From: a virus
Length of the DNA stretch: 64,000 nucleotides
Virus record (IMG/VR): IMGVR_UViG_3300024265_000031
Direction: 5' to 3' (one strand)
In this document: positions 1-64,000 of the stretch, piece after piece
Position numbering within the stretch: the stretch's first letter is position 1
Layout of the letters: each line of letters begins with the position of its first letter
The notes under the pieces: generated by a model
Seen by the model: the letters and a program-made list of their open reading frames with translations, nothing else
Database searches by the model: none
What the model was told of the DNA's origin: nothing
Program-made: the position numbers and the translations under genes

Positions 1-1117
1 CGCCAGGACTTTCAGTGGTTCCAGCAAATAATCCTCCCAACATTACTGTAGAGGCTCCTGCGGCTAAAGCTTTAGTTATATCGCCAGAATATCTTATACC
101 CCCATCAGCAATTATGTGCTTATTCAATCTTGTAGCAGCCTTTGAACATTTCATAACTGCTGTTAACTGAGGCACTCCTACACCAGCCACAATTCTTGTC
201 GTACAGGAAGCCCCAGGGCCAATTCCAACTTTTACTGTGTCTGCTCCCGCGTCTAATAAATCATTTACTCCACTGGCTGTAGCAACATTTCCACCAACAA
301 TATCCACATGTGGAAATTTTGTTCTAATCTGTCTTATTGTTTTCAGAACAATTTCATTATGACCATGTGCCACATCCACTACAATTGCATCAGCGCCAGC
401 TTCTACAATGGCCTCTACTCTTGCCATATAGTCGCCAATTACACCAACAGATGCACCAACTTTGTATCTTTCATGTTCATCAACAGTAGAATTAGGATAT
501 TTTTCAGAATTCTCTAAAGACTTTGCCGTAATAAGTTTTATAAATTTATAATACATTTGCCTTTCACTTATTATGGGTAATTTTTCAACTTTATGCATTT
601 TGAAAAATTCTTTTGCCTCATCTTTGGTTGGAATGTCCGTCAAATAAAAAATGTTTGACATTGGTGTCATTAGTTCAAGCGCAGTCTTAGACAAATCTGT
701 TTCATAAACATAATCTCTTTTAGAAACAATACCCAAAAAACTATTTTGTGTGTCTACAACAACAAATCCCGTCTTATCAGAATAGCTAATTAATTCCTTC
801 ATTTCTGCAAGAGTAACTAAAGGCAAAATCTTTTGTGGATCCTCAATCGTATGTCCAGCATAATTTTTCACTCTTTTAATATGCCAGACCTCTTCTTCAA
901 TAGACATAAACCTGTGAATAAATCCAATGCCACCAGTCTGAGCCATAGCAATAGCCATGTTTGACTCTGTTACAGTTGCCATATTTGCAGAAATCAATGG
1001 TATATTCAAAACTATTTTTTCTGTAAGATTTGTAGCCAGGGATACATTAGATCTACTATCAATAAATGATCGTTTAGGAACTAGAAGCACATCGTCAAAT
1101 GTCAAACCTTTTATCAT
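1..1117 (-). CDS. guaB: IMP dehydrogenase with CBS domains (3' end beyond window)
   Basis: Not in the ORF track because it runs off the window. Manual translation from ATG at 1117 gives [14 protein letters not shown]...[13 protein letters not shown]...GGIGFIHRF and the catalytic loop [23 protein letters not shown]. Confidence 0.92.
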
Positions 1118-2188
1118 TTAGATAAACCTTGCAAGATTTTTCTCAATAGTTTCCCAATCAATGATTCCACCAGTTCTGTCAATGATGGAATCGTAAGATT
1201 TGCCCGTATTCAATATTGTAATTGGTAGATTAGTTAACATTTCAATCTTATCAATTAGATGGTGTATCTTGGGCGTAATTTGATTGGCATTTGTAGTATT
1301 ATTTATATTGATATCATAGTGCTCACAAAATGTAAGTGCAATTTGTGTTGCGCCATTAACTTCAACCGCATACAACAACTGTTCAAAATCAATCCCAGAT
1401 GCCTTACGCCTGGTTTTGCCATAAATTGAACTAGGTTCTGCAAAGCCCATAGAATCCAATTGATCATATTGAAGCTCTGGTACATCTCCCATATTGCCAG
1501 CACCCTCCCTGGATGGCAATGCCTTTACCACCAAAACAACTTCTTTCAAATTTTGCCAATTCAAAAGCACATCATCTGCCGCAGCCATAGCTGTAACATT
1601 GTCTGAGGTTACGTTAGGGTAGTCACCTATAGACAGCGAAAGAAATGTTCCTTGAGAGGATTCAATCATTACAACACCTTCTTTAGAACCTTGATTGATT
1701 TCTCCGCTAACCTCAGTCAAAAATTCCTGAAGCACTTCAATATCTTTAGCTTGTTGAACTTTACGAAGAGCAAGATCAGCCCTACAATATCCAGTTCCAC
1801 TCATTGTGGATCCAATATTGTTCATATCTTTACTGTCATATTCTGCTTGAATGTGTTCTGGGGTAATGATTGGACAATGCCTGTCTATTTTTACACGTTC
1901 TCTTAGGTTATACCTATCCATTTCGGCAAACAATTTTACAGGATCTACAGCAACACCACTGCCGATTCTAATTTGTGTTTCAGGATTGAATATCCATCCT
2001 AAAGGAAGTTGGTTTGCTTTGAGATAGGTTGTTTCATTTTGCATAAAGATGCCATGCTCTGCATTAGCGCCAGTTCCAGCACGACATACCAATTTAGAAT
2101 TTTCTCTTACACTGAGATATGCATCAATCAACCCCTTTCCCTCATCTCCCCACTGCGCCCCAACGACAATCCATGCTCCTCTATTCAA
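1118..2188 (-). CDS. purA: Adenylosuccinate synthetase family protein, short (archaeal/PurZ-clade-like) form, divergent
   Basis: GAQWGDEGKG P-loop, IGSTMSGTG, ESSQG..LSL..G.YPNVTS; 356 aa. Confidence 0.8.
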   Translation of the reverse strand: MNRGAWIVVGAQWGDEGKGLIDAYLSVRENSKLVCRAGTGANAEHGIFMQNETTYLKANQLPLGWIFNPETQIRIGSGVAVDPVKLFAEMDRYNLRERVKIDRHCPIITPEHIQAEYDSKDMNNIGSTMSGTGYCRADLALRKVQQAKDIEVLQEFLTEVSGEINQGSKEGVVMIESSQGTFLSLSIGDYPNVTSDNVTAMAAADDVLLNWQNLKEVVLVVKALPSREGAGNMGDVPELQYDQLDSMGFAEPSSIYGKTRRKASGIDFEQLLYAVEVNGATQIALTFCEHYDININNTTNANQITPKIHHLIDKIEMLTNLPITILNTGKSYDSIIDRTGGIIDWETIEKNLARFI

Positions 2189-2240
2189 TACTGTTCTCCT
2201 TTTTGTTTTTTATTTTCTCAGATAAAACATCTATTTTATC

Positions 2241-3221
2241 TTAGATTCGATATAATGGGCATTCTCTATTATTACTCCAAAGCCTATTTCGCCATTCTTT
2301 CATCTCTGAAGATAACCAAATATTGTTCAAGAAATCAATATCTCCTAAAAGATTTAGTTTGAATGTATTGTTTTCAGTAAATGAACAAGGGGAAACGTAT
2401 GCATCAACATTGATATAGATAGAAAACAATCCAGACTCGCAAGGTTCTGCATATATTTGAGCCATTGCTTCATGCTGTGTTCCCCTTACTGCATTCATAT
2501 ATTTATGAGCAGAACAAGAATCGAATCCCAGTGGAATATCCCATATTGCAGCCTTTTCAATAAGATTGTTGAATTCTTTTTGATTAAGTTGTGTATATTT
2601 ACTACCCCTTCCACATTTTTTCAAAGACAATAAAACAATTGCATTTATTTTTTTCTTTCTGCTATCTTCTATTTGTAGAAAATCATAGAGATTACTCAGC
2701 GTTTCTTTTGCAAGCATATAATGTACGTTCACTTGATTCAATCCCGCATCAGACAACATTTCAACAGCATTCAAACATACTGTATGATCATAATTGCTTA
2801 CAGCAATAGCTCCACAAAGATTAGCAAGATCTTTCGCTATCTTTGGCACTATCTGATATCCGTTGATAGTCAAATTAGGAACAACATTGTTCTCCCTGCA
2901 GTAATTAAAAATTTTTAACATATCTGGATTGCTATCAAGATCTCCTATTCCAAAAGCAATTTGAGTTATGGTGTCTGGCAATTTGACAAACACTTTTTGA
3001 AAAGTTTCTAGTGTCATATATCTGCCATATATTGTATTTGATTTATAACAGAATGAACATCCTTTATGACATATAGTAGAGATTTCAATATCTGCTATCT
3101 CTGGCCCTAACTCACACCATTGAGGATCTTCTTCTAATGTTTTACCCCATCGTGCCATAAACCCAGTTATTGGATTGAATATCATATTGTAATTTTTCGT
3201 GTGTATTTGTTTTGTTTTCAT
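2241..3221 (-). CDS. Radical SAM enzyme with C-terminal SPASM/twitch-like domain
   Basis: CHKGCSFCY (CxxxCxxC) motif; C-terminal PCESGLFSIYINVDAYVSPCSF...ECP. Confidence 0.9.
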   Translation of the reverse strand: MKTKQIHTKNYNMIFNPITGFMARWGKTLEEDPQWCELGPEIADIEISTICHKGCSFCYKSNTIYGRYMTLETFQKVFVKLPDTITQIAFGIGDLDSNPDMLKIFNYCRENNVVPNLTINGYQIVPKIAKDLANLCGAIAVSNYDHTVCLNAVEMLSDAGLNQVNVHYMLAKETLSNLYDFLQIEDSRKKKINAIVLLSLKKCGRGSKYTQLNQKEFNNLIEKAAIWDIPLGFDSCSAHKYMNAVRGTQHEAMAQIYAEPCESGLFSIYINVDAYVSPCSFTENNTFKLNLLGDIDFLNNIWLSSEMKEWRNRLWSNNRECPLYRI

Positions 3222-3226
3222 TTGTA

Positions 3227-3637
3227 TTATTCGCCCACGATTATATTGAATGTTTCCTCATTGTTCATGACGTTTAGAAAATTAATAAATGATTCATCAT
3301 GATAATCTATGTCTGCTTGCAAAATAATAAATCCTTCTTCTATTTTGGACTTGCATTTTTTATATGTCTTTCTATAATATTCTTCATCATCCAATATTTT
3401 TTCTAGGGTGTCAAACTTTCCCCAACAATGCTCATCAACAAAATATTTGTCTAGCTCTTTGACAGTTTTAATTTGTTCCATTTGATTAGACAATGCACTT
3501 AAGAATGTATCAGTAAAGGTCTTTAAAAATGGATATTTTTCTAGGGTTTCTTTATCAAATATCTCTGAAGATATTTTGGATGCAATCATGTAAGAGGAGG
3601 TAGAACTATTACTTACAAATCCTTGTCTAATTTTCAT
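3227..3637 (-). CDS. MKIRxGFVSNSSSSS-motif protein 4
   Basis: N-terminus MKIRQGFVSNSSTSSY. Confidence 0.85.
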   Translation of the reverse strand: MKIRQGFVSNSSTSSYMIASKISSEIFDKETLEKYPFLKTFTDTFLSALSNQMEQIKTVKELDKYFVDEHCWGKFDTLEKILDDEEYYRKTYKKCKSKIEEGFIILQADIDYHDESFINFLNVMNNEETFNIIVGE

Positions 3638-4107
3638 CCATCCCTCCAGCCCTCTTCATAATATGAAACATCTGAAACATCAAAATCTATATTGAATTGT
3701 TTTTTAATTTCTTCAACAACAATTTGGGGAATTTCTGAAATCTTTCTGTCTGGATATTCTTTTAAAAATGTTTCTGGCATAATGCCAACAAATCTTTCAT
3801 AGTCCCACGGCCCACCCTCTGTCAGATTACCTTTATTTTTTACTTCTTCATCGAATTCATTTTGAGCATATTCAATCTTTTCATCATTTGTTTCACATTG
3901 TTTTAATTCTGCGATATATTCTGGAAATCTTTTTTGCACATAGTCATTGTCAATTTCTTTGGATAATCTTTCTTCATATTCGCTTAATGCATCTTGAAAA
4001 ATTTTTAACCATACATTATCACTGATTTCTATTCTCTCAGATGAAACACCCCATGCCGCAAAACTACTTGTGCTACTGTTGGATACAAATCCATTTCGTA
4101 TTTTCAT
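3634..4107 (-). CDS. MKIRxGFVSNSSSSS-motif protein 3
   Basis: Start re-assigned to ATG at 4107; MKIRNGFVSNSSTSSF. Confidence 0.85.
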   Translation of the reverse strand: MKIRNGFVSNSSTSSFAAWGVSSERIEISDNVWLKIFQDALSEYEERLSKEIDNDYVQKRFPEYIAELKQCETNDEKIEYAQNEFDEEVKNKGNLTEGGPWDYERFVGIMPETFLKEYPDRKISEIPQIVVEEIKKQFNIDFDVSDVSYYEEGWRDG

Positions 4108-4108
4108 T

Positions 4109-4408
4109 TTATGAACTCCATTCCACACAATCCATATTGACACCTATTTTTTCTAAAAATAATTCCATATTGAAATTATCCATGAACACATTGCCCTCAA
4201 TCTTTCTAGAGGTTTCAGAAATATTCCAATTAAAATTGAGATTTCGATAATCGACATCGGGGTGAATTCCACATTCCGACCCAAATAATAAATCATCAAT
4301 TTCAATATGTTTTCTTATGAGTTGTAATTGAATATCAGTAAGCTTATTCTTACTAAGAACAAAACTTGAACTACTACTGTTACTTACAAAACCATTTCTA
4401 ATTTTCAT
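4109..4408 (-). CDS. MKIRxGFVSNSSSSS-motif protein 2
   Basis: MKIRNGFVSNSSSSSF. Confidence 0.85.
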   Translation of the reverse strand: MKIRNGFVSNSSSSSFVLSKNKLTDIQLQLIRKHIEIDDLLFGSECGIHPDVDYRNLNFNWNISETSRKIEGNVFMDNFNMELFLEKIGVNMDCVEWSS

Positions 4409-4417
4409 TTTATTTTC

Positions 4418-4918
4418 CTAATGTTTGCTTATTCTTATGTGTGGCAAATTTCTGAATATATTTCCATGTTCAAGAAAGCATTCATATTGTCCACCATTAT
4501 CACTATACTCAAATAGAGATATGAAACAACCATTATTATCTTGTACAAATTTTCTAAAAAATTCGGAATTTTTAATGGCTTCTAAAGTTGCTTTGTTATA
4601 CCCTTCCCAATCGTAGTCTCCATCTTCAACAAAGTCTTCATAGTCTGGAAGTTCGCCATCAATTTCATAAACAGTTCCACAGCTTAGTTCTTTAATAATT
4701 TCCGATTCACTTATTGAGATTTTTGATATATCCATAAAGATTTTTTCTGAAATTTCTTCTGTAGTATAAGAAGATGTGTCTACATAAGGATGATTTAACC
4801 TTTCTTCTCCATCATACATAAGCTCTTTTGTTTTCTCAACCGACAATGGCTTATTAGGAAAGGCTACTACAAAACTGCTACTTGAACTATTGCTTACAAA
4901 TCCGTTTCTAATTTTCAT
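4418..4918 (-). CDS. MKIRxGFVSNSSSSS-motif protein 1
   Basis: Start re-assigned to ATG at 4918 (AGGAGA RBS); MKIRNGFVSNSSSSSF. Confidence 0.85.
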   Translation of the reverse strand: MKIRNGFVSNSSSSSFVVAFPNKPLSVEKTKELMYDGEERLNHPYVDTSSYTTEEISEKIFMDISKISISESEIIKELSCGTVYEIDGELPDYEDFVEDGDYDWEGYNKATLEAIKNSEFFRKFVQDNNGCFISLFEYSDNGGQYECFLEHGNIFRNLPHIRISKH

Positions 4919-4936
4919 GTATTCTCCTTGTATAAT

Positions 4937-4965
4937 ATCATACCATACTTTTTCAGTCTTGTCAA
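4937..4965 (-). promoter_or_regulatory. sigma70-type promoter for the MKIR/radical SAM operon
   Basis: TTGACA-17nt-TATGAT with TG extension on the minus strand. Confidence 0.8.
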
Positions 4966-4980
4966 GATAAAACCTAGATT

Positions 4981-5235
4981 TTATATTATAAATGGTGGGA
5001 TTTCTAACCACCAAACATCATTGTATTTATTATAATCGATATCTTTGAGATCATATCCAAATGTAGAACTTCCAGACCATGCCTTTTCCATTACATATAT
5101 CATTCCATCAAGTTCTCTACAAGCGTATTTGCCCATCAACAATCTAATGATTGTACGAATTAAAAATGGTTTCTCTAAATACGCCCTTACAAAATCAGTG
5201 GCCCATCCTGAAAGAACAATACATTCACTTATCAT
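4981..5235 (-). CDS. hypothetical protein
   Basis: Probable ATG at 5235 (MISECIV...); stop TAA lies inside the palindrome at 4967-4984. Confidence 0.55.
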   Translation of the reverse strand: MISECIVLSGWATDFVRAYLEKPFLIRTIIRLLMGKYACRELDGMIYVMEKAWSGSSTFGYDLKDIDYNKYNDVWWLEIPPFII

Positions 5236-6124
5236 GCGGGTTTTTAGTAAAAGTCCTTTCCAATGTGGGAACCCCACAAATTTTTTCCCAAACACCAGGA
5301 CTGAATGGGTATTTGTTGCTAGATTCCTCTTTGAAACGCCTTTCTATTCCATATGCCTTATGCTCTTCATATCCATGTCCCCTACCAATGTCTGCAGGAT
5401 TATTTATAATGTACAACAATCCTTTGGTTTTTAGCAATCTTGCAAACTCGTCTACGTAGAAGTCAAACGATGGCTTTGTCATTTCTTGGAACGAATGTAG
5501 ATTTATTCCAAGATCAAAAGATTCTTTTTTGAGTTTCCCAATATTCCAAGCTGGTAATGATACAAAATTGTAATCATTAAAATTGGTTGTCTTATTCAAT
5601 ATACCAGCCACCTTTAGATTAGGGAATGCTTGTTTCATAACTTGTGGTGCAAATGTAAGAGATGAAGGCACATAGTCCACAGAAACATAGTGACACTTCT
5701 TACCAAAAAACTTTAGGAAGAACATTGCCATACGTCCGTAGCCACCACCAACTTCAACCACTCTAATACTTTTCATATTTTCAAAATTAATCTTTTGTGA
5801 TTTGAAAAACTTTTCAATTTTGTAGAATTGATAAAGTCCTGTTTGAACATCCAAAGTGTCTACATTTCTAAAATGTTCTGCCATACTGTGCTTATCAATT
5901 TGGTTAGATTTTTCTTTAGTCTTTTCAGGATATCCATTTCCTAGCCAAGAAAGTGATTCAAACTTTCCTCCGTTATTTATAACAGATTTAAGATTCAGTT
6001 TTGAATCTTTTTCCCAATGATGATGCAATTTACACCCGTCATTATTCTGCCAATTTTTTGCAACAAGTTTTTCCACCCTATTGAATTGTTTTGGATCTAA
6101 TTTAATTTTTGAAAAATCTATCAT
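5225..6124 (-). CDS. Class I SAM-dependent methyltransferase, putative sugar O-methyltransferase
   Basis: VVEVGGGYGR motif I; INLHSFQEM. Confidence 0.75.
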   Translation of the reverse strand: MIDFSKIKLDPKQFNRVEKLVAKNWQNNDGCKLHHHWEKDSKLNLKSVINNGGKFESLSWLGNGYPEKTKEKSNQIDKHSMAEHFRNVDTLDVQTGLYQFYKIEKFFKSQKINFENMKSIRVVEVGGGYGRMAMFFLKFFGKKCHYVSVDYVPSSLTFAPQVMKQAFPNLKVAGILNKTTNFNDYNFVSLPAWNIGKLKKESFDLGINLHSFQEMTKPSFDFYVDEFARLLKTKGLLYIINNPADIGRGHGYEEHKAYGIERRFKEESSNKYPFSPGVWEKICGVPTLERTFTKNPHDK

Positions 6125-6291
6125 ACTTCTTATTCCTCCTTTTTATTTCCAACCATAGATTGTGCCATTTTTGCAAAAAGCTCTCGCTTCTTTCTCAATT
6201 GTTGTGCTTTTTGTTTGAGTTGTTCGCCTTCCAACCCATATGTTTTTCTTACATATCTGGTGAACTCATCTTCTTTATTATTCATAAAATC

Positions 6292-6837
6292 CTATTTTAT
6301 TACCTTTTCATATATAATATCATTTGGAAAATTTAATCCAAATGTAAACCATGCAGTATCAAACCATGCACCTTTTGTTTGTATACCATCTACTATAAAA
6401 CTTATACGCTTATCTAATAATACTAGTTGTAACCAATTGTCTTGAAATATCTTTTGTCTCTTGGCTGTAGATAATGAGGATAGATTCATAAGGAAACAAA
6501 ATGGTTTTCCAAAACTTGCTGCTCTTTCTAAGAATTCAGTTTTCAAAGAGAATGGAGGATTGGTCACAATAATATCCCAATGAAATTCTGGTTTTATTTC
6601 GAAAAAATCTTGTTCCCATTTATAACAGATATCTGTTCCTATGGCTTGATATCCCATATTCCTAGCACAAGATATAATTTTTAACTCTCCGCATCCAGGA
6701 TCCCAAATCACCCAATCTTTAGGAATGTATTTCAAGATTATATTTGTAGCATAATCTGGAGTTTGATAATTATCTTGTTTCAGTTTTTTTGCGTTTGTTT
6801 TTCTGTTCAACCTACTGTATTCATTGTGTTCATTCAT
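6292..6837 (-). CDS. Phage N6-adenine DNA methyltransferase
   Basis: IWDPGCG (motif I), IVTNPPFS (motif IV). Confidence 0.8.
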   Translation of the reverse strand: MNEHNEYSRLNRKTNAKKLKQDNYQTPDYATNIILKYIPKDWVIWDPGCGELKIISCARNMGYQAIGTDICYKWEQDFFEIKPEFHWDIIVTNPPFSLKTEFLERAASFGKPFCFLMNLSSLSTAKRQKIFQDNWLQLVLLDKRISFIVDGIQTKGAWFDTAWFTFGLNFPNDIIYEKVIK

Positions 6838-6849
6838 AGTTTTCTCCTT

Positions 6850-6925
6850 GAAGCAGGTAAAAGATTCGAACTTTTTACTAGTGGTTCAAAGCCACTTATG
6901 TTAAGCCAATTACACCAACCTGCCA
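6850..6925 (-). tRNA. tRNA-Gln(TTG)
   Basis: Anticodon arm AGTGG-CT-TTG-AA-CCACT; GTTCGAATC T-loop. Confidence 0.85.
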
Positions 6926-6928
6926 CAA

Positions 6929-7000
6929 TACTCCCACAGAGAATTGAACTCTGATCTGGACATTGAAAGTGTCCAATCCTGACCATTAGACGATGGGAGT
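6929..7000 (-). tRNA. tRNA-Glu(TTC)
   Basis: GGACA-CT-TTC-AA-TGTCC; cloverleaf. Confidence 0.9.
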
Positions 7001-7028
7001 ATTTTATCAACACTATATTGTTACTAAA

Positions 7029-7103
7029 TCTGGATGGGAAGATTTGAACTTCCGATTTCGCGCGTCCAAGGCGCGTATCTTAGCCTGACTCGATTACATC
7101 CAG
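7029..7103 (-). tRNA. tRNA-Pro(TGG)
   Basis: CGCGC-CT-TGG-AC-GCGCG. Confidence 0.9.
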
Positions 7104-7104
7104 T

Positions 7105-7300
7105 TATTCTGGCTTTCCACCAGATTGACAGTGTTATCATGAATTACTGTTTGTTGTCTTTTTCCAACTGTCAGGTTTAGTCAACAACTTTCCTTTGTCA
7201 CAGGCTCCTACATTTTTACTCAGGGACATATTATTGTTTGAGATTTACTGTCGATTTCATCTGTGTGTTTACCAAGCGAGACAAATACTTGGTCAGCCTT
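7105..7300 (-). ncRNA. Putative structured RNA between tRNA-Tyr and tRNA-Pro
   Basis: About 195 nt with no ORF of 60 aa or more, several complementary stems (ACCAAG/CTTGGT, GACAGT/ACTGTC, CTGG-TGGAAAG-CCAG). Confidence 0.45.
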
Positions 7301-7301
7301 G

Positions 7302-7383
7302 TGGATGCGAAAGGGCTCGAACCTATAATGCTTTACGCGCCTGATTTACAGTCAGGTTCCTTATCCATTTTGGATACACATCC
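7302..7383 (-). tRNA. tRNA-Tyr(GTA)
   Basis: CCTGA-CT-GTA-AA-TCAGG; long variable arm. Confidence 0.9.
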
Positions 7384-7390
7384 ATATCTG

Positions 7391-7477
7391 CGGAGAATGC
7401 TAGGATCGAACTAGCGCACCCAATTACGGATGACCTCAATTTAGCAAATTGGTGCTTTGCCACTCAGCCAATTCTCC
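7391..7477 (-). tRNA. tRNA-Ser(GCT)
   Basis: CAAT-TT-GCT-AA-ATTG; long variable arm. Confidence 0.88.
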
Positions 7478-7478
7478 A

Positions 7479-7565
7479 AGGAAGGTGGTGGGATTGAACC
7501 ACCGCACCCCGTTAAGGATGTCATCAGTTTTCAAGACTGCAGCATTACCACTCTGCCAACCTTCC
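7479..7565 (-). tRNA. tRNA-Ser(TGA)
   Basis: CAGT-CT-TGA-AA-ACTG; long variable arm. Confidence 0.88.
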
Positions 7566-9042
7566 AATAAATTGTTAAGGTGCTTTTCTAAATGTTATAA
7601 AAAATAAAAAATTTATACCCCAATATGTTTCCATGTGATGCCGTCTTGATGGGCTTATTGCAAATGAAAACAAAGAATGTTTTCCTAGTCTTAGAATATA
7701 TATTCGAAAAACTCCATATTCATAATTTATACTAAATAAATCAAAATTAAATGTTTTCAAATAAAATCTCCGTTTTATTCAATCACCAAGATATTTCTAT
7801 TGTTTCCATACTTTTTTTATATGATTCCTTAATAGCGGCTTGATATCCATGGTAAGCTAACCATTTAAGAATATCAATGGCATGCTTTTCATTCACAAGA
7901 ATATCAATACCACAATTTCCATTCTGGCATTTTTTTGTTATCTCTTGTGTAATCCTGTGTTTATATTTTTTTAAAACATCTTCAGATTCAATAATCTCGC
8001 GTGCTTCTTTTGCCATAATTAAATTATTCATATATTTTCTCCAGATAAAAATTCGTTTTATTCAAAACAATGGGCGGTGCAGGTATTATAATTTTACCAC
8101 ATCCCATACACCTTATAGCCACAGCAACAACCATAAACATAAATCCTTCTACTGTATGTCCACTATCTTTATTGCAATGGCGGCAAACAATAGGTGTTGA
8201 TTTTGATTGATATCCATATTGATTTTTATTGATTTGTAATTCCATTTTATTCTCCAGATAAAATATTCGTTTTATTCTGTTTTTATTTGATCTATTGCAC
8301 TACATAATTTCACAAACATATCACGAATCTCATAAATATCTTCAATACTATTTATAGCAAAAAGACAATCATTAAATTCTGATAATATTAAGTTTTCGCG
8401 TAAACGCAATTCTTTATTTTGTGTAACTTCAATATCTCCTCGAAGAGCAAATACTCGATTCCAATGATCACTAATAATATTCACATGTTTTATATGTACA
8501 TCTGTTATATTCAAAACATCAAGATCTATTTTTTCCATTTTATATTTTCCTTATTTCCAAATAAAAATTTGTTTTATTCGTAATACCAGCTTATTTGTAG
8601 TTTAATGGCATTACTTTCACAAGACACACTTCCACAATCTCTAGCACCATATTTTAACTTAACAAGATGCGATAAAATTCTTGAAACATTTTTTTGATGA
8701 ACACAAACATCAATTGAATATTCTCCATTTTGACAAGCTGTTGTAATAGCAGAGCTAACAATATTGAAATCTTTTTGAAAATCTTCATTTATTGCTGTAG
8801 CAATTTCTTGTGCTTGTTTTGCATTTATCATTTTTGTTTCCTTTATTTCTCTTTGGTGTTGTATAACTTGATCAAGAACTATTGTAGTAATAAGTTCGGG
8901 ATTTCTTTTTCCTAAATTTATAGCAGCACCAAGCCTTCTTGGTTCAAATACATCGATATGTAACCAATAAAAATCTTCTTGATCTCTGGAAATTTTTAAT
9001 TTATCCATTTTTTCTCCAAGATAAAACCTTCGTTTCATTTGA

Positions 9043-9119
9043 TGGGGTGACTGAGGAGATTTGAACTCCCAACTTCTGCATTCACAGTGCAGCGTTCCGC
9101 CAATTGAACTACAGCCACC
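9043..9119 (-). tRNA. tRNA-His(GTG)
   Basis: CTGCA-CT-GTG-AA-TGCAG; G-1 and encoded CCA. Confidence 0.92.
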
Positions 9120-9168
9120 AGGCGATGGTTGGTATCGAATCTAGATTCGTCACCATGCCATCATCTTT

Positions 9169-9197
9169 ATCTTACCACAAATATCATTGTTTGTCAA
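9169..9197 (-). promoter_or_regulatory. sigma70-type promoter upstream of tRNA-His
   Basis: TTGACA-17-TAAGAT, TGTGG extended -10. Confidence 0.7.
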
Positions 9198-10553
9198 GTC
9201 ATTCCCAAGAAATCATAATGTCATATGTACCATGGTGACATTTATCTATAGAAACTTCCCAACCCATCATGGCACAATATGATTTAATTTGACATATTGT
9301 ATTGTCAGACATATAGACATCAAATAACCCGTAGTGGAATTTATCTTTGTTGGTTTGATATTCCATGATGCAACAAAGGGCATCGCCAATAAATTCCCTA
9401 TCTATAGATAAAATTTTCATTTCATCTACCAATCGTCACCTTGTTTTATCTCATTCAGCGCAACATTGGCCACTAACACAGCAAACTCTTGATCACTCAT
9501 TTCTTTAGCGATACAGATCAAATCTTTAATTGTAATATTATCTAAAACGTTATCGTTATACCAAAACCCCACTCCATAATTTTCACCCATTGCTAAAGGA
9601 TAAGGATATTTGGCAACTTCTATTTTTATTCCCAATGATAACGCTCTTAATATAATGCTGGCCCTGTGTATTAAAAGTTTAGTTGATTTTTCAGTCATTG
9701 TATTCCTTGTTTATATTACAAGTCTTGCATGCATCCATACAACAATCAGATCCATTGTACAAACATAAATCATTTTGATGATCCCAATCAAAAAAATTTG
9801 GAGCACAATAAAACCTACAAACTTTTATTGGTTGAGAAAAACTTTGCATGTTGAAAGATCCAGTAATTTCATAACAATACATTCCAACGGGCACATATTT
9901 CTTAGCGTTAAGCATTATTCTTGGATGAAAAATCATCCAAATCAACCTATAAATCCATCTATGAATCAAATAAAATCGGTATTTCATTTCAAACATTTTA
10001 TTTTTTTTCTTAAAATATAATTAAAATTTTCAATATGAACACCAACTATTTTCCGATCTTTTGATCTTCGAAGCCATGCCAATTCACCTTTTCCAAAATA
10101 AGATACTATAGTTTCTTCATATTTATTTGTCAAAAAAATTCGAAGAATGTCAGCATGTTTATCATATTGAATATGTTTTTTTATCCAATTCATGATTTTA
10201 TATGGCATTTATTTATTCTCTCCTTTTATAAAATTGTGGATGACTAGATGGATGTTCATGTAATCTAATTTTTTTTTCTCTAATTATAAATTTTCCCTTA
10301 ATGGTTTGCTTTTTTTTAGGTAGTCTAGACGGCGGAATATTTAATTCCATTTTATTATTTTCTTTAAAAATAAGATCCCAAAAAAATTCAAATACAAATA
10401 GAACTATATGAAAAGAAACATAATAAATAAAAGCAATTGCAAGGAATATGATAAGATATATGTCACCTAGATGTTTACGAATCTTTATCAATTTTTCTTA
10501 TTCCTTTTGTTTTCTCATTAATGACCCAAATAAAATGGTTCTTTTATTTAAAT

Positions 10554-11804
10554 TCATTGTGTTGTCAATATTTCTGTTCTAATCTTATCTAATATTTCTT
10601 CAATGTCCATATTCATCAATACCATATTTTGTATCTCTGCAATTGTAATATCTTCTCTTATATTAAATTCAATTTTAATTTCTTTATCAAAAAATTTGCT
10701 CAAAAAATCTTGTACCATTTCTCTAGTAGCATAACCAATTTCTACCTTCAAATCTATTCGACCTGGTCTAATAAGGGCAGAATCTAATTTTTCAACATGG
10801 TTAGTTGTAGATACTAAAATTCTTCCATGAGAAGAAAAAAATCCATCAATAGAATTCAAAATTCCAGATAAACCAATTTTATTTATATCATCAAACAAAC
10901 TATCTATTTCTTCTATTTCATTCTTGCCATTCTTTTTATTTGTTTTTTTCTTACGACTTTTTGTAAGATTGCTGGAATCAATGTCTTCGATAACAAGAAT
11001 AGCCCTATCAGGTAACTCGCTCACCGCACTTTCTATTTTCATTAAGCTTTGAGCCCCCAAATAAAAAATAGGATAGTTTAAATATGTTGCAATTGCTTTA
11101 ATCATGCTCGTTTTGCCAGTGCCAGGATGACCATGCAATAATATTCCCAATTGATAAGGTATTCCCATATCTATATACCAATCTTCTTTTTCAATAAATC
11201 TATCTAAACTATCAAATATTATTTTTTTCTTATTGCTCTCTAAAAAAACACTTTCGGGATTCCTTGAAGAAATATTTTTAACATAAGACCAATAAGAATG
11301 ATCCATTTTATATATTTCGATTCCCTCCTTTTGTGAAATCGAATCTGCATTTTTTACAAAACTTTTTAGAATATTTGAATTTCTTCCTAAACATGTTAGC
11401 TTCAAACTGTCTTTTTCATATTCAGTATTATTTGCGCTTTCTTTATCAATACGAACAATAATTATTCGTTTTTCATAAAGAATAAAATGAGTTCCATAAC
11501 CCATAGAAATAGTAATAGCTTTATCACCGCCATATCTTCCACTTGTAACTTTCAATCTTCTAAAATTTTTATCTCCATAATTATCTTGCAAAGTTTTTAA
11601 AATTTTATAATAAACAATATTGGCATTTGACATTTCAATATCGGTTGTAAAAAATCTTTTTATATTATTGATTATTGATAATGGAAGATCTTTAATCCAA
11701 AAAGTTATTATGCCAGCACCACTTAAACCAATAAGAGTTGTTAACAGTTGATTTTCCTCAATTTTTGCAATAATTGTTTCAATGATTTTTATAATGTCGT
11801 CCAA
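10554..11804 (-). CDS. BCS1-like AAA+ ATPase with N-terminal membrane anchor
   Basis: Walker A GHPGTGKT, Walker B VIEDID, LSGILNSIDG, TTNHVEKLDSALIRPGRID. Confidence 0.85.
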   Translation of the reverse strand: MDDIIKIIETIIAKIEENQLLTTLIGLSGAGIITFWIKDLPLSIINNIKRFFTTDIEMSNANIVYYKILKTLQDNYGDKNFRRLKVTSGRYGGDKAITISMGYGTHFILYEKRIIIVRIDKESANNTEYEKDSLKLTCLGRNSNILKSFVKNADSISQKEGIEIYKMDHSYWSYVKNISSRNPESVFLESNKKKIIFDSLDRFIEKEDWYIDMGIPYQLGILLHGHPGTGKTSMIKAIATYLNYPIFYLGAQSLMKIESAVSELPDRAILVIEDIDSSNLTKSRKKKTNKKNGKNEIEEIDSLFDDINKIGLSGILNSIDGFFSSHGRILVSTTNHVEKLDSALIRPGRIDLKVEIGYATREMVQDFLSKFFDKEIKIEFNIREDITIAEIQNMVLMNMDIEEILDKIRTEILTTQ

Positions 11805-13693
11805 AAAAATCTCCTATTGTCTCCAATAAAACTCTCTTTTATCTAATAATGTGTTACATATGTGGAGCTTAAACAAAAGGGACAATCGTAATATTTTTTA
11901 TCAAAGTGTTTTTTACAAGCGCCACAATAGCGATGGCTCTTGTGTTTCTTGCGATACTTTTTTATTTTTTTCCATATTTCCTTATCAGTTCTAGGTTGTT
12001 TCATTTTTCTCCAATAAAATCTCTCTTTTATCTATCCTATCTTGTTTACCCATTCATTGTATATCTCTAATGCAAAAAGATTGGTAGCGTCCTTCAAAAG
12101 AAATTCTAGTTCCATAATATCCTCTTCTAATTGATCAATTTTTTCTTTAAGTTTTTTGTTTTCATCCCATAAACGTTCATAGTCTTTATCTGAACACATT
12201 ATCTTTCTCCAACAAAACACACTTTTATCTAAAGGACTTCTGATACCACTTTAAACTTATAGCCACAAAAACACTTTATATGTCCATATTCTATTCGTGT
12301 TGAGCAAAGGTTTTCACCAATACTTTCACATTCAGGGCACACATAATACCATTTATTAACATTGGCATAATATTTACATATGCTTGCTTTTACTATTTTC
12401 ATTTTCTCCAAGATAAAACCTATGTTTTATCTTCTTAATTTTGCAAATCTTATTTCAAAAGAATCTTTATCTGTTGGCATAATTTTTTCTATCATCATAC
12501 CAAGAAGTCCTTTTCTTTTTATTAGAACAACGTGATCTAAAACTAAATCCTCCTCATTGTCATATCCACTAATATTTCCGTTGTTCCAAAGTTCGCCCAA
12601 TATTCCATCTTTTACCATATTCGCAAAATCTTGAATATCTTCTGTTGTATATTGATATATTTGCATTTTCATTTTTTCTCCATTGTATTTTTACACAATT
12701 CACAACTACAAATTGGTTGCCATCCTTCCATATCGCCAAATCTTTGAGCCATAGTTTCAAAAGTAATGGGTACATCATCAATGCTTTTATCCCTATAGGG
12801 CATCATATCTATCCAATCATCAATTTCCCAAGACCACGCTTTCCACATCATTGATTTTGCCTGAGTTGCATTTTTACCATGTACATGATCTCCCCATTCT
12901 TTATCAGGGTTGGCATATACAAAATATCCTTTATGTTTTGTCATATAAAATTCTTGTTTTATTTGTTCCCTATAAAATTTTTAAGTGTTCTAACTAATTG
13001 TTGTTTTGTATTGTTACTAATATTGAATTGATCATAGTCTTCATCCCATTCTGCAGGTTCTATTTCTTCAATGTCTTTTATCCATGTGCCAAATGTATCT
13101 GTACTTTTTTCATAGTTTTCATCAAGTGTCATATATACAATTTGAACTTCTTCATTTCTCCCATGTTCTAATTGTATTTTGCCTCTCAATGATGTAGTGC
13201 TACAAACTGTACCATCTTTAAAAAATACAGATATAGCACTTTTAACAATTTTTGAAGGTCTTCCGCACCCATCAGATAACCAAATTTTTTCTGTAACAGT
13301 ACGATAAAAATCCGTTCCTTTTTTATTTTTTGGCTTAGGAGCGCCACAAGCCCAACAACATCCTCTTTTAGTTGTAGCAGAATTGCTATCACACCATTCA
13401 CAATGAGTCCTGACTATTCCCTCTGATTGAATATAGTTTTCTTCTAGTCGCTGCAGTCTTTCTTCGATGGCATATCGCCAATCCTCAAATGACATATGTT
13501 TTGGGTATGGACTCGCTGATCCAAATACACATTGTAGATCTTCTGAACTAATAAATGATCCAACCAATGCATTTCCTGAAAGAACAAATGATCCAGCAGA
13601 TGACCCAGATGGTATATAATTTGCCATATCTTTTTCTATTGCCTCAGCTATGTTAGCCATTACCATTATTTCGCCTCAGATAAAAGACTTGTT

Positions 13694-15010
13694 TTATTGG
13701 TTCCAAATTTTTGCTAATTGTTTCGTATATTGTTTGTCATTAATGCAACGCCCAACTGGAATATAATTAATTCTAAGTTTATTAGATAATTCTTGGTCAA
13801 GAATTCGCCAAAAATCTATTACTGTAGTGTTTGGTAAAAAATCTTCTACAGTAAGAGATTTAAATACTGGATCTGGATTAGTAATTAACACAATGTTTGC
13901 TCGTTTTAAACAATATTTGAGCGAATTATATCCTTCCACCAAAGGATCATATCCAACAACCCGCACATCAATTCTATTTAATGCTTGCAACAAACTCATT
14001 GCTTGAGATTCTTCTGTTACTTGTGAATGTGGTTTATAAGCAAGTCCTAAAATAGCCACTGTTGTTTCTTTTGTTATCATAGGCATTAATTGATGAACAA
14101 TGCGACTAGGCAATAACCGATTCATTTGATCTGTTACTTCCGCTATTCCAGATTCAGAACCAATTGCATTTGCAAAATAACCCAACGCAAGATTGTCTCT
14201 TGGAAAACAAGGGCCACCATAGCCTAAAGCACCTTTCAAATATTTATTGCCAATACGCGTGTCAGCCCCTAGCGCATCAGTTACTATATCTACATTGCCC
14301 CCAGGAATACGTTCACATAAATCAGCTAACATATTTGCATAAGTTATTTTAGTAGTAACATAAGTATTCAAAGCCACTTTAGTTAGCTCTGCATTTTCCA
14401 AACTCATACGTTTACAGGGTGAATTGTTTTCCATAATTTCTGAATAAAATTTTTCAAGGTATCCACCGCAGCGTTTATCAAATTCTCCAATAAGGGTAAA
14501 ATCAGGATTGAGAAAATCTTGAATAATACTCCCCAAAGCAATAAATTCAGGGCTGTAACATAAGCCAAAGTGATTGCCGCATTTTTTACTTGATACTTTT
14601 TCTAAAATGGGTAACAGCCCAAACCGTGTTGCGCCAGGGAGAACCGTACTCGCCAATACAATATTGTGATATTCATTTTTATTTTTAAGAACTTCACCTA
14701 TTTGATAAAAAACTTCAGATACATATTCTAACGAAAAGGATCCGTTTGGATTACTGGGTGTGGGAACTATTACGAATGACAGATCTGAATTCATAATGGC
14801 ATCCGTATAGTCCTTGGTCGCCCTAATGCGAAGACTATTATCCGCTACAGTCTCTTCTAAGTTAGTCTCTTGTACGGGCGCATGTCCTGCATTAACTAAA
14901 TCTATTGTTTGTTGATTGTTATCAACGCCTATAACATTGAAACCTTTGCTTGCAATGGCTGCTGTCATGCTTGCCCCCAATTTTCCTAATCCGATGATTG
15001 ATATTGTCAT
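13694..15010 (-). CDS. UDP-glucose/GDP-mannose dehydrogenase family
   Basis: GLGKLG, VPTP, YSPEF, GYGGPCFPRD, GLAYKP. Confidence 0.92.
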   Translation of the reverse strand: MTISIIGLGKLGASMTAAIASKGFNVIGVDNNQQTIDLVNAGHAPVQETNLEETVADNSLRIRATKDYTDAIMNSDLSFVIVPTPSNPNGSFSLEYVSEVFYQIGEVLKNKNEYHNIVLASTVLPGATRFGLLPILEKVSSKKCGNHFGLCYSPEFIALGSIIQDFLNPDFTLIGEFDKRCGGYLEKFYSEIMENNSPCKRMSLENAELTKVALNTYVTTKITYANMLADLCERIPGGNVDIVTDALGADTRIGNKYLKGALGYGGPCFPRDNLALGYFANAIGSESGIAEVTDQMNRLLPSRIVHQLMPMITKETTVAILGLAYKPHSQVTEESQAMSLLQALNRIDVRVVGYDPLVEGYNSLKYCLKRANIVLITNPDPVFKSLTVEDFLPNTTVIDFWRILDQELSNKLRINYIPVGRCINDKQYTKQLAKIWNQ

Positions 15011-15026
15011 TTGTTTAATCTCCTAG

Positions 15027-15099
15027 AGAGGGTGGTGAGATTCGGACTCACGGCTTCCAATTTGGAAGAATGGCACTCTACCAACTGAGTTACACCCTC
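15027..15099 (-). tRNA. tRNA-Gly(TCC)
   Basis: CCATT-CT-TCC-AA-ATTGG; atypical T-loop GTCCGAAT. Confidence 0.82.
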
Positions 15100-15102
15100 G
15101 CA

Positions 15103-15175
15103 CTCCCACGCCTTGATTCGAACAAGGAACTTCAGTGTTAACAGCACCGTACTCTGCCAGTTGAGTTACATGGGA
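15103..15175 (-). tRNA. tRNA-Asn(GTT)
   Basis: CGGTG-CT-GTT-AA-CACTG. Confidence 0.9.
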
Positions 15176-15185
15176 TCTACCTATA

Positions 15186-15214
15186 ACTATACCATTAATT
15201 CATCATTCTGTCAA
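15186..15214 (-). promoter_or_regulatory. sigma70-type promoter for tRNA-Asn/Gly and the dehydrogenase
   Basis: TTGACA-17-TATAGT. Confidence 0.75.
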
Positions 15215-16180
15215 GGATAATTGATTAACTTGTTCCTCAATCCATGTATAAGTTCTTGTCAATCCATCTTCAAGAGATATTTGTGGCTCCCATCCAAGCA
15301 CTTCTTTTAGTCTAGTGTTATCTGAATTACGCCCTCTTACTCCTTGTGGCCCAGATATGTGTTCGTACTCCGCTTCAACATTGGCAATTTTACAAATAAT
15401 ATCCGCCAATCTATTAATACTTATTATGCGATCTTGTCCTAAATTGAGAGGAGGGTGATAGTTTGACATCATTAATTTATATATGCCTTCTATACAATCA
15501 TCAATATAGCAAAAAGAACGAGTTTGTTCACCATCTCCCCAGATTTGTATTGTGTAGTCGTTTCTTCGTTTTGCTAAAGCTACCTTGCGACATAGTGCAG
15601 CGGGTACTTTTTCTCGCCCGCCTCTCCAAGTTCCCATTGTTCCAAAAATATTGTGAAAACGAACAATCCGTGTTTCAAAACCATAATCAGAACGATAGCG
15701 CAAACACATTTGTTCACTTATTAATTTTTCCCATCCATAAGCATCTTGTGGTTGGGCTGGATACGCGTCATCTTCTTTAAGAGGAACAACCTCTTCGCTT
15801 TCTTGAAGATATTCTGGATATATACAGGCTGAAGATGTATAAAGATATCGTTCTACACCATTCAAGTATGCAGCATGAAGTGTGTGTGTATTGATAAGGC
15901 TGTTGTTGTGCAAAATTTGTGCATGATTACCAGAAATAAATCCCATGCCGCCCATATCGGCCGCTAAAGCATAAACATGGTCAACATTTCTAGTAGCTTG
16001 TAGACAATTATCCCACTTCCTTAAATCAAGTATTTCAAATATATCTGCTTTAGTGGTTTCAAACTTTGGATAATGAAGATCCACACCTCTTACCCAATAT
16101 CCCTTTGACTTGAGATCGTTAACGAGATGATGACCAATAAATCCACCAGCGCCAGTAACAAGAATATTTTTATTTTGCAT
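15203..16180 (-). CDS. GDP-mannose 3,5-epimerase-like NAD-dependent epimerase
   Basis: TGAGGFIG, LAADMGGMGFI, PQDAYGWEK, GREKVPAALCRK, GVRGRNSDN. Confidence 0.88.
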   Translation of the reverse strand: MQNKNILVTGAGGFIGHHLVNDLKSKGYWVRGVDLHYPKFETTKADIFEILDLRKWDNCLQATRNVDHVYALAADMGGMGFISGNHAQILHNNSLINTHTLHAAYLNGVERYLYTSSACIYPEYLQESEEVVPLKEDDAYPAQPQDAYGWEKLISEQMCLRYRSDYGFETRIVRFHNIFGTMGTWRGGREKVPAALCRKVALAKRRNDYTIQIWGDGEQTRSFCYIDDCIEGIYKLMMSNYHPPLNLGQDRIISINRLADIICKIANVEAEYEHISGPQGVRGRNSDNTRLKEVLGWEPQISLEDGLTRTYTWIEEQVNQLSLTE

Positions 16181-16544
16181 ATGATTCCTTAATAAGCCAG
16201 TTTGCAGCCATAATGATTATATCACCATGGCAAGGTAGTGGAGCACAATAACAAACTAAAGCACTATATTTACCTTTGCCCATATTATCAAGCAATTGAA
16301 TAACTTCTTCGTTTTTATTTTTAATCATTTTCCAAAGATGATGACGATATTTTTCAATAGTCTCATATCGCTTTCCTACAAATGGATTATGAAGAATGGA
16401 TTCGGTTAGATTATATTTAGTACTTCTTCTCCCAATGTATAACCAATCATTGCCATAGTCTTTATTTATTTCATCAATAGAAATATGTTTGAGATTCAAT
16501 AAAATTAACATTTTATTCTTATTTCTATATAAAACCATAGCCAA
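16170..16544 (-). CDS. DUF4326-like protein
   Basis: YIGR...NPF...CYCAPLPCHGD. Confidence 0.75.
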   Translation of the reverse strand: MAMVLYRNKNKMLILLNLKHISIDEINKDYGNDWLYIGRRSTKYNLTESILHNPFVGKRYETIEKYRHHLWKMIKNKNEEVIQLLDNMGKGKYSALVCYCAPLPCHGDIIIMAANWLIKESYAK

Positions 16545-18707
16545 ATAAATATCATAAACTCTTGTTTGCCTTTCATTAATTGTCTTTTATATCTCCAAGG
16601 GATAATGAAAAATTGTAAGTGGGGAGACCTACCTATTTTAATTTTCATTTTTTAAATCCTCCAAATAAAACTAATCTTTTATTTACGATGGATAATGAAG
16701 TAAAACATCCTTTATACCATCATTCAAATCTTCCATATTTTTTAATTTTGTTTCAAGTTTTTCAATGTGTTCACTCATTCTACGAATAACTTTTGCAACA
16801 GCAAAATCATTTATCCATTTTTGAGTTTTAATATGTGTGAGTACAACTTCCTCAAGGCGATTCAAATCATAAAGCAATCCATCAACTGGTTGGTTGAAAA
16901 TCAAATCATTAATGTCCACAGCAATAAGTTCATTAGTTGCTAATAGAACAACTTTATTTTCCTTTGCTTTATCAAGTATAAAATTTTTCAGATTCTCTAT
17001 TTTTTCTTTTTCACTCATATTTCTCCAAATAAAACTAAAATTTTGTTTAGTATCCATCTACTATCTCTATCAAATATGGGCCACGATGTCCATGCCAAGA
17101 TAAAGTTATACAGTGCCCCTCCTCTTCCATGAATTCAAGTAAGTCTTCAATGCTGCCCATTTCAATTGTCCATCCATTTTGTTCAAAATCTCTACTTATT
17201 TCTCCGTGTTCAACGCGATGATTTTTTCCTTCGATCCACCATTCAGAATCATCTTTTTTATAACATGGAATTTTCTTAGGATCGTCTACGCTTCTTGTAT
17301 CAGTATAGATTACAATTTCCCTTATTGCATTTTTACACGGACTTCTATCATCATCCATGCGATAGGATCTTCTTTCACAAATAAATTTCATGTTGTATTC
17401 TCAATAAAATGCATCCTTTATTTAAAATATAGTTCCCTTACTCTTTCATATTCATTGTCAGCTTTTGTTCTACCCTTTAGATAGGCTATTTCATATTCTA
17501 TTGCTTCTTTATCATCATAAATATATGGAATCGAAAACGGAGGCAAAGGTTCGACATTCTTATTCTCACAACGTTTCAACAATTTGAAATACCATCCCCA
17601 AACATTTTCTACTGTATATTTTTTTCTTTTCCAAAACATTATATTTTTTCTCCAATAAAATGAGTCTTTTATTTAAGCAAAAGAACAAATGCAAATCCCC
17701 ACCATACAAATAAAGTCACAGCAATAAATGGAGCACAAATTGGGTTTGGGTTCCCATCTTCATCTGTAAATGCCCACCAAATAATTATTGAAGGCCATAT
17801 AACAGGTAAAAATGGTAGCCATATTAATATTCGTAGTGCTTTTTTTATAATTTCCACAATAAAATCAGCCTTTTATCTCGTCAATAATGCCTTGTATCTG
17901 TCTCTGCGGGAATTGATTAGTATATTCACTGCCGCCACCTATTCGTTCTACAAAATGCAATATTGCATCAATTGTTTTTCTCAATCTTTCAATTTCCTTT
18001 TGCATTGCAGCAATGGATCCTCTTAGCTCCCCGTCTGGCGCTATGGTTTCTGTTTCCATAAATGCATTGGATAAATAATCGCTTTCAGATTTTAATTTCT
18101 TAATCTCTGCTTCAAGTTCGTCAATATACTTGCCAACAGCTTTCAAATCATTTCTGTTTATTATTCGTATCATTCATATCTCCAAGTAAAAACATTTTTT
18201 ATCTAGTAAACCTTGCTCTCTCTTGTTATATCCAAATACCAATGGTTTTCTTTAACCCATTCTTTTAATTTTTTGTTATCTGGTTCTATCAATTGCAGGA
18301 GAATTATCATAGTGTTGTTACAAACAATATTCCATTCTACATTGTGCAATTCATTGATTGCATCCCATGCTTTACATGCCTCTTTACTGTCAAGGCTTTT
18401 ACGCAGAGATTTATGTAACGTATAACCCAAAGTGCTTGATAAATCTTCTATCCTTTTTTCTATGTCATTCATAATTTCTCCAAATAAAACACATTTTTTA
18501 TCTAGTATGATTTAATATACCCAATTCTTAAACCAACCATTGGGAAAAATCCAATATAAACACACTGATCAGAAATATACATTCCAATCCAAATATCATA
18601 CCATTTAAAATATGGTTCAAAGAACCATATATAAGTCCACTCCTTTTTCTTGCTTTTCCAAGTAAAAAAATTTGTTTTCATACATTGCTCCAAATAAAAC
18701 GTGTCTT

Positions 18708-19229
18708 TTATCTTACAAAATCATGATACAACAATTGATCATACATAGCAACAATAAAATCTTGCCATTCTTGTAATTTATGACCCTTGCGTTGAGAAAT
18801 CATATGTCTCAATGCTTTATAATTAGTACAAACAATTCTTCTTTGAAGAAATGATTCGGGTAAAAGACTTTTAGCTTTTTTCAATTTGTTAATACTTATT
18901 AATTTATTTAAAATAATAAGTATGGATCCTGGTATTGTATTCGCAAAATCATTTTGATCTAATTGTCTTTTCATAAGCGTATGCATTGTACTCTCAGATT
19001 GCTTTGTTACGCCAACCCTGTAAGTATCAAACTCTTGCCACCAATACCTGGGAGCTACAATATCAATCCATACAACAATACTTTCTAAGAATTTATTATG
19101 TCCCCCATCTTTCATTGCAAGTTTTTTTGCAATTGCTCTGGCCCGTACAACTGTTTGATTGTAAGACAAAGAAATTCCCAACATTGCTTCATCACAACCA
19201 GCCTCTCGCAAAACAGTAAAAGTTGCCAT
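18708..19229 (-). CDS. ThyX-like (flavin-dependent thymidylate synthase fold) phage protein
   Basis: GHNKFLE..V..DIVAPRYWWQEFDTYR...SESTMH, LPESFLQRR..TNY. Confidence 0.55.
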   Translation of the reverse strand: MATFTVLREAGCDEAMLGISLSYNQTVVRARAIAKKLAMKDGGHNKFLESIVVWIDIVAPRYWWQEFDTYRVGVTKQSESTMHTLMKRQLDQNDFANTIPGSILIILNKLISINKLKKAKSLLPESFLQRRIVCTNYKALRHMISQRKGHKLQEWQDFIVAMYDQLLYHDFVR

Positions 19230-19407
19230 TATTTATCTAACACGTTCTTTTTAGCAATTTCAAAAATTTCTTTAAGCGAATCTCTCATTTCACTAATACT
19301 ATCATTATCAACCCATTGACATATATCATAAATCTCATCCCAGTTTTCTTCCATAATTTTTATATAATCTTTTAGTACTTCTAAATCTTCCTGCAATTCT
19401 TTAATAT

Positions 19408-19884
19408 TCATGCTCTTCTCCTTGCATAGGAAATTAAATAAGTTTTAGCCCATTTTTTCACTGCATTATCTGACACACCATATTTTTTACCCATTGCTAC
19501 CCAAGACATTCTTGATATGTCCTTTTGCAATTGTAGTTTGCTTGGTCTTCTAACTTTTCTACTGCCCCAAGCACGACATTTTTCACAACAATATTTTTTG
19601 TTATAAGTTTTAACATCGCATATGGCACAAACCCTGGGCGGCATCTTGTTTGGCTTCAATAAATGATGCCTATGATGTTCACCAGCATTCATTAATTCCA
19701 AATTATCTATAGAATTGTTTAATTTATTTCCATCTATATGATGAACATGTTCATTAGATTCTAAAATCCTTCCAAGTTTTTCATACATAATTAAACGATG
19801 TTTATATATTCTGCCTGTTGAATCTGCCATGGGATGATTTTTTATATGTACAGCTTCGTATCCATGACTTTTATCTATCCACAT
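19408..19884 (-). CDS. HNH endonuclease with C-terminal HTH
   Basis: HRL...VHHIDGNKLNNSIDNL...H; KKYGVSDNAVKKW. Confidence 0.85.
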   Translation of the reverse strand: MWIDKSHGYEAVHIKNHPMADSTGRIYKHRLIMYEKLGRILESNEHVHHIDGNKLNNSIDNLELMNAGEHHRHHLLKPNKMPPRVCAICDVKTYNKKYCCEKCRAWGSRKVRRPSKLQLQKDISRMSWVAMGKKYGVSDNAVKKWAKTYLISYARRRA

Positions 19885-19905
19885 TTTTTCTCCTTTTTAT
19901 TTCTA

Positions 19906-19980
19906 CAGGACGTAAGGGAATCGAACCCAAGATTGCCTACTGTTTTGGAGACAGTTATGCTACCATTACACCAACGTCCT
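19906..19980 (-). tRNA. tRNA-Trp(CCA)
   Basis: ACTGT-CT-CCA-AA-ACAGT. Confidence 0.9.
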
Positions 19981-22043
19981 AGATAAAATGATGCTTTTAT
20001 TTAAGGTGCTATTCCAACGTTCCACTCATAGCCACCATCACAATAACCGTCATCAATATGGGGATTGCACCCACACTGTTCATATTCTTTGATAAATTTA
20101 TCATACTGATCTTGAAGCAACACCCTAATCATTTGATCAATGACCCACATTTTATGATGCCCTCCGTCAATTTGTGCGTATTGATATGCCACTTGGATTG
20201 CCTCGTCTATTTTGCTCATTTTTCTCCATATAAAAGATGTTTTTATTTAACTTCTTCGTAATTTATTTCAATCCATTCATTAGCCCAATGCTCTGCCTCT
20301 TTCCATTTTTCATCAGGAGACAACTCTTTCCATTCCTCTTCTGAATATCCTAAATCCTCCACGTCAAACACATCTATTTGGTCGTTCATAAATCCAATTC
20401 CTACCGTAAATTTTACTTTCATATTTCTCTCCAGATAAAATGGCGCTTTTATCTACTCACCTAAATCCCATTCTTCATACTCATCACAAACTGTATCTTC
20501 TTCTATTGAAAACTTTGATTCTTTCAACCTAATACAATAGTATTCCTCATGATCAAATTCTACAAGACAATGTGTGCAATAATTACAACATGGTACAGTT
20601 CTAAAATTAATTGATTCTTTGAATTTGGTTAATTCTTTATTATCCATAGTTTTCCTTACATAAAACAACGATTTTATCTAGTTTTGAATGCATCACAACA
20701 ATTATTTCCTTCCGTATAAAGAATTATTTCATCTCCCAATTTTGTGTATCCAATTTTTAAACATTTGTAATCTTCATCATAATATAGCATCTCGGAATAT
20801 TCACAATTTTGACAACATTTAGATTCACTAAAATTATTTTCTTTCTTGAATTGAGAAATTTTATTATCTATTTCAATTTGCCTTTTCTCTAATTCTATAT
20901 TCTTAGCAATAATTTTACATCTATCACATGATTTTGGTTCAATGTTCCTTGATCTTACTTGGGTTGTGCCACACTCAACACATTCAAAATAATATTTCTT
21001 TTTTGTTTTTGCTTTCTTATAGGACATAATTTTCTCCAAATAAAACCATCATTTTATTCTGGTTTAAGATCGCCTAATTTTTTTCCGCAAAATGGACAAT
21101 AACGCATCATCATACTGTCGTCATGTAATGATGGTCTAATAAAAAGATTGTAAACAGAATTGATTCCGAAATAATTTTTATAAATAGCAACACTTATTTC
21201 TTCACAGCAAGCATTTGCGGTTTCATGCCTTGTTACATCTTTTATTTTCATTTGTTTTGGACTAATTACTTTGTTCACAATAAAACCCTTTTTTCATCTT
21301 GAATTTTTAATTCTTTTATTTTCATTATTTTACGTTAATAAACAAGATATTTTCATTTGAAAAATAGTAATATAAGATTTATAAATATAGGTATAGGTTT
21401 GAATGTAACTAATACAAGATTTTGCTTCATAGTAATCTATTAAAAATATAATACATATAAGAAAAAAAATAGAAGTTGCCACCACAGAACGAAATATAAT
21501 CTTTTTGTGTATTTTATTCATATTTCTCAAGATGTTTTTTTAGTTTATCAACCATTTCTTTTTCAATAGGACTATTTTCTAAAGTAGGATCTTTATCGAC
21601 ATAATACCAGCCACTTTGCTCTAAATCTTTTTCAAAACAAATCCCAATTCTAAAATCATTGCTCACAAACTCAATCGCCAAGCTTCCATCATCACATTCA
21701 TAATAATCTAAAGAAACTTTACTCACAATAAAATCTCATTCCATCTCGTCATAAATTAAATATTCTTCATCACATGAAAAACATTTTTCTTTTGTCATCT
21801 TGTTTTCCAAATTGTCTTTAAAAATAACATTGCAACTATAGTAACACTTAGGACATTCCCATCTAAAAACAGTTTCGCTTTTAGCTTTTATCTTTTTCAA
21901 TAAATCTCCGTATATAAATTTTCATTATCATTTTCTAGTTTTTTAATTTCATTTTTTAATTCTTTATTTTCTTTTATAAGACAAGCGATTTTTTTATTCA
22001 AACTCTTTAATTTTTTCCCACACTTTTTACAACGTTTCATATA

Positions 22044-22072
22044 AGCATACCACACTTTACTCACAATGTCAA
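22044..22072 (-). promoter_or_regulatory. sigma70-type promoter
   Basis: TTGACA-17-TATGCT, TGTGG extension. Confidence 0.65.
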
Positions 22073-22857
22073 GCGATTCTGGATAATCCCCTTTTCTCTA
22101 AAATACTATTTTGTGCTTTCATAGTTTCTAAAGTTGCGAACTCTTTATAACGATCATAAATAGTTGGTAACAGCGTATTGAATTCTGATCGGCTACTTGA
22201 CATTGTGCTACCATCTTGCCTCCAAGTATACTCACAAGTAGCAACCCTCATATGATGAAAATCATGATCTCTTGATATTCGAATCCACAAATCCCAATCC
22301 TCATATGCCTTAAAATCTTCATCGAATAAACCAGCCTTTTCAAGACAGTCTTTTCTATGCATTACACACAATACTGGTGTTATATTTTGAATCAATAAAA
22401 GATCTTTAGAAAAATCTACATCATATGCCATGTGTCTACCAATTGTTGTATAAAATCCATTGGGCTGTATCGTTTGCATATTTTGAATAGCATTACTATA
22501 TATAACATGAATATCATTGGCTTCCATTTTCTCTACAAGCAATCTAACATGTTCTGGGAAATACCAATCATCATCATCCAAATAGCAAATATATTTTCCC
22601 GAAGAATTTTTAATTCCTGTGTTTCTAGCCGCACCAAGTCCTTTATTTTTTTCATGGTTAAAGTATTTGATTCTACAATCATTCAATGTATCTACTACAA
22701 TTTGAGCATCTTCACCGTAATCATTTATTACAATAATTTCTAAATTTTTATAGGTTTGATTTAAAACACTTTCAATCGTTTTAGATAACATATTTAAACG
22801 ATTGAACGTTGGAACAACTATACTAACTAAAGGTGCTTCATTCATTATCTTTTTCAC
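22069..22857 (-). CDS. Glycosyltransferase family 2
   Basis: VSIVVPTFNR, IIVIND, GAARNTG, YLDDDD, EDWDLW. Confidence 0.92.
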   Translation of the reverse strand: MKKIMNEAPLVSIVVPTFNRLNMLSKTIESVLNQTYKNLEIIVINDYGEDAQIVVDTLNDCRIKYFNHEKNKGLGAARNTGIKNSSGKYICYLDDDDWYFPEHVRLLVEKMEANDIHVIYSNAIQNMQTIQPNGFYTTIGRHMAYDVDFSKDLLLIQNITPVLCVMHRKDCLEKAGLFDEDFKAYEDWDLWIRISRDHDFHHMRVATCEYTWRQDGSTMSSSRSEFNTLLPTIYDRYKEFATLETMKAQNSILEKRGLSRIA

Positions 22858-23620
22858 TAAATTCCATTATGGGAAATCTATTCTCTATTTTTGTAGATAT
22901 TGCCAAATAATTTGAGTGTAGATAATTTTCCATTTCATCTATCCATTCCGACATATGTAAAAGCCCACTAGGAACTATCCTAAACAACGCATAATTATTT
23001 TTTAATAAACCAACAGTTTCTTTTAGTGTAGTTCTTGCATCTATAAAGCAACCACCATATTCAAACTGGATATAATCAATGGTCTGCTTTTCCATCATTT
23101 CTTTAGCTCCATCGATTACACGAAACTCAGCGCCCTCTACATCTATTTTTAGATAGTCAATATGCTTTATTTTTCTTTCTTTACAAAAATAATCAATTGT
23201 AATTCCATCAACATATATTATTTCTTTTTCAATACTGTTAGCTGCTTCAACATTGGGTCTACCAAAAAGATTACTCATTTCTGCAAGCTGCGGGTTATTT
23301 TTATACCAGTAAAAAGCAGTTTTACCACATTCATTTCCAATGATGTTATTTAATACTTCAACATTATTTCGTAGTGCAAAGAGTTGATAAGCTGCCAAGA
23401 ATGCGTCTGGAACTGGCTCAAAACAGTAAATAAACTTTGGAACCATAATACATAATGCAATCTGTGTCCATCTACCAGAGCTTGCTCCAACATCAAATAT
23501 AACACTGTCTCTTTGTAAAAATCCATGAAGAACATGATATTCACCATTGCTATATATATTGTCGTCTCCTATGCCTAGCCCCTTCGTTTGTTCTGTATAC
23601 GGATAAACCTGGTATTCCAT
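22838..23620 (-). CDS. FkbM family methyltransferase
   Basis: FDVGASSG, FEP, LKIDVEGAE. Confidence 0.9.
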   Translation of the reverse strand: MEYQVYPYTEQTKGLGIGDDNIYSNGEYHVLHGFLQRDSVIFDVGASSGRWTQIALCIMVPKFIYCFEPVPDAFLAAYQLFALRNNVEVLNNIIGNECGKTAFYWYKNNPQLAEMSNLFGRPNVEAANSIEKEIIYVDGITIDYFCKERKIKHIDYLKIDVEGAEFRVIDGAKEMMEKQTIDYIQFEYGGCFIDARTTLKETVGLLKNNYALFRIVPSGLLHMSEWIDEMENYLHSNYLAISTKIENRFPIMEFSEKDNE

Positions 23621-23627
23621 TATTTTT

Positions 23628-24416
23628 TTACTCCTTTATTATTATGTTTAAATTATGCTTTTTACCCTCAAGCAAATCACGATAGCGCTCTATTATAATT
23701 TTTACATTTTTTGTTGTAGATGCCACCCAAATATCATGGCTTACTGGATTGTTTCTAGTTTTACCCCATGAGGCAGGAGAATCATAATTGATTACATATG
23801 CGCCCACTAGCCAACCTTTCTTTTTATAAGCCCTAAATCCTATGTCCTTATCATCACAGTCGATAGGAGCAAACTCTTCATCAAGATAATCCAATGTCTC
23901 TAGTTTTTGATGGTCAAACAATATTGGTGTTCTTACTATGATATCCCTTATTCCCAATGTGTTTCTAGGGCTATCAACATCTTTTCCAAACACATCAAAA
24001 CAATGAATTGTTTCATCAACTATTTTTTCATTCTGTGCATTTCTTCCAGTAACACCTAAAAGATCGGACACTTGTAAAAATGGTTTTAACATTCTTTTAT
24101 CAAAATCTTTTTCTAAAATTTGACAATCATCTTGCACTGTCATAATGTATGGATAAGAGGCTGCCCTAAATGTTAAATTATTGGCAATAACTTCATTTAC
24201 ATTGCCAGCATATAAAAATTTTGTTGGTATTTTACATGTGTTACCAACAATCCCTTTTACTATCTCTTCTGTTGTATCTATACATCCATCAAAAAGAATA
24301 ATAAGTTCTTTTACATTAGCAGACATATTTTGAATAATGCCATTCATTACCCTTGCAGCCAATCGCTCCTGATTGTACATAGATATACAAAGTGAAATTG
24401 AAAAATCTTTATTTAT
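23628..24416 (-). CDS. Glycosyltransferase family 2 (paralog of next gene); probable ATA start
   Basis: FDGCID, QDD motifs; homology to the paralog extends upstream of the ATG at 24380. Confidence 0.75.
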   Translation of the reverse strand: MNKDFSISLCISMYNQERLAARVMNGIIQNMSANVKELIILFDGCIDTTEEIVKGIVGNTCKIPTKFLYAGNVNEVIANNLTFRAASYPYIMTVQDDCQILEKDFDKRMLKPFLQVSDLLGVTGRNAQNEKIVDETIHCFDVFGKDVDSPRNTLGIRDIIVRTPILFDHQKLETLDYLDEEFAPIDCDDKDIGFRAYKKKGWLVGAYVINYDSPASWGKTRNNPVSHDIWVASTTKNVKIIIERYRDLLEGKKHNLNIIIKE

Positions 24417-25204
24417 AAAGACTCCTTGATTATAATGTCTTGTGTATGTTTTTCCCCATTAATTAAATCTGCATGTCTTTCTATAATCATTTTTATATTT
24501 TTTATTCTAGATTTGTCCCAGATTGCATTTCGTATTGGCCTAGACTGTCTTGTTTTGCCCCACAACAAAGGAGAATCGTAACCAACCATAAACGCCCCAA
24601 CTATCCATCCATGTTCCCTATGAGCCCTAAAACTAATATCATGGTCATCGCCATATGTTGGCGCAAATTCTTCGTCAAGATAATTCATTGCTTCCAGTTT
24701 CTGATGGTCATACATAATAGGGCCCCTTATTATAATTTCGCGAACTCCTAAAATATCTCTAGGACTATCAACATCATGCCCAAAAAGATTATAAAAACTC
24801 AATTCACCATTTTCAATACGTTGATCTTGAGCGTTTCTAGCACTTACTCCTAAAAGATTTTCAACTTTAAAAAAGGGAAGCATTATTCTCTTATCAAAAT
24901 CTTTTTCCAACAATAACATATCGTCTTGAATAGTTAATATGTATGGACATGTTGCATTCTTAAATGTTAAATTATTAGCCTTAACTTCCCAAATATCATC
25001 TGCATAAATATATTGTGTTGGAACTTTACAACCATTCATTATGCTTTTCACAATGGTATCAGATCCATCATCACATCCATCAAAAACAAATATAATTTCT
25101 TTTACATTTTTGGATATATTTTTTATAATGCCATTAACTATACTTGTTATTATTGGTGCTTGATTATGTATAGACATACAAACCGAAACTGAACAATCTT
25201 TCAT
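24413..25204 (-). CDS. Glycosyltransferase family 2
   Basis: FDGCDD, TIQDD, DDHD. Confidence 0.8.
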   Translation of the reverse strand: MKDCSVSVCMSIHNQAPIITSIVNGIIKNISKNVKEIIFVFDGCDDGSDTIVKSIMNGCKVPTQYIYADDIWEVKANNLTFKNATCPYILTIQDDMLLLEKDFDKRIMLPFFKVENLLGVSARNAQDQRIENGELSFYNLFGHDVDSPRDILGVREIIIRGPIMYDHQKLEAMNYLDEEFAPTYGDDHDISFRAHREHGWIVGAFMVGYDSPLLWGKTRQSRPIRNAIWDKSRIKNIKMIIERHADLINGEKHTQDIIIKESL

Positions 25205-25851
25205 TTATCTTTCCAATAAATATTGTTTACAAAATCACTATAAATCCTTTCATAGTTATTTCTTGCAAAGTATTTATTTATTTCGTTTGCAAATCTTCCC
25301 AATGGTTTAATAGGGTGATTTTCATGAGCCTCAATAATAACCATTTTTGGTTTCCACAAACCAATATTGAATTGTTGCATAATTGCAAGTTCTGTACCTT
25401 CTGTATCTATGGATAATAAATCAAATCCAAAAGGCACGTTGATGCATTGCTCAAGCAAATCATTTAAAGGTAAACTATCCATTTCAGTATATTGTATATA
25501 TTGATTAATCCAATCACATTCCTTATAATATCTAATTTGTTCTGCTGAGGTGGTTGAAAGAGTTGCATTCATTGAAATCATGACTATACCCCTCTCCCCA
25601 ATGGCTGCTCTTATGCATGTTACTTGATGTTTTTTATCTTTATATGTTTTAAGTAATTCCTTAAAATTGAGTGGGTTTGGCTCAACACATATGCCCGACC
25701 ACCCCACATCTACCAATCCTGAAACATTGCTAAAATCGTATCCATTATAGGCACCAATCTCAACAAAAAATCCATCTGTTTTATTATCAAAATATTTTTC
25801 ATATATTTCTGCCAGCCCTTTTATATCGCAATTATCAGCTATTTTATACAT
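25201..25851 (-). CDS. FkbM family methyltransferase
   Basis: FVEIGAYNG, VEPNP, LSIDTEGTE. Confidence 0.88.
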   Translation of the reverse strand: MYKIADNCDIKGLAEIYEKYFDNKTDGFFVEIGAYNGYDFSNVSGLVDVGWSGICVEPNPLNFKELLKTYKDKKHQVTCIRAAIGERGIVMISMNATLSTTSAEQIRYYKECDWINQYIQYTEMDSLPLNDLLEQCINVPFGFDLLSIDTEGTELAIMQQFNIGLWKPKMVIIEAHENHPIKPLGRFANEINKYFARNNYERIYSDFVNNIYWKDK

Positions 25852-25852
25852 T

Positions 25853-26572
25853 TTATTCTCCTCGTTCTATAAGATGAATTCCGTCCCGTTCATGCACAAT
25901 ATGAAATGGATATAGGTAATACGGTAGGTTATATTTTTCTCTGAGTATTGAGAATATACTTTGCTCATGTCTATGATCATCAAATCTAGGCAAATTTTCC
26001 ATTTCGTTTTTAATCATTGTATCATAATCTACAGCAAAATTTACCCATTCTTGTACAAAATTTATTGTAAAATCTGTTCTATAAAACACCATAATGTTTA
26101 CTTGCATCTGGGGGGCATCCCAATACCTTGACTCATCACAGTTCATTTTAACAAACATATCTTTATGGGTAAAATTTTTATTATAATATACAATATTATG
26201 ATGTTCATGACAAAATATGTTGTTGGTGGTGGCAATATCTATTAGTGATCTGGGATTAGCCATAATAACATGATTAGAGTCGCACCACATAAGCACATCT
26301 TTATCTTCTATCTTGTTTAAAGCATCTTGAATAACTATAGGTTTAAAGCACCAACCATAGCTATCTTCTTTTAATACCCAAGGATTATTTTTGCAATATG
26401 AAGAGTTTTCAAACCAGTCATTATCATAATAAAAGCAATCATCAAAGTAAGGCTTGGCAGATTCAAAAAGCCTATGAACTTCTGACGTATAATCTCGATG
26501 AATTCCATATGATTCGTTATGGCGATTTTTTCCACGTTCCAAGCCTCCAAAAGATACAATATATTTTTTCAT
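25853..26572 (-). CDS. Putative glycosyltransferase-fold protein
   Basis: W.FKP, MWCDS, HRHEQSIFS; operon context. Confidence 0.5.
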   Translation of the reverse strand: MKKYIVSFGGLERGKNRHNESYGIHRDYTSEVHRLFESAKPYFDDCFYYDNDWFENSSYCKNNPWVLKEDSYGWCFKPIVIQDALNKIEDKDVLMWCDSNHVIMANPRSLIDIATTNNIFCHEHHNIVYYNKNFTHKDMFVKMNCDESRYWDAPQMQVNIMVFYRTDFTINFVQEWVNFAVDYDTMIKNEMENLPRFDDHRHEQSIFSILREKYNLPYYLYPFHIVHERDGIHLIERGE

Positions 26573-27231
26573 ATCAATTCTGCTAAATAATTATGTATTT
26601 CTTCGTCTTGAACCCCCCACCCCTTGGGCAAAATGTCCAAAGATCCATTATAAACCCTATAGCCCCTTGATTGCAACCATAATACAATATCTCCCGCCGT
26701 ATAACCACTATATTTATTGCAATCACCAGATTCAAATTGAATATATTTTATTTGTTTACTATTTATCATAGTCTGAGCACTTTTTAATACTGACATTTCA
26801 CTGCCTTCAGTGTCTATTTTAAGATAGGTAATTTTATTAGGCAATGCAACCAAATCCAAAGCAACAAAATCAACAATAACTTCAGCCATAACACGCGGCT
26901 TTTTAAAAAAATCTTCACGATAATAAAGACTAGAACATCCTGTTTCTGGTTTCATTTGATAAAAAAGTTTTTTAGTCAAGAATGCATTTATTATACCCAA
27001 ATTAAACAATTGCACTCTTTCATCTTCTTTATATTTCTCTAACCCTATATTATATGCATCTCTATTTGGCTCAAATCCAAAAACTTTTGATTTTACAAAC
27101 CTATCTAAAAATTCTTGGGTAAACACTCCAACATTAAATCCTACATCAATCAATATGGCATCTTGGTTTTCAGGAATTTTTCTCCTAACATGATCAAGAT
27201 AAAGACCTTCTTCTGGCATAATACTACTCAT
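26569..27231 (-). CDS. FkbM family methyltransferase
   Basis: IDVGFNVG, FEPN, LKIDTEGSE. Confidence 0.88.
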   Translation of the reverse strand: MSSIMPEEGLYLDHVRRKIPENQDAILIDVGFNVGVFTQEFLDRFVKSKVFGFEPNRDAYNIGLEKYKEDERVQLFNLGIINAFLTKKLFYQMKPETGCSSLYYREDFFKKPRVMAEVIVDFVALDLVALPNKITYLKIDTEGSEMSVLKSAQTMINSKQIKYIQFESGDCNKYSGYTAGDIVLWLQSRGYRVYNGSLDILPKGWGVQDEEIHNYLAELI

Positions 27232-27233
27232 AG

Positions 27234-28028
27234 TTATTCCATCTCTCTTAAAAATTTCTCTTGTTGTTGTGGGTTCATAGACATAAAATTATGTGGATAA
27301 TTGAGCAACATATCTTTTGCATTTTGTTGCCACTGATAAGGAAATAAGTTTGGTAATTGCGAAATAATGTATGATCTATATACTACTTCTAATTTTTTTC
27401 TGCGTTCAGATTGAAAGGACGAATCCTCTCTTACTCTATAATAAAAAAGATCTGATGCAATATGTTTGCCATACCAACCCTTTGCCCCAAGTCTCAAATA
27501 TAATTGGTAGTCTTCTAGGTAGCAGAAATTATTCAAATCATATCCACCAATATCCACATATGCTGCTTTTCTAAATAGCGAACAGTAACTTATAAAATTA
27601 CTTTGTATGAGTTGAAAAAGAGAATATTCTAGAGAAGGCGTTCTGTTAAATAACTGTTGTGCAAAATACACTGTATCAACATAAGCGAATCCAACATTTG
27701 GGCATTTTTCTAATGTTATTAATGTCGTATCTAAAAACACTGATTGAATTTTATCATCTGGATCAAGAGGCATATAAAAATCATTATTTGATTTCATTAT
27801 TCCTAAATGTCTAGCTTTTGTGGCTCCAATATTGTTTGTTCTTATTACATCTATAGAATAATCAGAATATTTTTCACATACTTCCTTTATTGGTTTATTT
27901 AAGTCATTATTAGAACTATCGTTAATTATTATTATATCCCAGTATTTAAATGTTTGATCAATAACGCTTTTAATTGCTTCTTCTAAATAATCTGCTTTAT
28001 TATAGCAAGGAATAATTACACTAATCAT
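27234..28028 (-). CDS. Glycosyltransferase family 2
   Basis: ISVIIPCYN, INDSS, LDPDD, LEDY. Confidence 0.9.
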   Translation of the reverse strand: MISVIIPCYNKADYLEEAIKSVIDQTFKYWDIIIINDSSNNDLNKPIKEVCEKYSDYSIDVIRTNNIGATKARHLGIMKSNNDFYMPLDPDDKIQSVFLDTTLITLEKCPNVGFAYVDTVYFAQQLFNRTPSLEYSLFQLIQSNFISYCSLFRKAAYVDIGGYDLNNFCYLEDYQLYLRLGAKGWYGKHIASDLFYYRVREDSSFQSERRKKLEVVYRSYIISQLPNLFPYQWQQNAKDMLLNYPHNFMSMNPQQQEKFLREME

Positions 28029-28876
28029 ACTAAATCTACTTCCATATGTACAGAATTGGATATGAGTCCATCAAATTTTTTAGGATCAATTCTAATACCA
28101 TTATTATAAAACCATAAAAGATTTCTTGCAGAATGGTTTACTTTATTTCCAGATCTGTTGTCTGGAGCAACATCCTGCACCTTATTACATGGATTACAAA
28201 AGGCTACAGACTGTTCATAGCAAGATAAAGTTGGCATTTTATTTAAAAATGTATTCTTGTCCGAATCCATATATACATTGGCTATACTATTCATTAAAGA
28301 TTCTAGCTCATTAGGATTTTTAAAATCATACATTTTTAATGGCTCAATGAAATTTTTCACTCTATATACAGAACTAGATACCTCTGCAGGATATCCAAAA
28401 TCTCCATCTGCATTTGTCCAATTATATCCTAACATACTACTAGTAACTTCTGCTACAAATGGAGTATCTTGTATTCTATCAAGAGTATAACAATAATTTG
28501 TATTCTTTCCTAACCTTAAAGAAAATCCAACTGTGTTCTTGCGACTATCTAAAACATGAACAATCTTTTTTAAACTAAAATCATGAGTAAAAATACAATC
28601 ATCCACCAGAAATAAAACGTGCGTTTTATCTTTGAGAAGATTCAACACATCTTGTTTGAAATTAATTTCTTTAACTAAATGTGTATAATCTCCCCATTCA
28701 ATGTCTAATTGACTATATGCGTCTTGATATTCTGGATCGCAAGTATAAATAGTTGTTATATCCATCTCTTTCCAAAAATTATATGAAGAAACATCTGAAT
28801 GGCGATGAAAAGATGATAAACAAAGGTCAAGTTGCAAGGGGCGATTGCGACTGAATACAATAACTGCCATGTTCAT
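28025..28876 (-). CDS. Putative GT-A fold glycosyltransferase
   Basis: FSRNRPLQL, FLVDD; operon context. Confidence 0.55.
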   Translation of the reverse strand: MNMAVIVFSRNRPLQLDLCLSSFHRHSDVSSYNFWKEMDITTIYTCDPEYQDAYSQLDIEWGDYTHLVKEINFKQDVLNLLKDKTHVLFLVDDCIFTHDFSLKKIVHVLDSRKNTVGFSLRLGKNTNYCYTLDRIQDTPFVAEVTSSMLGYNWTNADGDFGYPAEVSSSVYRVKNFIEPLKMYDFKNPNELESLMNSIANVYMDSDKNTFLNKMPTLSCYEQSVAFCNPCNKVQDVAPDNRSGNKVNHSARNLLWFYNNGIRIDPKKFDGLISNSVHMEVDLV

Positions 28877-29571
28877 ATAGTATATCCTGATTTTTGTGCA
28901 GCATCATAAAACATTTTGACTGTTTCTAAAGAAAAATCATTCAAGTTTTTTCCTAACAATGGAATTTTATCTATCAGGGATTTTGGCATTGTTATAATAT
29001 GACAATTGCTTTTATCTGCCAATACTACATCATATACTTGTCTTGGAGAAGCCCACAATAATTGCTGGTTTTCATATTTGGAACGCATCCATGCAGCCAT
29101 ATCAGCCATAATAGGAAAGGGGGCTACTCCTGCATCTGCTATTCTACCAGCAAACACAGAAACAATTCCTTTGTTTTCTCCAATAGCTAACATAGCATCT
29201 TTGGCTTGAGGTGTAGTAAAAACAGCAGTGACATTTACTTTGATTTTTTGAAGACATAAATGATTGATCTTACCAACTGTAAATTCGCCTCTTGTATTGG
29301 TTATAGGAATTTTTACATATACGTTTTTTCCCCAAGATGCTATTTCTTTTGCTTGTTCTTCCATCTCATCTAAATTATCAGAGAAAACTTCAAATGAAAT
29401 TGACTTTTTTACAATATGTCTCAGTGCACTTTGAGCAAATTGTTTATAATCTGTAATGCCAGCTTTTGCCAATATGGAGGGATTTGTAGTAAACCCTGAC
29501 ACAATTGGATTTTCATTCAACTCAATCATTTCTTTCAAATCAGCCCCATCAGCAAAAATTTTAGCTCTCAT
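28873..29571 (-). CDS. tal: Transaldolase (short Fsa/TalC type)
   Basis: FADGAD, GFTTNPS, YVKIP, NVTAVF, SVFAGR, LLWASPR. Confidence 0.9.
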   Translation of the reverse strand: MRAKIFADGADLKEMIELNENPIVSGFTTNPSILAKAGITDYKQFAQSALRHIVKKSISFEVFSDNLDEMEEQAKEIASWGKNVYVKIPITNTRGEFTVGKINHLCLQKIKVNVTAVFTTPQAKDAMLAIGENKGIVSVFAGRIADAGVAPFPIMADMAAWMRSKYENQQLLWASPRQVYDVVLADKSNCHIITMPKSLIDKIPLLGKNLNDFSLETVKMFYDAAQKSGYTI

Positions 29572-30104
29572 TTATACTCCTTCATTATCAATGGAAAAAT
29601 TTCTTTCACACTTGAAACTGTATGTGTTTGTTTTGAAGGTCGTAATTCATCTCCATATTGATAGTCTATAAATATTGTTTGGCATCTTGCTCTGTATCCG
29701 GCTTCAATATCTTTCCATCTATCACCAACCATCCAAGATTGACGCAAACTTATATTAAATATTTCTGCGGCCAAAAAAAGAAATCCAGGCATTGGCTTTC
29801 TACAATTACAAAGATCATCATCGTCATGTGGGCATACAAAAATTGATCTTATATATGGCGACCAACTAGCAATTTTGGCATTGAGTTTACCTGCTTCATC
29901 TTGGGTAATTTTACCTCTTGCAATATCTGGCTGATTGGTTATGCCAATTATAGTAAAATCATCTTTCCATAAGTCAGTTATGACAGACAATATTCCATCA
30001 ACTGGAACAGCTTCTTCAATAGTTAGTGGAGAGGCTGGTAATCCATCTTTCACAATTGCCTTATTAATAATGCCATCCCTATCTAAAAATACAGCCTTAT
30101 TCAT
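29568..30104 (-). CDS. gmhB: D-glycero-D-manno-heptose 1,7-bisphosphate phosphatase (HAD)
   Basis: Start re-assigned to 30104: MNKAVFLDRDG, TNQ, CPH...CNCRKP, MVGD. Confidence 0.88.
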   Translation of the reverse strand: MNKAVFLDRDGIINKAIVKDGLPASPLTIEEAVPVDGILSVITDLWKDDFTIIGITNQPDIARGKITQDEAGKLNAKIASWSPYIRSIFVCPHDDDDLCNCRKPMPGFLFLAAEIFNISLRQSWMVGDRWKDIEAGYRARCQTIFIDYQYGDELRPSKQTHTVSSVKEIFPLIMKEYK

Positions 30105-30687
30105 CCATTGACTCCCATTTAGTTTGTGATCTTTGTAATTTGGGATGGGATACAAGTAAGTGAAGAACAACAGATTGAAAAGCTTCTGTATGAGGAGTAA
30201 TCCTATCCTCATGAACAATAGAAACAACAACGCATGCCTGAGCATTTTGTTTAGTGTAGCCACCGTCTCTACCAACAACACCCAGAACTCTAGCCCCCAC
30301 TGTTGTAGCACAATCTATTGCCTTGACCAAGTTAGAACTTATTCCAGTCGCCCCACCTCCAACAGAAAAAATAAGAATTGCATCGTTTGAATTGATTTTA
30401 CTTGTTCTTAGCCATGATGAAAACACACACTCAAACCCACTATCATTCGTTCTTGCGGTTAATTCTGCCACATTGTCTGTAGGAGCATACGACTCTATAC
30501 CACAAATTTTTCTAAAATCATTTACAGCATGGCTAGAAATTGAAGAGCCACCACCATTCCCAAGAATAAACAACCTGCCTTTCGCCTTGCGCACATGATA
30601 CAAAATTTCAACCATAGATTCTATTTCTTCATGATCAAAATTATTAATAATAAACCTTGATTCTTCTAAATATTTTCTAGCAAACAT
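30097..30687 (-). CDS. gmhA: Phosphoheptose isomerase (SIS domain)
   Basis: GNGGGS, ELTARTND, operon context. Confidence 0.8.
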   Translation of the reverse strand: MFARKYLEESRFIINNFDHEEIESMVEILYHVRKAKGRLFILGNGGGSSISSHAVNDFRKICGIESYAPTDNVAELTARTNDSGFECVFSSWLRTSKINSNDAILIFSVGGGATGISSNLVKAIDCATTVGARVLGVVGRDGGYTKQNAQACVVVSIVHEDRITPHTEAFQSVVLHLLVSHPKLQRSQTKWESMDE

Positions 30688-31389
30688 TTAATTTCCTTTA
30701 GTTTTTGTTATATACTCCTCAAAATCTTTCAATCCTTCTGGAGATCCTATCTCATAAAATCTGGATTTCATTTCATATCCCATAATTCTATTGTGTTGAT
30801 GGTTATAAACTTCACTCAAGTCATATTTGATATTAGGTTTTAACACATCAAATGCTTCTTTATTAAAAACAGATAATCCATAATCAATGTGTTCCATTTC
30901 AGTTGTGCTGCTTTTCTTGCCATATTTTATAATTCGTCCATCCCTATATAAAACATTGCTCTTATCATATTTGTTTTGATTTTTATAAACCGTCATCATG
31001 CCCGATTTGTTCCAACATAGCTGTACAAAAGCATATCCAACTTCAACAAAGTCTACTGGCAAATAACTATCACCATACATTACAAAAAAACATTCTCCCA
31101 GTAGTGGAAGCGCTTTTTTTATTGCTCCTGCAGTTCCCAATGGCGTCCGTTCAATTGAATAAGATATTTTTAATCCGAATCTTTGTGTCCCTACAACATC
31201 AATTATTTTATTTGCTAAATGCCCTACACACAATACGACATTTTTAAATCCATTTTTGCTCAATAATTCTAACTGGTAAAAAATAAATGGCTTGTTGGCA
31301 ATTGTTATCAATGATTTAGGAACATTATTTCCTTGTTCTATTCGTGTTCCCAAGCCACCACAAAGAATTGTTATTGTTGGAAGTTTCAT
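30688..31389 (-). CDS. Sugar-phosphate nucleotidyltransferase (HddC-like)
   Basis: LCGGLGTR, PK, LGTAGAI, YGDSY. Confidence 0.85.
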   Translation of the reverse strand: MKLPTITILCGGLGTRIEQGNNVPKSLITIANKPFIFYQLELLSKNGFKNVVLCVGHLANKIIDVVGTQRFGLKISYSIERTPLGTAGAIKKALPLLGECFFVMYGDSYLPVDFVEVGYAFVQLCWNKSGMMTVYKNQNKYDKSNVLYRDGRIIKYGKKSSTTEMEHIDYGLSVFNKEAFDVLKPNIKYDLSEVYNHQHNRIMGYEMKSRFYEIGSPEGLKDFEEYITKTKGN

Positions 31390-32360
31390 ACTATTCGTTG
31401 ACTACCCTCAAAATCAAATGAAAAAACTAGCTCTTGCAAGCTATTTTTTTTCATATATTGTTTTAGTTTCCTTTTGTTTTCTATATAGCCAAGCAAAAAT
31501 CCACCATTGCCAGATCCAACCAATTTCATTCCTATTGCGCCATTATTTAAAGCATCATTTCTAATTTGCTCTATTTTGGGAGAGGTGTTGGTTCGCTCTT
31601 TTTTATTGTCCCATTGTACATTAAGCATTTCAGCAAATTCTTGCATCTTTCCTTTCTCAAGAAGTTTTTTTGATAATATTCCTATTTCTTTCAAATTCAT
31701 AAGATTAGATAACATTGCCTTATCATTATTTTTCGTAGCCTTGTCTTGAAAATACAATACGTTGTTGGTATTATGTTCAATATTTGTATAAAACAACATT
31801 AGATTCTCTTGAAGTTTTTCCAATGTGTCATGTGAAATATTGAGTGGAACATGTTTGACATTTCCGTTCTTCTGAAATTCTAAACACATAATTCCGCCTA
31901 ACGAAGATATATATTCATCTTGTTTGCCCTGTATCATACCCAATTTATCAATATTAATATTGCAAGCTAGTTCAGCAATTTCATGTGGCAATGTTGCTAT
32001 ATTTTTATGCAAATATAAAGCCTTTAAAAGAGCTACAGTAAATGCACCGCTACTTCCCAATCCACTTCCATTGGATGGCACATCGGCATGAGAAACAATT
32101 TCAAGTTGGGGTGTTTGAAAATCGAGTAATTTTATACATTCCTTTATAATTGGATGTGAAATATCTTGAGGAGATTTTACATTTTCTGTTTTAGAATATT
32201 TTAAAATAATTTTTTCTGTAAAAGTTCTATGAATGCTTATATAAATATATTTATTGATTGCTGCAGAGATGCAAAATCCGCCATGATTGTGAGAAAAACT
32301 TCCCAAATCAGTTCCACCTCCGCCAAGCGTAATTCTCAATGGGCTACGAACAATAATCAT
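31386..32360 (-). CDS. GHMP sugar kinase (heptose-7-phosphate kinase, HddA-like)
   Basis: PLRITLGGGGTD, GSGLGSSG, GKQD, GSGNGGF. Confidence 0.88.
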   Translation of the reverse strand: MIIVRSPLRITLGGGGTDLGSFSHNHGGFCISAAINKYIYISIHRTFTEKIILKYSKTENVKSPQDISHPIIKECIKLLDFQTPQLEIVSHADVPSNGSGLGSSGAFTVALLKALYLHKNIATLPHEIAELACNINIDKLGMIQGKQDEYISSLGGIMCLEFQKNGNVKHVPLNISHDTLEKLQENLMLFYTNIEHNTNNVLYFQDKATKNNDKAMLSNLMNLKEIGILSKKLLEKGKMQEFAEMLNVQWDNKKERTNTSPKIEQIRNDALNNGAIGMKLVGSGNGGFLLGYIENKRKLKQYMKKNSLQELVFSFDFEGSQRIV

Positions 32361-32838
32361 TGGGCAATTCCAATAGATGCTTCCAAGACTTCTCTTTCCT
32401 TATATTGTATATAGTATCAATACAAACGCCATACTTACTAGCAATATTTTTAACTGTGTCAGACCTACACTCCTCTCTTATGTTCATTACCTTATTTTCA
32501 TCAAGTTTTGCATAATGACTTTCTGAGCCACAAAGACTTCTTTGCCTTCCTTTATTGTCCCTATCTCTTACATTATCAATATGAGTTCCTAAATCTAAAT
32601 GTCTTGGATTGCAACAGGGCGGATTGTCGCATTTATGCATAACAATAAGCCCATCTATTTCTTTTTTATAAGTTATCAAAAATGAAAATCTGTGTGCTCT
32701 TACAATCTTTTTGCCCACGCCAAGTCTGCCATAATTCTTTCTGTCTTTGAAGGCTTTCCACTCCCAACACTCATCCTCAGATTTTTTATCCACATACCCC
32801 CAAAATCTTTCAATATCTTTTTGATCATATTTTATCAT
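32344..32838 (-). CDS. HNH endonuclease (homing-type) with HTH
   Basis: ECWEW, AHR, HKCDNPPCCNPRHL. Confidence 0.9.
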   Translation of the reverse strand: MIKYDQKDIERFWGYVDKKSEDECWEWKAFKDRKNYGRLGVGKKIVRAHRFSFLITYKKEIDGLIVMHKCDNPPCCNPRHLDLGTHIDNVRDRDNKGRQRSLCGSESHYAKLDENKVMNIREECRSDTVKNIASKYGVCIDTIYNIRKEKSWKHLLELPNDYCS

Positions 32839-33824
32839 CTATTCACCTTATAAACTTTCTCTACAACATCCAAAACCATTCCAGCATGATATAATCCTGG
32901 CTCTGGGCTTCTGTTTTCAGTAATATCTCTATAAAATTCTTTATATTCAATTCCCCAAGAGTTATCTGGTTTTGGATATTCATAATGTGTAATATCTGGA
33001 ATGCCTAAATCTGGAGACATCTTGTAATATGAAAGTCTCTCAATACCGTAAGATCCGCCTAAGCCCTCAATTTGAAGTTTTCCAGTTCTGCCATATATTT
33101 CAAATGAAAACATATTGCGCCATTCAGTACAGCTTGCATGGAGAAATGCCATTTGATCATTTTTAGTTCTGAGCCACATAAAGCCATTATCTTCTACAGG
33201 CATATCCCAAAAATAGGTGTTTGTAAATCCACCAACTTCATTAAAATTTTCCAAAAACATTAGAGAAAGGTCAATTAAATGGCTTCCCTGGTCGAGAGTT
33301 TCGCCGCCTCCTGATAGTGCTAGATTAGATCTCCATTCTTTGTTATATCCTCTTCTTCCGCCATGACCATATCTACCTCGTATAAACATAATTTGTCCAA
33401 TGCCATTATAATATTGAATAATTTTTCGTGCCTTCATAATGGCTGGATGATAACGATGATTATAACCTATCCTTACTTTAACATTGTTTTCTGTGGCTGC
33501 AGCCATAAGTTCAACAATCTCTATGGTACTTATTCCTCCTGGTTTCTCTATAAAAACATGTTTGCCAGCACTGATTGCCTTCAAAGCATTGGGAGCCAAA
33601 TAAGCATTTGGAGTACAAATAAATACAGCATCAACTGTTGATAACATGCCGTCTGTTGTTGTGGTTGCAATTGCACTCGCCCCATCTAATCCATTAACCA
33701 TCTTCTGTGCTTTGTTAATATCAGAATCTACACAAAGTTTTAATGATCCATATGGTAAATATTTAGCACGCTTATTTCCCATAAGGCCACACCCAACAAT
33801 CCCAAAGCGCAAACTATCTACCAT
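32835..33824 (-). CDS. Gfo/Idh/MocA oxidoreductase
   Basis: GCGLMG, EKP, GYNHRY, GGG..DQGSH. Confidence 0.9.
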   Translation of the reverse strand: MVDSLRFGIVGCGLMGNKRAKYLPYGSLKLCVDSDINKAQKMVNGLDGASAIATTTTDGMLSTVDAVFICTPNAYLAPNALKAISAGKHVFIEKPGGISTIEIVELMAAATENNVKVRIGYNHRYHPAIMKARKIIQYYNGIGQIMFIRGRYGHGGRRGYNKEWRSNLALSGGGETLDQGSHLIDLSLMFLENFNEVGGFTNTYFWDMPVEDNGFMWLRTKNDQMAFLHASCTEWRNMFSFEIYGRTGKLQIEGLGGSYGIERLSYYKMSPDLGIPDITHYEYPKPDNSWGIEYKEFYRDITENRSPEPGLYHAGMVLDVVEKVYKVNR

Positions 33825-34659
33825 AATTTTTATCCAATGAATTTGGAATACCCCTGCAATCTCTTGCAGTCAATCTTCGCAAAGTATATACATTGCTTTC
33901 TATAATTTTTTGTTTTATTCGCAATATGTCTTCCCAATTGTCCCACATTGCGCTCATTGTTTTTCCAGTTATGCCATTGCTTTCTTCTGAAAGTAAAAAC
34001 ATAGCGAGATTAATCGCATCGCTACTAACAGAGGGGTTACGTTCTTTTACTCTTTGGGCTTTTTGATATTCTTCTTTTCCCACCAAATCAATTCCCGCAA
34101 CAAGAGTTTCTTCAGTCATATTTGAATACATTATGCCAGGAGAGACACAATTAACATCTATACCTATCTCTTTCAATTCTTCTGCAAGATTTTCAGACAG
34201 CCTAACAAGACCAGTTTTAGAAACTGCATAGGGAGAAAACATTGGTCTGGGAGAGACAGCACCTCCGCCAGACAAATTGATTATTTTACTTCCTATTTTC
34301 ATTTTAGGTATCAATATTCTCATTAACTGAAATGGTGCAGTTAAATTCGTTTGAATCGCCTTATGCCATTCCTTAGATGAAAGCATCCAAGTGTTATTAA
34401 TTTGTCCTTGAATTGCTGCATTATTAATTAGGGCATGAACAATTGGGAACGCAGTAGTTAATCTTAAACAAACACTTGAAGTTTTTTCTTCTTTAGATAA
34501 ATCACATTTGAACCACCTAATTCTTTTACTTATCAAATCTGGTTTAGTTCTAGAAATTAAGACAAGATTCGCTCCTTCATCATGGCATCTTTGTGCTATT
34601 GCCAAGCCCAATCCTCTACTGGCTCCTGTAATTACAATGTTCTTATCTTGTAGTTTCAT
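33814..34659 (-). CDS. SDR oxidoreductase
   Basis: TGASRGLG, NNAA, YAVSK. Confidence 0.9.
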   Translation of the reverse strand: MKLQDKNIVITGASRGLGLAIAQRCHDEGANLVLISRTKPDLISKRIRWFKCDLSKEEKTSSVCLRLTTAFPIVHALINNAAIQGQINNTWMLSSKEWHKAIQTNLTAPFQLMRILIPKMKIGSKIINLSGGGAVSPRPMFSPYAVSKTGLVRLSENLAEELKEIGIDVNCVSPGIMYSNMTEETLVAGIDLVGKEEYQKAQRVKERNPSVSSDAINLAMFLLSEESNGITGKTMSAMWDNWEDILRIKQKIIESNVYTLRRLTARDCRGIPNSLDKNYGR

Positions 34660-35600
34660 AAATTATTCACACAATCCTTTTCTATTAAAAAATCCAAAGT
34701 CTCTTGTATTGATTCTTTAATAGTATACTTTGGTTTCCATCCTAACGACATTATCTTTGCGATATCTAACCAAATAAATGAATTATCTCCCTTCCAACTT
34801 TCTCCAGTAAAAGAAAATTTAGGAAGTAAATTTAAATGTTCAGCTACAACTCTTGCACAATCTGTTACACTTAAATATTCATCTGTTCCCAAATTAAAAA
34901 TATTTACTTGCTCTTTTGATTTATCAATTGCTACCAACATTCCCTCAATACAGTCTTGCACATTCAAATAACTTTTACAAATGGTTCCATCTCCAATTAT
35001 TTCAAGATTATAAACATCTTCTCTCAATTTATTGTAAAAATCTACAACAAATCCCTTATGGTAATTTTTCCCAAGCAATGACACAAACCTAAATATCCAA
35101 CTTTGAAATCCATATCCTTCACAATATGCTTGTATTAAACTTTCTCCAGCTAATTTAGAAGCTCCATATAATGATGTTTGAATTGGAAATGGCGCATCTT
35201 CTGGAATAGGAACATCTTTTGTTTCTCCATATACAGACCCAGTAGAAGCAAACATAATATTTTTTATTTTATTTTTTCGCATTGCTTCTAAGATTGTAAA
35301 TGTTCCCATTGTATTTTGATTTAAGTCTTTTTCAGGAGTTTTTAATCCATACCTAACATCTGCATTTGCAGCCAAATGAAAAATAAAACCACAATCTTTC
35401 ATTGCCCATGTTAAATTTTCAAAATCTAGTATGTCACCATTTATCATACAAAAATTAGAAAATTTATATGCGTCATATAGATACTTGCTTTTCCCAGTAC
35501 TAAAATTATCATATCCTACAACTTCATATCCATCAGTTAGCAGCCTATCAACTAGGTTGCTTCCAACAAATCCTGCAGCGCCAGTAACAAACGCTTTCAT
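34656..35600 (-). CDS. NAD-dependent epimerase/dehydratase
   Basis: TGAAGFVG, HLAA, YGASK. Confidence 0.92.
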   Translation of the reverse strand: MKAFVTGAAGFVGSNLVDRLLTDGYEVVGYDNFSTGKSKYLYDAYKFSNFCMINGDILDFENLTWAMKDCGFIFHLAANADVRYGLKTPEKDLNQNTMGTFTILEAMRKNKIKNIMFASTGSVYGETKDVPIPEDAPFPIQTSLYGASKLAGESLIQAYCEGYGFQSWIFRFVSLLGKNYHKGFVVDFYNKLREDVYNLEIIGDGTICKSYLNVQDCIEGMLVAIDKSKEQVNIFNLGTDEYLSVTDCARVVAEHLNLLPKFSFTGESWKGDNSFIWLDIAKIMSLGWKPKYTIKESIQETLDFLIEKDCVNNL

Positions 35601-36685
35601 TCATTATATCCTTTATCAATAATTTCTTTGCATGTATTTAAAATCTTAGATACATTCTTATCTATAGTTTGATTCATTGCAAATTTATATGGTTCTTCTT
35701 TAGCAAACTTGCGATGATCATCAAGATTTTGTATCATTTCTTCTATTGTTGTGTACCAAATATTTTGTTGATTTTTTATTACTTTCCCATACTGTTTAAT
35801 ATCATCATACGATTTATTATCTGATCCAATCCAAGGAATTTTCAACAACATATATTCAAGTGGCTTAATCCAAGAACGTCTTTGATCATATTGTCCGCAG
35901 AGTGGAGCTAACCCAATGTCAAAATTAGCTAAAACTTTAGGCCATTCAGAAAATTTAACAAATTTATTATAAGTTTTCTTATCGTCTGGCAAATTAATTT
36001 TATCATATACTCTCTTATCGCCAGCAATCATAATCTTTACTTGAGGATAATTTTTACATATTTTTTGTAATGCTTTTATTATTCCACTCTCTTCAAAACT
36101 TTGCACATGAGAAAGACTTCCGCCCCATCCTATGATTATATTATCACCATTGTCTTCTTTTATAACATTTTTATAATGAGTAATATCGACATAGTTAGGA
36201 ACATAATATGCATCTGAGTACCTATCCCAATCTTTCATCAAAACTTTAGACGGTAACATAATTCCCGCCACCATTCTCAGCCCCCACTTAAATTGTGTTA
36301 GGGGCAATGGCTTTATCTCAACATCTACCTCTCCCTCTGGAGTTTTATTTTTTGCAGATCCTAAAACCCAAAATGGATAGGCAATGTTAGTGTCACGCAT
36401 CATATCATATGCATCATCAAAGTTTGCAACTATCATTTTATTACGAACTTTCCAGTACATAATCATTGTCAAATTATCACCAAAGAAATTTCTTTCAATG
36501 ATAATTATGTCTGCCTTGTTACATAGGTTTTGTACTTCTGGTGAATTTGCAGCAAATTGACCAGAATTAATTAAATAAGCCTCATTTTTCTTTGTTTTAT
36601 TAATGGCATCAACTGGCATCACACATCTCCAATTGGTGGTATTATATTCCTTGTAGGAATCCGCATAAACATATACAATTATCAA
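35597..36685 (-). CDS. GT-B glycosyltransferase (phage type)
   Basis: IGWGGS.SH, DIGLAPL, KPLEY. Confidence 0.75.
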   Translation of the reverse strand: MIIVYVYADSYKEYNTTNWRCVMPVDAINKTKKNEAYLINSGQFAANSPEVQNLCNKADIIIIERNFFGDNLTMIMYWKVRNKMIVANFDDAYDMMRDTNIAYPFWVLGSAKNKTPEGEVDVEIKPLPLTQFKWGLRMVAGIMLPSKVLMKDWDRYSDAYYVPNYVDITHYKNVIKEDNGDNIIIGWGGSLSHVQSFEESGIIKALQKICKNYPQVKIMIAGDKRVYDKINLPDDKKTYNKFVKFSEWPKVLANFDIGLAPLCGQYDQRRSWIKPLEYMLLKIPWIGSDNKSYDDIKQYGKVIKNQQNIWYTTIEEMIQNLDDHRKFAKEEPYKFAMNQTIDKNVSKILNTCKEIIDKGYNE

Positions 36686-36725
36686 TTTTATCTCCTCATT
36701 CCACGCATATTGTTAAAAGCAAAAA

Positions 36726-36799
36726 CGCTGATGACGAGATTTGAACTCGCAAGCCTTCTGTTCGACAGACAGATGTGCTACCATTTACACCACACCAGC
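36726..36799 (-). tRNA. tRNA-Asp(GTC)
   Basis: TCTGT-CT-GTC-GA-ACAGA. Confidence 0.88.
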
Positions 36800-36823
36800 A
36801 CAATAAAATTTTCACTAATTCAA

Positions 36824-36852
36824 ATTATACCACACAATTGTTATTTTGTCAA
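36824..36852 (-). promoter_or_regulatory. Consensus sigma70 promoter for tRNA-Asp and the glycosylation operon
   Basis: TTGACA-17-TATAAT with TGTGG. Confidence 0.85.
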
Positions 36853-37039
36853 TGGTTATTTTATAATATTTCCAAATAAAATCAAAGTTTTATTTCAAAT
36901 TGTAACAAGAAACATAATACAATTCCACCTATAATAAGAAATAAAAAATTAGCTAATCCCAACACATATACAGGTAAATATAAAACTATTCCAATTAAAG
37001 CAATATTTATTATCCATTTGCCAATAATTCGTAACATAT

Positions 37040-37558
37040 TTATTTATTTTCCAATGTGTTTGTTATATCAAATAAAATTTCTTGGATTTTTCTATTGCTA
37101 TCAATGATGTGTGTAACTTCACTTTCAATTCCTTGAAAAACTCCTTGGTCTGAAAATATTCGTTTTACTATTTCCATGATTTCATCGCCTCGTTTTGCCA
37201 TACGAATTAGCCTTTCCCTTTCTGTACATTTCAAATAAAAAGATGTAATATTTAGGTTTTTCATTTTCTTTAATTGTCGTAATCCACTTGGTTCTACAAC
37301 TACAACAGCATCATTTGTGCAATCGTCTTTAGCAATGCCATAATGCCAACCACGATATGTAACGTGTTCTGCAAAAAATCCATCTTGCTTATTATACTCA
37401 AAAGCCTCTTCAGTTAAAAAATGATAGTCTTTCCCATCGTTTTCGCTGGATCTTCCTGGCCGTGTAGTGTAAGATATTATTTTATCGTATCCCAATTTTA
37501 CTAATTCGTTTTCAATAGTGCTTTTCCCTGATGCAGATTCTCCCATGAGTACAATCAT
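37040..37558 (-). CDS. gmk: Guanylate kinase-like
   Basis: GESASGKST, SYTTRP.R..E.DGKDYHF, YG. Confidence 0.8.
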   Translation of the reverse strand: MIVLMGESASGKSTIENELVKLGYDKIISYTTRPGRSSENDGKDYHFLTEEAFEYNKQDGFFAEHVTYRGWHYGIAKDDCTNDAVVVVEPSGLRQLKKMKNLNITSFYLKCTERERLIRMAKRGDEIMEIVKRIFSDQGVFQGIESEVTHIIDSNRKIQEILFDITNTLENK

Positions 37559-38109
37559 AATTCCGCTGCTTCAATCACAAATTTGACACAATTCACTACC
37601 TTTTCCCAATTTTCTGCTATAAGAAAACCTGAAGAATTTTTTTGTTCAAGTTCATTCCAAGGTCTTGCATATAGAATTGATAATCCAGAAAAATTATTTA
37701 TATTATGTATAGCATCATCAATCATTATGTTTGCTTTGATAAGACTCTTATCGTGGCATTCAAAATAATCCATTTTATTACACTCATATCCATGGTCATT
37801 TAGCCATCTAAGTTTTCTTCCAGCAGATCCATTGGTAGAAGCTGTTGTAAAAATAACCCTATGTCCCATTCGTCTTAATCTAATTATGCCAACTTGAGAT
37901 CCTAGCACTGGATGTATGTAATCATACATGTTTGGATTTTCAATGTAATCAAGAATCTTATTCCCACATTTTGGACTAACAAACTTCTCTATGTCCCATT
38001 CAATTATATCTTGCGGACGAAGATAATCTCTGTAGTCGCGGTTATATTCAAGCAACCACCTAGAAATTAAATCAGCACACACATCATCTACATCTACCAT
38101 AACAATCAT
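37555..38109 (-). CDS. 5'(3')-deoxyribonucleotidase (HAD, NT5C-like)
   Basis: VDVDDV, K..WL, IMIDD, PWN. Confidence 0.8.
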   Translation of the reverse strand: MIVMVDVDDVCADLISRWLLEYNRDYRDYLRPQDIIEWDIEKFVSPKCGNKILDYIENPNMYDYIHPVLGSQVGIIRLRRMGHRVIFTTASTNGSAGRKLRWLNDHGYECNKMDYFECHDKSLIKANIMIDDAIHNINNFSGLSILYARPWNELEQKNSSGFLIAENWEKVVNCVKFVIEAAEL

Positions 38110-39066
38110 ATATTTTTCCTGAATAAAATAATCATTTTATTTAAGTATACCACACTTCACCTTCAACTTTGTGATATTTTTTTTCATAAACAAGAACGCC
38201 CCCTTCTATTGATCCATCCTGAATAGAAAGCATAACATTTTTGTTTTTTAAAAAATCATATTCAATCTTGAGATATTTTTCAATGTTATCTTTCTGATCA
38301 TTCATGTAAAAGACAACGGTTTCAAACTTACCAAATGCATAAACATCTCTATTTAAACTAGATAAGATTGCTTCTGCATCTTCAAGTTTTGTTGTATAAA
38401 TGTTTTCATGATGTGCAAAAGTGTTTGCTGTAAAATCATGTGGCATAACAACAACTGTCTTATATATTCCTCCAAATACAGCTTGTTCTCCTATCCTTTT
38501 AGATTTAAAACCCTTTCCTTGAAAAATCAACATTCTGTTCTCCTGATATTCAATAAAATGATCGTTTTATCTTTTAAAGTTTGAATTGAATTGACGAGAA
38601 CAAGTACTTATTTATAAAGGGAAACAACACTCTACCACACCACACAATACTCAACCAACCCAAAGGAAGTATAGAAACAGGAATAAAACTTGCTACAAGC
38701 CATCCGTTTTCCTTAGTGTCTTGTTTTATCATATCGGAAAAACACCATGCCAATGATGCCCAAGTTAAGAACATAGGCAATCCCATAATTAATATGATAA
38801 TTCCAATAATATAAAAAATAATTTTCCACAATATCGTATTTATTTTTCTCAATAAAATAGCCATTTTATTTATCGTCATCGTTCCAATGATTTCCAATCC
38901 ACCAAAATATAACAATAACTATTGCCGCAGAACTAAACACTAAAGTTATTATTGGTAAATCTAGCCAATCTCCATCGAACTGTGTTACACACCAAATACA
39001 ACTTGCATATGTTCCGCCGCACAAAAATGCCAATGCGTACTTTATTCCTTGTATCATTTTATCTCC

Positions 39067-39270
39067 TCAGTTTTTATTTTCTTCTTTATTATTTGTTGCT
39101 GAATAAAAATCTTTTCCAATAAATTTAATTGTTGGAACAGCAAACAATTTTTTAGCAATTTGATTACAAATGGGACATGCTATATTTAGTTTGCTAGGAT
39201 CTTCCCAGTGTTTAAAAAGTTTTTCAAATGTTAATTCGCAAGAAGCGCATTCAAATTCATACAGAGGCAT
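39067..39270 (-). CDS. FmdB-family zinc-ribbon protein
   Basis: MPLYEFECASC...CPIC...F.G..FY. Confidence 0.8.
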   Translation of the reverse strand: MPLYEFECASCELTFEKLFKHWEDPSKLNIACPICNQIAKKLFAVPTIKFIGKDFYSATNNKEENKN

Positions 39271-39776
39271 TTTTCTTTTTCAATTTCTTCAATGGCTTTT
39301 TAGACGTTGAATGATAAGCTCTCTTAATCACACGCATATAATGCATTCTTCCCCTATGATTATTGCCAAAAACTCTTTTCAGAGTAGCCATAGCTAGACC
39401 AAATTCTTCAGAGAATTTATCTTCTTTTGTGCATCTCACTGTAGTTTTAGTGCCATCAGGCCATAAAACAGTTGTGAATGGATCAGCAAACCAAATTTTT
39501 TCTGGTGTAAGTTGTTCAATCTTATTGAATTTCACTTGTCTTTTCCTTTTTTGTTTATTTCTATCATATATAATTTCTTCTTCTTTTGTGACTTTTACAA
39601 TATTATATTGGTTTTGAGGATATACCATATCTTCATTGTATCTGCTAGGATTTACAGCTATCCATCCACCTTTTCGTCTTCCCTTCAATTCTCCAGCCTC
39701 CAAAACTATAGTATATACTCTTCCATTGGCTAATTCTACAACCATTCCTGGTTCTAAATCTTTAAGTTTCATATAT

Positions 39777-40232
39777 TTATTTATCCTTTTCTTGTATAAC
39801 AATTGAATCAATTTGATTTATATATGCTTCCATTACTAATCTATAACATGTCATATTCGGAAAATATTTTTTAGGATTTAAAAATTTCCAATCCTGTTCA
39901 TCTTGAAAAATTTTTCCTATTGCTGCCGCTATACCAGCAGATCTTGAAATTCCAGCAGTGCAATGAATTATCAAATAGTTGGCATTTTTCTCAGGGATAT
40001 CGTGAATAACGAATCCTACGATTTGTTCTGCGTCTCTTTTTGACATTGGAGTAGCATATTTAGTCTCGTTCCATTCAACGTCATCAAATGACATTCTTAA
40101 AATACTAATCAAAGATCCCAGTTTAATTTTTGCCCAAGGCGCATTATTATCAACAATAGATATCATAATAGAATTTTCTGGAAATTTCTCAGTTTCTTCT
40201 GCTTCTCTCTGTGACATTACTATAATTTTCAT
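39777..40232 (-). CDS. Cys-based phosphatase (PTP/DSP-like)
   Basis: HCTAGISRS (CX5R). Confidence 0.8.
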   Translation of the reverse strand: MKIIVMSQREAEETEKFPENSIMISIVDNNAPWAKIKLGSLISILRMSFDDVEWNETKYATPMSKRDAEQIVGFVIHDIPEKNANYLIIHCTAGISRSAGIAAAIGKIFQDEQDWKFLNPKKYFPNMTCYRLVMEAYINQIDSIVIQEKDK

Positions 40233-40256
40233 AATTCTCCAGATAAAATCTTGTTT

Positions 40257-41243
40257 TTATTGGGTATCGTTTTGATCCCAACTACCTTGATACAATTTCA
40301 TATGTTCAACTTCTGTTCTATCCATGATAACACGAAAATACAATTCTGTCAAGCCCTTTCGGTCTGCTGAGAAAGGCAATTCTGAATGCTCGTACCATTT
40401 ATTAAAATTTAAATCAATCTTTTCTGCTTCTTCAACCACTTGTTCGTATGAAAAGGATCCATTTTTTATTCCCAAAAGGAATTCTCTGTTATTTAATGGG
40501 AACCTAATCTCTCCAGTAAGTAAAAGCTGTCTTCCTTCTTCAATCAATCTAAATAAATGATAGGCATGTTTAGTATCATAACCATGTTTATCTTCTAAGA
40601 TTTTTCGTTCTGGGTTACGATTCTTAAACCATTGCATATAATTGTCCCATTTCTTTTTTTCAATCCTATATTCAACTTCTCTATAGATTTCATCCACTAC
40701 TGCTTCATGTAAGTATGCCTTACCAATTTTTGCAATTGCATCAAGACCTTCGCCAGAAATAAGAGGAACATCAGGTAATCCACGTTCAAATCTAGTTGGT
40801 TTTTTTGTTGGTGGATTGATAAACCATTGCCTACGTCTCTTGATCGCATTCAACTGGCTAATAGCATATCCAGAGAAAGTATACCTTGCTTTTTTGCTAA
40901 GAAACAAATGTTTATTCTCAAGTATAAGTTTCCATCTGTTATTCATATGCAAAATGTTTTCATTGGGAATGAAAAGCATTTCAATAATGTTTGGATTGGC
41001 ATCAGCACACAGTTTGAAGAATTTAGCTAATGCATAAATTGTTTTATCTTCATTTTCAAACCCGCTATCTTTTTGATCGAAGTTCATAAAGGGGTCTAAA
41101 AGAATTTCTTCTGGCGGAAGACACACTCCCCTATAATCATAGTCAGAAATCTCTGTATGTGTGCCGTATAATCTGCTGCCTGTCACACACTCAAAAATTT
41201 TAAAATCTAGATGGTCAGGATCAAACTTTATTTTTTGTTTCAT
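40257..41243 (-). CDS. Pol beta-superfamily nucleotidyltransferase (phage type)
   Basis: GSRLYG...SDYDYRG, NPNIIE, YDTKHAYHLFRL. Confidence 0.8.
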   Translation of the reverse strand: MKQKIKFDPDHLDFKIFECVTGSRLYGTHTEISDYDYRGVCLPPEEILLDPFMNFDQKDSGFENEDKTIYALAKFFKLCADANPNIIEMLFIPNENILHMNNRWKLILENKHLFLSKKARYTFSGYAISQLNAIKRRRQWFINPPTKKPTRFERGLPDVPLISGEGLDAIAKIGKAYLHEAVVDEIYREVEYRIEKKKWDNYMQWFKNRNPERKILEDKHGYDTKHAYHLFRLIEEGRQLLLTGEIRFPLNNREFLLGIKNGSFSYEQVVEEAEKIDLNFNKWYEHSELPFSADRKGLTELYFRVIMDRTEVEHMKLYQGSWDQNDTQ

Positions 41244-42131
41244 AAAATTTTCACGGAAGTCCTTATTCTAAAAACAATTATTGTTTTTAAAATCTTCTGC
41301 TATTTCTTTATCTAGCAAGTCAAAATCAAATTCCCTATGTTTTGTAATTTTTCTTCTATCGCATCTTATGCATCTCTTATAGGCGGCCCAATGTCTTACT
41401 GGCATTCCAAAGTCACTATGGCCAAGATATTCTGTTTTATCCATTTTCCAAATGTGATCGCAAAAAATTTGTGTTATAAATTTTAACATATTTATTTTGG
41501 AGCTCCTCTTCTTAGTTTACTATAAGGAGAATCCTTGCAATCACATGTTATGGTCTTTTCTATTGCTCCCTTTTTCAATAAAAAATGCATGTATCCATCG
41601 CAAACCCATATTTTGTCTTGAAGAATCTCGCGCTTTGAATACTCAACAATATTGTCACATTTATCCATTATTTTATTCCTTTCCAATAAAACATTCATTT
41701 TATCTGTCATTGTAGATTGCTGTTTCTGCCATAATTTTTCTTAATATGTCCATATCTCCAGTTTTGTTATGTTGTCGTAAATCCTCTCTAATCTTTTTTA
41801 TACATTCTATTGCATGTTCATTTTCTTTTCTAAGAGATTCGACTTTAATTGTCTCGCTTCTTTTATTAACTTGTTCGCCATACATTTCCCACCACTTTTC
41901 ATCTAAATCGCCAGCGAATAGATGATTTGCTTCAGATTTTTCTATTTTTACCATAACAAATTTTCTTGTTACTTCATTTTCAAGTAACTTTTTGTGAGAT
42001 TTGGCAATCCAATGAGCTAAATCAATAGCTTCCAATGTTACGAGTCCATTTTCAGAGGTTGACCATATAACCCAACAAGGAATTTTTGGTTTATTTTCGT
42101 CTATCATGTCTTCTCCAATAAAATATTGCTT

Positions 42132-42380
42132 TTATCTGAATAAGACAATTTTATTTTTTTTATCAACAAAGATATATACTGTTTCTTGGTGTTTTTCCAA
42201 TGTTCTGCCTAACAGTTGCCTTGATAACCAACAAGACTCCTTTTTCCATTTCATGTTTTCTTTTTTAATTTTAAGATTATCTATAATTAAGTCTTCATAT
42301 TGCTGATAATAATAAACATTATAGCCCCAAAATTCTCGTTCTATCTCTGCTTTTATTGCATCCACTATTTCTTTTTTCAT
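42132..42380 (-). CDS. Hypothetical protein (long copy of duplicated gene)
   Basis: MKKEIVDAIKAEIEREFWGYNVYYYQQYEDL...KNKIVLFR. Confidence 0.7.
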   Translation of the reverse strand: MKKEIVDAIKAEIEREFWGYNVYYYQQYEDLIIDNLKIKKENMKWKKESCWLSRQLLGRTLEKHQETVYIFVDKKNKIVLFR

Positions 42381-42858
42381 ATTTTCTCCAATAAAAATTC
42401 ATTTTATTTAATTTTTTGAATCATTAATCTGGTTGCAAGATACACTATCGGACAAGGCCATGTAAATACTAGAATAATCCATGTCCAAACTTTTAACAAT
42501 GAAGACTTGCTTTCATCATCTCTTAAAGTACAATCCCAGTATGCTGATGCAAGAGCTAAACCACATAAATAATAAAGTATATATATTATAACCACTAAGA
42601 CGCTCCCTTTCCCTTAGTATCATTAAAAATATTGGCAACATCCCATTCCCACTGTTCTTCTGGATCTCCTATTTCTTGTTCCAAGATTGTTTGTGTCCTA
42701 TGCCACATATCTATTTGTAATTCTGGTGCTGCAAAAGATGCACTTGTTTGAGCTTTTCTAAGATTCATTATGAAAACGCCATGTTCTCTTATCTTAGGAA
42801 TACATTCTATAATTTCTTCTATTATATCATAAATATTTCTATCTGTCATTTTTTCCTT

Positions 42859-43017
42859 TTATCTGAACAAAACAATTTTATTCTTTTTCATGTTTTCTTT
42901 TTTAATTTTAAGATTATCTATAACCAAATCTTCATATTGTTGATAATAATAAACATTATAACCCCAAAATTCTCGTTCTATCTCTGCTTTTATTGCATCT
43001 ATTATTTCTTTTTTCAT
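42859..43017 (-). CDS. Hypothetical protein (short 52-aa copy of duplicated gene)
   Basis: Manual translation MKKEIIDAIKAEIEREFWGYNVYYYQQYEDLVIDNLKIKKENMKKNKIVLFR; below ORF-track cutoff. Confidence 0.7.
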   Translation of the reverse strand: MKKEIIDAIKAEIEREFWGYNVYYYQQYEDLVIDNLKIKKENMKKNKIVLFR

Positions 43018-45220
43018 ATTTTCTCCAATAAAACGTTGGTTTTATCTAAATTACTACAACTGAATTTTCAATCACAAATTCAATCTCAACAAAATCTTTT
43101 CCTATTGTTACTGAAAACCCACCAGTGCTACATGCCCCAACATCTTTTTCACACAAATCAAACAACGTTTTGCAATTTTCTTTCATGTCTGATATGTTTG
43201 GCACTCCTTCAATGCCTGTCCAAGCCCAATTTAGATATTCCATAACATCTTTAACTGTTTTAAAATTAAAATTTTTCATTGCTTCATCAAATGCATTTTG
43301 TTTTTGTTCATTATTCATTATTTCTCTCCAATAAAACGCCTGTTTTATTTAAATTATTCTTGTTTCAAACTATTAATTTCTTCCTTTAAATCATCAATGG
43401 TATCAAGATATTGGGATTCACCTGATTCAAGAACTTCATAACCATAAGTCAAATCGGATAATTCCTCTTTTAGGTCTTCCACATTCTTTGTTAGTTTTTC
43501 AATAGCTTTTTCTTTATCATTTAAAAGTTGTGTTATCTCAAAATCAACAGCAAATCGTTTTCCGTTTATTTCAACCAAATATACTGTATCAACCATATTT
43601 TTACTCCAGATAAAACAAGTGTTTTATTCAAATCCCATTTTCTTATAACAATCATCACATACTATTGAACAGTCATCTGTAGTAGAATCTTCGCCAAAAT
43701 TATTCTTCATTTCAGCCACAGCTTCTTCCTCTGACCAACCTTTTTCAAATTCTCCAGAACATACTGCACACTTATACTCATTATCTTTCATAATTATCTC
43801 CAAGATAAAACTGTCATTTTATCTTTATTCTATATCCAAGTGCTTGTTCAATTTCTTCATGTGTCATTTCGTTTACTTGAAAATATTTTTCATAATCTTC
43901 CTGTGTTGCTCCACTTCTATTGATATCAATATCATCACCCCAATTTACAGGCGCAACTTGCACATCAAACTCATTGAGCATTGCTTCGCACTTAAGATCC
44001 ATGGCGTACAATAAATCATTTGCCGTTTTATAGCAATTATTCATATCAACAGCATACAATGTCATTTTATATATTTTGATTGGGTGTGTTTCTGTCATCT
44101 TTACTCCTAGATAAAACGGTTATTTTATTTAGTCACAATTCCTATTTTATATCCTAATTGATCTTCAATTTCTTGTTGAGTCATTTTTATAATTTGATGA
44201 TCTTTATCCAAAATATTTTTCCAAAGATCACTTAATGGATTCCATGTAAATCCAGTTGTTCTTGTTGGCGCATATATTTTTGTTATGTTCATTCTTTCAA
44301 CATCAACAAATTCTATGTCATTTTTGGTAAAATAATAAATTGGATTCCATCCTTCATCATTACAATCATTAGTTTGACTAAATATAGTATCTTCCCCCAT
44401 ATAGGAATTTAAAACAACCATATATATTTTTCCCCCAAACGCTTCTATCAGCATTCCGCTTTTTAAATCACTTCTTTTTATCATTTTTATCTCCTAGATA
44501 AAACAGGTATTTCATTTGCCAAAAATAAATGTAAGACCCAACATGATTAAAAATACAACAATGATAAGAGTCCCTGGATCGATTTCAAATTTTCCAAATT
44601 TCATATTTTTTCTCCTCGCTCTTCCATAATCCAATATTTTGCTTTATTTATAAATTGTCTGGCTGTTTCTGTATCTCCATGTTCCAACACTTATTGAGCA
44701 TCACTAAGGATTGACATAGCCCACAATAAATTATCATAGAACGAGCTTTGTTCTAATTGCATTTGTTTAATTGTTATACCAAACATTTCTATTTCTTGAT
44801 CTTTTTTGGATCCTGCTAACATTTGTTTTCTCCTATTTTCTTGTATATTTAAATGAAATGAACCTTTTATTTAAAGTATATATACTTGTTGTTTAATTTC
44901 TGTTATGCTTTCTACCCAACCTTCTTCTTTTAATTCTGGAACAACATTTTGAATGTTTAAACAAACGGCTGTAACATCTTGAGCAACTATAGAAACCGTC
45001 TTGTTATTGGCATATTCTTTTTTAAGTCTTATAACTACGTCATATACTTTCATTTTGCATCTCCTCATATTTTACTATATCATACTTGTTCGCTTTTATC
45101 AAATCACCACCCACTAGCCAATATTATAAGAGCACCTACCAAACAGAATAAACATCCATATTAAAGTACTATCTTCCATTTTATATCTCCTTGTATCTTA
45201 CTAAATTTTGATTTACTCAG

Positions 45221-45265
45221 TTCTCCTTCGGGATTCGAACCCAACACACCAATTCATGAGGAGAA
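45221..45265 (-). ncRNA. Anticodon-less mini-tRNA (acceptor stem plus T-arm)
   Basis: TTCTCCT-14nt-TTGGG-TTCGAAT-CCCGA-AGGAGAA. Confidence 0.55.
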
Positions 45266-45276
45266 GTATTTCTATT

Positions 45277-45305
45277 ATTGTAACATATTTGACTTATTCT
45301 GTCAA
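45277..45305 (-). promoter_or_regulatory. sigma70-type promoter directly upstream of the mini-tRNA
   Basis: TTGACA-17-TACAAT. Confidence 0.7.
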
Positions 45306-45689
45306 GCCTAAATCTACTTCGACATCTGGAACAATTGTGCTTGGTCTAAAAATAACACGATAACGGTAAATACTTTCCGTTGATGATTCAATCTGTTCCG
45401 CAAAATACGTCACGTTATCTGATAATCCAAGAAAGTGTTTCTTGTATGCTTCAGGGCCAACCTTGCAAGTTACGGTCAATTCACCATCACTGTCATAATT
45501 TCCAAGAGAACACAGTCCTTCAATTTGCAAAATATATTCGCTTGTTATCCCATTGTAAAATACGATACGGCGCGTTACTTCAAAGTTATCAGCCGCAAGC
45601 GACAGATTCCTTGATGCTACGTCTGCTGGTTGAGCGCATCCACTGAAAATCAGAACAATCAACAATACAATCCAAAGTAATCTTTTCAT
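45294..45689 (-). CDS. Predicted lipoprotein (conserved phage type)
   Basis: Signal peptide and lipobox FSGC; AADNFEVTRRIVFYNGIT. Confidence 0.7.
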   Translation of the reverse strand: MKRLLWIVLLIVLIFSGCAQPADVASRNLSLAADNFEVTRRIVFYNGITSEYILQIEGLCSLGNYDSDGELTVTCKVGPEAYKKHFLGLSDNVTYFAEQIESSTESIYRYRVIFRPSTIVPDVEVDLGLTE

Positions 45690-46729
45690 TTTTTATCCTT
45701 TTTATTTTTATAGTTTAGTCAATCTAAGTTATATCACATTTCTTATAAGCATCTCCAAATAAAATGTTGTTTTTATTTAAAAGCTGTAATGATCTGTAAA
45801 CCAAGAAATTCCTTTACCGCATATACAAATACCAGTAACCCACCCCCCAACGTGAATTAATCCACTGGCAGGAAAGAACCCTCCGATCAGACAAAATAAA
45901 AGCCCAATAAAAATAAGTATATCTGTTGCTGTTATTTTCATATCGTTTCCTTATACAATGCATTTTGAATTTCAAAAAATCCAAACGGCAAACCATTTAA
46001 TTTACCCTGCTTATCATAACTTGCTTTGGTTACATTGCCATTAATTATATGTACATCAATGTCCCAATAATCTAACCTGTTATCATTAATCATATGTCCA
46101 ATAAATGTAGGTGTTGTTTGTCTCAACGTATAAATATTTAAACAATTATAATCTCCCCCTTTTGCTAATGAAATATGTTCTAATATATACTCACATTCTT
46201 CTACTGGATTTCTTGATCTCTCTGGATAAAAAAGCTGCAATCCTTTCTTTTTTTGTTTAAATAATCCCACATCTTTTTCATTCTTCATAATTATTAAATT
46301 AATTTTCATTGTATATCTCCTGTTAGACAACCATTTTTACAATATGGATCACTATCTAAAAATTCTGTGTCATCACAATGATTTTCTTTACCACAAAAAA
46401 CACATGGCAACATTAATGGATCCTCTTCAAACATTTTTTTTACTTCTTTACTGTTACTTTCGATTAAACGTATGGTATTACTCATTACCATTGATTCTCA
46501 GATTCTACTGGAACTTTGAATGCAAGAGCAAAACTTTGCAAGCATTTCTCACACAAATCAAAGTGCCATATTTGACCATCAAATCTAGATCCATAGCCAA
46601 ACCCAATTTTTATTTCTTGCATCAAACTTACAAAATGTTCGCTTGTTACTTGCTCTATTTCCCCACAACTATTGCAAACAATTTCAGACACTTCATAAAC
46701 AGTCTTTTTAGTTTCTCTTAGGAAATCTC

Positions 46730-47410
46730 TCATGATTCCTCCAATCTTTTTTGTGCAATTTGGAACATGACTGGATCATTTTCGAGCCCCACACAATTCC
46801 TGTTATTGTCTTTTGCCCACCTTGCAGTAGTTCCTGAGCCAAGAAATGGATCAAGTATCCAATCATCTTCATCAGTAAATGGCAATAGCAATCTATCCAT
46901 AAGTTTCAATGATTTTTGCCATTGAACATTTTTGCCACTTTTGTCCTTGACTCTTTCTTTTGACATTGTATGAAAATTGCCCAAATCATAGAATACGTCA
47001 CAAGGAATTTTCAATCCAGTTCCCTTTTTATCTAATGCTGTACCTGCAGTTTTTTTGGGCACTCTAATACGATCATGATAAAACTTGTAATCTTTTCCTT
47101 TAGCCCAAATAAGAATGTCATCATGTTTTCTTGGAAAATATCGTTTAGAAACCCCTCCCCATTCCATGACATATATGGCATGATTAACAAAGTATGCTTT
47201 CAAATCATACTTGAATATCATCATATATTCACCTACAGTATGATGGTCTGTTTGCACAATAAATATACCATTTTCTTTGAGCAATTTCCAGCATATCTCT
47301 ACCCAATCAAAATTCATACTTTCATAGATACAATCTCCATAGACTAAATCAAACTGTTTATTAATCTGATTTAGCCATGTAAGATTGTCTGTGTTATGAA
47401 GTTCTATCAT
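46730..47410 (-). CDS. N4-C/N6-A DNA methyltransferase, beta class
   Basis: C-terminal LDPFLGSGTT; motif IV atypical (DCIY). Confidence 0.8.
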   Translation of the reverse strand: MIELHNTDNLTWLNQINKQFDLVYGDCIYESMNFDWVEICWKLLKENGIFIVQTDHHTVGEYMMIFKYDLKAYFVNHAIYVMEWGGVSKRYFPRKHDDILIWAKGKDYKFYHDRIRVPKKTAGTALDKKGTGLKIPCDVFYDLGNFHTMSKERVKDKSGKNVQWQKSLKLMDRLLLPFTDEDDWILDPFLGSGTTARWAKDNNRNCVGLENDPVMFQIAQKRLEES

Positions 47411-48438
47411 GCTGCCAACGCATACTCTTCTATGACTTTTACGCCACGATTCATTGCATTGGCGCGCTGACCAAAAAGGATTGAATTTTCAGGTTTCTTC
47501 CTTGTAGCTCTAGCCCAGTTTTCCATTTCGCTGACTGAATTCCAGAGATCATAACACGTATTTCCAGCAATTCCAGTTCCTTCACCATCAAACAATCTCA
47601 TTGTCAAATCAACATCTCGCTCAGACTTTACAATTGATTGTTCAACTAAATCTTCCCTGGCTGGCCTCAATTCATCTGGGTAGTATTCTGGAACTTGTGG
47701 CAATGAAGGATAGACATCAAACAATAAGTTATATGCTTCAGAACGACCTATTGAAGTTCGTTCAAACAGATTGAACAAATTCTCTGTAGCAAAAGCTTGT
47801 TGTTCTGCATTCTGTTGAACATAGTTCATCCAGATACCCAACTCTTTTGCCATCTCTTTAGAGTTATGTCTTCCTGTCCAAATCTTTCCCCTTCCCTTTT
47901 CTTTAGATTGTTCAGCTTGTGAAATAGCAGCCATCCATGTATTCTGACATACCACACGAATTGTAACTACATTTAGTTGCGCTCCCAATTTAGAATCAAA
48001 TCCAAGCGCTACAAATCCATAAGTATCAATTTGGTCGTTTTTACGTACATCAAAACTATTCAACTTCCAAGTGAGAAACATTTTTTCACCCTTTCCTAAA
48101 AATCCAAGAGTTTCTACAGGACGATTAACCTTTTCATCAAACAGATCAATGGCTGTTTCTGGCTGAAGAATCTGATATCTGTCACTGGCGAATCCCATGA
48201 CGCGTTCCTGCGGATCTTCTAGAATCGGAGAACGAACAATACAAATCTGCTCAGTCTCCCTCAGTTCACCATTGAGAAACACACTTACTGGTCTAGTGTC
48301 AAACACTACAAATCCGTTAATCTTCTCCATAGAATCCCTGCCATTTAGAGGCTCTTGGGATACATGACCTAATTCATGCCATGCTGGAGTTCTCAACCCA
48401 TAAAATCTTTCGCCTAGCACATTTCCTGACATCATCAT
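47407..48438 (-). CDS. DUF932 family phage/plasmid protein
   Basis: PAWHELG, IRVVCQNT, RH. Confidence 0.75.
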   Translation of the reverse strand: MMMSGNVLGERFYGLRTPAWHELGHVSQEPLNGRDSMEKINGFVVFDTRPVSVFLNGELRETEQICIVRSPILEDPQERVMGFASDRYQILQPETAIDLFDEKVNRPVETLGFLGKGEKMFLTWKLNSFDVRKNDQIDTYGFVALGFDSKLGAQLNVVTIRVVCQNTWMAAISQAEQSKEKGRGKIWTGRHNSKEMAKELGIWMNYVQQNAEQQAFATENLFNLFERTSIGRSEAYNLLFDVYPSLPQVPEYYPDELRPAREDLVEQSIVKSERDVDLTMRLFDGEGTGIAGNTCYDLWNSVSEMENWARATRKKPENSILFGQRANAMNRGVKVIEEYALAA

Positions 48439-48481
48439 TTTATATATCTCCTTTATTTTCTAGTCTAATTTATCTTACTTA

Positions 48482-48510
48482 ATTATATCATATTTGATTC
48501 ATTATGTCAA
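48482..48510 (-). promoter_or_regulatory. Consensus sigma70 promoter
   Basis: TTGACA-17-TATAAT. Confidence 0.8.
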
Positions 48511-48759
48511 GTCAAAATTGTTATTGTAGCTACGGATAAAATCCATGTTTTATTTGGGAAACCATGAGCCTGATTTTTCGTCTTGTTGCCAAAATCTTTT
48601 TGCAACTTCTAAGTCCCTTTTCAAGCATCTTATTTCATGAGAAATATTAACTTCATCATTAAAATTGGTGCAACAATGCAATGCACCTATAGCTTTATCA
48701 AGCCTGTTTTGTATGTCTATGGGATTGAATTTTCTATTCATTTTTCTCCTTGTTTCACT

Positions 48760-48868
48760 TAATTATCTAGTATACTAGATAATTATATAATTGTTAAGAA
48801 TCTTTTTTAATTTTGTTATTAATATTTATCTAGAATACTATATTATTATGGTTGTATCTAGTATTCTA
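48760..48868. repeat. 26-bp perfect palindrome plus two related TATCTAGwATwCTA boxes in an AT-rich gap
   Basis: TAATTATCTAGTATACTAGATAATTA at 48760-48785; related copies near 48826 and 48855. Confidence 0.7.
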
Positions 48869-50278
48869 TATTATTAAATATCATACTTTTCAAATTTTGT
48901 CAAGGGTACAAATGTTATGACTTTGCTAAATCTTTTCCACATTTACATGTACAGTTTTTAAATGTATCTAAATCAACATCTTGGGCTTTGCGTCCACATT
49001 CACATGCAATTACGGATATCGTTTTTTCTTCTTCCATGTCTCGAATGAAATATTTATACATATCATTTTTCTTGTTCCATAACTTGATCAATTTGCGAAA
49101 TGCTGTTATGTTCTTGCACCACACAGAGCCCTTTGTTATTTCTTTGTTGCGCCATAGATTTTCACATTCATAGAAAAATTGTTTATAGGGTCGCAATTCA
49201 ACTGGCACTTGCCATTCTTCGTAGAAGTGTTTAAGTTGATCAAGTTCGTCTTTTGGTTTAGTTACGTTCATAGCCTACCTCCAAATAAAATGTCTCTTTT
49301 ATTGTGGCATTATCAAAAATACACCAGTAACAACAACCAATATTATTGTGGCTATTGCCACATATATTTTATTGTAGTTGCTAATCCCATGGTCTGCCAC
49401 ATCATAATAAAAGAAGCAATGAATGGTGAAGCTATAAGCAAGCATCCTATTATAAGTCTTATCATAATTTTCTCCTTCAAATAAACATTTTTTTTATTTA
49501 ATCCATATTATCAGAAATAAGTTTGGCTCCATACGCTACTATTGCTAATACCACAAATGCTATAGCCCATCCTATCAGTATTTGCCAGCCCTTAGTAATA
49601 ATTGATATAATCATTATAATTGTAATTGGAGAGGTCGCCATTAGGATACCCATAAATAGCTTAAATTTTCTTTTATTCATGCTTACAAAGCTACCAAGAA
49701 TCAATCCAAGAATCAAACAAGAAGTCCACCCTGCCCAAAACGGTAAACCCCCAATGATAACTAAGAATATGTATAAAATTGTCCCGCAAAACATAATGAA
49801 AATTGCTTTTCCAATATTTCTTATTACTCTCATATTTTTCTCCTTCAGAAATCTTTTATTATGTTGATTTCAATATCACGATTATAAATATAAGGATCAT
49901 ACAAACAAAAGAAGAACCTAAAACAATTCTTGTTCCTTCAATATCTTTTTCTGAGTCTAGGCGCAGACCGTTGAAAAAATTGATTATTGTAATTGCAATA
50001 TTAAAAATCATCCAGCCTTTATCAAATGTATTCATACTTTCTCCTTTGATAAAACCAACCTTTTATCTAGCTTACAACACGTCTTTGAATTTCCTTTCTT
50101 TGTAGAGAAACAACATACCCACTAAGATCAAGTCTTATATCATAGGGTTTATCAAATGATGGGTTGATTTCTTCTATTGTTCCTTTAATTTCATCACCAT
50201 AGAATTTCTGCTCTGGGGTGTTGAAAAATTTAATCATTACGGTATCTCCTACATCTAGTTTTCTAGTCATATTTCTCC

Positions 50279-50307
50279 TTGACAAATTTCAAATTTTGTG
50301 GTAGAAT
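50279..50307 (+). promoter_or_regulatory. Plus-strand (antisense) sigma70-type promoter
   Basis: TTGACA-17-TAGAAT with TGTGG. Confidence 0.6.
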
Positions 50308-50997
50308 TTTTTATTTTACCAATTGGCACAGACAAATTTTGCAAAGTCGCCATGCCAAATTTGTGAGTTACCAGTGCTTTCTCGTCTACGGGGAAAATTC
50401 TTAAAATGTTGATATATGTATTCAAGTTCATTGCCTGTTGCTTTTACCCAAACTACCGTATTAACATAGTTGATTGGGTGTATATCGTTACCAAGATATT
50501 GCCTATATTCAATTAGTTCAAATTGCTGAGATGTTTTTATATATAGCATTTATTCTTCCTTTCTGGCAAATATAGTTTTTTTACATTTTGTGCATCTTAT
50601 TGTAATACTCATTAAAATTATTTCATTGCCATTAATCATACACGATCCGATTCTCCAATTATGTTTGCATAGCAATTGTTTTATCCAACTTAACATATTT
50701 TCTCCTAAATAAAATCACTGTTTTATTTGACTGCTGTGCCCCTTCCAGTCAACTTGAAATTGAACATTTGCTAATTCTAGGATAGCAGTAATGATTGTTG
50801 CGGGCACACTTGCGTTGCATAATTTGTGTGGAGCCCAATCCATTGTTGGATCGACTTCATTCAATATATCACATGTCCACTTTATTTTTTCTTCCCATAT
50901 TTTACTCCAATGAATTGTGCCTTTATTTTTATCCATTTATTGTTTCCTTTTCTTGGTGTACCAACTTTGTTGGTTAGCACACCAATAAATTTGGTTG

Positions 50998-52194
50998 TTA
51001 TCCTAAATTCATGGGCATGATAACCATTGATCGTGAGTTTTCTTCTGTTGATATTAGAATAGGGTGATTGTGTGTGTTAGCTTCAATGCATACTGTTTCT
51101 CCAACCTGAACAACTTCTTTTAGGAACTTGTATTGAAATGCAATACACCAATGTTTTACCGCATCAAGAGTTTCATCTGATTCCTTCACTCTTTTTTCAC
51201 TTGTCAATTTTACCAATACGTTTTCTAAATTGCTATTTGTAACATAGAAGCCAGTATCCACTTCGCCCATTTCTTCTGATGTTGCATTCATGTTGCATAT
51301 ATTTAAAGTATCTCCATAAAAACCCAACTTGACCACACCCGTTCCTTCTGCAGCAATAACACCAGCTTCTTCGCATGCTTCAGCAATTTCCTTGGATGAT
51401 GCATTGAATGAAAATGTGCTTTCTTTAGGGTAAATAGCCATATAGTCAGGGTAATTGCCATCAATTTCTGCCAATACTAATTCTCCACCCTGCCATGTGA
51501 ATTTGAGTTGTCCTGGCTTATGATACATTGCAATTACCCCAACAGCATGCTTGAGATTGATTGCGCTTGGGCTAATAATGGTTTTGAATTCAGGTATCAG
51601 TATGCTATGTGGGTTGGAATCAACTTTAGCAATCCTAAATCCATCCGTTGCAGCTAACGTAACAGAATCCGATTCCATATTGGTAGTCAGAAGAACGCCC
51701 ATTAATACAGGTCGCGCTTCATCAGTACTAGCAACAGACTGAACATACTTGTAATCATTAAGAAATACTTCATTGTCAAAACTGGCTATGAGATCGTCAA
51801 ATTCTCCCATAGGTGGAAATTCGTCTGAATGAAGACCCTTTAGTGTATAGGTTGCTTTTCCTGCCTGTAGAGTAAGGTTGTACTCTGTTCTAGTGTATGT
51901 ATCTTCTCCTTCTCCATGTTTAGTTGTTTTTTCTTTATACCCAAATTTAACATCTTTTGCCTTGACTTTGCCAATCAATTTTTTCAGATTCACATAATCA
52001 ACACACACAGAAAATTCTTGATCTGTGGGATTATCAATCCACAACTTGAAATATGCTTCAAGATTGCTGGTTGTCAACGTAGTTGATTCTGGCGACACTT
52101 CAATCAGAACATGTGCCAGAACTGGCAATGTTGCTCTTTTGGAAACCGTACCGTTCAATTTTGTTAAAGCTTTCTTTAGTTCTGCAGTTTTCAT
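50998..52194 (-). CDS. dnaN: DNA polymerase III beta sliding clamp
   Basis: TLPVLAHVL, DEFP, STDEARPVLMGV, ATDGFRIA, GNYPDY, C-terminal MPM. Confidence 0.88.
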   Translation of the reverse strand: MKTAELKKALTKLNGTVSKRATLPVLAHVLIEVSPESTTLTTSNLEAYFKLWIDNPTDQEFSVCVDYVNLKKLIGKVKAKDVKFGYKEKTTKHGEGEDTYTRTEYNLTLQAGKATYTLKGLHSDEFPPMGEFDDLIASFDNEVFLNDYKYVQSVASTDEARPVLMGVLLTTNMESDSVTLAATDGFRIAKVDSNPHSILIPEFKTIISPSAINLKHAVGVIAMYHKPGQLKFTWQGGELVLAEIDGNYPDYMAIYPKESTFSFNASSKEIAEACEEAGVIAAEGTGVVKLGFYGDTLNICNMNATSEEMGEVDTGFYVTNSNLENVLVKLTSEKRVKESDETLDAVKHWCIAFQYKFLKEVVQVGETVCIEANTHNHPILISTEENSRSMVIMPMNLG

Positions 52195-52245
52195 TTGTTA
52201 TCTCCTAGTATAGTTTAAATAAAAGTGTTATTTTATCTTACCTTA

Positions 52246-52274
52246 ATTATAGCACATTTGACTGTGATTGTCAA
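52246..52274 (-). promoter_or_regulatory. Consensus sigma70 promoter for dnaN
   Basis: TTGACA-17-TATAAT. Confidence 0.8.
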
Positions 52275-55200
52275 GTCAATTTTGATTTCCATTTATAGGG
52301 AAATACTTTGGTTAGATAGTTCTTGTTATCTTTGAGATACCATTGATTCATAATAAAAATGGCTTCAAATGTTCCATCACTATGTTTCCAGCCACACAAG
52401 TATTTGCCTATTTTTTCAGGATAGACATCGCTTGCCCATTTCCATCCTTCCTCAATTGTTTCTGCCATATTTTTATTCTCTTGTTATCCAGATAAAAGCA
52501 TGATTTTATTTGAGACAATCAATTTTATTGTAACATATTTTGATAAGTCTCGTTGCTTCACCCCATGTCAGTTTTCCAATAACTCTTATGGATGTGCTAT
52601 TTTCCAAATGTACAATAATTTTATATCCTACATTATAATTGAGTCCCCTATAATCATTGTCAACTATTATGCTTAGAATATCTTTCTTTTTCAAAATTGA
52701 ATTTCCTATTCTGATATAGACGGAGTCTTTGCAGTCTACAATATCTTCATCCCACTCTCGATTATGGATTATCTCTCCCTTGTCTTTCAAACATTGTTTC
52801 AAATCACTTATTTCTATTTTTAGTTGATGATTCTGCAATTGCATTCTTTCTTCTTCTTTACGATTCATTTATTATTTCCTTGTATTCAACTCTTGTTCTA
52901 TCTGTGCTCCATATAATATATAGAAACGCGTCCATCCATTACAAATGGGTTTAGCTTGACTGTTATATACCCAACGATTAGGAGGGCTTTTCTTATAATA
53001 GCCATGCTTTTTACCGTACTCTTTAGCCAGCACAACTGCTTTGTGTTGTGATATTCCTATAGCCTTCAAGTATTCATATACAAATATTGCATCTATTTGT
53101 TTTGGCATTTTGTTTATTCTTCAATCTCTATATCTTTATTATGCAAACCATGACTTTTTAAAATTTCATGAACAACACGAAAAGATAGTGATTGTATCAT
53201 CCCAATTCTTACCTTTATTTTTCCCTCTCCAGCATAATATTTCTCATAAAAACCTATTTGAAAACCTGGATCAAACCCAGTTACTTTTATTGCGGACATT
53301 AAAGATTCTAATTTTTTAATATAGTCTTCATAGAAATCAATTCGTTCCATTTTTTCCATGTTTGGCATTTTTAATCTTATTGTTTCCATAATGTCTCCAG
53401 ATAAAACTGTTATTTTATTCAAACTACAAAATTTAAAAATTTAGAATGAGCCTTTTTTGGTATTGCAATCCAATCATTGAAATATTTCGTGTATTCTTCA
53501 ATGGTATCATGCATTCCATTGTCCATGCCAGGATCATTTATAAAATAAACAATGCAAGTTGTTGGGCTAGTTTTGAGTGCTATTTCATCTTCTGTTATTT
53601 CAAATTTTCCTGAAATTACACCGTCTCCATCAGTGATAATATATCCATCATCAATAAGATTATTGAATGTTTCTGCAATTCTAACGGCATTATTCCATCT
53701 TGCTTCATATATGTTCATTTTAGTTTCCATATTTCAATATATTTCTTGACATCTTCAGCTATTTTCCATGTCTCAATGTTTTCAAAGATATTTGGCCAGT
53801 CTTTCTTTTCCCAATCAAAAGGTTTGGGCATCATATAATTTTTATATTCAAAATATTGACTATCTATCATTCCATTTATTTTATGTTTTATATAGACAAT
53901 TAAATATTTATCAAAATCATTTTTGAAAATTATTGCAATTAGATTGTCTTTCATTTCATGATATAGCGATCTATTTATAGTTATTCCGCTTATATATTTT
54001 TCTAATGTATTCATAATGAAATACCCATTTTATTTAAGATTTCTAGTGGGGATGTCTACAACTAAAATGCTATGATCATACCATCCTTCTTTTCTTGGAT
54101 AAGTTGTTTCTGCCTTTTGATGTGTTTTAGAAAATGCAATATGTTCATTTTCAAACTCACCATATGTTACTACATGAACTACATCTACATCATACTCTCC
54201 CCACTCTTTACTTCTTTTTACAATATATGATATTGCGAATAACATAATTTTCTCCTTTTATCCAACATGATCTAGCATATAGCCAGTCCATTCATAATTC
54301 AATATGCATCGTTGGCCAAATACAAGCAGAGGAATATTGACAATTCCACAAAAAACATTCAATAAACACTCTACGAAATACATCCATAGCGGAATGGTTT
54401 TCGCCACTCCTGAAAACACCTTTAGGTCTGTTATTTTCATATTATTTGTTTTCCTTTTCTAAAGTCTTTTCTGCTTCATCAATATCAAACTCGTCAATAT
54501 ATTTTACCACATCCCAAAAATTATATCTTGGGTCAGGGGTAAGACTATAGGATCCAATTCTTTCAGTCCAAATATGTCCAAGTTTAGAGAAAAATCTTAT
54601 AAATATTTTATGATCGCACCATATTGTTATGGTGCTATCGAGATCAATTACGCTTTTGTCCTCATAATTATAAATCTTGTATTCTAATTTACTTATCATT
54701 TTTGGTGGTTTATTCATTGTGCCTCCTTCAATGAAATGTACGTTTTATCTATCCCATAATGCTTTTAATATCATCAGGACTCAAGCCAGCCATTAACAAT
54801 GTTGCCAAATTTTCATTACGCTCTCGTTCTTGATTGCCAGCCATTATTAGTAATCCCGCGACTACATCATCTTTTTTGGCATGGTTAGACTGTTTCATTT
54901 CCCTTGCCATAGCACCCATTAATATGACCATAGCATTAGGATTGTTTGGGTCATCCCACCTACATCCAGCTTCACGTTCTGCTCTTTCAATTAAATTAGT
55001 TGCATTATTCATTGTATTTCTCCTTATTCAATTGGATCTAAATCTCTTTGTACCATTTCCCATTGTGAATTAGCAACTAAAGCATTGGGTAGATCAAGCT
55101 GGTGTTCAAATCCAGGCGTGCATTTAATCAACATCCATTCTCTATCTTCTTCGCTCATTTCGTTCCATTTCTTTTTGCTGATCTCAACTATTACTGTTGC

Positions 55201-57846
55201 TTTTGCTAAAATAATTGTGTCCATTGATTCTCCTTGTATCTTATTATAAGTATATCAGATTACATATGTTATGTCAAGATAAAATGACGATTTTATTGAA
55301 TCTCATCAACCCTTTTTATTGTCTTGCAATTTTTTGCAATCATAAAACTTTTAATATAAACGCTGCCATTATCTGGTTGAGAAGAATTAGACCTAAGTGA
55401 ATTGTTATCAATACCTAGAGGAATTGCATTGCCAGAATATATTGCATTTATACCATCTTGAAGATATTTTCCACTTATTGCTTCGCATTCACAATGTCTG
55501 GTTTTCATTCTTAGACCAAAAATATCTTTGCACCTTCTACAATATAATAATTTCATTTTACAACTCTAATTCCCTTTGAGAGTGTTCTTATCATTTTTCC
55601 AAACCACCATAGTTGCATAAATCCCAATTTTCTGTTGAATGGCAATAAGAACAAATTTGTAATGCCACAAAAAATGTCAATTAAATTACCAATGGCTTGC
55701 ATCCATTTTGGAACTTCATTCAATCTTGTTATTTTAAGAGGGTAGGGGATCATATTATTCTCCAAATAAAATAGTTGTTTTATCTGTGCCAATCAGATCA
55801 GTTACACTTATTGTATCTGTTGGTATTTTGTTTTCAACATATTTCAGCATTTCTTCTGTTATTTCAAATTCCAACACTGGTACTTCATAAATTTCAATTA
55901 TACTACCAGGATATTGTTTATTTAATATCTTCAATACCATTCTGATATCTCGCACTGAACCTTTTCTTAAATGTTCTTTTGCTGTTGATGGTGTTAAAAA
56001 CATATGGTGTTCAAAAATAAGCGGATTACTAAATCCTTCTAAGCCTTTACGTCTAATAATTGTTACTGTCCTAGTTGCATTATGTTTTTCTCTATAGTTC
56101 ATAGTATTATGTATATATTCTTATATACTTCTCCTTTACGTATATCGAAATATGGGAAAATTATACACATGGAATTTCTGGCAATATGGCAGATATCCAT
56201 AAACCACTATTTTTGCTTTTGTTATGTGGATAGAAAAAATGTCCTTCTCTTACAAATGATATCTCATTATTCCCTTGCCACCCACGTACTAAACACAGAG
56301 ATGGCTTTTCTCCAGCGTATTCTTGTCCATACCACCAATAAATTCCTGGTTTAGTAGGTATTTTTTTTGACCATGTATTCATATTTCTCCTAGATAAAAC
56401 AATTTTTTACCTAATATTTTCTAATTCTAACAGCCTGTTATTTATCCAACGTCTTCTTTTTGGCGAACAAGCATACCTTTCTGACTCTAAAGATTTTTTT
56501 TCTCCCTTTAATGATTCATGTAACAAAAAATTGAATGCCAACGGATAATTTTTTAGAAATTTTTGCCAAGCATTATAAGACACGTATTTTATTTGCATTT
56601 ATATATCCTTCCAGATAAAATCAATCTTTTATTTAACATACATTAAATCTATAGCTACAGATAAATCAAAAGTTTCTTCAAACCAACGCCAAATATCTTC
56701 TCTGGGTGTTCCTGGCTCAAACTCCAAAACCCACTCTTCGATTTTTTCATCATCGTTAATTGGAATATCGCCCAATAATTGCCAAAGTTCTTTTGCTTCC
56801 TCTAATTTATTCATGTTGTTCTCCTAAGATAAAATGGATCTTTTATTTGGGATACATTTCCATTGCGTGAATTTGAATACATGAAGTGCCTTTTTTTACA
56901 TGTTCCATAACACCATCAATTTGACCCCTTTCATACAAATATTCTTCTGCAACTGCATGATTAATTTGTTTGATTTGACATCCAGTTCTTGAACAATCAA
57001 TTATAAATACTGGCAAACCTTCTCCATGTTTTTTAATAAGGTGATTGACAACGCTTTTTAATTCACCTAAAGTCATTGTTATGTCTTCAACTTTCATGTT
57101 GTTCTCCTTCAAATGAAATAAACCTTTTATTCAGTATATCCAAAATCTTGAACATATCCAAAAAACATATCACGCGGATCTCCTGCTCGTTCAATTTTTG
57201 AAATAAGAAATCTTGCTGTTTTTCCACTTTCCATTTTTGCTCTTAACTCATCACCAATGCTAGGGATGGGTGTCATATGTCCTGTTATGCGTCTTGAGTT
57301 CCAATCAGAAAAATATATTGAGTTTCCCCAACCGCTATGGTTACTCATATTTATAATTGTTCCAGTTAGTGGTGGTCGTCTAACTTTCTTTTTGAAAATT
57401 TTATTAAGTAATTTCATTTTTATCTCCTTCAGATAAAATAGACCTTTTATTTCCAGCGATATTCTACTGACTGGCAACTAATCCATAGCGGAATAATTCC
57501 CAATAGAAAATATCCGTGCCATTTGCGTTCTACAAAATTGCCAAACGACTTTATTTTTGTCTTTCTTTCTGTTATCCATATATTTTTTATAATCATAGTA
57601 TTTTTCTCAATAAAACAGACATTTCATTTAAAAATTCTTTAAATTTTTATATGTTTCTTTTACATATCCATAACTACTCATAACATTTTCCATAGCCACA
57701 TAATGCAAAGTGCTTATGGGAATGTCTTGGTCAGTATCTAATGCTCCACAATATAAAAGTTTCTTAACTTCATTGGCAAATTTTTCTGTTATTTGTGCTA
57801 AAAATCTTTCCATGTGTATTGAGTCTAGGTATTCTTTTCTGTTCAT
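52271..57846 (-). other. Array of small hypothetical ORFs separated by the palindrome
   Basis: About 19 ORFs of 60-120 aa. Confidence 0.75.
55249..55277 (-). promoter_or_regulatory. sigma70-type promoter
   Basis: TTGACA-17-TATACT, adjacent to the palindrome at 55279. Confidence 0.7.
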
Positions 57847-57870
57847 ATGTATTTTCCTTGTTTGATTTTA

Positions 57871-57895
57871 TGTGGAGGGATTTGCACCCTCCACA
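57871..57895 (-). other. GC-rich hairpin (terminator or processing signal)
   Basis: TGTGGAGGG-TGCAAAT-CCCTCCACA downstream of the 57906 gene. Confidence 0.55.
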
Positions 57896-57905
57896 CAAAC
57901 TAAAA

Positions 57906-58295
57906 TTATCCTAGCCTGTCAAGCATTTCTTCCAATTCCTCCATTGTCTTACCTTCCAACGCAGCATCTTGCTTTGATGCCATGATTGCCATAATTTTTT
58001 GCTTTTGTTCTCGTCTTTCTTTTGCTAGAAGGCGTGTTGCTGTTTCCTCCTGTTTTACTGTTACAACATGCTTGACAACCTCAATTCTGAGTGCCAATTC
58101 CCTATCTTCTTTTGTCTGCTTATCAAGCAAGCTTTCCTCATTGGCGCGTCTCAGTTGGGAATTAAGAGACTTGAAAATTCCATCCAAATTTTCAACGGAC
58201 AAATCCCACAAATCTTCCGTTGAGATTGATCCCAAGTAAGGAAATCGTGCTTTTGATCGTGTTGCTACTTCAAATATATTCTGTTTTTTTGCCAT
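57906..58295 (-). CDS. Conserved phage hypothetical protein (coiled-coil)
   Basis: NIFEVATR..RFP...EDLWDL; adjacent to the 680-aa gene. Confidence 0.7.
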   Translation of the reverse strand: MAKKQNIFEVATRSKARFPYLGSISTEDLWDLSVENLDGIFKSLNSQLRRANEESLLDKQTKEDRELALRIEVVKHVVTVKQEETATRLLAKERREQKQKIMAIMASKQDAALEGKTMEELEEMLDRLG

Positions 58296-58310
58296 TTTTT
58301 GTATTCTCCT

Positions 58311-60353
58311 TTAGAATCGTACTTTGATTACTCTTTCTGATTGACCCTTTACTTTGACTACTAGTTCATTTCTTCTGGTTGACGAAAATCCAACACCAGA
58401 TAACTGATCGTTAACATCTTTTACTGCCATTCTTCCGCCTAATGCTTCAAATACTCTCTTATGTCTTAATAAATCCTCCTTTAAGAATTCATTGTAGAAC
58501 CCGTTTGGATTTTCTGTATTGACACAATCTTTTAACATGAACAGGTAGTGCCTGTTGCCAATTCCACTCTGCTCATCCCAATAGTTAGGTGAGAACATTA
58601 CTACAGATACAGGAATAAACTGATTTGTTTTCAATCCCCATGCTTCTCTGGAAGATACATTTGAAGGTAGTTTTTCCTTGATTGTAAAACCTTCCTCATT
58701 TAATGTAACTTCTGCTACTTGAACCCTTTCATTTTGTCTTAGTTCTTCACCATAGTCAAATGAGAATATTTGTCCGTCATATTCTATTTCTGCTCTAAAA
58801 CCCTCTCTTCCGCCGCGATTAGCAAACTGAAGAACAAAAAATTTATAAACACCTGATTCCATTTGATCTTTGTTGATCCAAGTGATGTTTTCAACCGCAA
58901 CAGTATTTGGTTTTGGACGTTGTATGTCAACATCAAGTCTTCCGCTTGTTGATAAATTTCTTAGATTTCTAAAGAAAATTTCATTTCCTCCAGGTTCAAT
59001 ACAGTGTGCATCTAAATCATTTTTATCATGATCTCCTGCGTCATTCCATTGAATTGAAAACCTGAGAATACCTTCAACATTGCCACCAGCAGATTTTACT
59101 CTTTTTTTCATAGAACTGTCTGTTATGTTGCCAGAATAAGCCCAACTGAATGCATTATTCCATTTAAACATTGTTGGAGAATCGCCATTTTCTGGAGCGA
59201 TCAAAGATACAAGATTTGGCGAATGCTTATTCTCAAAGAAAACTTCAATTTCTTGTGCCGTAGGAAGTACACCAGAAACAAAATCCTCTATAGAAACTTC
59301 CTCAATTTTTGAAAACTTTTTTGGGTTGATGGAGACATCTACAATCATTTCTTCAAAAACATCTTCGCCACTGATTCTTCTAGATGCATCTCTATTTGAA
59401 AACAGTATATTGTTAACGGTAATGTTATCAAGCTTTGCATAACGCCTGTTTAAAGACTTTAAATATCCAAGTTCTTCAACTGTCTTTTTGGCTTCTTCTA
59501 ACATCTTCTTGGTGAAAATAGCCTTTGGCCGTTTGTAGTTTGATGGTGCTACAATAACTTCATACTTCTTTACCGCAACATCTAAATCCATATCTTCACT
59601 AACATTGATAAGCAGAGTACCAATACTATGATTTCTAATCCTTCCAATTGCCATGCCAGCTTTAACAGACTGTTCCCAAGCATAGTTTTCTTCTTGTTCT
59701 TGGGTTTGCAACTTGTCATAGGATTTTTTCAATTTTAAGAATTGTGTTAATACGCCTTTCCACTCTTCTCCCTTGTATAAAGAGTTTTGAGCAATCAGTT
59801 CCAGGATGGTTTCAATGCTATCTCTTGTAATCTCGTCCAACGACCTCTTGAACACATTCTTTGTGGCTTCGTATGATCCTCTAATATCCCCCAATGTTCG
59901 TCCTGTATTATTGACAAATTTGTCTGGTAAATCCAAAAAGAAATGATGCCATTCAATAATCTTTCCATCATCATCCTCAAAGTTCTTGTCTGTTCCCATC
60001 TTTTTTACTTTGCTGAGATGGATGCCAGCAATAATTTTAGATTTTATATATGTGTTCAATGCATCAATAACAGGCTGATATCTTGAGTTGTTGGTATCAA
60101 AATCCCAAATTGTCTTTACTTGGTTGTTATGAATGGCAACTACACCACCCATAGTCTTAATGAAGTGTCTACAACAAGAGCAATCATGATCTCTCCTCTC
60201 TCTGTAGACTTCATTTGTACCTGGAGCAAAGCTATCTAGATAAAGATTCCACATCTCATCTTTATCTAACTCAACTTCAAATAGATGGGTTGAATTTTTT
60301 GTTGTTTGTTCGAAATTCTTTTGAAATAAATTTTTGAATTCTTTAAATTCCAT
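58311..60353 (-). CDS. Large conserved phage protein, N-terminal CxCC motif and C-terminal YfaP/DUF2135-like motifs
   Basis: HDCSCCRHFIK; DLDAHCIEP, LDVD, VENI. Confidence 0.6.
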   Translation of the reverse strand: MEFKEFKNLFQKNFEQTTKNSTHLFEVELDKDEMWNLYLDSFAPGTNEVYRERRDHDCSCCRHFIKTMGGVVAIHNNQVKTIWDFDTNNSRYQPVIDALNTYIKSKIIAGIHLSKVKKMGTDKNFEDDDGKIIEWHHFFLDLPDKFVNNTGRTLGDIRGSYEATKNVFKRSLDEITRDSIETILELIAQNSLYKGEEWKGVLTQFLKLKKSYDKLQTQEQEENYAWEQSVKAGMAIGRIRNHSIGTLLINVSEDMDLDVAVKKYEVIVAPSNYKRPKAIFTKKMLEEAKKTVEELGYLKSLNRRYAKLDNITVNNILFSNRDASRRISGEDVFEEMIVDVSINPKKFSKIEEVSIEDFVSGVLPTAQEIEVFFENKHSPNLVSLIAPENGDSPTMFKWNNAFSWAYSGNITDSSMKKRVKSAGGNVEGILRFSIQWNDAGDHDKNDLDAHCIEPGGNEIFFRNLRNLSTSGRLDVDIQRPKPNTVAVENITWINKDQMESGVYKFFVLQFANRGGREGFRAEIEYDGQIFSFDYGEELRQNERVQVAEVTLNEEGFTIKEKLPSNVSSREAWGLKTNQFIPVSVVMFSPNYWDEQSGIGNRHYLFMLKDCVNTENPNGFYNEFLKEDLLRHKRVFEALGGRMAVKDVNDQLSGVGFSSTRRNELVVKVKGQSERVIKVRF

Positions 60354-60373
60354 TTGTTTCTCCTTGTTTTATA

Positions 60374-60402
60374 ATTGTATCAGATTTGATTTGTTATGTC
60401 AA
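60374..60402 (-). promoter_or_regulatory. sigma70-type promoter
   Basis: TTGACA-17-TACAAT. Confidence 0.7.
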
Positions 60403-61415
60403 GTTTTATTTATAATCATCATATATTTTTTGTAAGTGTGGATGTAGCTTCTTTTTGTATCCCAACCAATACCATTGCAAATTGCGATAAAGCTTTATAA
60501 TCCACCACCTATTGATTTTCTCATCAAAGTGTGTATAAAACCAATCCCATGAAAAAATTGCTTCAGAACTGTCTTCCCAATTGAATACTTTTCTTGTAGC
60601 TTCCCAATCTATAGTATAAAACCCTCCATCCTCATCCCAATAGGCTACGTTTTCAGGTAAACAATTTTTACATACATAAGTATCACGCAATGGTCTTTCA
60701 TATTCATCGTTGGGATCTAAGCAATGTTCTGCCGTATTTGTAAATCTTCTTTTTTCGCCTAGCGTAAGTACCTGCTTACATTTTGGACAACGATTTTTAA
60801 GTTTTGTGTGTAAGTTGTTAATTCTCATTGCATATTCCTTTCAGATAAAATTAGTCTTTTATTTGTCAAATTTATCATTTAATTTTTCCATTACCATCTG
60901 CAAAATCTCTTCTTTTTTCAATACCATCCTAGTATTCATTCTTACATTTTGTCCTAAAATATGTCGAGCAGTACTAATAATGTCAGGTATTTTCTTTTTG
61001 TTCTCACATTCTTTTAGTTTCTGCAAGATTAAATATATGCCATCCATCAAATGTTCATGTCGTTCTACCATATTATTCTTTTTATGTTCAGAAATTATTA
61101 GCTTACCTGTTGTTATTTTAAGTTTCTTTTTTAGCACTTCATTTTCTTTTTGTAGGGTTTTTGTTTTCAACCACATAATATTTTCCTTTCAAGATAAAAT
61201 TGTCGTTTTATTTTAGTCTTTCGTTTGTGCTGGAATTTCTTCTGCCTTGATTACATGAAAATCTTGGCAGTCTTCCTTTCCATCTAGTTCTCCCGCTAAA
61301 ACTTTATCAATTGCGCTAGATATATCAATTGCTTCAACTTCATAATAGAATTCCACCACTTGTTCTGCTATTATTTTGAATTTCATTTTATTCTCCTTGT
61401 ATATTTTGTTATTCA

Positions 61416-61488
61416 AGCCCGTAGTAGGATTTGAACCTACATTCTCCTATTTCGAAGATAGTTGCTGATCCAGTTTAGCTATACGGGC
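61416..61488 (-). tRNA. tRNA-Arg(TCG)
   Basis: CTAT-CT-TCG-AA-ATAG. Confidence 0.85.
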
Positions 61489-61490
61489 AA

Positions 61491-61565
61491 AGTCCGTGAC
61501 AGGATTCGAACCTGCATAACTTTCTCCTTAGAAGGGAGATGTTCATCCTCTTGAACTACACGGAC
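61491..61565 (-). tRNA. tRNA-Arg(TCT)
   Basis: TCTCC-CT-TCT-AA-GGAGA. Confidence 0.88.
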
Positions 61566-61571
61566 GTTAGA

Positions 61572-61646
61572 TGCGCCTGGGAGGATTTGAACCTCGCGAC
61601 TCTTGGCTTAAAAGGCCACTACTCTACCAGACTGAGTTACAGGCGC
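61572..61646 (-). tRNA. tRNA-Lys(TTT)
   Basis: TGGC-CT-TTT-AA-GCCA. Confidence 0.88.
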
Positions 61647-62397
61647 AAATGAAATGGTCATTTTATTGGTAACATTCTCGTTTATCAAGACTTGTGCTTT
61701 CAAGAGAAATTCTTCTGGGATCTTCTTTGTTGATATCATCCCAAATTAAAAGCTGTAGTTCACCATCAAACACTTCAAGAGTGACAAGAATGTTTTGGTT
61801 TGTAAAAGTACCATACCCATCAGCAGAAATATCTATGCCGTCACCATTGCTTCCAATTACCATTTTTATTCTTACTTCTTTGGGTGTTATCTCATCTTTC
61901 AAAATTTCTTCAGTCCATTTTGCCATGTTATTCTCCTAATGCATCCAAGCATTGTTCAAGCGCTTTTGGATCACTTTGTTCTAAGTACTCTCTAATATGT
62001 GGTGTGAGTATGATTACTTTCAATGCCTTTACCATGTTGTTGCGCCTTATTGGATGTTCAATTGCCGTTACTTCTTCCATCGTATAAGGATTTTTATTAC
62101 CAGAAATCCAATTGCGTTCTATATAATTTTTTGCACATTGCTGGTTTACCAATGTTGCTACTGGTTGGCCTAATTTTTTTACTATAACCATTTTATTTTC
62201 CTTTTTAGTTATGTTATCCTTTCAAAATCTTCTGTTATTATTATGTTTGATTCTTGTGACCTGGGATCAAACCACATTGGTTGCATATCGCGCTCTTCAA
62301 TTTCTTCAGCAATAGAATCTCTAGTTCCCTCCCAATCTATTCTATATAAGTCTATCAAGTTATTTTCTATACTCCAATTCATTTTATCTCCATTGTT

Positions 62398-62426
62398 ATT
62401 GTAGCATACCTCAAGGCGAATGTCAA
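62398..62426 (-). promoter_or_regulatory. sigma70-type promoter
   Basis: TTGACA-17-TACAAT. Confidence 0.7.
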
Positions 62427-63523
62427 GTAAAAATGGTGTTGTGATAAAATCTAGCTTTCATCTATGGATTTTGCATTTTGAAAATCTTGAAACATACAGT
62501 GATTGAATTTTTGATTCAACATTTTTTCAATGTTCTCATCTGTTATGATTGTTTCAAGTTTATATAATACTAATCTTGTTTGAGGCAAACATTTTTTTAT
62601 TTCTTTAAATGTTTGTTTTGCTTTATCTTCATCAAAATAATAATGTGTGTTTAGAGTTCCCGTTATCCAATATATTGTTTTTTTCATTATTATCCTTCGC
62701 TATGCCCACCCATACTAATAGCCATAAGATTAGAAATTGTTCCATCCCTATCTAATCCATCTGTATAATCCACATATCCACATCTTTTATCTGTGGGTGT
62801 CATCAATGCCCATTCGCATTCACTGAACAATTCTTTATACATTGCTTCAACTTCTGATTCTGTGGGATCAACTTTACCTGGATAGTCAGAGTCAAAATAC
62901 TCACCACAATTCTGACAAAACATATCGCAACCGTCTTCATTTTCTCCTTTTTCATCCTCATATAAATCGAAAAGGTGTTGTGCATCAGCATCAATATCAT
63001 CATGATACCAATGTGCTTCACAATTAGGACAAAGCGTATATGGTTCTTTGTTATTTTGATATTCTGATTGCATTTTTATTCTCATGTTATCCTCCAAACC
63101 TAGTTGGGTGTGTCTGAATGGGTTTGCCCAATTTCCAATTGAGCAAATCAATTTGGTCACCATTAGAAATATATTCTTGTTCTACTCGTGTTAATGTATC
63201 AAAAGGGTCTTCATCGTTTGTGCCACAAAATGAATCACCCATTATCTCTTCAATTTCTTGTTGTCTAGCCAAAAGTTGTTCAAGCTTTTCTTTATCTGAC
63301 ATAAAATGCTCCTTTTATCTGGAATATTGAGTATTGGAAGTTGCAACAACTAAATGAATATAGTCACACGTATCGCATGTTTGGTTTCCATTTGTTGGGT
63401 TGTAATTTTCCAATTGTAATTCTAAACATTTTGGACACGCCCACGCATATTCATCCTCGCCGTTATATTTTCCTACTTGAATTAATTCTGCTGTTTTCAT
63501 TTTATTCTCCTAGTCTACATTCA

Positions 63524-64000
63524 TTATAACACATCTGTTATGTACTTGTCAAGCCAAACTTGACCTTCTTCTAAATTATTGAACACACCATCTAACTGAG
63601 CCTCAAACGCATCTCTTAAAATATCTCCAAACTTTGGAGATGGATTCATTCCTCTTTCAATTAAATGCCTACCTAATAAAATCTCTTTTGGTGCTTGAGA
63701 TTCTACTTGTAAATCTTTTGCTATTTCACGAATTTGAATTGCTTCTTTAGGCAATCCTCCCTTTAATGGTGGTCTTCCATCATGATCTGCTTCCATAATC
63801 ATAAGCAATTCTGTTATGGTACATGGGTGCAATCTTCTGGCTAATCTTCTAACTGCGCGCTTAGATGGATTCCTGTTATGTACATGTGCCATGTGTTCAC
63901 GTACAAGAGGAATGATTCTCTCAATTAGATATGTTTCTTTCATACCAATTGAGTCAAGAAATTGGCGCGCTGGTTCTTCTCCCATTATATCATGCGCATG
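63524..64000 (-). CDS. cca: C-terminus of CCA-adding tRNA nucleotidyltransferase with HD domain (5' part beyond window)
   Basis: Frame open to the window edge; LVREHM, EADHDGR, LLGRHLIERGMNPSPKFGDIL..AFEAQLDG. Confidence 0.75.
   Translation of the reverse strand, partial: HAHDIMGEEPARQFLDSIGMKETYLIERIIPLVREHMAHVHNRNPSKRAVRRLARRLHPCTITELLMIMEADHDGRPPLKGGLPKEAIQIREIAKDLQVESQAPKEILLGRHLIERGMNPSPKFGDILRDAFEAQLDGVFNNLEEGQVWLDKYITDVL

Follow-up and report, generated by a model that had tools for sequence, protein, structure and literature searches.

Short PurA homologues of Microgenomatia and large phages with an altered aspartate site, and their possible role as ammonia-dependent IMP aminating enzymes

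A gene in a 64,000-nucleotide stretch of DNA (the window) from a phage of ~150 kb encodes a short PurA homologue that belongs to a monophyletic group, clade A (support 0.999), whose members are Microgenomatia (CPR) bacteria and phages. The pattern of conservation in this clade indicates that the aspartate site of adenylosuccinate synthetase (AdSS) has been rebuilt under selection, its replacements being neither chance nor decay. Our tentative reading, which could well be correct, is that these proteins are GTP-dependent IMP aminating enzymes that would use ammonia in place of aspartate and would not need PurB. The fuller proposal is that clade A comprises GTP-dependent IMP:ammonia ligases ('AMP synthases') which convert IMP to AMP in one PurB-independent enzymatic step, with Glu44 filling the metal-side place of the aspartate carboxylate and with the gene passing between large phages and CPR bacteria; this is plausible but held with more doubt. 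The conversion of IMP to AMP by way of adenylosuccinate, catalysed by PurA followed by PurB, is regarded as universal, and we know of no enzyme that aminates IMP directly. If true, direct amination would add a new reaction to central nucleotide metabolism and be a natural case of a synthetase exchanging its amino-acid nucleophile for ammonia; phages would gain a single gene with which to increase the supply of adenylate, and the purine capacity of CPR (Patescibacteria) genomes would be judged differently where purA occurs with no purB, a combination that at present suggests a broken pathway. Clade A was not found in a search of the literature that covered CPR or short PurA without PurB and residue-level work on AdSS.

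The protein belongs to the AdSS superfamily by Pfam (PF00709, E 4.5e-45, 154.6 bits against a cut-off of 27) and falls below the cut-off of all five NCBIfam PurA equivalog models (TIGR00184, 180 bits against 395; NF002223, 140 against 402; NF010355, 102 against 445; NF010357, 66 against 700; and NF003295, the model of the archaeal type, 274 against 368), which argues against an ordinary AdSS. Its relatives are labelled adenylosuccinate synthase in source annotations, a point in favour of ordinary function, but no model that the protein passes supports this label for clade A. The AF2 model (pLDDT 95.8, dipping to 77 at the SSIYGKTRRK loop) superposes on the fully ligated Pyrococcus horikoshii AdSS, and the Foldseek list obtained with it is headed by 43 AdSS or PurZ chains (5k7x_A, TM 0.89/0.94, rmsd 1.5 A). 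The description of the gene in the original prediction as a short PurA beside guaB holds, in that the protein of 356 residues has its best matches among archaeal-type proteins of 337-340 residues and its stop codon (1120-1118) is followed without a gap by the ATG (1117) of an IMPDH-family gene (Table 1). The N-terminus given by the TTG start agrees with homologues. A degenerate one-off or pseudogene was ruled out by the intact reading frame, the good ribosome-binding site and the 120 clusters of homologues with invariant replacements described below.

Table 1. Positions of the short PurA-family gene, its motifs and the adjoining gene in the window
Feature	Position	Strand	Details
PurA-family gene, clade A short type	1118..2188	-	356 aa, TTG start, TAA stop
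Ribosome-binding site AAGGAGA	2195..2201	-	6 nt 5' of TTG, direct sequence reading
P-loop GDEGKG, residues 14-19	2132..2149	-	catalytic Asp15 retained
NAEHG, residues 42-46	2051..2065	-	Asn and His retained, Gly replaced by Glu44
PSREG, residues 225-229	1502..1516	-	Glu228 at Val of canonical TRVG; 5k7x alignment
SSIYGKTRRK, residues 253-262	1403..1432	-	in place of Asp-binding loop G(A/T)(T/V)TGRRRR
TFCEH, residues 286-290	1319..1333	-	aligns with guanine-pocket TKLD/TMLD
IMPDH-family gene with CBS region	2..1117	-	runs off window

HMMER aligns the protein with the P. horikoshii enzyme PH0438 (PDB 5K7X, 2D7U) at E 3.5e-66 over residues 6-339. The two are alike in their compact length (~340 residues) and 37% identity, and have in common the P-loop Asp and Lys, the Asn and His of NAGH, the IGSTxSGxG motif and the Gln of xxQG. 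They differ where P. horikoshii has NAGHS, TRVG, GTVTGRRRR, TMLDKYD and KTGPE, at which sites the window protein has NAEHG, SREG, SSIYGKTRRK, TFCEHYD and NTGK; the alignment pairs NAEHG with NAGHS, SSIYGKTRRK with GTVTGR-RRR, and TFCEH with TMLDK. Translation and alignment thereby confirm the three altered motifs and the retained P-loop Asp that had been read from the sequence, and the motifs of the archaeal enzyme, in which the same substitutions might have been expected were they ordinary, are canonical. The bacterial long PurA (E. coli 1ADE/1CG0, H. pylori 6ZXQ; TIGR00184) has the same fold and the same dimer Arg (R142), and two-step chemistry via 6-phosphoryl-IMP would be expected to be shared; it is ~75 residues longer, is 22-23% identical to the window protein, and has a canonical aspartate loop and metal-site Gly.

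Conservation was counted over 120 clusters of homologous proteins with 52-67% identity. Residues D15 and K18 are present in all 118 aligned members, and N42, H45, Q179 and R142 vary little or not at all (R142 in 119 of 120). All phosphoryl-transfer residues are canonical, as is the fold; both favour an active enzyme, and are also consistent with ordinary AdSS activity. The replacements are conserved to the same degree. E44 occurs in 119/119 aligned sequences and E228 in 119/120 (PTREG, against canonical TRVG), while S253, S254, I255, R260 and K262 are each found in 120/120 and R261 in 119/120. In contrast, the positions that recognise aspartate have become unconserved: position 256 (E. coli T301) is Gly in 87 of 120 and otherwise variable, and position 258 (E. 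coli R303) is Val, Lys or Ala in 51, 34 and 22 of 120. Position 259 (E. coli R304) is Ile or Thr in 62 and 29. Covariation across 145 family members is in agreement with a link between the two changes, as none of the 32 members with Glu at the NAGH Gly has an x-T-G-R loop, compared with 51 of the 113 without this Glu, and 43 of 59 where Asp13 is also kept. This Glu has evolved on separate occasions: in clade A, in P0220, and in paralogues from Bathyarchaeia that branch inside archaeal PurA.

The guanine-specificity motif is less altered than its reading as TKLD changed to TFCEH had implied. The motif is indeed different, but the aligned acidic residue is retained (position 289 is Glu in 64 and Asp in 56 of 120), and the Lys, which is Phe in the window protein, has also been replaced, by Met, in the archaeal enzyme of known structure. 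A change of NTP, which had been suggested on this basis, is thus not borne out, since the acid is kept at the position where PurZ is reported to have Gln or Asn (PMC8342488).

We propose that the clade A proteins are active purine-nucleotide aminating enzymes on the AdSS fold, dependent on GTP, in which O6 of IMP would be phosphorylated as by PurA and a small nitrogen nucleophile, most likely ammonia, would then be transferred in place of L-aspartate, forming AMP directly and skipping both adenylosuccinate and PurB. A chemical precedent is provided by E. coli AdSS, which forms N6-hydroxy-AMP from IMP when hydroxylamine replaces aspartate (PMC12026682). According to a study of H. pylori AdSS, the ligands of the active-site metal include the backbone carbonyl of Gly39 of NAGH, the equivalent of the Glu44 site, and also the ligand in the hadacidin/aspartate site (PMC11276676). 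Glu44 would substitute for this Gly, the backbone ligand of the catalytic Mg2+, and its carboxylate may occupy the position, on the metal and Arg305 side, that is held by the substrate carboxylate in canonical enzymes. R303 of AdSS touches both O2' of IMP and the aspartate substrate (PMC8342488); Glu228, which replaces a Val near ribose C2', may have assumed 2'-OH recognition from this lost Arg. The idea of a nucleophile other than aspartate, also raised in the original prediction, gains comparative support from the lost and unconserved aspartate loop, the invariant Glu at a metal-ligand position and the distribution of PurB considered below. Counting against ammonia as the nucleophile, the invariant R260, R261 and K262 could still bind carboxylates, and S253 and S254 could stand in for the Thr hydroxyls.

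These last residues are central to the principal alternative, which we regard as possible but doubtful, namely that clade A is an ordinary AdSS (IMP, L-aspartate and GTP) whose aspartate pocket has been rebuilt from Ser253 and Ser254 with Arg260, Arg261 and Lys262, its product being cleaved by the PurB of the host in the phage case and, in CPR bacteria, by an unrecognised lyase. The three invariant basic residues left in the loop favour this alternative; the loss of conservation at T301 and R303 while the replacements are invariant, and the gain of two acidic residues in the site, do not. The distribution of PurB bears on it in both directions. Lyase_1, the PurB family, was found in 0/8 CPR genomes with a clade A gene (G003, G006, G007, G490, G646, G505, G915 and G113), mostly draft MAGs of 0.6-0.9 Mb that may be incomplete, although G003 is a single contig of 905 kb, compared with 97/107 CPR genomes with a canonical long PurA, where purB is often the next gene. 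This difference, which also sets the cellular relatives of the window protein apart from the P. horikoshii type, argues against ordinary AdSS, as does the fact that we know of no alternative adenylosuccinate lyase. A search of G003 for a second PF00709 gene found none, leaving the clade A gene as its sole PurA homologue. A further MAG of 2.1 Mb with a clade A gene (G008) has two Lyase_1 genes, which counts against a route independent of PurB, although the contig that bears its clade A gene is 11.5 kb long and resembles a phage in its content. No PurB was found in the five viral records that carry clade A, but phage copies are uninformative on the need for PurB because the host would provide it.

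The sister clades B and C, a group of short PurA proteins with the signature LTFCDHYD from Chloroflexota, Rubrobacter, Longispora and Saccharibacteria, temper the argument from PurB. They are nearest to clade A in the tree, with a joint node support of only 0.666, and share with it LTFC[DE]H[YF]D, xTGK, RRK and their length, but differ in having GDSGKG, NAGH(S) or NAGA(S), RVG and EYGxxTGRxRRK, with the aspartate loop intact; the catalytic His is missing from clade C. A canonical PurA is also present in Longispora, Kouleothrix and an Actinomycetota MAG, where the clade B or C genes are extra copies. Lyase_1 is missing from both CPR genomes with a clade B gene (G585 and G009), in which NAGH and the TVTGR loop are intact. 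As such, the absence of PurB is not specifically tied to the altered loop and may have another cause in these lineages, and a fate of adenylosuccinate independent of PurB, or missing data, could therefore still apply, in keeping with ordinary AdSS activity. If clade A proves to be an ordinary AdSS, it will show an alternative construction of the aspartate pocket, and the CPR genomes without PurB will stay unexplained.

Ligation of a different amine to IMP, either another amino acid or a cationic amine drawn by the new Glu residues, with the N6-substituted AMP as the final product or subsequently trimmed, seems to us improbable. It would fit the shift in site charge of about -3, since E44 and E228 were gained and the counterparts of R303 and R304 are gone from most members. 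However, the change of Thr300 to an invariant Ile and of Thr301 mostly to Gly suggests a smaller pocket, and cellular carriers such as G003 would require plain AMP from their sole PurA homologue. An FAD-dependent protein (PF21688) that could in principle cleave an N6-substituent oxidatively adjoins the clade A gene, but in only 2/13 loci scanned (L001 and L005, both Microgenomatia), and a trimming role for this neighbour was dropped since it is not conserved.

Purine-salvage genes are frequent neighbours of clade A genes. HGPRT is encoded directly upstream of the clade A gene in a phage (L037; TIGR01203, 164 bits, above the cut-off of 150), and APRT and an HGPRT-like gene lie upstream in L005. 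An IMPDH/GMPR-family gene adjoins the clade A gene in 4/13 loci (L007, L009, L010 and L041) as well as in the window, where the IMPDH-family reading frame (PF00478, E 1.5e-108; TIGR01302, 414.8 bits over profile positions 1-367 of 450) is truncated before the diagnostic flap. The neighbours in L007 and L009, which have no CBS region, score 302-308 bits for IMPDH against 205-226 for GMPR, and the two scores are nearly equal in L010. A search of five clade A genomes found GuaA in none, not even in G505 with its IMPDH-like neighbour, and this neighbour may therefore be a GMP reductase that feeds IMP. No purine theme was seen in the neighbourhoods of clades B, C and D. Under direct amination with ammonia, the phage enzyme and the product of the abutting IMPDH-family gene would divert IMP to adenine and guanine nucleotides during infection, and pairing with a GMP-reductase-like neighbour would yield a converter of guanine to adenine made of two genes, perhaps even able to use the released ammonia again. 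On this reading CPR bacteria and large phages would have exchanged the clade A gene as a minimal module for adenylate supply.

The status of clade A as the sole PurA homologue in free CPR genomes and its HGPRT and IMPDH/GMPR-family neighbours point to ordinary adenylate supply, and a modified purine for virion DNA, as had been envisaged, is unlikely. PurZ and PurZ0 of the 2-aminoadenine pathway (PDB 6FM1, 7ODX, 7VF6; NF038379) are likewise compact PurA homologues borne by phages, and have likewise lost the Arg303-type contact to the ribose 2'-OH, which is displaced in PurZ (PMC8342488). The same study describes PurZ as having Ser for the catalytic Asp and keeping the tip of the aspartate-contacting loop (T273-T276 in S-2L), whereas the window protein shows the opposite, the Asp being kept and the loop lost. 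Its separation from PurZ, already proposed from the retained Asp, is supported by the NF038379 score of 117.4 bits against a cut-off of 300, by the placement of the PurZ-like group with Ser13 or Gly13 on a branch apart from clade A, and by E-values to PurZ structures of only 1e-7 to 4e-8 (2.3e-14 for the PurZ0 structure 7VF6). The PHROG match, phrog_1211, is named '2-aminooxy adenylosuccinate synthetase', which speaks for a PurZ-like enzyme, but this is a generic name for a profile of 414 positions. Given that Ser occupies the catalytic position in 100% of 147 phage PurZ/PurZ0 sequences (PMC12884076), that in CPR bacteria the clade A gene occurs next to HGPRT as a single copy of housekeeping type, and that no DatZ, MazZ/DUF550, DpoZ, DutZ or DmtZ was seen among the 38 larger window reading frames scanned with Pfam and PHROGs, we consider a PurZ-like enzyme, or one acting on another nucleotide (dGMP or XMP) to make a non-canonical base for phage DNA, very improbable despite its phage carriage and adjoining guaB.

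A link to the radical SAM/SPASM gene upstream in the window gained no support, as no radical SAM gene lies beside the clade A gene in five viral loci; one weak Radical_SAM match occurs in L003, four genes from the clade A gene. An origin of the window in a CPR bacterium was ruled out by its 14 tRNAs, the packing of small reading frames on one strand, its PHROG hits and an encoded protein of 680 residues that is 64% identical to proteins of Bacillus myophages.

The PurA-like protein of the window falls in PF00709 (Pfam, E 4.5e-45), and its N-terminus, MNRGAWIVVGAQWGDEGKG, agrees with the starts of its homologues. A ribosome-binding site, AAGGAGA, lies six bases 5' of the start codon, and the stop codon is followed without a gap by the ATG of an IMPDH-family ORF that continues beyond the window edge. 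The closest solved relatives are the Pyrococcus horikoshii enzymes 5K7X and 2D7U (337-340 residues, E 3.5e-66 over residues 6-339), and alignment to these, with window coordinates verified, bears out the motif readings of the original prediction: GDEGKG is retained, NAGHS reads NAEHG, the aspartate loop GTVTGR-RRR reads SSIYGKTRRK and the guanine motif TMLDK reads TFCEH. An AF2 model (pLDDT 95.8, pTM 0.94; loop pLDDT 77) superposes on ligated 5K7X with an rmsd of 1.5 A. None of the NCBIfam models that the protein matches scores it above the curated cut-off, neither the five PurA equivalog models (score/cut-off 274/368, 180/395, 140/402, 102/445 and 66/700) nor the PurZ model (117 against 300). 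As described in PMC12884076, all 147 phage PurZ/PurZ0 sequences (100%) have Ser in place of catalytic Asp13; since this change defines PurZ and the window protein has Asp15, PurZ identity is ruled out, in agreement with the earlier view that this is not a standard PurZ.

A phylogeny with PurA and PurZ, as proposed with the original prediction, was built from 36 loci of species-representative genomes, five from IMG/VR and 150 representatives of an exhaustive HMMER scan (of 5058 hits at E <= 0.001, just 45 reached E <= 1e-30). Rows of 300-460 aa and locus ORFs of 320-400 aa were kept, locus L019 was left out, and the motif table held 145 full-length family members (FastTree, 330 trimmed columns). 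Four groups were resolved: clade A (28 tips, support 0.999), which contains the window protein; clades B and C; archaeal short PurA with bacterial long PurA; and, apart from clade A, a large Ser13/Gly13 PurZ-like group. The clade A motifs are GDEGKG, NAEHG, ExSQG, YPNxTSDN, P(T/S)REG, ExSSI..RRK, LTFx[DE]H and NTGK. Clades B and C, found in Chloroflexota, Rubrobacter, Longispora and one Saccharibacteria genome, are nearest to clade A (joint node support only 0.666), but differ in carrying GDSGKG, NAGHS or NAGAS, RVG and an intact EYGxxTGRxRRK loop. Within clade A the window belongs to a phage-rich subclade (support 0.94) that includes UViGs of 168, 123, 119 and 59 kb and is sister to a Microgenomatia subclade (0.918), with deeper Woesebacteria lineages outside both; genomes G915 and G113 (400-bit hits) are deep members by motif. 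Clade A is patchy, being present in 2/401 sampled Patescibacteria, 5/401 genomes of the class of Woesebacteria genome G003 and 2/286 of its order. Four MAG titles (Gammaproteobacteria, Nevskiaceae and similar) look wrong, the genomes falling in a CPR class; several MAGs so titled share their contigs with G490, G646 and G505, which the collection places in the class of G003. We note that clade C paralogues (L013-L015, L021, L022, L024, L026, L028 and L036, from Chloroflexota, Longispora and Actinomycetota) have NAGAS, with the catalytic His replaced by Ala, and keep the aspartate loop; they coexist with canonical PurA in Longispora and one Actinomycetota MAG, and in two loci a TrmB-type regulator lies upstream.

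The motif changes of the window protein mark a family and do not reflect noise. When 5.8 billion proteins were searched by word index, 435 of 1973 candidates were hits, and residues were counted in the 120 top-ranked clusters (52-100% identical, window protein included). In this set Glu44 occurs in 119/119 aligned sequences, Glu228 in 119/120, Ser253, Ser254, Ile255, Arg260 and Lys262 each in 120/120 and Arg261 in 119/120; variation is seen where E. coli has Thr301 (Gly 87, Glu 17), Arg303 (Val 51, Lys 34, Ala 22) and Arg304 (Ile 62, Thr 29). In PurA, as described in PMC8342488, Arg303 (E. coli numbering) touches the 2'-O of IMP as well as the substrate aspartate, a conserved Val is placed beside ribose C2', the loop tip makes contact with aspartate, and the triphosphate is held by the Gly and His of NAGH and the following Thr. 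In the H. pylori enzyme IMP O2' is hydrogen-bonded to Arg294 and, like O3', bound by the carbonyl of Val264 (PMC11571797); its Asp loop spans residues 289-294, and its metal has six ligands, namely the GDP alpha and beta phosphates, the Gly39 backbone carbonyl, Asp12 and the occupants of the 6-phosphoryl and hadacidin/aspartate sites (PMC11276676). Because Asn37 is the IMP-binding Asn, Gly39 on this description is the Gly of NAGH, and Glu44 therefore falls on the residue touching the metal beside the aspartate site. Judged by alignment, Glu228 stands in for the Val next to the 2' position of the ribose, and the Arg serving both 2'-OH and aspartate is gone. By inference, Glu44 would substitute for the carboxylate of the substrate, and recognition of the 2'-OH would pass to Glu228.

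Glu at the NAGH Gly occurs in 32 of the 145 family members (28 clade A, three Bathyarchaeia paralogues and one further protein, P0220), and none of these 32 has an x-T-G-R loop, as against 51/113 of the others and 43/59 of those others that keep Asp13. Since the Bathyarchaeia paralogues nest within archaeal PurA (weak support, 0.53-0.76), the Gly to Glu change seems to have accompanied loss of the aspartate loop on more than one occasion, in Bathyarchaeia apparently independently. The genes scanned in L032-L034 are paralogues with NAEHG and a wholly different loop, E.ETAI.YERPGGIRR, with a partial PF00709 ORF on the upstream side in L032.

Activation of IMP with GTP has most likely been retained, because the phosphoryl-transfer residues and an acidic residue at the guanine-specificity position are kept. 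Our tentative preference is for GTP-dependent amination of IMP with ammonia in place of L-aspartate, which the enzyme would no longer take; ammonia would be the smallest change giving carriers without PurB the AMP they need, and chemical precedent exists in the use of hydroxylamine instead of aspartate by E. coli AdSS, as described in PMC12026682. In the 401-genome sample of the class of G003, a PurA-family match was found in 115 and Lyase_1, our proxy for PurB, in 166. Lyase_1 was present in 97/107 genomes with canonical long PurA, often a few hundred bases away, and in none of the five with clade A (G003, G006, G490, G646, G505); comparison of six high-scoring short-type genomes with canonical ones gave p = 3e-6 (Fisher's exact, kinship ignored). 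With G007, G915 and G113 added the count was 0/8 clade A CPR genomes, leaving out those of L002 and L010. ADSL_C was also absent from G003, G006 and G007, and G003, a single 905-kb contig, has no second PF00709 gene. Lyase_1 is present in G624 and G583, which carry another short PurA type. PurB was found in 0/5 viral records, which is uninformative because the hosts have PurB. Against a clean story, both CPR genomes with clade B and its intact Asp loop (G585, G009) also lack Lyase_1, and G008, a 2.1-Mb MAG whose clade A gene shares an 11.5-kb contig with a Pol III alpha that bears an intein, has two Lyase_1 genes. An ordinary synthetase with a rebuilt aspartate pocket is a serious, if somewhat less probable, explanation. 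Another amine as nucleophile is unlikely. A PurZ-like or modified-base role is very improbable, and the modified virion purine originally suggested is unlikely because the behaviour of clade A in CPR bacteria is that of a housekeeping gene. The literature searched, subscription papers and supplements lying outside that scope, held no description of clade A or of a direct IMP aminase.

The genomic context of clade A is purine salvage, with IMP as hub. Within four genes on either side at 13 clade A loci, an IMPDH/GMPR-family gene was found in four (L007, L009, L010, L041), as also in the window, and a phosphoribosyltransferase in three (L005, L009, L037); by NCBIfam the L037 gene is HGPRT (164 bits, cut-off 150) and one L005 gene APRT (187, cut-off 143). 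GMP synthase (GuaA) was found in 0/5 clade A genomes searched, and of these a strong IMPDH-family gene is present in G505 alone. As G505 lacks GuaA, this CBS-less neighbour, if an IMPDH, would make dead-end XMP; it may be a GMP reductase feeding IMP, and HMM scores favour neither alternative decisively.

Coordinates of the PurA-like gene and of features observed in the window and at related loci
Feature	Location	Strand	Details
PurA-like ORF	1118..2188	-	356 aa; TTG start, TAA stop
52-nt spacer between radical SAM and purA-like genes	2202-2240	-	short palindrome, GATAAAA...TTTTATC
Radical SAM/SPASM gene	2241-3221	-	PF04055 + PF13186; phrog_7293
Four consecutive paralogous ORFs	3227-5014	-	136, about 158, 99 and about 167 aa; one matches phrog_7397
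Phage-encoded BCS1-like AAA ATPase	10554-11804	-	PF08740 (BCS1_N) + PF00004; phrog_7485
Sugar-nucleotide and glycosyltransferase block	13694-36685	-	about 23 kb; UDP-glucose dehydrogenase, two epimerase/dehydratases, GHMP kinase, GFO/IDH oxidoreductase, GT2 and GT1 enzymes, about a dozen ORFs of 220-330 aa
Two small Acb2/Tad1-hairpin (anti-CBASS/Thoeris sponge-like) genes, 168-kb IMG/VR phage	L037:6908-8001		directly upstream of HGPRT and clade A pair
PF00709 genes in tandem (scanned PurA-family gene and a second PF00709 ORF), Bathyarchaeia MAG contig	L031:1894-4233
PF00709 genes in tandem (scanned PurA-family gene and a second PF00709 ORF), Bathyarchaeia MAG contig	L032:112-1611

The window derives from a large phage. 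It carries 14 tRNA genes at about 32% G+C, and its roughly 140 ORFs, most of them small, are crowded onto a single strand; these encode a sliding clamp, HNH endonucleases, DNA methyltransferases, guanylate kinase and an NT5C deoxynucleotidase, together with a long block of sugar and glycosyltransferase functions. One protein of 680 aa shares 64% identity with proteins from the Bacillus myophages BCP78 and TsarBomba. The PurA-like protein's own cluster sits on a 150,239-base contig, and among GenBank phages it has no close relative (98 matching records, all <60% identity, the first-ranked at 30%). The sugar block is unusually large for a 150-kb phage. The four paralogous ORFs, directly upstream of the radical SAM gene, share an invariant N-terminus, MKIR(N/Q)GFVSNSS(S/T)SS(F/Y), and diverge beyond it, all 13 invariant columns being N-terminal; this shared segment may serve a radical-SAM maturase as a leader-like tag.

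Follow-up and report, generated by a model that had tools for sequence, protein, structure and literature searches.

We assign a probability of roughly 55% to the reading that the short palindromic sites punctuating this phage genome are heterospecific recombinase sites, used for slot-by-slot cassette exchange between related phages. The window, i.e., the whole stretch of 64,000 nucleotides that was analyzed, contains 68 such sites of the form ATRAAA-N5/6-TTTYAT, and the array runs past both of its ends, giving 90 sites in the 89 kb assembled of the phage genome. No paper describing the motif was found in the literature.

Sequence and placement of the sites

A motif scan of the window identified 48 exact ATAAAA-N6-TTTTAT copies at positions 2222 to 63318, where dinucleotide shuffles gave an expectation of 0.18 and at most 2 copies in any one shuffle. 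Six exact copies with an N5 spacer were also found (0.19 expected), and none of the copies in the window had an N4, N7, or N8 spacer. One-mismatch N6 copies numbered 19 (~3.5 expected), including 8 of ATGAAA-N6-TTTTAT and 6 of ATAAAA-N6-TTTCAT. The coding-strand logo reads A-R-ATAAAA-N6-TTTTAT-Y-T, after which come GGAGA and a start codon. The arms reach 8 bp (A-R-ATAAAA and TTTTAT-Y-T), conservation ends outside them, and the extended form of the site is AGATAAAA-N6-TTTTATCT. The ATGAAA variant is tolerated in either half (8 left and 6 right), and R and Y in the flanks vary independently of each other, without covariation. Symmetric arms, half-site variants, and independent R and Y positions together fit recognition of half-sites on duplex DNA. 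Inverted arms around a 6-bp center are also the geometry of a simple tyrosine recombinase (Xer/Cre-type) core site.

Every gene in the window lies on the minus strand, and 60 of the 68 sites fall between genes, with the stop codon of one on one side and the ribosome-binding site (RBS) of the next on the other. At 42 of these 60 sites the upstream stop codon falls within the left arm or directly against it; the RBS begins 2 to 3 nt past the right arm, and at 34 of the 60 the next start codon follows 10 to 17 nt past that arm. By a rough gene caller, on which all junction and unit counts in the window rest, 54 of 141 junctions hold a site; 53 of the 87 site-free junctions have a gap of <12 nt, too short to hold one, and ~60% of the junctions with a gap of at least 12 nt do have a site. 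Exactly one gene is present in 30 of the 67 intersite units, the layout of a unit being right arm, RBS, ORF, stop, and left arm. Strong sigma-A-type promoters are ~4 to 5 times rarer than the sites, and terminator-like hairpins are depleted (1 found versus 7.4 expected); a few sigma-A promoters presumably drive read-through of promoterless units. The array and its informative members are as follows (sites are listed without strand).

2222..63318, site array: 68 sites (48 exact N6, 6 exact N5, and 14 single half-site variants)
4967..4984, exact site: promoter-like TTGACA-N17-TATGAT directly after it
8258..8275, typical exact site: left arm contains the TAA stop of gene 8272-8538 (minus strand); CTGGAGA and the next gene's ATG come after the right arm
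9021..9038, ATGAAA-arm variant: 4 nt past the 3' end of tRNA-His (9043-9118), then RBS and start codon
19983..20000, exact site: ends 2 nt ahead of tRNA-Trp (19905-19981)
22069..36685, minus strand, sugar-modification operon: overlapping or abutting genes, no intergenic sites
28612..28629, exact site: inside gene 28025-28876 of the sugar-modification operon, the only exact site in a long gene
42118..42135, exact site: 3' boundary of copy 1 (gene 42132-42380) of a duplicated gene
42391..42407, N5 variant site: 5' boundary of copy 1 of the duplicated gene
43028..43045, exact site: 5' boundary of copy 2 (gene 42859-43017)
48482..48510, minus strand, strong extended -10 sigma-A-type promoter: one of about six in the 41- to 61-kb region
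55279..55296, exact site: directly upstream of a sigma-A-type promoter, TTGACA-17-TATACT (55277-55249)
61649..61666, TTTCAT-arm variant: abuts tRNA-Lys (61570-61647)

The site beside tRNA-Trp shows that a site need not accompany a translation start, and the one at 55279 to 55296, being upstream of a promoter, lies outside the 5' untranslated region (UTR) of the downstream gene. The sugar-modification operon has no intergenic room, which accounts for its lack of intergenic sites. Other strong sigma-A-type promoters in the 41- to 61-kb region begin at 52274, 60402, 55277, and 45305. In the duplicated gene, the homology between the two copies starts at the right arm of the site at 42391 to 42407; the spacers of the 5' sites differ (TGAAT in copy 1 and CCAACG in copy 2), and the sequence upstream of the copy 2 site is unrelated to that of copy 1. 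This gene is the sole local hint of exchange at a site in this phage genome.

A previous sequence-only reading of the window agrees with most of these results. Its manual counts, ~50 exact copies and ~15 near ones, were correct, and its description of a tyrosine recombinase core-site geometry was supported. The location at gene boundaries and the mostly promoterless nature of the mini-gene units were likewise borne out. Its report that the glycosylation operon was free of sites did not hold, as the exact site at 28612 to 28629 sits inside one of the operon genes.

Spacers and the phage-encoded recombinase

The same reading noted that the spacer was different nearly every time. Among the 82 N6 sites in the 89 kb of the genome, not one spacer is repeated (4.96 repeats expected; P = 0.008), and with four genomes pooled the count is still 0, versus 8.3 expected (P = 0.0004). 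Near-duplicate spacers are also fewer than expected (19 versus 46), and none is palindromic. The promiscuous, Tn916-style joining of unlike spacers that had been considered finds no support in this lack of repeats within the genome or in the SPbeta family, in which each junction keeps its spacer and the spacers keep their order. Taken together, the nonrepeating spacers and their per-junction order in the SPbeta family suggest that only sites whose spacers match would exchange. The six exact N5 copies would probably be poor substrates for a recombinase with a fixed overlap, and they count against the cassette exchange reading.

A tblastn search of the window identified no recombinase, as the sequence-only reading had also concluded. 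The search elsewhere in the genome that it had proposed revealed an intact Xer-like tyrosine recombinase of 292 amino acids, encoded 10.4 to 11.3 kb beyond window position 1 (L080:2484-3362) and carrying PF02899 and PF00589. Located downstream of the array, ~600 bp past the last site, the gene reads in the same orientation, and it is adjoined by a gene for an AAA_24 (Sak4-type) protein. Full-length alignments were obtained between the recombinase and XerA, an XerC-like protein, and XerD (E values, 5e-29 to 2e-26), the matched entries being XerA 5hxy (E value, 4.6e-29), 4a8e, and XerD 1a0p, and every catalytic residue (R, K, HxxR, H, and Y) is conserved. A SAM_1 core-binding domain is present and an arm-binding domain is absent, so the enzyme is expected to act on simple sites. 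PF00589 genes occur in 7 of 8 motif-rich related contigs and in 6 of 25 motif-poor ones (Fisher P = 0.0026, a small test on contigs that are not phylogenetically independent). The recombinases of motif-bearing phages are only 21% to 40% identical to one another, and a single cognate family is therefore not established.

We infer that this recombinase binds and cuts these sites and that exchange takes place in this phage. The sites would then be double-stranded DNA core sites of a phage-encoded Xer/Cre-type tyrosine recombinase, two monomers of which would bind the invariant inverted arms and exchange strands across the 6-bp center. With a private center at each junction, no productive recombination would be expected among the sites of one genome, and this mutual inertness would protect the genome from deletions and inversions. 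The recombination partner would be the same junction in a coinfecting or resident relative, and two crossovers would swap the unit between two addressed sites, i.e., right arm, RBS, ORF or tRNA, stop, and left arm. Expression of the array would rely on a few sigma-A promoters and on long transcripts that read through it.

Exchange footprints in SPbeta-type phages and alternative explanations

No close relative of this phage was found (best marker identity, 73%), and the phage is present in one sequencing run only. Consequently, no gain, loss, or swap at a site was seen in this genome, and the evidence for exchange is drawn from other phages. About 18 ORFs of the window have any homologue in two sequenced relatives, the core marker protein being 66% identical in one of them (G001); this low level of ORF sharing despite the marker identity was counted as probable gene turnover, which would favor cassette exchange. 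We also compared seven SPbeta-like phages, which are distant, the motif and some modules being common to them and the relatives of this phage. The same motif is present in all seven, with the spacers in unchanged order. In 59 of 151 pairwise site comparisons, neither 40-bp flank is related, and homology blocks end at a site in 30% of cases, versus 2.1% for random positions. Right-arm variants are linked to the right flank (P = 8e-6) and not to the left (P = 0.13), and left-arm variants are linked to the left flank (P = 0.02) and not to the right (P = 1.0). Arm variants travel with their own flank only, which places the exchange point between the arms. Junctions of laboratory recombinants between phi3Ts and SPbeta are available (Supplementary Table 1 of bioRxiv 10.1101/2020.05.06.055103), and their positions are used here as calibrated table coordinates. 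The only "nonhomologous" junction, N1, falls on the SPbeta side at the first base of the site at 116414 to 116431; on the phi3Ts side it is offset by 13 nt from a site whose spacer, TATTCC, is identical, and this offset counts against the cassette exchange reading. Junction 7, with 30 bp of homology, is the site ATAAAA-TGCATA-TTTTAA.

The arm-flank linkage fits site-specific exchange and short-homology recombination within 15 to 18 identical bases equally well, and it is compatible with a dimeric DNA-binding protein that has no role in recombination, be it at an operator, as a roadblock or architectural protein, or as an MrpR-like recombinase-derived regulator. Mosaic ends would then arise since the conserved 18 to 30 bp are the sole shared sequence for phage annealing proteins, and the AAA_24 protein encoded next to the recombinase could suit such a role. 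Symmetric half-sites without covariation agree with this explanation, and there are precedents both for an inactive tyrosine recombinase fold acting as a repressor (MrpR of SPbeta; PMC10516654) and for shuffling mediated by promoter early stem-loop (PeSL) elements in T4-type phages (PMC2839356). A regulator, however, needs neither never-repeating spacers (P = 0.0004) nor spacers fixed per junction between changing flanks, and the ~60% site occupancy of the longer junctions is far above promoter frequency. The MrpR site, SPBRE (AAATACAAAAAATATGTATA), is another sequence; the ten ChAP-seq peaks are at SPBRE promoters and not at the 13 exact motif copies, and the recombinase studied here retains every catalytic residue. 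In addition, 18 bp is very short for homology-driven exchange. We regard this explanation as unlikely but worth serious consideration.

A site-specific nuclease or nickase that targets these sites would also be expected to leave exchange footprints and laboratory junctions at them, the breaks being repaired from a coinfecting relative with gene conversion of neighboring cassettes. A palindrome with a fixed spacer suits a dimeric endonuclease, and HNH genes occur in these phages. Yet ninety self-targets in a phage's own genome would be costly, the unique spacers kept per junction are left unexplained, and it is tyrosine recombinases, not any candidate nuclease, that co-occur with the motif; we find this explanation improbable.

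An RNA hairpin in polycistronic mRNA, by which each downstream gene would be controlled at the level of processing, stability, or translation, is highly improbable. At most junctions the site does immediately precede the RBS, loops of both N5 and N6 are found, and two SPbeta copies are annotated as stem-loops, but the 6-bp A-U stem averages -0.38 kcal/mol and the arms are invariant rather than covarying, with the seventh pair most often A.C (15 of 48). The disruptive TTTCAT variant (midstem A.C) is as frequent as the G.U variant and is the rule in the 5 kb past the window end. Moreover, the sites at 4967 and 55279 are upstream of promoters and those at 19983 and 61649 abut tRNA genes, where they are not 5' UTR elements. 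The operator and RNA hairpin alternatives, both raised in the sequence-only reading, are weakened, the hairpin by the absence of covariation and the stem energy of about -0.4 kcal/mol and the operator by the nonrepeating spacers, and both keep some weight.

It is barely credible that the sites give each small gene its own transcription start, through promoters or promoter-proximal activator sites recognized by a phage sigma factor or by a YonO-type phage RNA polymerase: there is a site upstream of nearly every freestanding gene and of some tRNA genes, and relative G001 encodes a YonO homologue, but a perfect palindrome would fire both ways, the RBS 2 to 3 nt past the right arm leaves no room for a -10-to-start distance that retains the RBS in the transcript, and an operon starting at ~60450 (record coordinates) has no motif copy at its start, the nearest being at record positions 57147 and 61158, with further copies within the operon.

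The cassette exchange reading can be extended, with slightly less than even odds, to a large clade of Firmicute phages, one that would span both this subsurface phage and the model phage SPbeta and that runs natural cassette exchange by means of Xer-like recombinases, acting on dozens to about a hundred sites with common arms and private 6-bp addresses. If so, related phages would trade single accessory genes, such as antidefense genes and tRNAs, slot by slot with the gene order unscrambled. The mosaicism of phage genomes at gene boundaries has so far been put down to illegitimate or homology-driven recombination followed by selection; exchange of this kind would provide a dedicated enzymatic mechanism behind it.

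Comparison with known systems

In integrons, the tyrosine recombinase IntI acts on attI and on attC cassettes, whose attC sites are imperfect palindromes of ~55 to 140 nt recombined as folded single strands. The phage array resembles them in its mostly promoterless, site-bounded single-gene cassettes read through from upstream promoters and in the use of a tyrosine recombinase, but its spacer pattern indicates positional exchange and not capture at one site. The recombinase aligns end to end with XerA and XerD, with the same spacing of catalytic motifs, lacks the extra IntI segment, and matches IntI4 (2a3v) over residues 196 to 283 only. There is no attI beside the recombinase gene, which sits downstream of the array, and the sites are 18 to 22 bp long, with a hairpin energy of about -0.4 kcal/mol and no longer surrounding inverted repeat, which is unlike attC. 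Of the integron-like cassette system that had been proposed, the site-bounded units, the tyrosine recombinase, and the swap boundaries (seen in SPbeta-type phages) stand, and IntI, attI, and a long folded attC do not.

The PeSLs of T4-type phages combine a sigma-70 promoter with a terminator stem-loop, and their recombination relies on the homology of one copy to another (Arbiol et al. 2010, PMC2839356). They too are short repeats between small nonessential early genes and bound insertions, deletions, and replacements among relatives; the phage sites, however, share only 12 to 16 bp and carry copy-specific centers. The element studied here is not a PeSL, having neither a promoter nor a stable hairpin in a window depleted of terminator-like hairpins. 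MrpR (YopR) of SPbeta and its element SPBRE are similar in that a protein with a tyrosine recombinase fold is paired with a short element at many intergenic places (PMC10516654). SPBRE, however, is found at about ten promoters, and MrpR is without the catalytic residues that the phage recombinase has in full. An SPBRE-type operator was rejected, since the motif is unrelated to the sequence common to the promoters that MrpR binds (PMC10516654).

The pdif modules of Acinetobacter plasmids have 28-bp sites with distinct XerC and XerD arms and use the host XerCD; here also, many Xer-type sites with a 6-bp center flank gene modules in accessory regions of different replicons (PMC6449649). The phage sites differ in having two identical 8-bp arms, a phage-encoded recombinase, unique centers, and mostly single small genes. 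On the basis of arm layout, two identical 8-bp arms and not two different 11-bp arms, they are not members of the pdif group.

Heterospecific lox and FRT sites, with 13-bp arms and two or three spacer variants, are used in engineered cassette exchange by Cre and Flp. They share with the phage sites identical inverted arms served by one simple tyrosine recombinase, an asymmetric center that sets pairing, and unlike centers that are mutually inert, so that two unlike sites permit a cassette swap between molecules. Those systems are man-made, whereas here we have ~90 natural sites with 8-bp arms and 6-bp centers over ~80 kb of phage DNA, the activity of which we infer. The phage array would be a natural version of this engineered, recombinase-mediated cassette exchange.

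Site array and its placement among genes

The window contains 48 exact copies of ATAAAA-N6-TTTTAT, located at 2222 to 63318, whereas 0.18 were expected on the basis of dinucleotide-preserving shuffles. The form with a 5-nt center is present in six copies (0.19 expected), and 19 N6 copies carry one mismatch (~3.5 expected); the site counts and the chance estimate of the sequence-only reading were thus right. Fourteen of these 19 copies are altered at the same palindromic position, with ATGAAA as the left arm in eight and TTTCAT as the right arm in six. In the coding-strand logo of the exact sites, ATAAAA is preceded by A (38/48) and R (47/48), the 6-nt center shows hardly any conserved letter, and TTTTAT is followed by Y (45/48) and T (35/48), with GGAGA and a start codon usually coming next. 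With longer arms, the site reads AGATAAAA-N6-TTTTATCT.

The TTTCAT right arm is regional. Most of its window copies lie at 54 to 62 kb (54016-61666), and over the 5 kb that follow the window end (fetched piece L077, 382-5150) it is present in all seven sites, one of which also has ATGAAA. In the SPbeta early region, the right arm is TTTTAA instead. The arm subtypes may be marks of cassette origin or of a second recombinase specificity.

All window genes are on the minus strand, as indicated by the GC skew and the ORF list. The placement of 68 sites relative to 141 junctions was determined with a simple gene caller, and 60 of the 68 are intergenic. The left arm supplies the TAA stop of the upstream gene at 27 sites, at 15 the upstream stop codon adjoins this arm, and at 34 sites the next start codon is found 10 to 17 nt past the right arm. 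Sites are present at 54 of the 141 junctions, and 53 of the 87 site-free junctions have a gap of <12 nt, which leaves no room for one. The same lack of intergenic room explains why the sugar-modification operon (22 to 36.7 kb) has no intergenic site; it had been described as free of sites, but one exact copy lies inside one of its genes (28612-28629). Exactly one gene is present in 30 of the 67 intersite units. At 41 to 61 kb, the coding strand has ~6 strong sigma-A-type promoters with an extended -10 element, and region 41001-61000, where a few extended -10 promoters are perfect, contains a single terminator-like hairpin, on the noncoding strand, versus 7.4 expected, which is a strong depletion. 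It follows that most units lack a promoter of their own, as had been proposed, and are read through, which implies very long read-through transcripts.

Other genes in the window are as follows.

2-1117, minus strand, running off the window: IMP dehydrogenase, directly after the adenylosuccinate-synthetase-like gene
1118-2188, minus strand: adenylosuccinate-synthetase-like gene; best PHROG match, the PurZ-type enzyme family of 2-aminoadenine phages
2241-3221: radical SAM/SPASM-domain enzyme, adjoining several small genes
6850-7565, 9043-9118, 15026-15175, 19905-19981, 36725-36800, and 61416-61647: 14 tRNA genes
10554-11804, 40257-41243, 47407-48438, and 50998-52194: larger genes within the array, the products being a BCS1-like AAA ATPase, an RlaP-type nucleotidyltransferase, a DUF932 protein, and a DNA polymerase III beta clamp

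Several of the tRNA genes, scattered in the accessory array, are directly bordered by motif sites, as if they were units too. If the phage replaces A with 2-aminoadenine, the A-rich site arms would be chemically different in virion DNA.

Recombinase gene and relatives of the phage

Through look-ups of identical proteins, the window was found to belong to an ~150-kb contig assembled from one subsurface metagenome. A walk via identical proteins reached 25 kb beyond the window, and the 88,958 nt of coding strand assembled in this way contain 90 sites (~1 per kb), from 6 kb past the window end to 9.8 kb past window position 1. No recombinase is encoded within the 64-kb window, as the sequence-only reading had stated, and the search that it suggested elsewhere in the genome did find one. 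About 600 bp after the last site, just before a replication module (AAA_24, primase-helicase, PD-(D/E)XK, and Pol III alpha), lies the gene (fetched piece L080, 2484-3362) for a 292-amino-acid protein with Phage_int_SAM_1 and Phage_integrase domains. The full length of this Xer-like protein can be aligned with XerA, a Pyrococcus XerC-like protein, and Escherichia coli XerD (E values, 5e-29 to 2e-26), and its catalytic Arg, Lys, His-x-x-Arg, His, and Tyr are conserved. The genome thus does encode a recombinase, which we infer to be the cognate enzyme of the sites. Identities among the recombinases of motif-bearing phages are 21% to 40%. SPbeta has two uncharacterized tyrosine-recombinase genes besides MrpR, namely, yomM in the tail module and yopP beside mrpR.

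In the search for close relatives, 20 kb was compared by megablast with 50,697 phage records and matched none of them, and a run search returned the phage only in its source run, a subsurface metagenome, with no RNA run listed. The best identity of the conserved 680-amino-acid marker in a protein search of 5.8 billion sequences was 73%; this DUF8224 protein (58311-60353) is 64% identical to Bacillus myophage proteins and 66% to 73% identical to those of uncultured contigs. As the best named matches were Bacillus myophages, the phage was first taken to be SPO1-like (Herelleviridae). This was ruled out, since those myophages have neither the motif nor a PF00589 gene and the uncultured contig G001 resembles SPbeta. 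G001 and SPbeta share the terminase, tail proteins, a YomM-like recombinase, and the YonO RNA polymerase, indicating that the clade of relatives is SPbeta-like rather than SPO1-like. Only three ORFs of the assembled 89 kb have SPbeta homologues, so that the grounds for an SPbeta-like kinship of the window phage are its relatives and its replication module.

Exact motif copies in comparison records (G numbers, uncultured contigs)
G001, 112 kb: 32
G002, 131 kb: 20
G004, 349 kb: 23
G008, 158 kb: 10
G003, 154 kb: 7
SPbeta, 134 kb: 13 (control, 1)
BCP78, Bcp1, and ~20 other contigs: 0 to 1 each

Tyrosine-recombinase genes were found in seven of eight motif-rich and six of 25 motif-poor records (Fisher P = 0.0026, from a small sample and with kinship ignored). 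Homologues in G001 or G002 were found for only ~18 of the window ORFs, a sign that the array turns over very fast. Pairs among the window genome, G001, G002, and SPbeta have zero to four spacers in common, which is the chance level, and so the "addresses" are not conserved at that distance. G003 and G004 were considered as a pair of relatives but proved to be the same phage (99.999% identity over 153,891 bp) and are uninformative. The 154-kb IMG/VR contig G003 is contained in the 349-kb G004 at that identity; G004 is thus either an assembly chimera or the same phage with additional DNA from the host or from a second phage.

Unique spacers and footprints of exchange

If sites with like spacers can recombine, each spacer should be present only once per genome. 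None of the 82 N6 sites in the assembled 89 kb shares its spacer with another, in either orientation, versus 4.96 repeats expected from position-specific composition (P = 0.008), and in four genomes there were no repeats versus 8.3 expected (P = 0.0004). Spacer pairs differing by at most one letter number 19 (46 expected), and there are no palindromic spacers. Such uniqueness is not predicted by operator, hairpin, or promoter models. One gene of the window is present in two copies (42132-42380 and 42859-43017) that are 91% identical over 175 nt; their homology begins at the right arm of the upstream site, the spacers and the upstream DNA being different.

The early regions of seven SPbeta-like phages (SPbeta, Goe13, phi3T, SPbetaL8, SPbetaL4, SPbetaL2, and SPR) were compared. 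The spacers TGTAAG, GATGCA, GTAAAA, TTGAAG, AGACTG, GATAGT, TATTTA, ACGATA, and GTAATT occur in the same order in all seven. In 151 pairwise comparisons at shared spacers, which are not independent, both 40-bp flanks were unrelated in 59 and one flank was unrelated in 54. The ends of homology blocks fall within 6 bp of a site in 30% of cases, versus 2.1% for random positions, with the starts of blocks clustering at a site's left edge and their ends at its right edge. Right-arm variants segregate with the right flank (P = 8e-6) and not with the left (P = 0.13), and left-arm variants segregate with the left flank (P = 0.02) and not with the right (P = 1.0), although these pairwise statistics are not independent. 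Linkage is thus broken between the arms, in the spacer or at its edges. All of the evidence for exchange comes from phages other than the window phage.

Seventeen junctions of laboratory-arisen phi3Ts x SPbeta recombinants are listed by Dragos et al. (bioRxiv 10.1101/2020.05.06.055103, Supplementary Table 1). An exact-pattern scan of genome contigs for the SPbeta site on the Bacillus subtilis chromosome gave no match; chromosome coordinates were converted to the phage record by calibration on the mtbP homology block (the two coordinates sum to 2,286,447.5) and checked by junction 7. The SPbeta side of the only "non-homologous" junction in the table, N1, maps to record position 116,414, where the site ATAAAA-TATTCC-TTTTAT (116414-116431) begins. 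Its phi3Ts side is listed as 107,382, and 13 nt further on there is a site that has this very spacer (107396-107413). Junction 7, given as "30 bp," is a 27-bp identity consisting of the site ATAAAA-TGCATA-TTTTAA and a few flanking bases. The remaining junctions lie within 0.4 to 20 kb of homology.

Proposed mechanism, alternatives, and known systems

With a probability of roughly 0.55, we favor the reading that the sites are recombination sites of an Xer/Cre-type recombinase for cassette exchange. A simple recombinase of this type would bind the inverted arms and exchange strands across the 6-bp center. As the centers differ, the sites of one genome would be mutually inert, and pairing would be possible with the same junction in a related genome. 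Two exchanges would then swap the unit between them, each unit carrying its own RBS and stop codon. The existence of N5 sites is a limit on this reading.

How phage genomes become mosaics whose joints fall exactly at gene boundaries has been asked for as long as there has been a modular theory of phage evolution. A recombinase acting on addressed junction sites would, if true, be a concrete and genetically testable answer to phage mosaicism, and SPbeta and phi3T are tractable in B. subtilis, where the idea could be tested directly. It would also explain the fixed variable slots of antidefense and other accessory genes in these phages, could provide genome engineering with a ready set of orthogonal recombination sites, and for the window would account for an ~80-kb, ~150-gene accessory array that has next to nothing in common with its nearest relatives.

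The main rival, which we regard as rather improbable, is a protein-binding site that has no role in recombination and at which short-homology recombination is incidental, as has been suggested for PeSLs (PMC2839356). The invariant arms are explained by this rival, the unique, junction-specific spacers are not.

An RNA element is disfavored by the window sites themselves, where no covariation between the arms was detected. The potential seventh pair is A/C in 15, A/T in 13, G/T in 11, and G/C in 5 sites, as for independence, and the variant making G.U (eight sites) is no more frequent than that making a midstem A.C mismatch (six sites), the latter type being the one found in all seven sites past the window end. 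The mean stability of the 6-bp hairpin is -0.38 kcal/mol. Sites adjoin tRNA-Trp (19983) and tRNA-Lys (61649), another follows tRNA-His (9021), and those at 4967 and 55279 are upstream, not downstream, of sigma-A promoters, and so the sites are not leader elements of the downstream gene. These observations favor a duplex-DNA element in which each half-site is recognized separately. Two SPbeta motif copies (record positions 2622-2651 and 116406-116431) were annotated in 1999 as "stem_loop."

YonO transcribes the SPbeta late genes from one mapped start (PMC5467207), which has no motif copy, and motif copies are found inside the late operon; the sites are therefore not YonO promoters. Identity with the target of MrpR, an inactive recombinase fold that binds SPBRE (PMC10516654), was ruled out, since the element common to the MrpR-bound promoters of SPbeta, AAATACAAAAAATATGTATA, bears no relation to the motif.

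Literature searches on the motif and on yomM/yopP function found no published description of the motif. The integron-like system first suggested does not fit, as the array is without IntI, attI, and attC, and the site differs from a PeSL in having no promoter or terminator in the element. There is a resemblance between the site array and the dif modules found on Acinetobacter plasmids (PMC6449649), and in its working the proposed system would be closest to engineered heterospecific lox/FRT cassette exchange.

Follow-up and report, generated by a model that had tools for sequence, protein, structure and literature searches.

The window analyzed here is the whole 64-kb stretch of DNA, which comes from an uncultured large phage. 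The first-pass annotation had described four tandem genes with a common N-terminal tag followed by a radical SAM gene, and this arrangement was confirmed. All four tag genes and the radical SAM gene lie on the minus strand and are tightly packed, the junctions across the operon including gaps of 1 nt and 5 nt and one ATGA overlap of 4 nt. The features are as follows:

4937..4965, minus strand: likely promoter, sigma-70-type (TTGACA-17-TATGAT, extended -10 TG, 11/12 match)
4418..4918, minus strand: tagged client 1 (166 aa, pI 4.6, member of phrog_7397, E 1.7e-21)
4109..4408, minus strand: tagged client 2 (99 aa, pI 5.0, body in the second largest body cluster, 61 members)
3634..4107, minus strand: tagged client 3 (157 aa, pI 4.4, body a singleton among 484 tagged proteins)
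3227..3637, minus strand: tagged client 4 (136 aa, pI 4.8, body cluster of 27; tag variant Q5, T13, Y16)
2241..3221, minus strand: radical SAM enzyme (326 aa, phrog_7293, E 1.7e-66; PF04055 and PF13186)
2221..2240, minus strand: hairpin directly 3' of the enzyme stop codon (-8.6 kcal/mol, z -3.1)

The single consensus promoter proposed at first pass, the site at 4965-4937, had the 11/12 match and was the top sigma-70-like site within 1900-5400, but the total of promoter-like sites in this region was no greater than in shuffled sequences, and for this reason 4937-4965 is a consensus match only. Judged by its sequence, it is likely the host-type, early promoter of the operon. For the hairpin at 2221..2240, equally good folding was found in 3/200 shuffles and no T-run followed; it is possibly the operon end or a processing site. 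An upstream palindrome (4967-4984, -1.1 kcal/mol) folded no better than shuffles and was discarded. Longer ORFs of gene 1 (TTG at 5014) and gene 3 (GTG at 4143) were rejected as true starts since the family alignments start at the tag. The start of gene 1 was placed at ATG 4918 because AAGGAG sits upstream of it and the promoter falls within the longer ORF. A search for DNA similarity of the window to isolated phages found none, and positions 1-9000 contained no STAND gene. Among public runs, the window sequence was matched by a single one, made from DNA of a subsurface metagenome and probably the source sample; no RNA run matched.

The N-terminal tag and its client proteins

The 16-residue, serine-rich tag common to the four window proteins has the consensus MKIR(N/Q)GFVSNSS(S/T)SS(F/Y). 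The back-translated tag pattern gave 4 matches in the 64-kb window as compared to 0 in 100 shuffles, and 13 of the first 15 positions were identical across the four copies and two homologues from Klebsiella phage Miro. The tag serines were encoded by a mixture of the AGY and TCN codon families at the same positions and both Asn codons were used. Since synonymous codons differ between copies, the tag is conserved at the protein level, in agreement with the first reading of the sequence. Throughout the tagged-protein set, the tag began at residue 1. Of 298 tags, 291 had F at position 7, 5 had Y, and M and L were seen once each, with His in some arrays, and G6 was swapped for S, F, Y, K, R, N, C or D across whole arrays. 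Glu was absent from the tag. The glycyl-radical enzyme loop R-V-x-G-(F/W/Y) was considered for the tag and rejected, as the R of the tag is two residues before G and not three, and G6 is replaced in whole arrays.

A profile search with the tag matched 25,957 protein clusters (50% identity clusters). No description of the tag string, or of a phage radical SAM protein with a conserved N-terminus, was found in the literature; the KP15/KP27 paper makes no mention of the system and reports no virion proteomics. When 401 genomes of one bacterial class were scanned for the tag pattern, only the starting MAG matched, plus one chance match. The MAG had 15 tag copies, and all 9 among the matches listed were on one contig, which is probably a binned phage.

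The bodies that follow the tag had been called mutually dissimilar and mostly acidic, and both observations held. Window bodies had a pI of 4.4-5.0 and a net charge of -6 to -18. We sorted 484 unique tagged proteins into 123 body clusters, 87 of these singletons, and compared the tag-less body profiles pairwise. The median probability was 0.3% and the maximum 39.5%; the client bodies have no detectable mutual homology. Pfam searches with representatives of the 123 body clusters returned 0 matches, only 4 tagged proteins were longer than 292 aa and none of these had a Pfam domain, and no curated NCBIfam family was found for the clients. Client size was 99-166 aa in the window and up to 279 aa elsewhere. 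No client family was universal across loci, and therefore no common downstream function is evident.

Client 1 gave a confident fold (model pLDDT 92.8). Its invariant residues were K2, R4, G6, F7, V8, S9, N10, S11-14 and F16, together with D140, E150, H151 and H166 of a conserved C-terminal D/E/H motif. In the model, residues 1-10 had a mean pLDDT of 51 though invariant, and residues 13-20 formed the first core strand. Foldseek against PDB found nothing at E <= 0.001 with this model; the top Z in VIA wide was only 3.6, the top E in BFVD was 0.018, a PDB sequence profile search found nothing relevant, and the ESM Atlas matches were viral clusters of the same family only. The first-pass annotation would have been contradicted if the tag were just the opening strand of a known fold common to the clients; with neither a fold match nor homology between bodies, it is not. 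We also weighed whether the clients are ordinary paralogues, that is, diverged copies of one gene that have a fold in common, with the tag as its best-preserved strand and an unrelated radical SAM gene next door. Tandem duplication is frequent in phage early regions and tag residues 13-20 do form the client's first strand, but the bodies lack profile-level homology, residues 1-10 are invariant yet unpacked in the model, the synonymous codon scatter shows that selection acts on the peptide, and the tag tracks the enzyme over phages, bacteria and archaea (see below), which makes ordinary paralogy extremely improbable.

The radical SAM enzyme

The enzyme scored above the Pfam cut-offs for PF04055 (37.1 bits; cut-off 29.5) and for the SPASM family PF13186 (23.6 bits; cut-off 21.5). 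The CxxxCxxC motif (C51/C55/C58) was invariant in 44 relatives; C236, C261, C279 and C321, located after the barrel, were invariant and C136 was near-invariant in the family. In the AF2 model (pLDDT 92.1), three short strands at the N-terminus precede a partial TIM barrel, and the C-terminal domain is twitch-like. Motif, PF04055 match and barrel all place the enzyme in the radical SAM superfamily, and the earlier description of a CxxxCxxC radical SAM protein with a twitch/SPASM-like tail was correct. Despite the PF13186 match, the seven-Cys SPASM motif with CxxCx5CxxxC was absent. Because of this absence and the four invariant post-barrel Cys, we regard the tail as a reduced SPASM relative, twitch-like in character, that can house a single cluster. 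The Pfam search detected no PqqD-like recognition domain in the enzyme. NCBIfam held no curated family for it (top E 1.7e-5, far below cut-off), the anSME model was absent among its NCBIfam matches, and PADLOC gave only a weak viperin-like radical SAM match.

Fold comparison of the enzyme matched SuiB (Z 23.4, rmsd 3.4, 296 aligned), SkfB (Z 22.2), anSMEcpe (Z 19.1, rmsd 3.0, 261 aligned) and CteB (Z 18.5), the identity of SuiB, SkfB and CteB to the enzyme being 13-18%. SuiB/SuiA (streptide), SkfB and CteB were thus the best structural matches; here too the modeled peptide threads into the barrel, and the predicted strand addition at the N-terminal sheet recalls leader binding by recognition elements. 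In contrast to those systems, the clients here are folded proteins belonging to many unrelated families, with lengths of 80-280 aa, a single 16-residue segment at the extreme N-terminus serves both for recognition and, probably, as the site of reaction, and there is no full PqqD-like domain, protease or exporter and only four auxiliary Cys. Classification as a RiPP maturase system was rejected, given clients of 99-166 aa (one confidently folded), no PqqD-like domain and no third conserved gene.

The anaerobic sulfatase-maturating enzymes (anSME, AtsB) are radical SAM enzymes with auxiliary clusters that act on a whole protein, the sulfatase, before it folds, oxidising a Ser or Cys of a short motif close to its N-terminus. 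The present system is similar in its whole-protein clients and in a radical SAM enzyme with an auxiliary cluster, but the tag lacks the (C/S)-x-(P/A)-x-R motif, the enzyme has a site for one auxiliary cluster as opposed to two, and the clients are not one enzyme family. Assignment to anSME/sulfatase maturation was also rejected, since nowhere in the tag does a Pro or Ala precede an Arg in the required register.

Linkage of enzyme and tag in phages, bacteria and archaea

A locus search with the single enzyme protein found nothing, and an alignment query was required. Tagged genes were present within 10 kb in 70/80 enzyme-centred IMG/VR loci (at least 75/80 counting tag variants too) and were all on the enzyme's strand; conversely, the enzyme was within 10 kb in 47/77 tag-centred loci. 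The tag HMM and co-occurrence check suggested in the first-pass annotation was therefore positive in both directions. Conserved families in the 80 enzyme-centred loci were the enzyme (80/80) and the tagged proteins (72/80), with the next family at 12/80, and no third conserved gene, protease or exporter was found near the enzyme among these loci. Arrays had up to 14 different tagged bodies. These data bear on a RiPP-like release, in which the modified N-terminal peptide would be the product, cut from carrier bodies. The enzyme fold is indeed that of RiPP maturases; however, a protease or exporter is not conserved nearby, the second half of the tag belongs to the client fold, and up to 14 bodies per array would be pointless since all clients would give the same peptide. 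We consider such release highly improbable.

The enzyme-tag pair recurred in hundreds of phages. KP27 and RB43 had 2 tagged genes each, and in KP27 (Slopekvirus-type phages) the enzyme (KP27_176) was ~19 kb from the tagged clients (KP27_130 and KP27_124). A complete 359-kb phage had both the enzyme and a tagged gene; a complete 225-kb phage had a family-0 gene and no enzyme. This last genome and the wide spacing in Slopekvirus-type phages weigh against the module proposed below. Tag proteins occurring independently of the enzyme would have counted against the original proposal, and this was not the case in 3/4 complete or reference phage genomes.

The pair was also found outside phages. An enzyme homologue was present on seven alphaproteobacterial megaplasmids, and in the three of these that were examined the operon order was an Avs2-like STAND gene, a tagged protein (131-132 aa) and the enzyme homologue; the plasmid STAND protein matched Avs2 in PADLOC (E 8e-27). 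The pair also occurred in an archaeal chromosome, on a 793-kb contig with no phage genes nearby. The proposal of a phage-encoded modification system fits the window phage, which carries the pair, but 'phage-encoded' is too narrow because the pair occurs in bacterial Avs2-like operons and an archaeal chromosome as well.

T4-type internal-protein loci consist of tandem genes with one common N-terminal peptide and unrelated bodies, and prohead-protease sites of the (L/I)xE type need Glu. The tandem, polymorphic genes of the window resemble these loci, only a short N-terminal peptide being common to them, and homologues are present in T4-like Straboviridae. The tag could by this comparison be a packaging signal, i.e. 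a T4-like capsid-targeting sequence on proteins injected from the head, with the enzyme only loosely linked. We find this very unlikely: the tag has no Glu and no cleavage motif, the pair is also on the alphaproteobacterial plasmids and in the archaeal contig, the promoter appears to be of early type, and the tag itself is predicted to bind the enzyme, T4 having no such partner. As a class assignment, the T4-type capsid-targeting sequence was rejected on the absence of Glu and on the plasmid and archaeal occurrences.

The plasmid operons are comparable to KpAvs2-Avap1-Avap2, a Klebsiella pneumoniae anti-phage operon (Bechon et al. 2024, Nat Commun 15:9860, PMC11564622) in which a STAND sensor is accompanied by Avap1, a radical SAM protein, and Avap2, a small accessory protein. 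Avap2 is a stable binding partner of the KpAvs2 sensor and no viperin-type product of Avap1 was detected; that study mentions neither the tag nor phage homologues (PMC11564622). Compared by gene architecture alone, the three plasmids have the same combination of STAND, radical SAM and small accessory genes, whereas the window has no STAND gene and has four clients in place of one. PF19902 (DUF6375, named for Avap2) did not match the tagged proteins of the three plasmids, and its weak matches in two MAGs were untagged proteins.

Binding model and proposed mechanism

Modeling of tag and enzyme together, another check suggested at the outset, predicted binding. The complex scored 0.91 (runs 0.91, 0.93 and 0.90) as compared to 0.01 for the best control, a score that is the model's own confidence, that memory of solved same-class complexes (SuiB-SuiA, CteB, anSME-peptide, ChlB-ChlA) may raise, and that was obtained with alignments and accompanying ligands differing from those of the scoring calibration, where this mark was attained by 58/80 solved complexes and 2/110 mismatched pairs. 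The runs had at least 59% of contacts in common and a partner pLDDT of at least 57. All tag residues 1-20 were in the modeled interface, facing inward-directed barrel residues and the Cys-rich domain, and the tag-contacting enzyme residues were the most conserved of the family. The modeled tag occupies the inside of the barrel as far as the SAM side (residues 89-91, 117-118, 139-140, 165-167 and 196-198).

Tag and enzyme also co-varied in three events, at predicted contact residues. The all-His7 tag array was accompanied by the only enzyme with a Q87-to-S change, the F/Y6 tag array by a change of enzyme residues 21-24 from FFAR to NTKV, and the alphaproteobacterial D6 tags by Q163-to-K. Co-location, the lack of any other conserved neighbour, the complex model and these co-variations together indicate that the tag is recognised by this enzyme clade, as had been proposed.

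F-box motifs attach variable proteins to one hub, and the tag may similarly dock without being modified, as a plug for interchangeable adaptor or regulator subunits; the real substrate would then be elsewhere, or the clients would switch the enzyme on or off. Linkage, binding model and co-variation fit such docking equally well, and the stable binding of Avap2 to KpAvs2, with no Avap1 product found (PMC11564622), is consistent with it. On the other hand, the modeled tag fills the barrel up to the SAM side and leaves no room for another substrate, and tag residues 13-20, shared between the enzyme contact and the client core strand, cannot sit in both at once, which favours a transient encounter. 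We therefore judge docking without modification to be unlikely.

The computations established the linkage, the portability of the tag and a predicted binding mode. As the pair is present in hundreds of phages and also in Avs2-like operons of bacteria, enzyme and tag probably form an undescribed tag-directed protein-modification system. Catalysis on the tag, the residue and chemistry involved, and the biological role are inferred; we favour, with some reserve, a one-enzyme, many-clients module in which the tag is captured by the radical SAM enzyme and covalently changed. The operon would be transcribed early from its host-type promoter, and the enzyme, with one SAM cluster and one auxiliary cluster, would take the first 16-20 residues of its clients as an extended peptide. 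In the model, K2-R4 add a strand to the small N-terminal sheet of the enzyme, at strand 20-25, G6-F7 plug the barrel bottom, with F7 predicted close to Q87, N116, G137 and Q163, and the invariant S9-N10-S11-S12 lies inside the barrel, adjoining both the SAM site and the domain of the auxiliary cluster. The enzyme would most likely abstract a hydrogen from a tag residue, leaving a covalent change. Since tag residues 13-20 are the first core strand of the folded client, it would have to act on an unfolded or nascent N-terminus. As candidate chemistries, side chains of Ser or Asn may be oxidised, a crosslink may form, or a residue may be epimerised. The F-V-S crosslink suggested initially does agree with the triceptide aromatic-x-x motif, which F7-V8-S9 and F16-x-x both fit, but position 7 is not always aromatic (Met or Leu in 2/298 tags, His in some arrays), and the cyclophane idea is weakened by this.

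Since in bacteria this pair of enzyme and tag serves immune sensors of the Avs2-like kind, the phage clients are probably, by analogy, host-interference or counter-defence proteins. A bolder proposal, which we advance tentatively and with considerable doubt, is that an unknown modification on a portable tag of whole proteins is a device common to both sides of the phage-host conflict: Avs2-like NLR sensors would need one tagged accessory, and phage arrays of up to 14 rapidly diversifying clients with their own enzyme would mimic or disarm these sensors.

Most of what is known of peptide-modifying radical SAM enzymes concerns short precursors of natural products, along with a few dedicated protein clients. 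The single clade described here is linked to a tag of 16 residues on ~26,000 protein clusters that have no known domain, which gives a handle on a large block of viral dark matter. Cultured systems are at hand in the Klebsiella phages KP15, KP27 and Miro, the coliphages RB43 and Lw1, and Agrobacterium tumefaciens Ach5, and a portable tag with a dedicated enzyme could serve protein engineering. The presence of the pair in Avs2-like operons may account for accessory genes that were left unexplained in a published defence system, and may also expose a phage counter-measure.

Architecture of the tagged operon

The operon consists of four genes for proteins (clients 1-4) that begin with a 16-residue tag, MKIR(N/Q)GFVSNSS(S/T)SS(F/Y), followed by the gene of a radical SAM enzyme. 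The minus strand is the coding strand for every gene in this part of the window.

Features of the operon
4965-4937, minus strand: promoter-like site, 11/12 match, extended -10
4418-4918, minus strand: tagged client 1, 166 aa, starts with the tag
4109-4408, minus strand: tagged client 2, 99 aa, starts with the tag
3634-4107, minus strand: tagged client 3, 157 aa, starts with the tag
3227-3637, minus strand: tagged client 4, 136 aa, starts with the tag
2241-3221, minus strand: radical SAM enzyme, 326 aa, CxxxCxxC, PF04055, PF13186

The genes are closely packed, with spacers of 1 and 5 nt and one ATGA overlap, and a stable hairpin lies directly 3' of the enzyme stop codon. The promoter-like site, which immediately precedes the first tagged gene, was the best match of the region, in agreement with the promoter proposed in the first-pass annotation. 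The back-translated tag pattern occurred at exactly 4 sites in the window versus none in 100 shuffles, and mutual similarity of the clients was not evident beyond the tag, which bears out the earlier description of four tandem genes that share a tag and differ after it. The tag residues were encoded by differing codons, including both serine codon families; this scatter among the copies indicates selection on the peptide, as the synonymous differences had suggested. All four clients were acidic (pI 4.4-5.0), again as first described.

The window, which derives from a roughly 150-kb contig, has the appearance of a large phage's non-structural arm; the single sequencing run containing it was a subsurface metagenome. 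Directly downstream of the operon (1-2188) lie an adenylosuccinate-synthetase-like gene (PF00709, E 4.5e-45; phrog_1211, PurZ-type family) and then an IMP-dehydrogenase-like ORF running off the window end. Two methyltransferase genes (5225-6124 and 6292-6837) lie just upstream, one of the class I SAM type (PF13649, PF08241) and one for a DNA methyltransferase (phrog_799, E 5e-39); neither was kept beside the enzyme in other phages when 80 enzyme-centred loci were clustered. A motif, (G/A)TTTTATCTTGA(C/A)A, a T-rich arm that leads into a -35 box, recurred three times on the coding (minus) strand (4960-4973, 55272-55285, 61187-61200); allowing up to 2 mismatches gave 5 matches versus 1.5 expected. 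It resembles the cassettes of promoter and stem-loop through which T4-type phages shuffle their early genes. The window also holds phage auxiliary genes for a phrog_7485 ATPase of the AAA type and for a UDP-glucose dehydrogenase/nucleotide-sugar epimerase pair (10554-11804, 13694-16180), and 14 tRNA genes (6850-7565, 9043-9118, 15026-15175, 19905-19981, 36725-36800, 61416-61647). The latter include two tRNA-Ser (GCU and UGA anticodons) and a tRNA-Asn; Ser and Asn dominate the tag, which may be coincidence.

Linkage and portability of the tag

Client 1 is a member of phrog_7397, and a protein search with it returned 292 relatives; in the best 120 of these the tag at the N-terminus and a D/E/H motif at the C-terminal end were invariant. 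The tag core was encoded by 465 stretches in IMG/VR, and a profile built from 123 diverse tagged proteins matched, at E <= 0.001, 25,957 cluster representatives (clustering at 50% identity). Loci around client 1 relatives in IMG/VR (n=77) contained as many as 14 tagged genes in an array, with the enzyme no more than 10 kb away in 47. Ten whole records of enzyme-less loci were searched, and seven, fragments 8-45% complete, gave no match. Conversely, strict tags were found within 10 kb of the enzyme in 70 of the 80 enzyme-centred loci, always on the same strand, and a looser pattern detected variant tags in 5 more. When same-strand ORFs of these 80 loci were clustered, conservation was confined to the enzyme (80/80) and tagged proteins (72/80), the next family occurring in 12 loci; no recognition protein, protease or exporter was conserved among them, and release of the modified peptide as a product is unlikely.

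The T4-like Klebsiella and coliphages Miro, KP27 and RB43 carry two tagged genes, with a single enzyme gene ~19 kb from them in KP27, and a complete 359-kb phage has both a tagged gene and the enzyme. The one complete phage found to lack the enzyme (225 kb, terminal repeats) has a gene of family 0, one family of tagged clients (L061 10013-10672), with intact tag codons, an ACG start codon instead of ATG, and its first usable ATG 28 codons downstream. In three of the four complete or reference phage genomes checked, tagged genes were not independent of the enzyme. The reading of the tag as a packaging signal is unlikely.

The tag began at residue 1 in every case. Among 298 unique tags, K2, S9, N10, S11 and S12 were invariant and R4 was present in 297, while positions 3 and 5 varied freely even inside one array. 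The bodies that follow it were diverse: 484 unique tagged proteins fell into 123 body clusters (87 singletons), those of clients 1-4 into three different clusters and one singleton. Profile-profile comparison of tag-less bodies from the 12 largest clusters gave a median probability of 0.3%, and none of the 123 cluster representatives had a Pfam match. Asp and Glu made up 20% of body residues, and tagged proteins above 292 aa were very rare. That the clients are plain paralogues is unlikely. The AF2 model of client 1 was confident (pLDDT 92.8) and structure searches with it returned no known fold. Residues 13-20 form its first core strand, and the invariant residues 1-10 are its only poorly packed part, so packing within the protein does not explain the invariance of the tag. 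The tag is a portable module and not, as the first-pass annotation had allowed, the first strand of a shared known fold.

The enzyme and its predicted complex with the tag

The enzyme directly following the tagged genes was, as annotated, a CxxxCxxC (C51/C55/C58) radical SAM protein, matching PF04055 and PF13186 above their gathering scores and phrog_7293, a phage family of unknown function (E 1.7e-66). Its model (pLDDT 92.1) was closest to peptide-modifying radical SAM enzymes at 13-18% identity (SuiB, Z 23.4; SkfB, Z 22.2; anSMEcpe, Z 19.1; CteB, Z 18.5; EpeE, Z 16.8). Since only four Cys after the barrel are invariant in the family, the tail is a reduced domain of the twitch-like type, with sites for one auxiliary cluster. 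C136 is also nearly invariant.

We modeled the enzyme with two clusters, SAM and client 1 residues 1-40. The runs scored 0.91, 0.93 and 0.90 versus 0.01 for the best control, shared at least 59% of contacts and gave a partner pLDDT of at least 57. The score mark is reached by 58/80 solved complexes and 2/110 mismatched pairs. Similar solved complexes memorised by the model can give a high score, and the alignments and ligands used here differ from those of the tool calibration. In the model, every one of tag residues 1-20 contacts the enzyme. Strand 20-25 of the enzyme is the pairing partner of K2-R4, F7 touches Q87, V114, N116, G137, A138 and Q163, and the remaining contact surface consists of the Cys-rich domain and the inward-pointing sides of all six barrel strands. 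These predicted contact positions were the most conserved of the enzyme family. Three rare tag variants coincided with changes at them, a co-variation that is suggestive and not proof.

Tag variants and accompanying enzyme changes
Array with His7 throughout: the only Q87-to-S case (Q87 in 36/36 canonical loci)
Array with position 6 occupied by F or Y: NTKV in place of FFAR at residues 21-24
Alphaproteobacterial K4 and D6: Q163-to-K

The enzyme probably binds the N-terminus of each client, which it would meet while unfolded, and modifies a residue within F7-S12. The main rival, that the tag docks stably to the enzyme and undergoes no modification, is rather unlikely. As to the chemistry of the probable modification, oxidation of a Ser or Asn side chain, or a crosslink, is a reasonable candidate at somewhat under even chances, epimerisation is improbable, and other reactions would make up the remainder. 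The F-V-S cyclophane suggested in the first-pass annotation is less likely because position 7 can be Met, Leu or His.

Homologues outside phages

The enzyme was found in 26 loci of species-representative genomes, mostly MAGs of archaea, Patescibacteria and spirochaetes, 17 of them with strict tags. On a 793-kb Promethearchaeota contig it adjoins a nuclease of the OLD family (AAA_15 plus TOPRIM) and faces one tagged gene, of family 0 (L162 7831-11479); the setting resembles a defence island of an Asgard archaeon. Seven alphaproteobacterial megaplasmids carry an enzyme homologue. In all three that were read (A. tumefaciens Ach5, A. tumefaciens Sta004 and Rhodobacter CZR27) the operon order was a SMEK_N plus NACHT protein of ~885 aa matching PADLOC Avs2 models (E 8e-27), a tagged protein of 131-132 aa, and the enzyme. 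Two of the three have, between the NACHT and tagged genes, a conserved, untagged 121-aa protein with no Pfam or PADLOC match (Rhodobacter, L188 5213-5578; Ach5, L189 5243-5608).

According to Bechon et al. 2024 (PMC11564622), a Klebsiella Avs2 requires Avap2, a small accessory protein that binds the sensor. Defence against phage T2, but not against SECphi18, also depends on a radical SAM protein, Avap1, for which no viperin-type product was detected. Avs2-Avap1-Avap2 and the megaplasmid operons share one gene architecture. The clients may serve in host interference or counter-defence, as suggested by their probable early expression, their acidity, the rapid turnover of their families and their association with Avs2-like sensors.

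Neither the tag nor its connection with this enzyme clade was described in the literature searched, where the uncharacterised Avap1/Avap2 pair comes nearest. We class the system with the known kind in which a tag guides the maturation of peptides or proteins by a radical SAM enzyme. It is unusual in that the clients are whole proteins of more than 100 unrelated families, that recognition and the probable reaction site fall within a single N-terminal 16-mer, and that the tag-enzyme device is common to phages and cellular immune operons.
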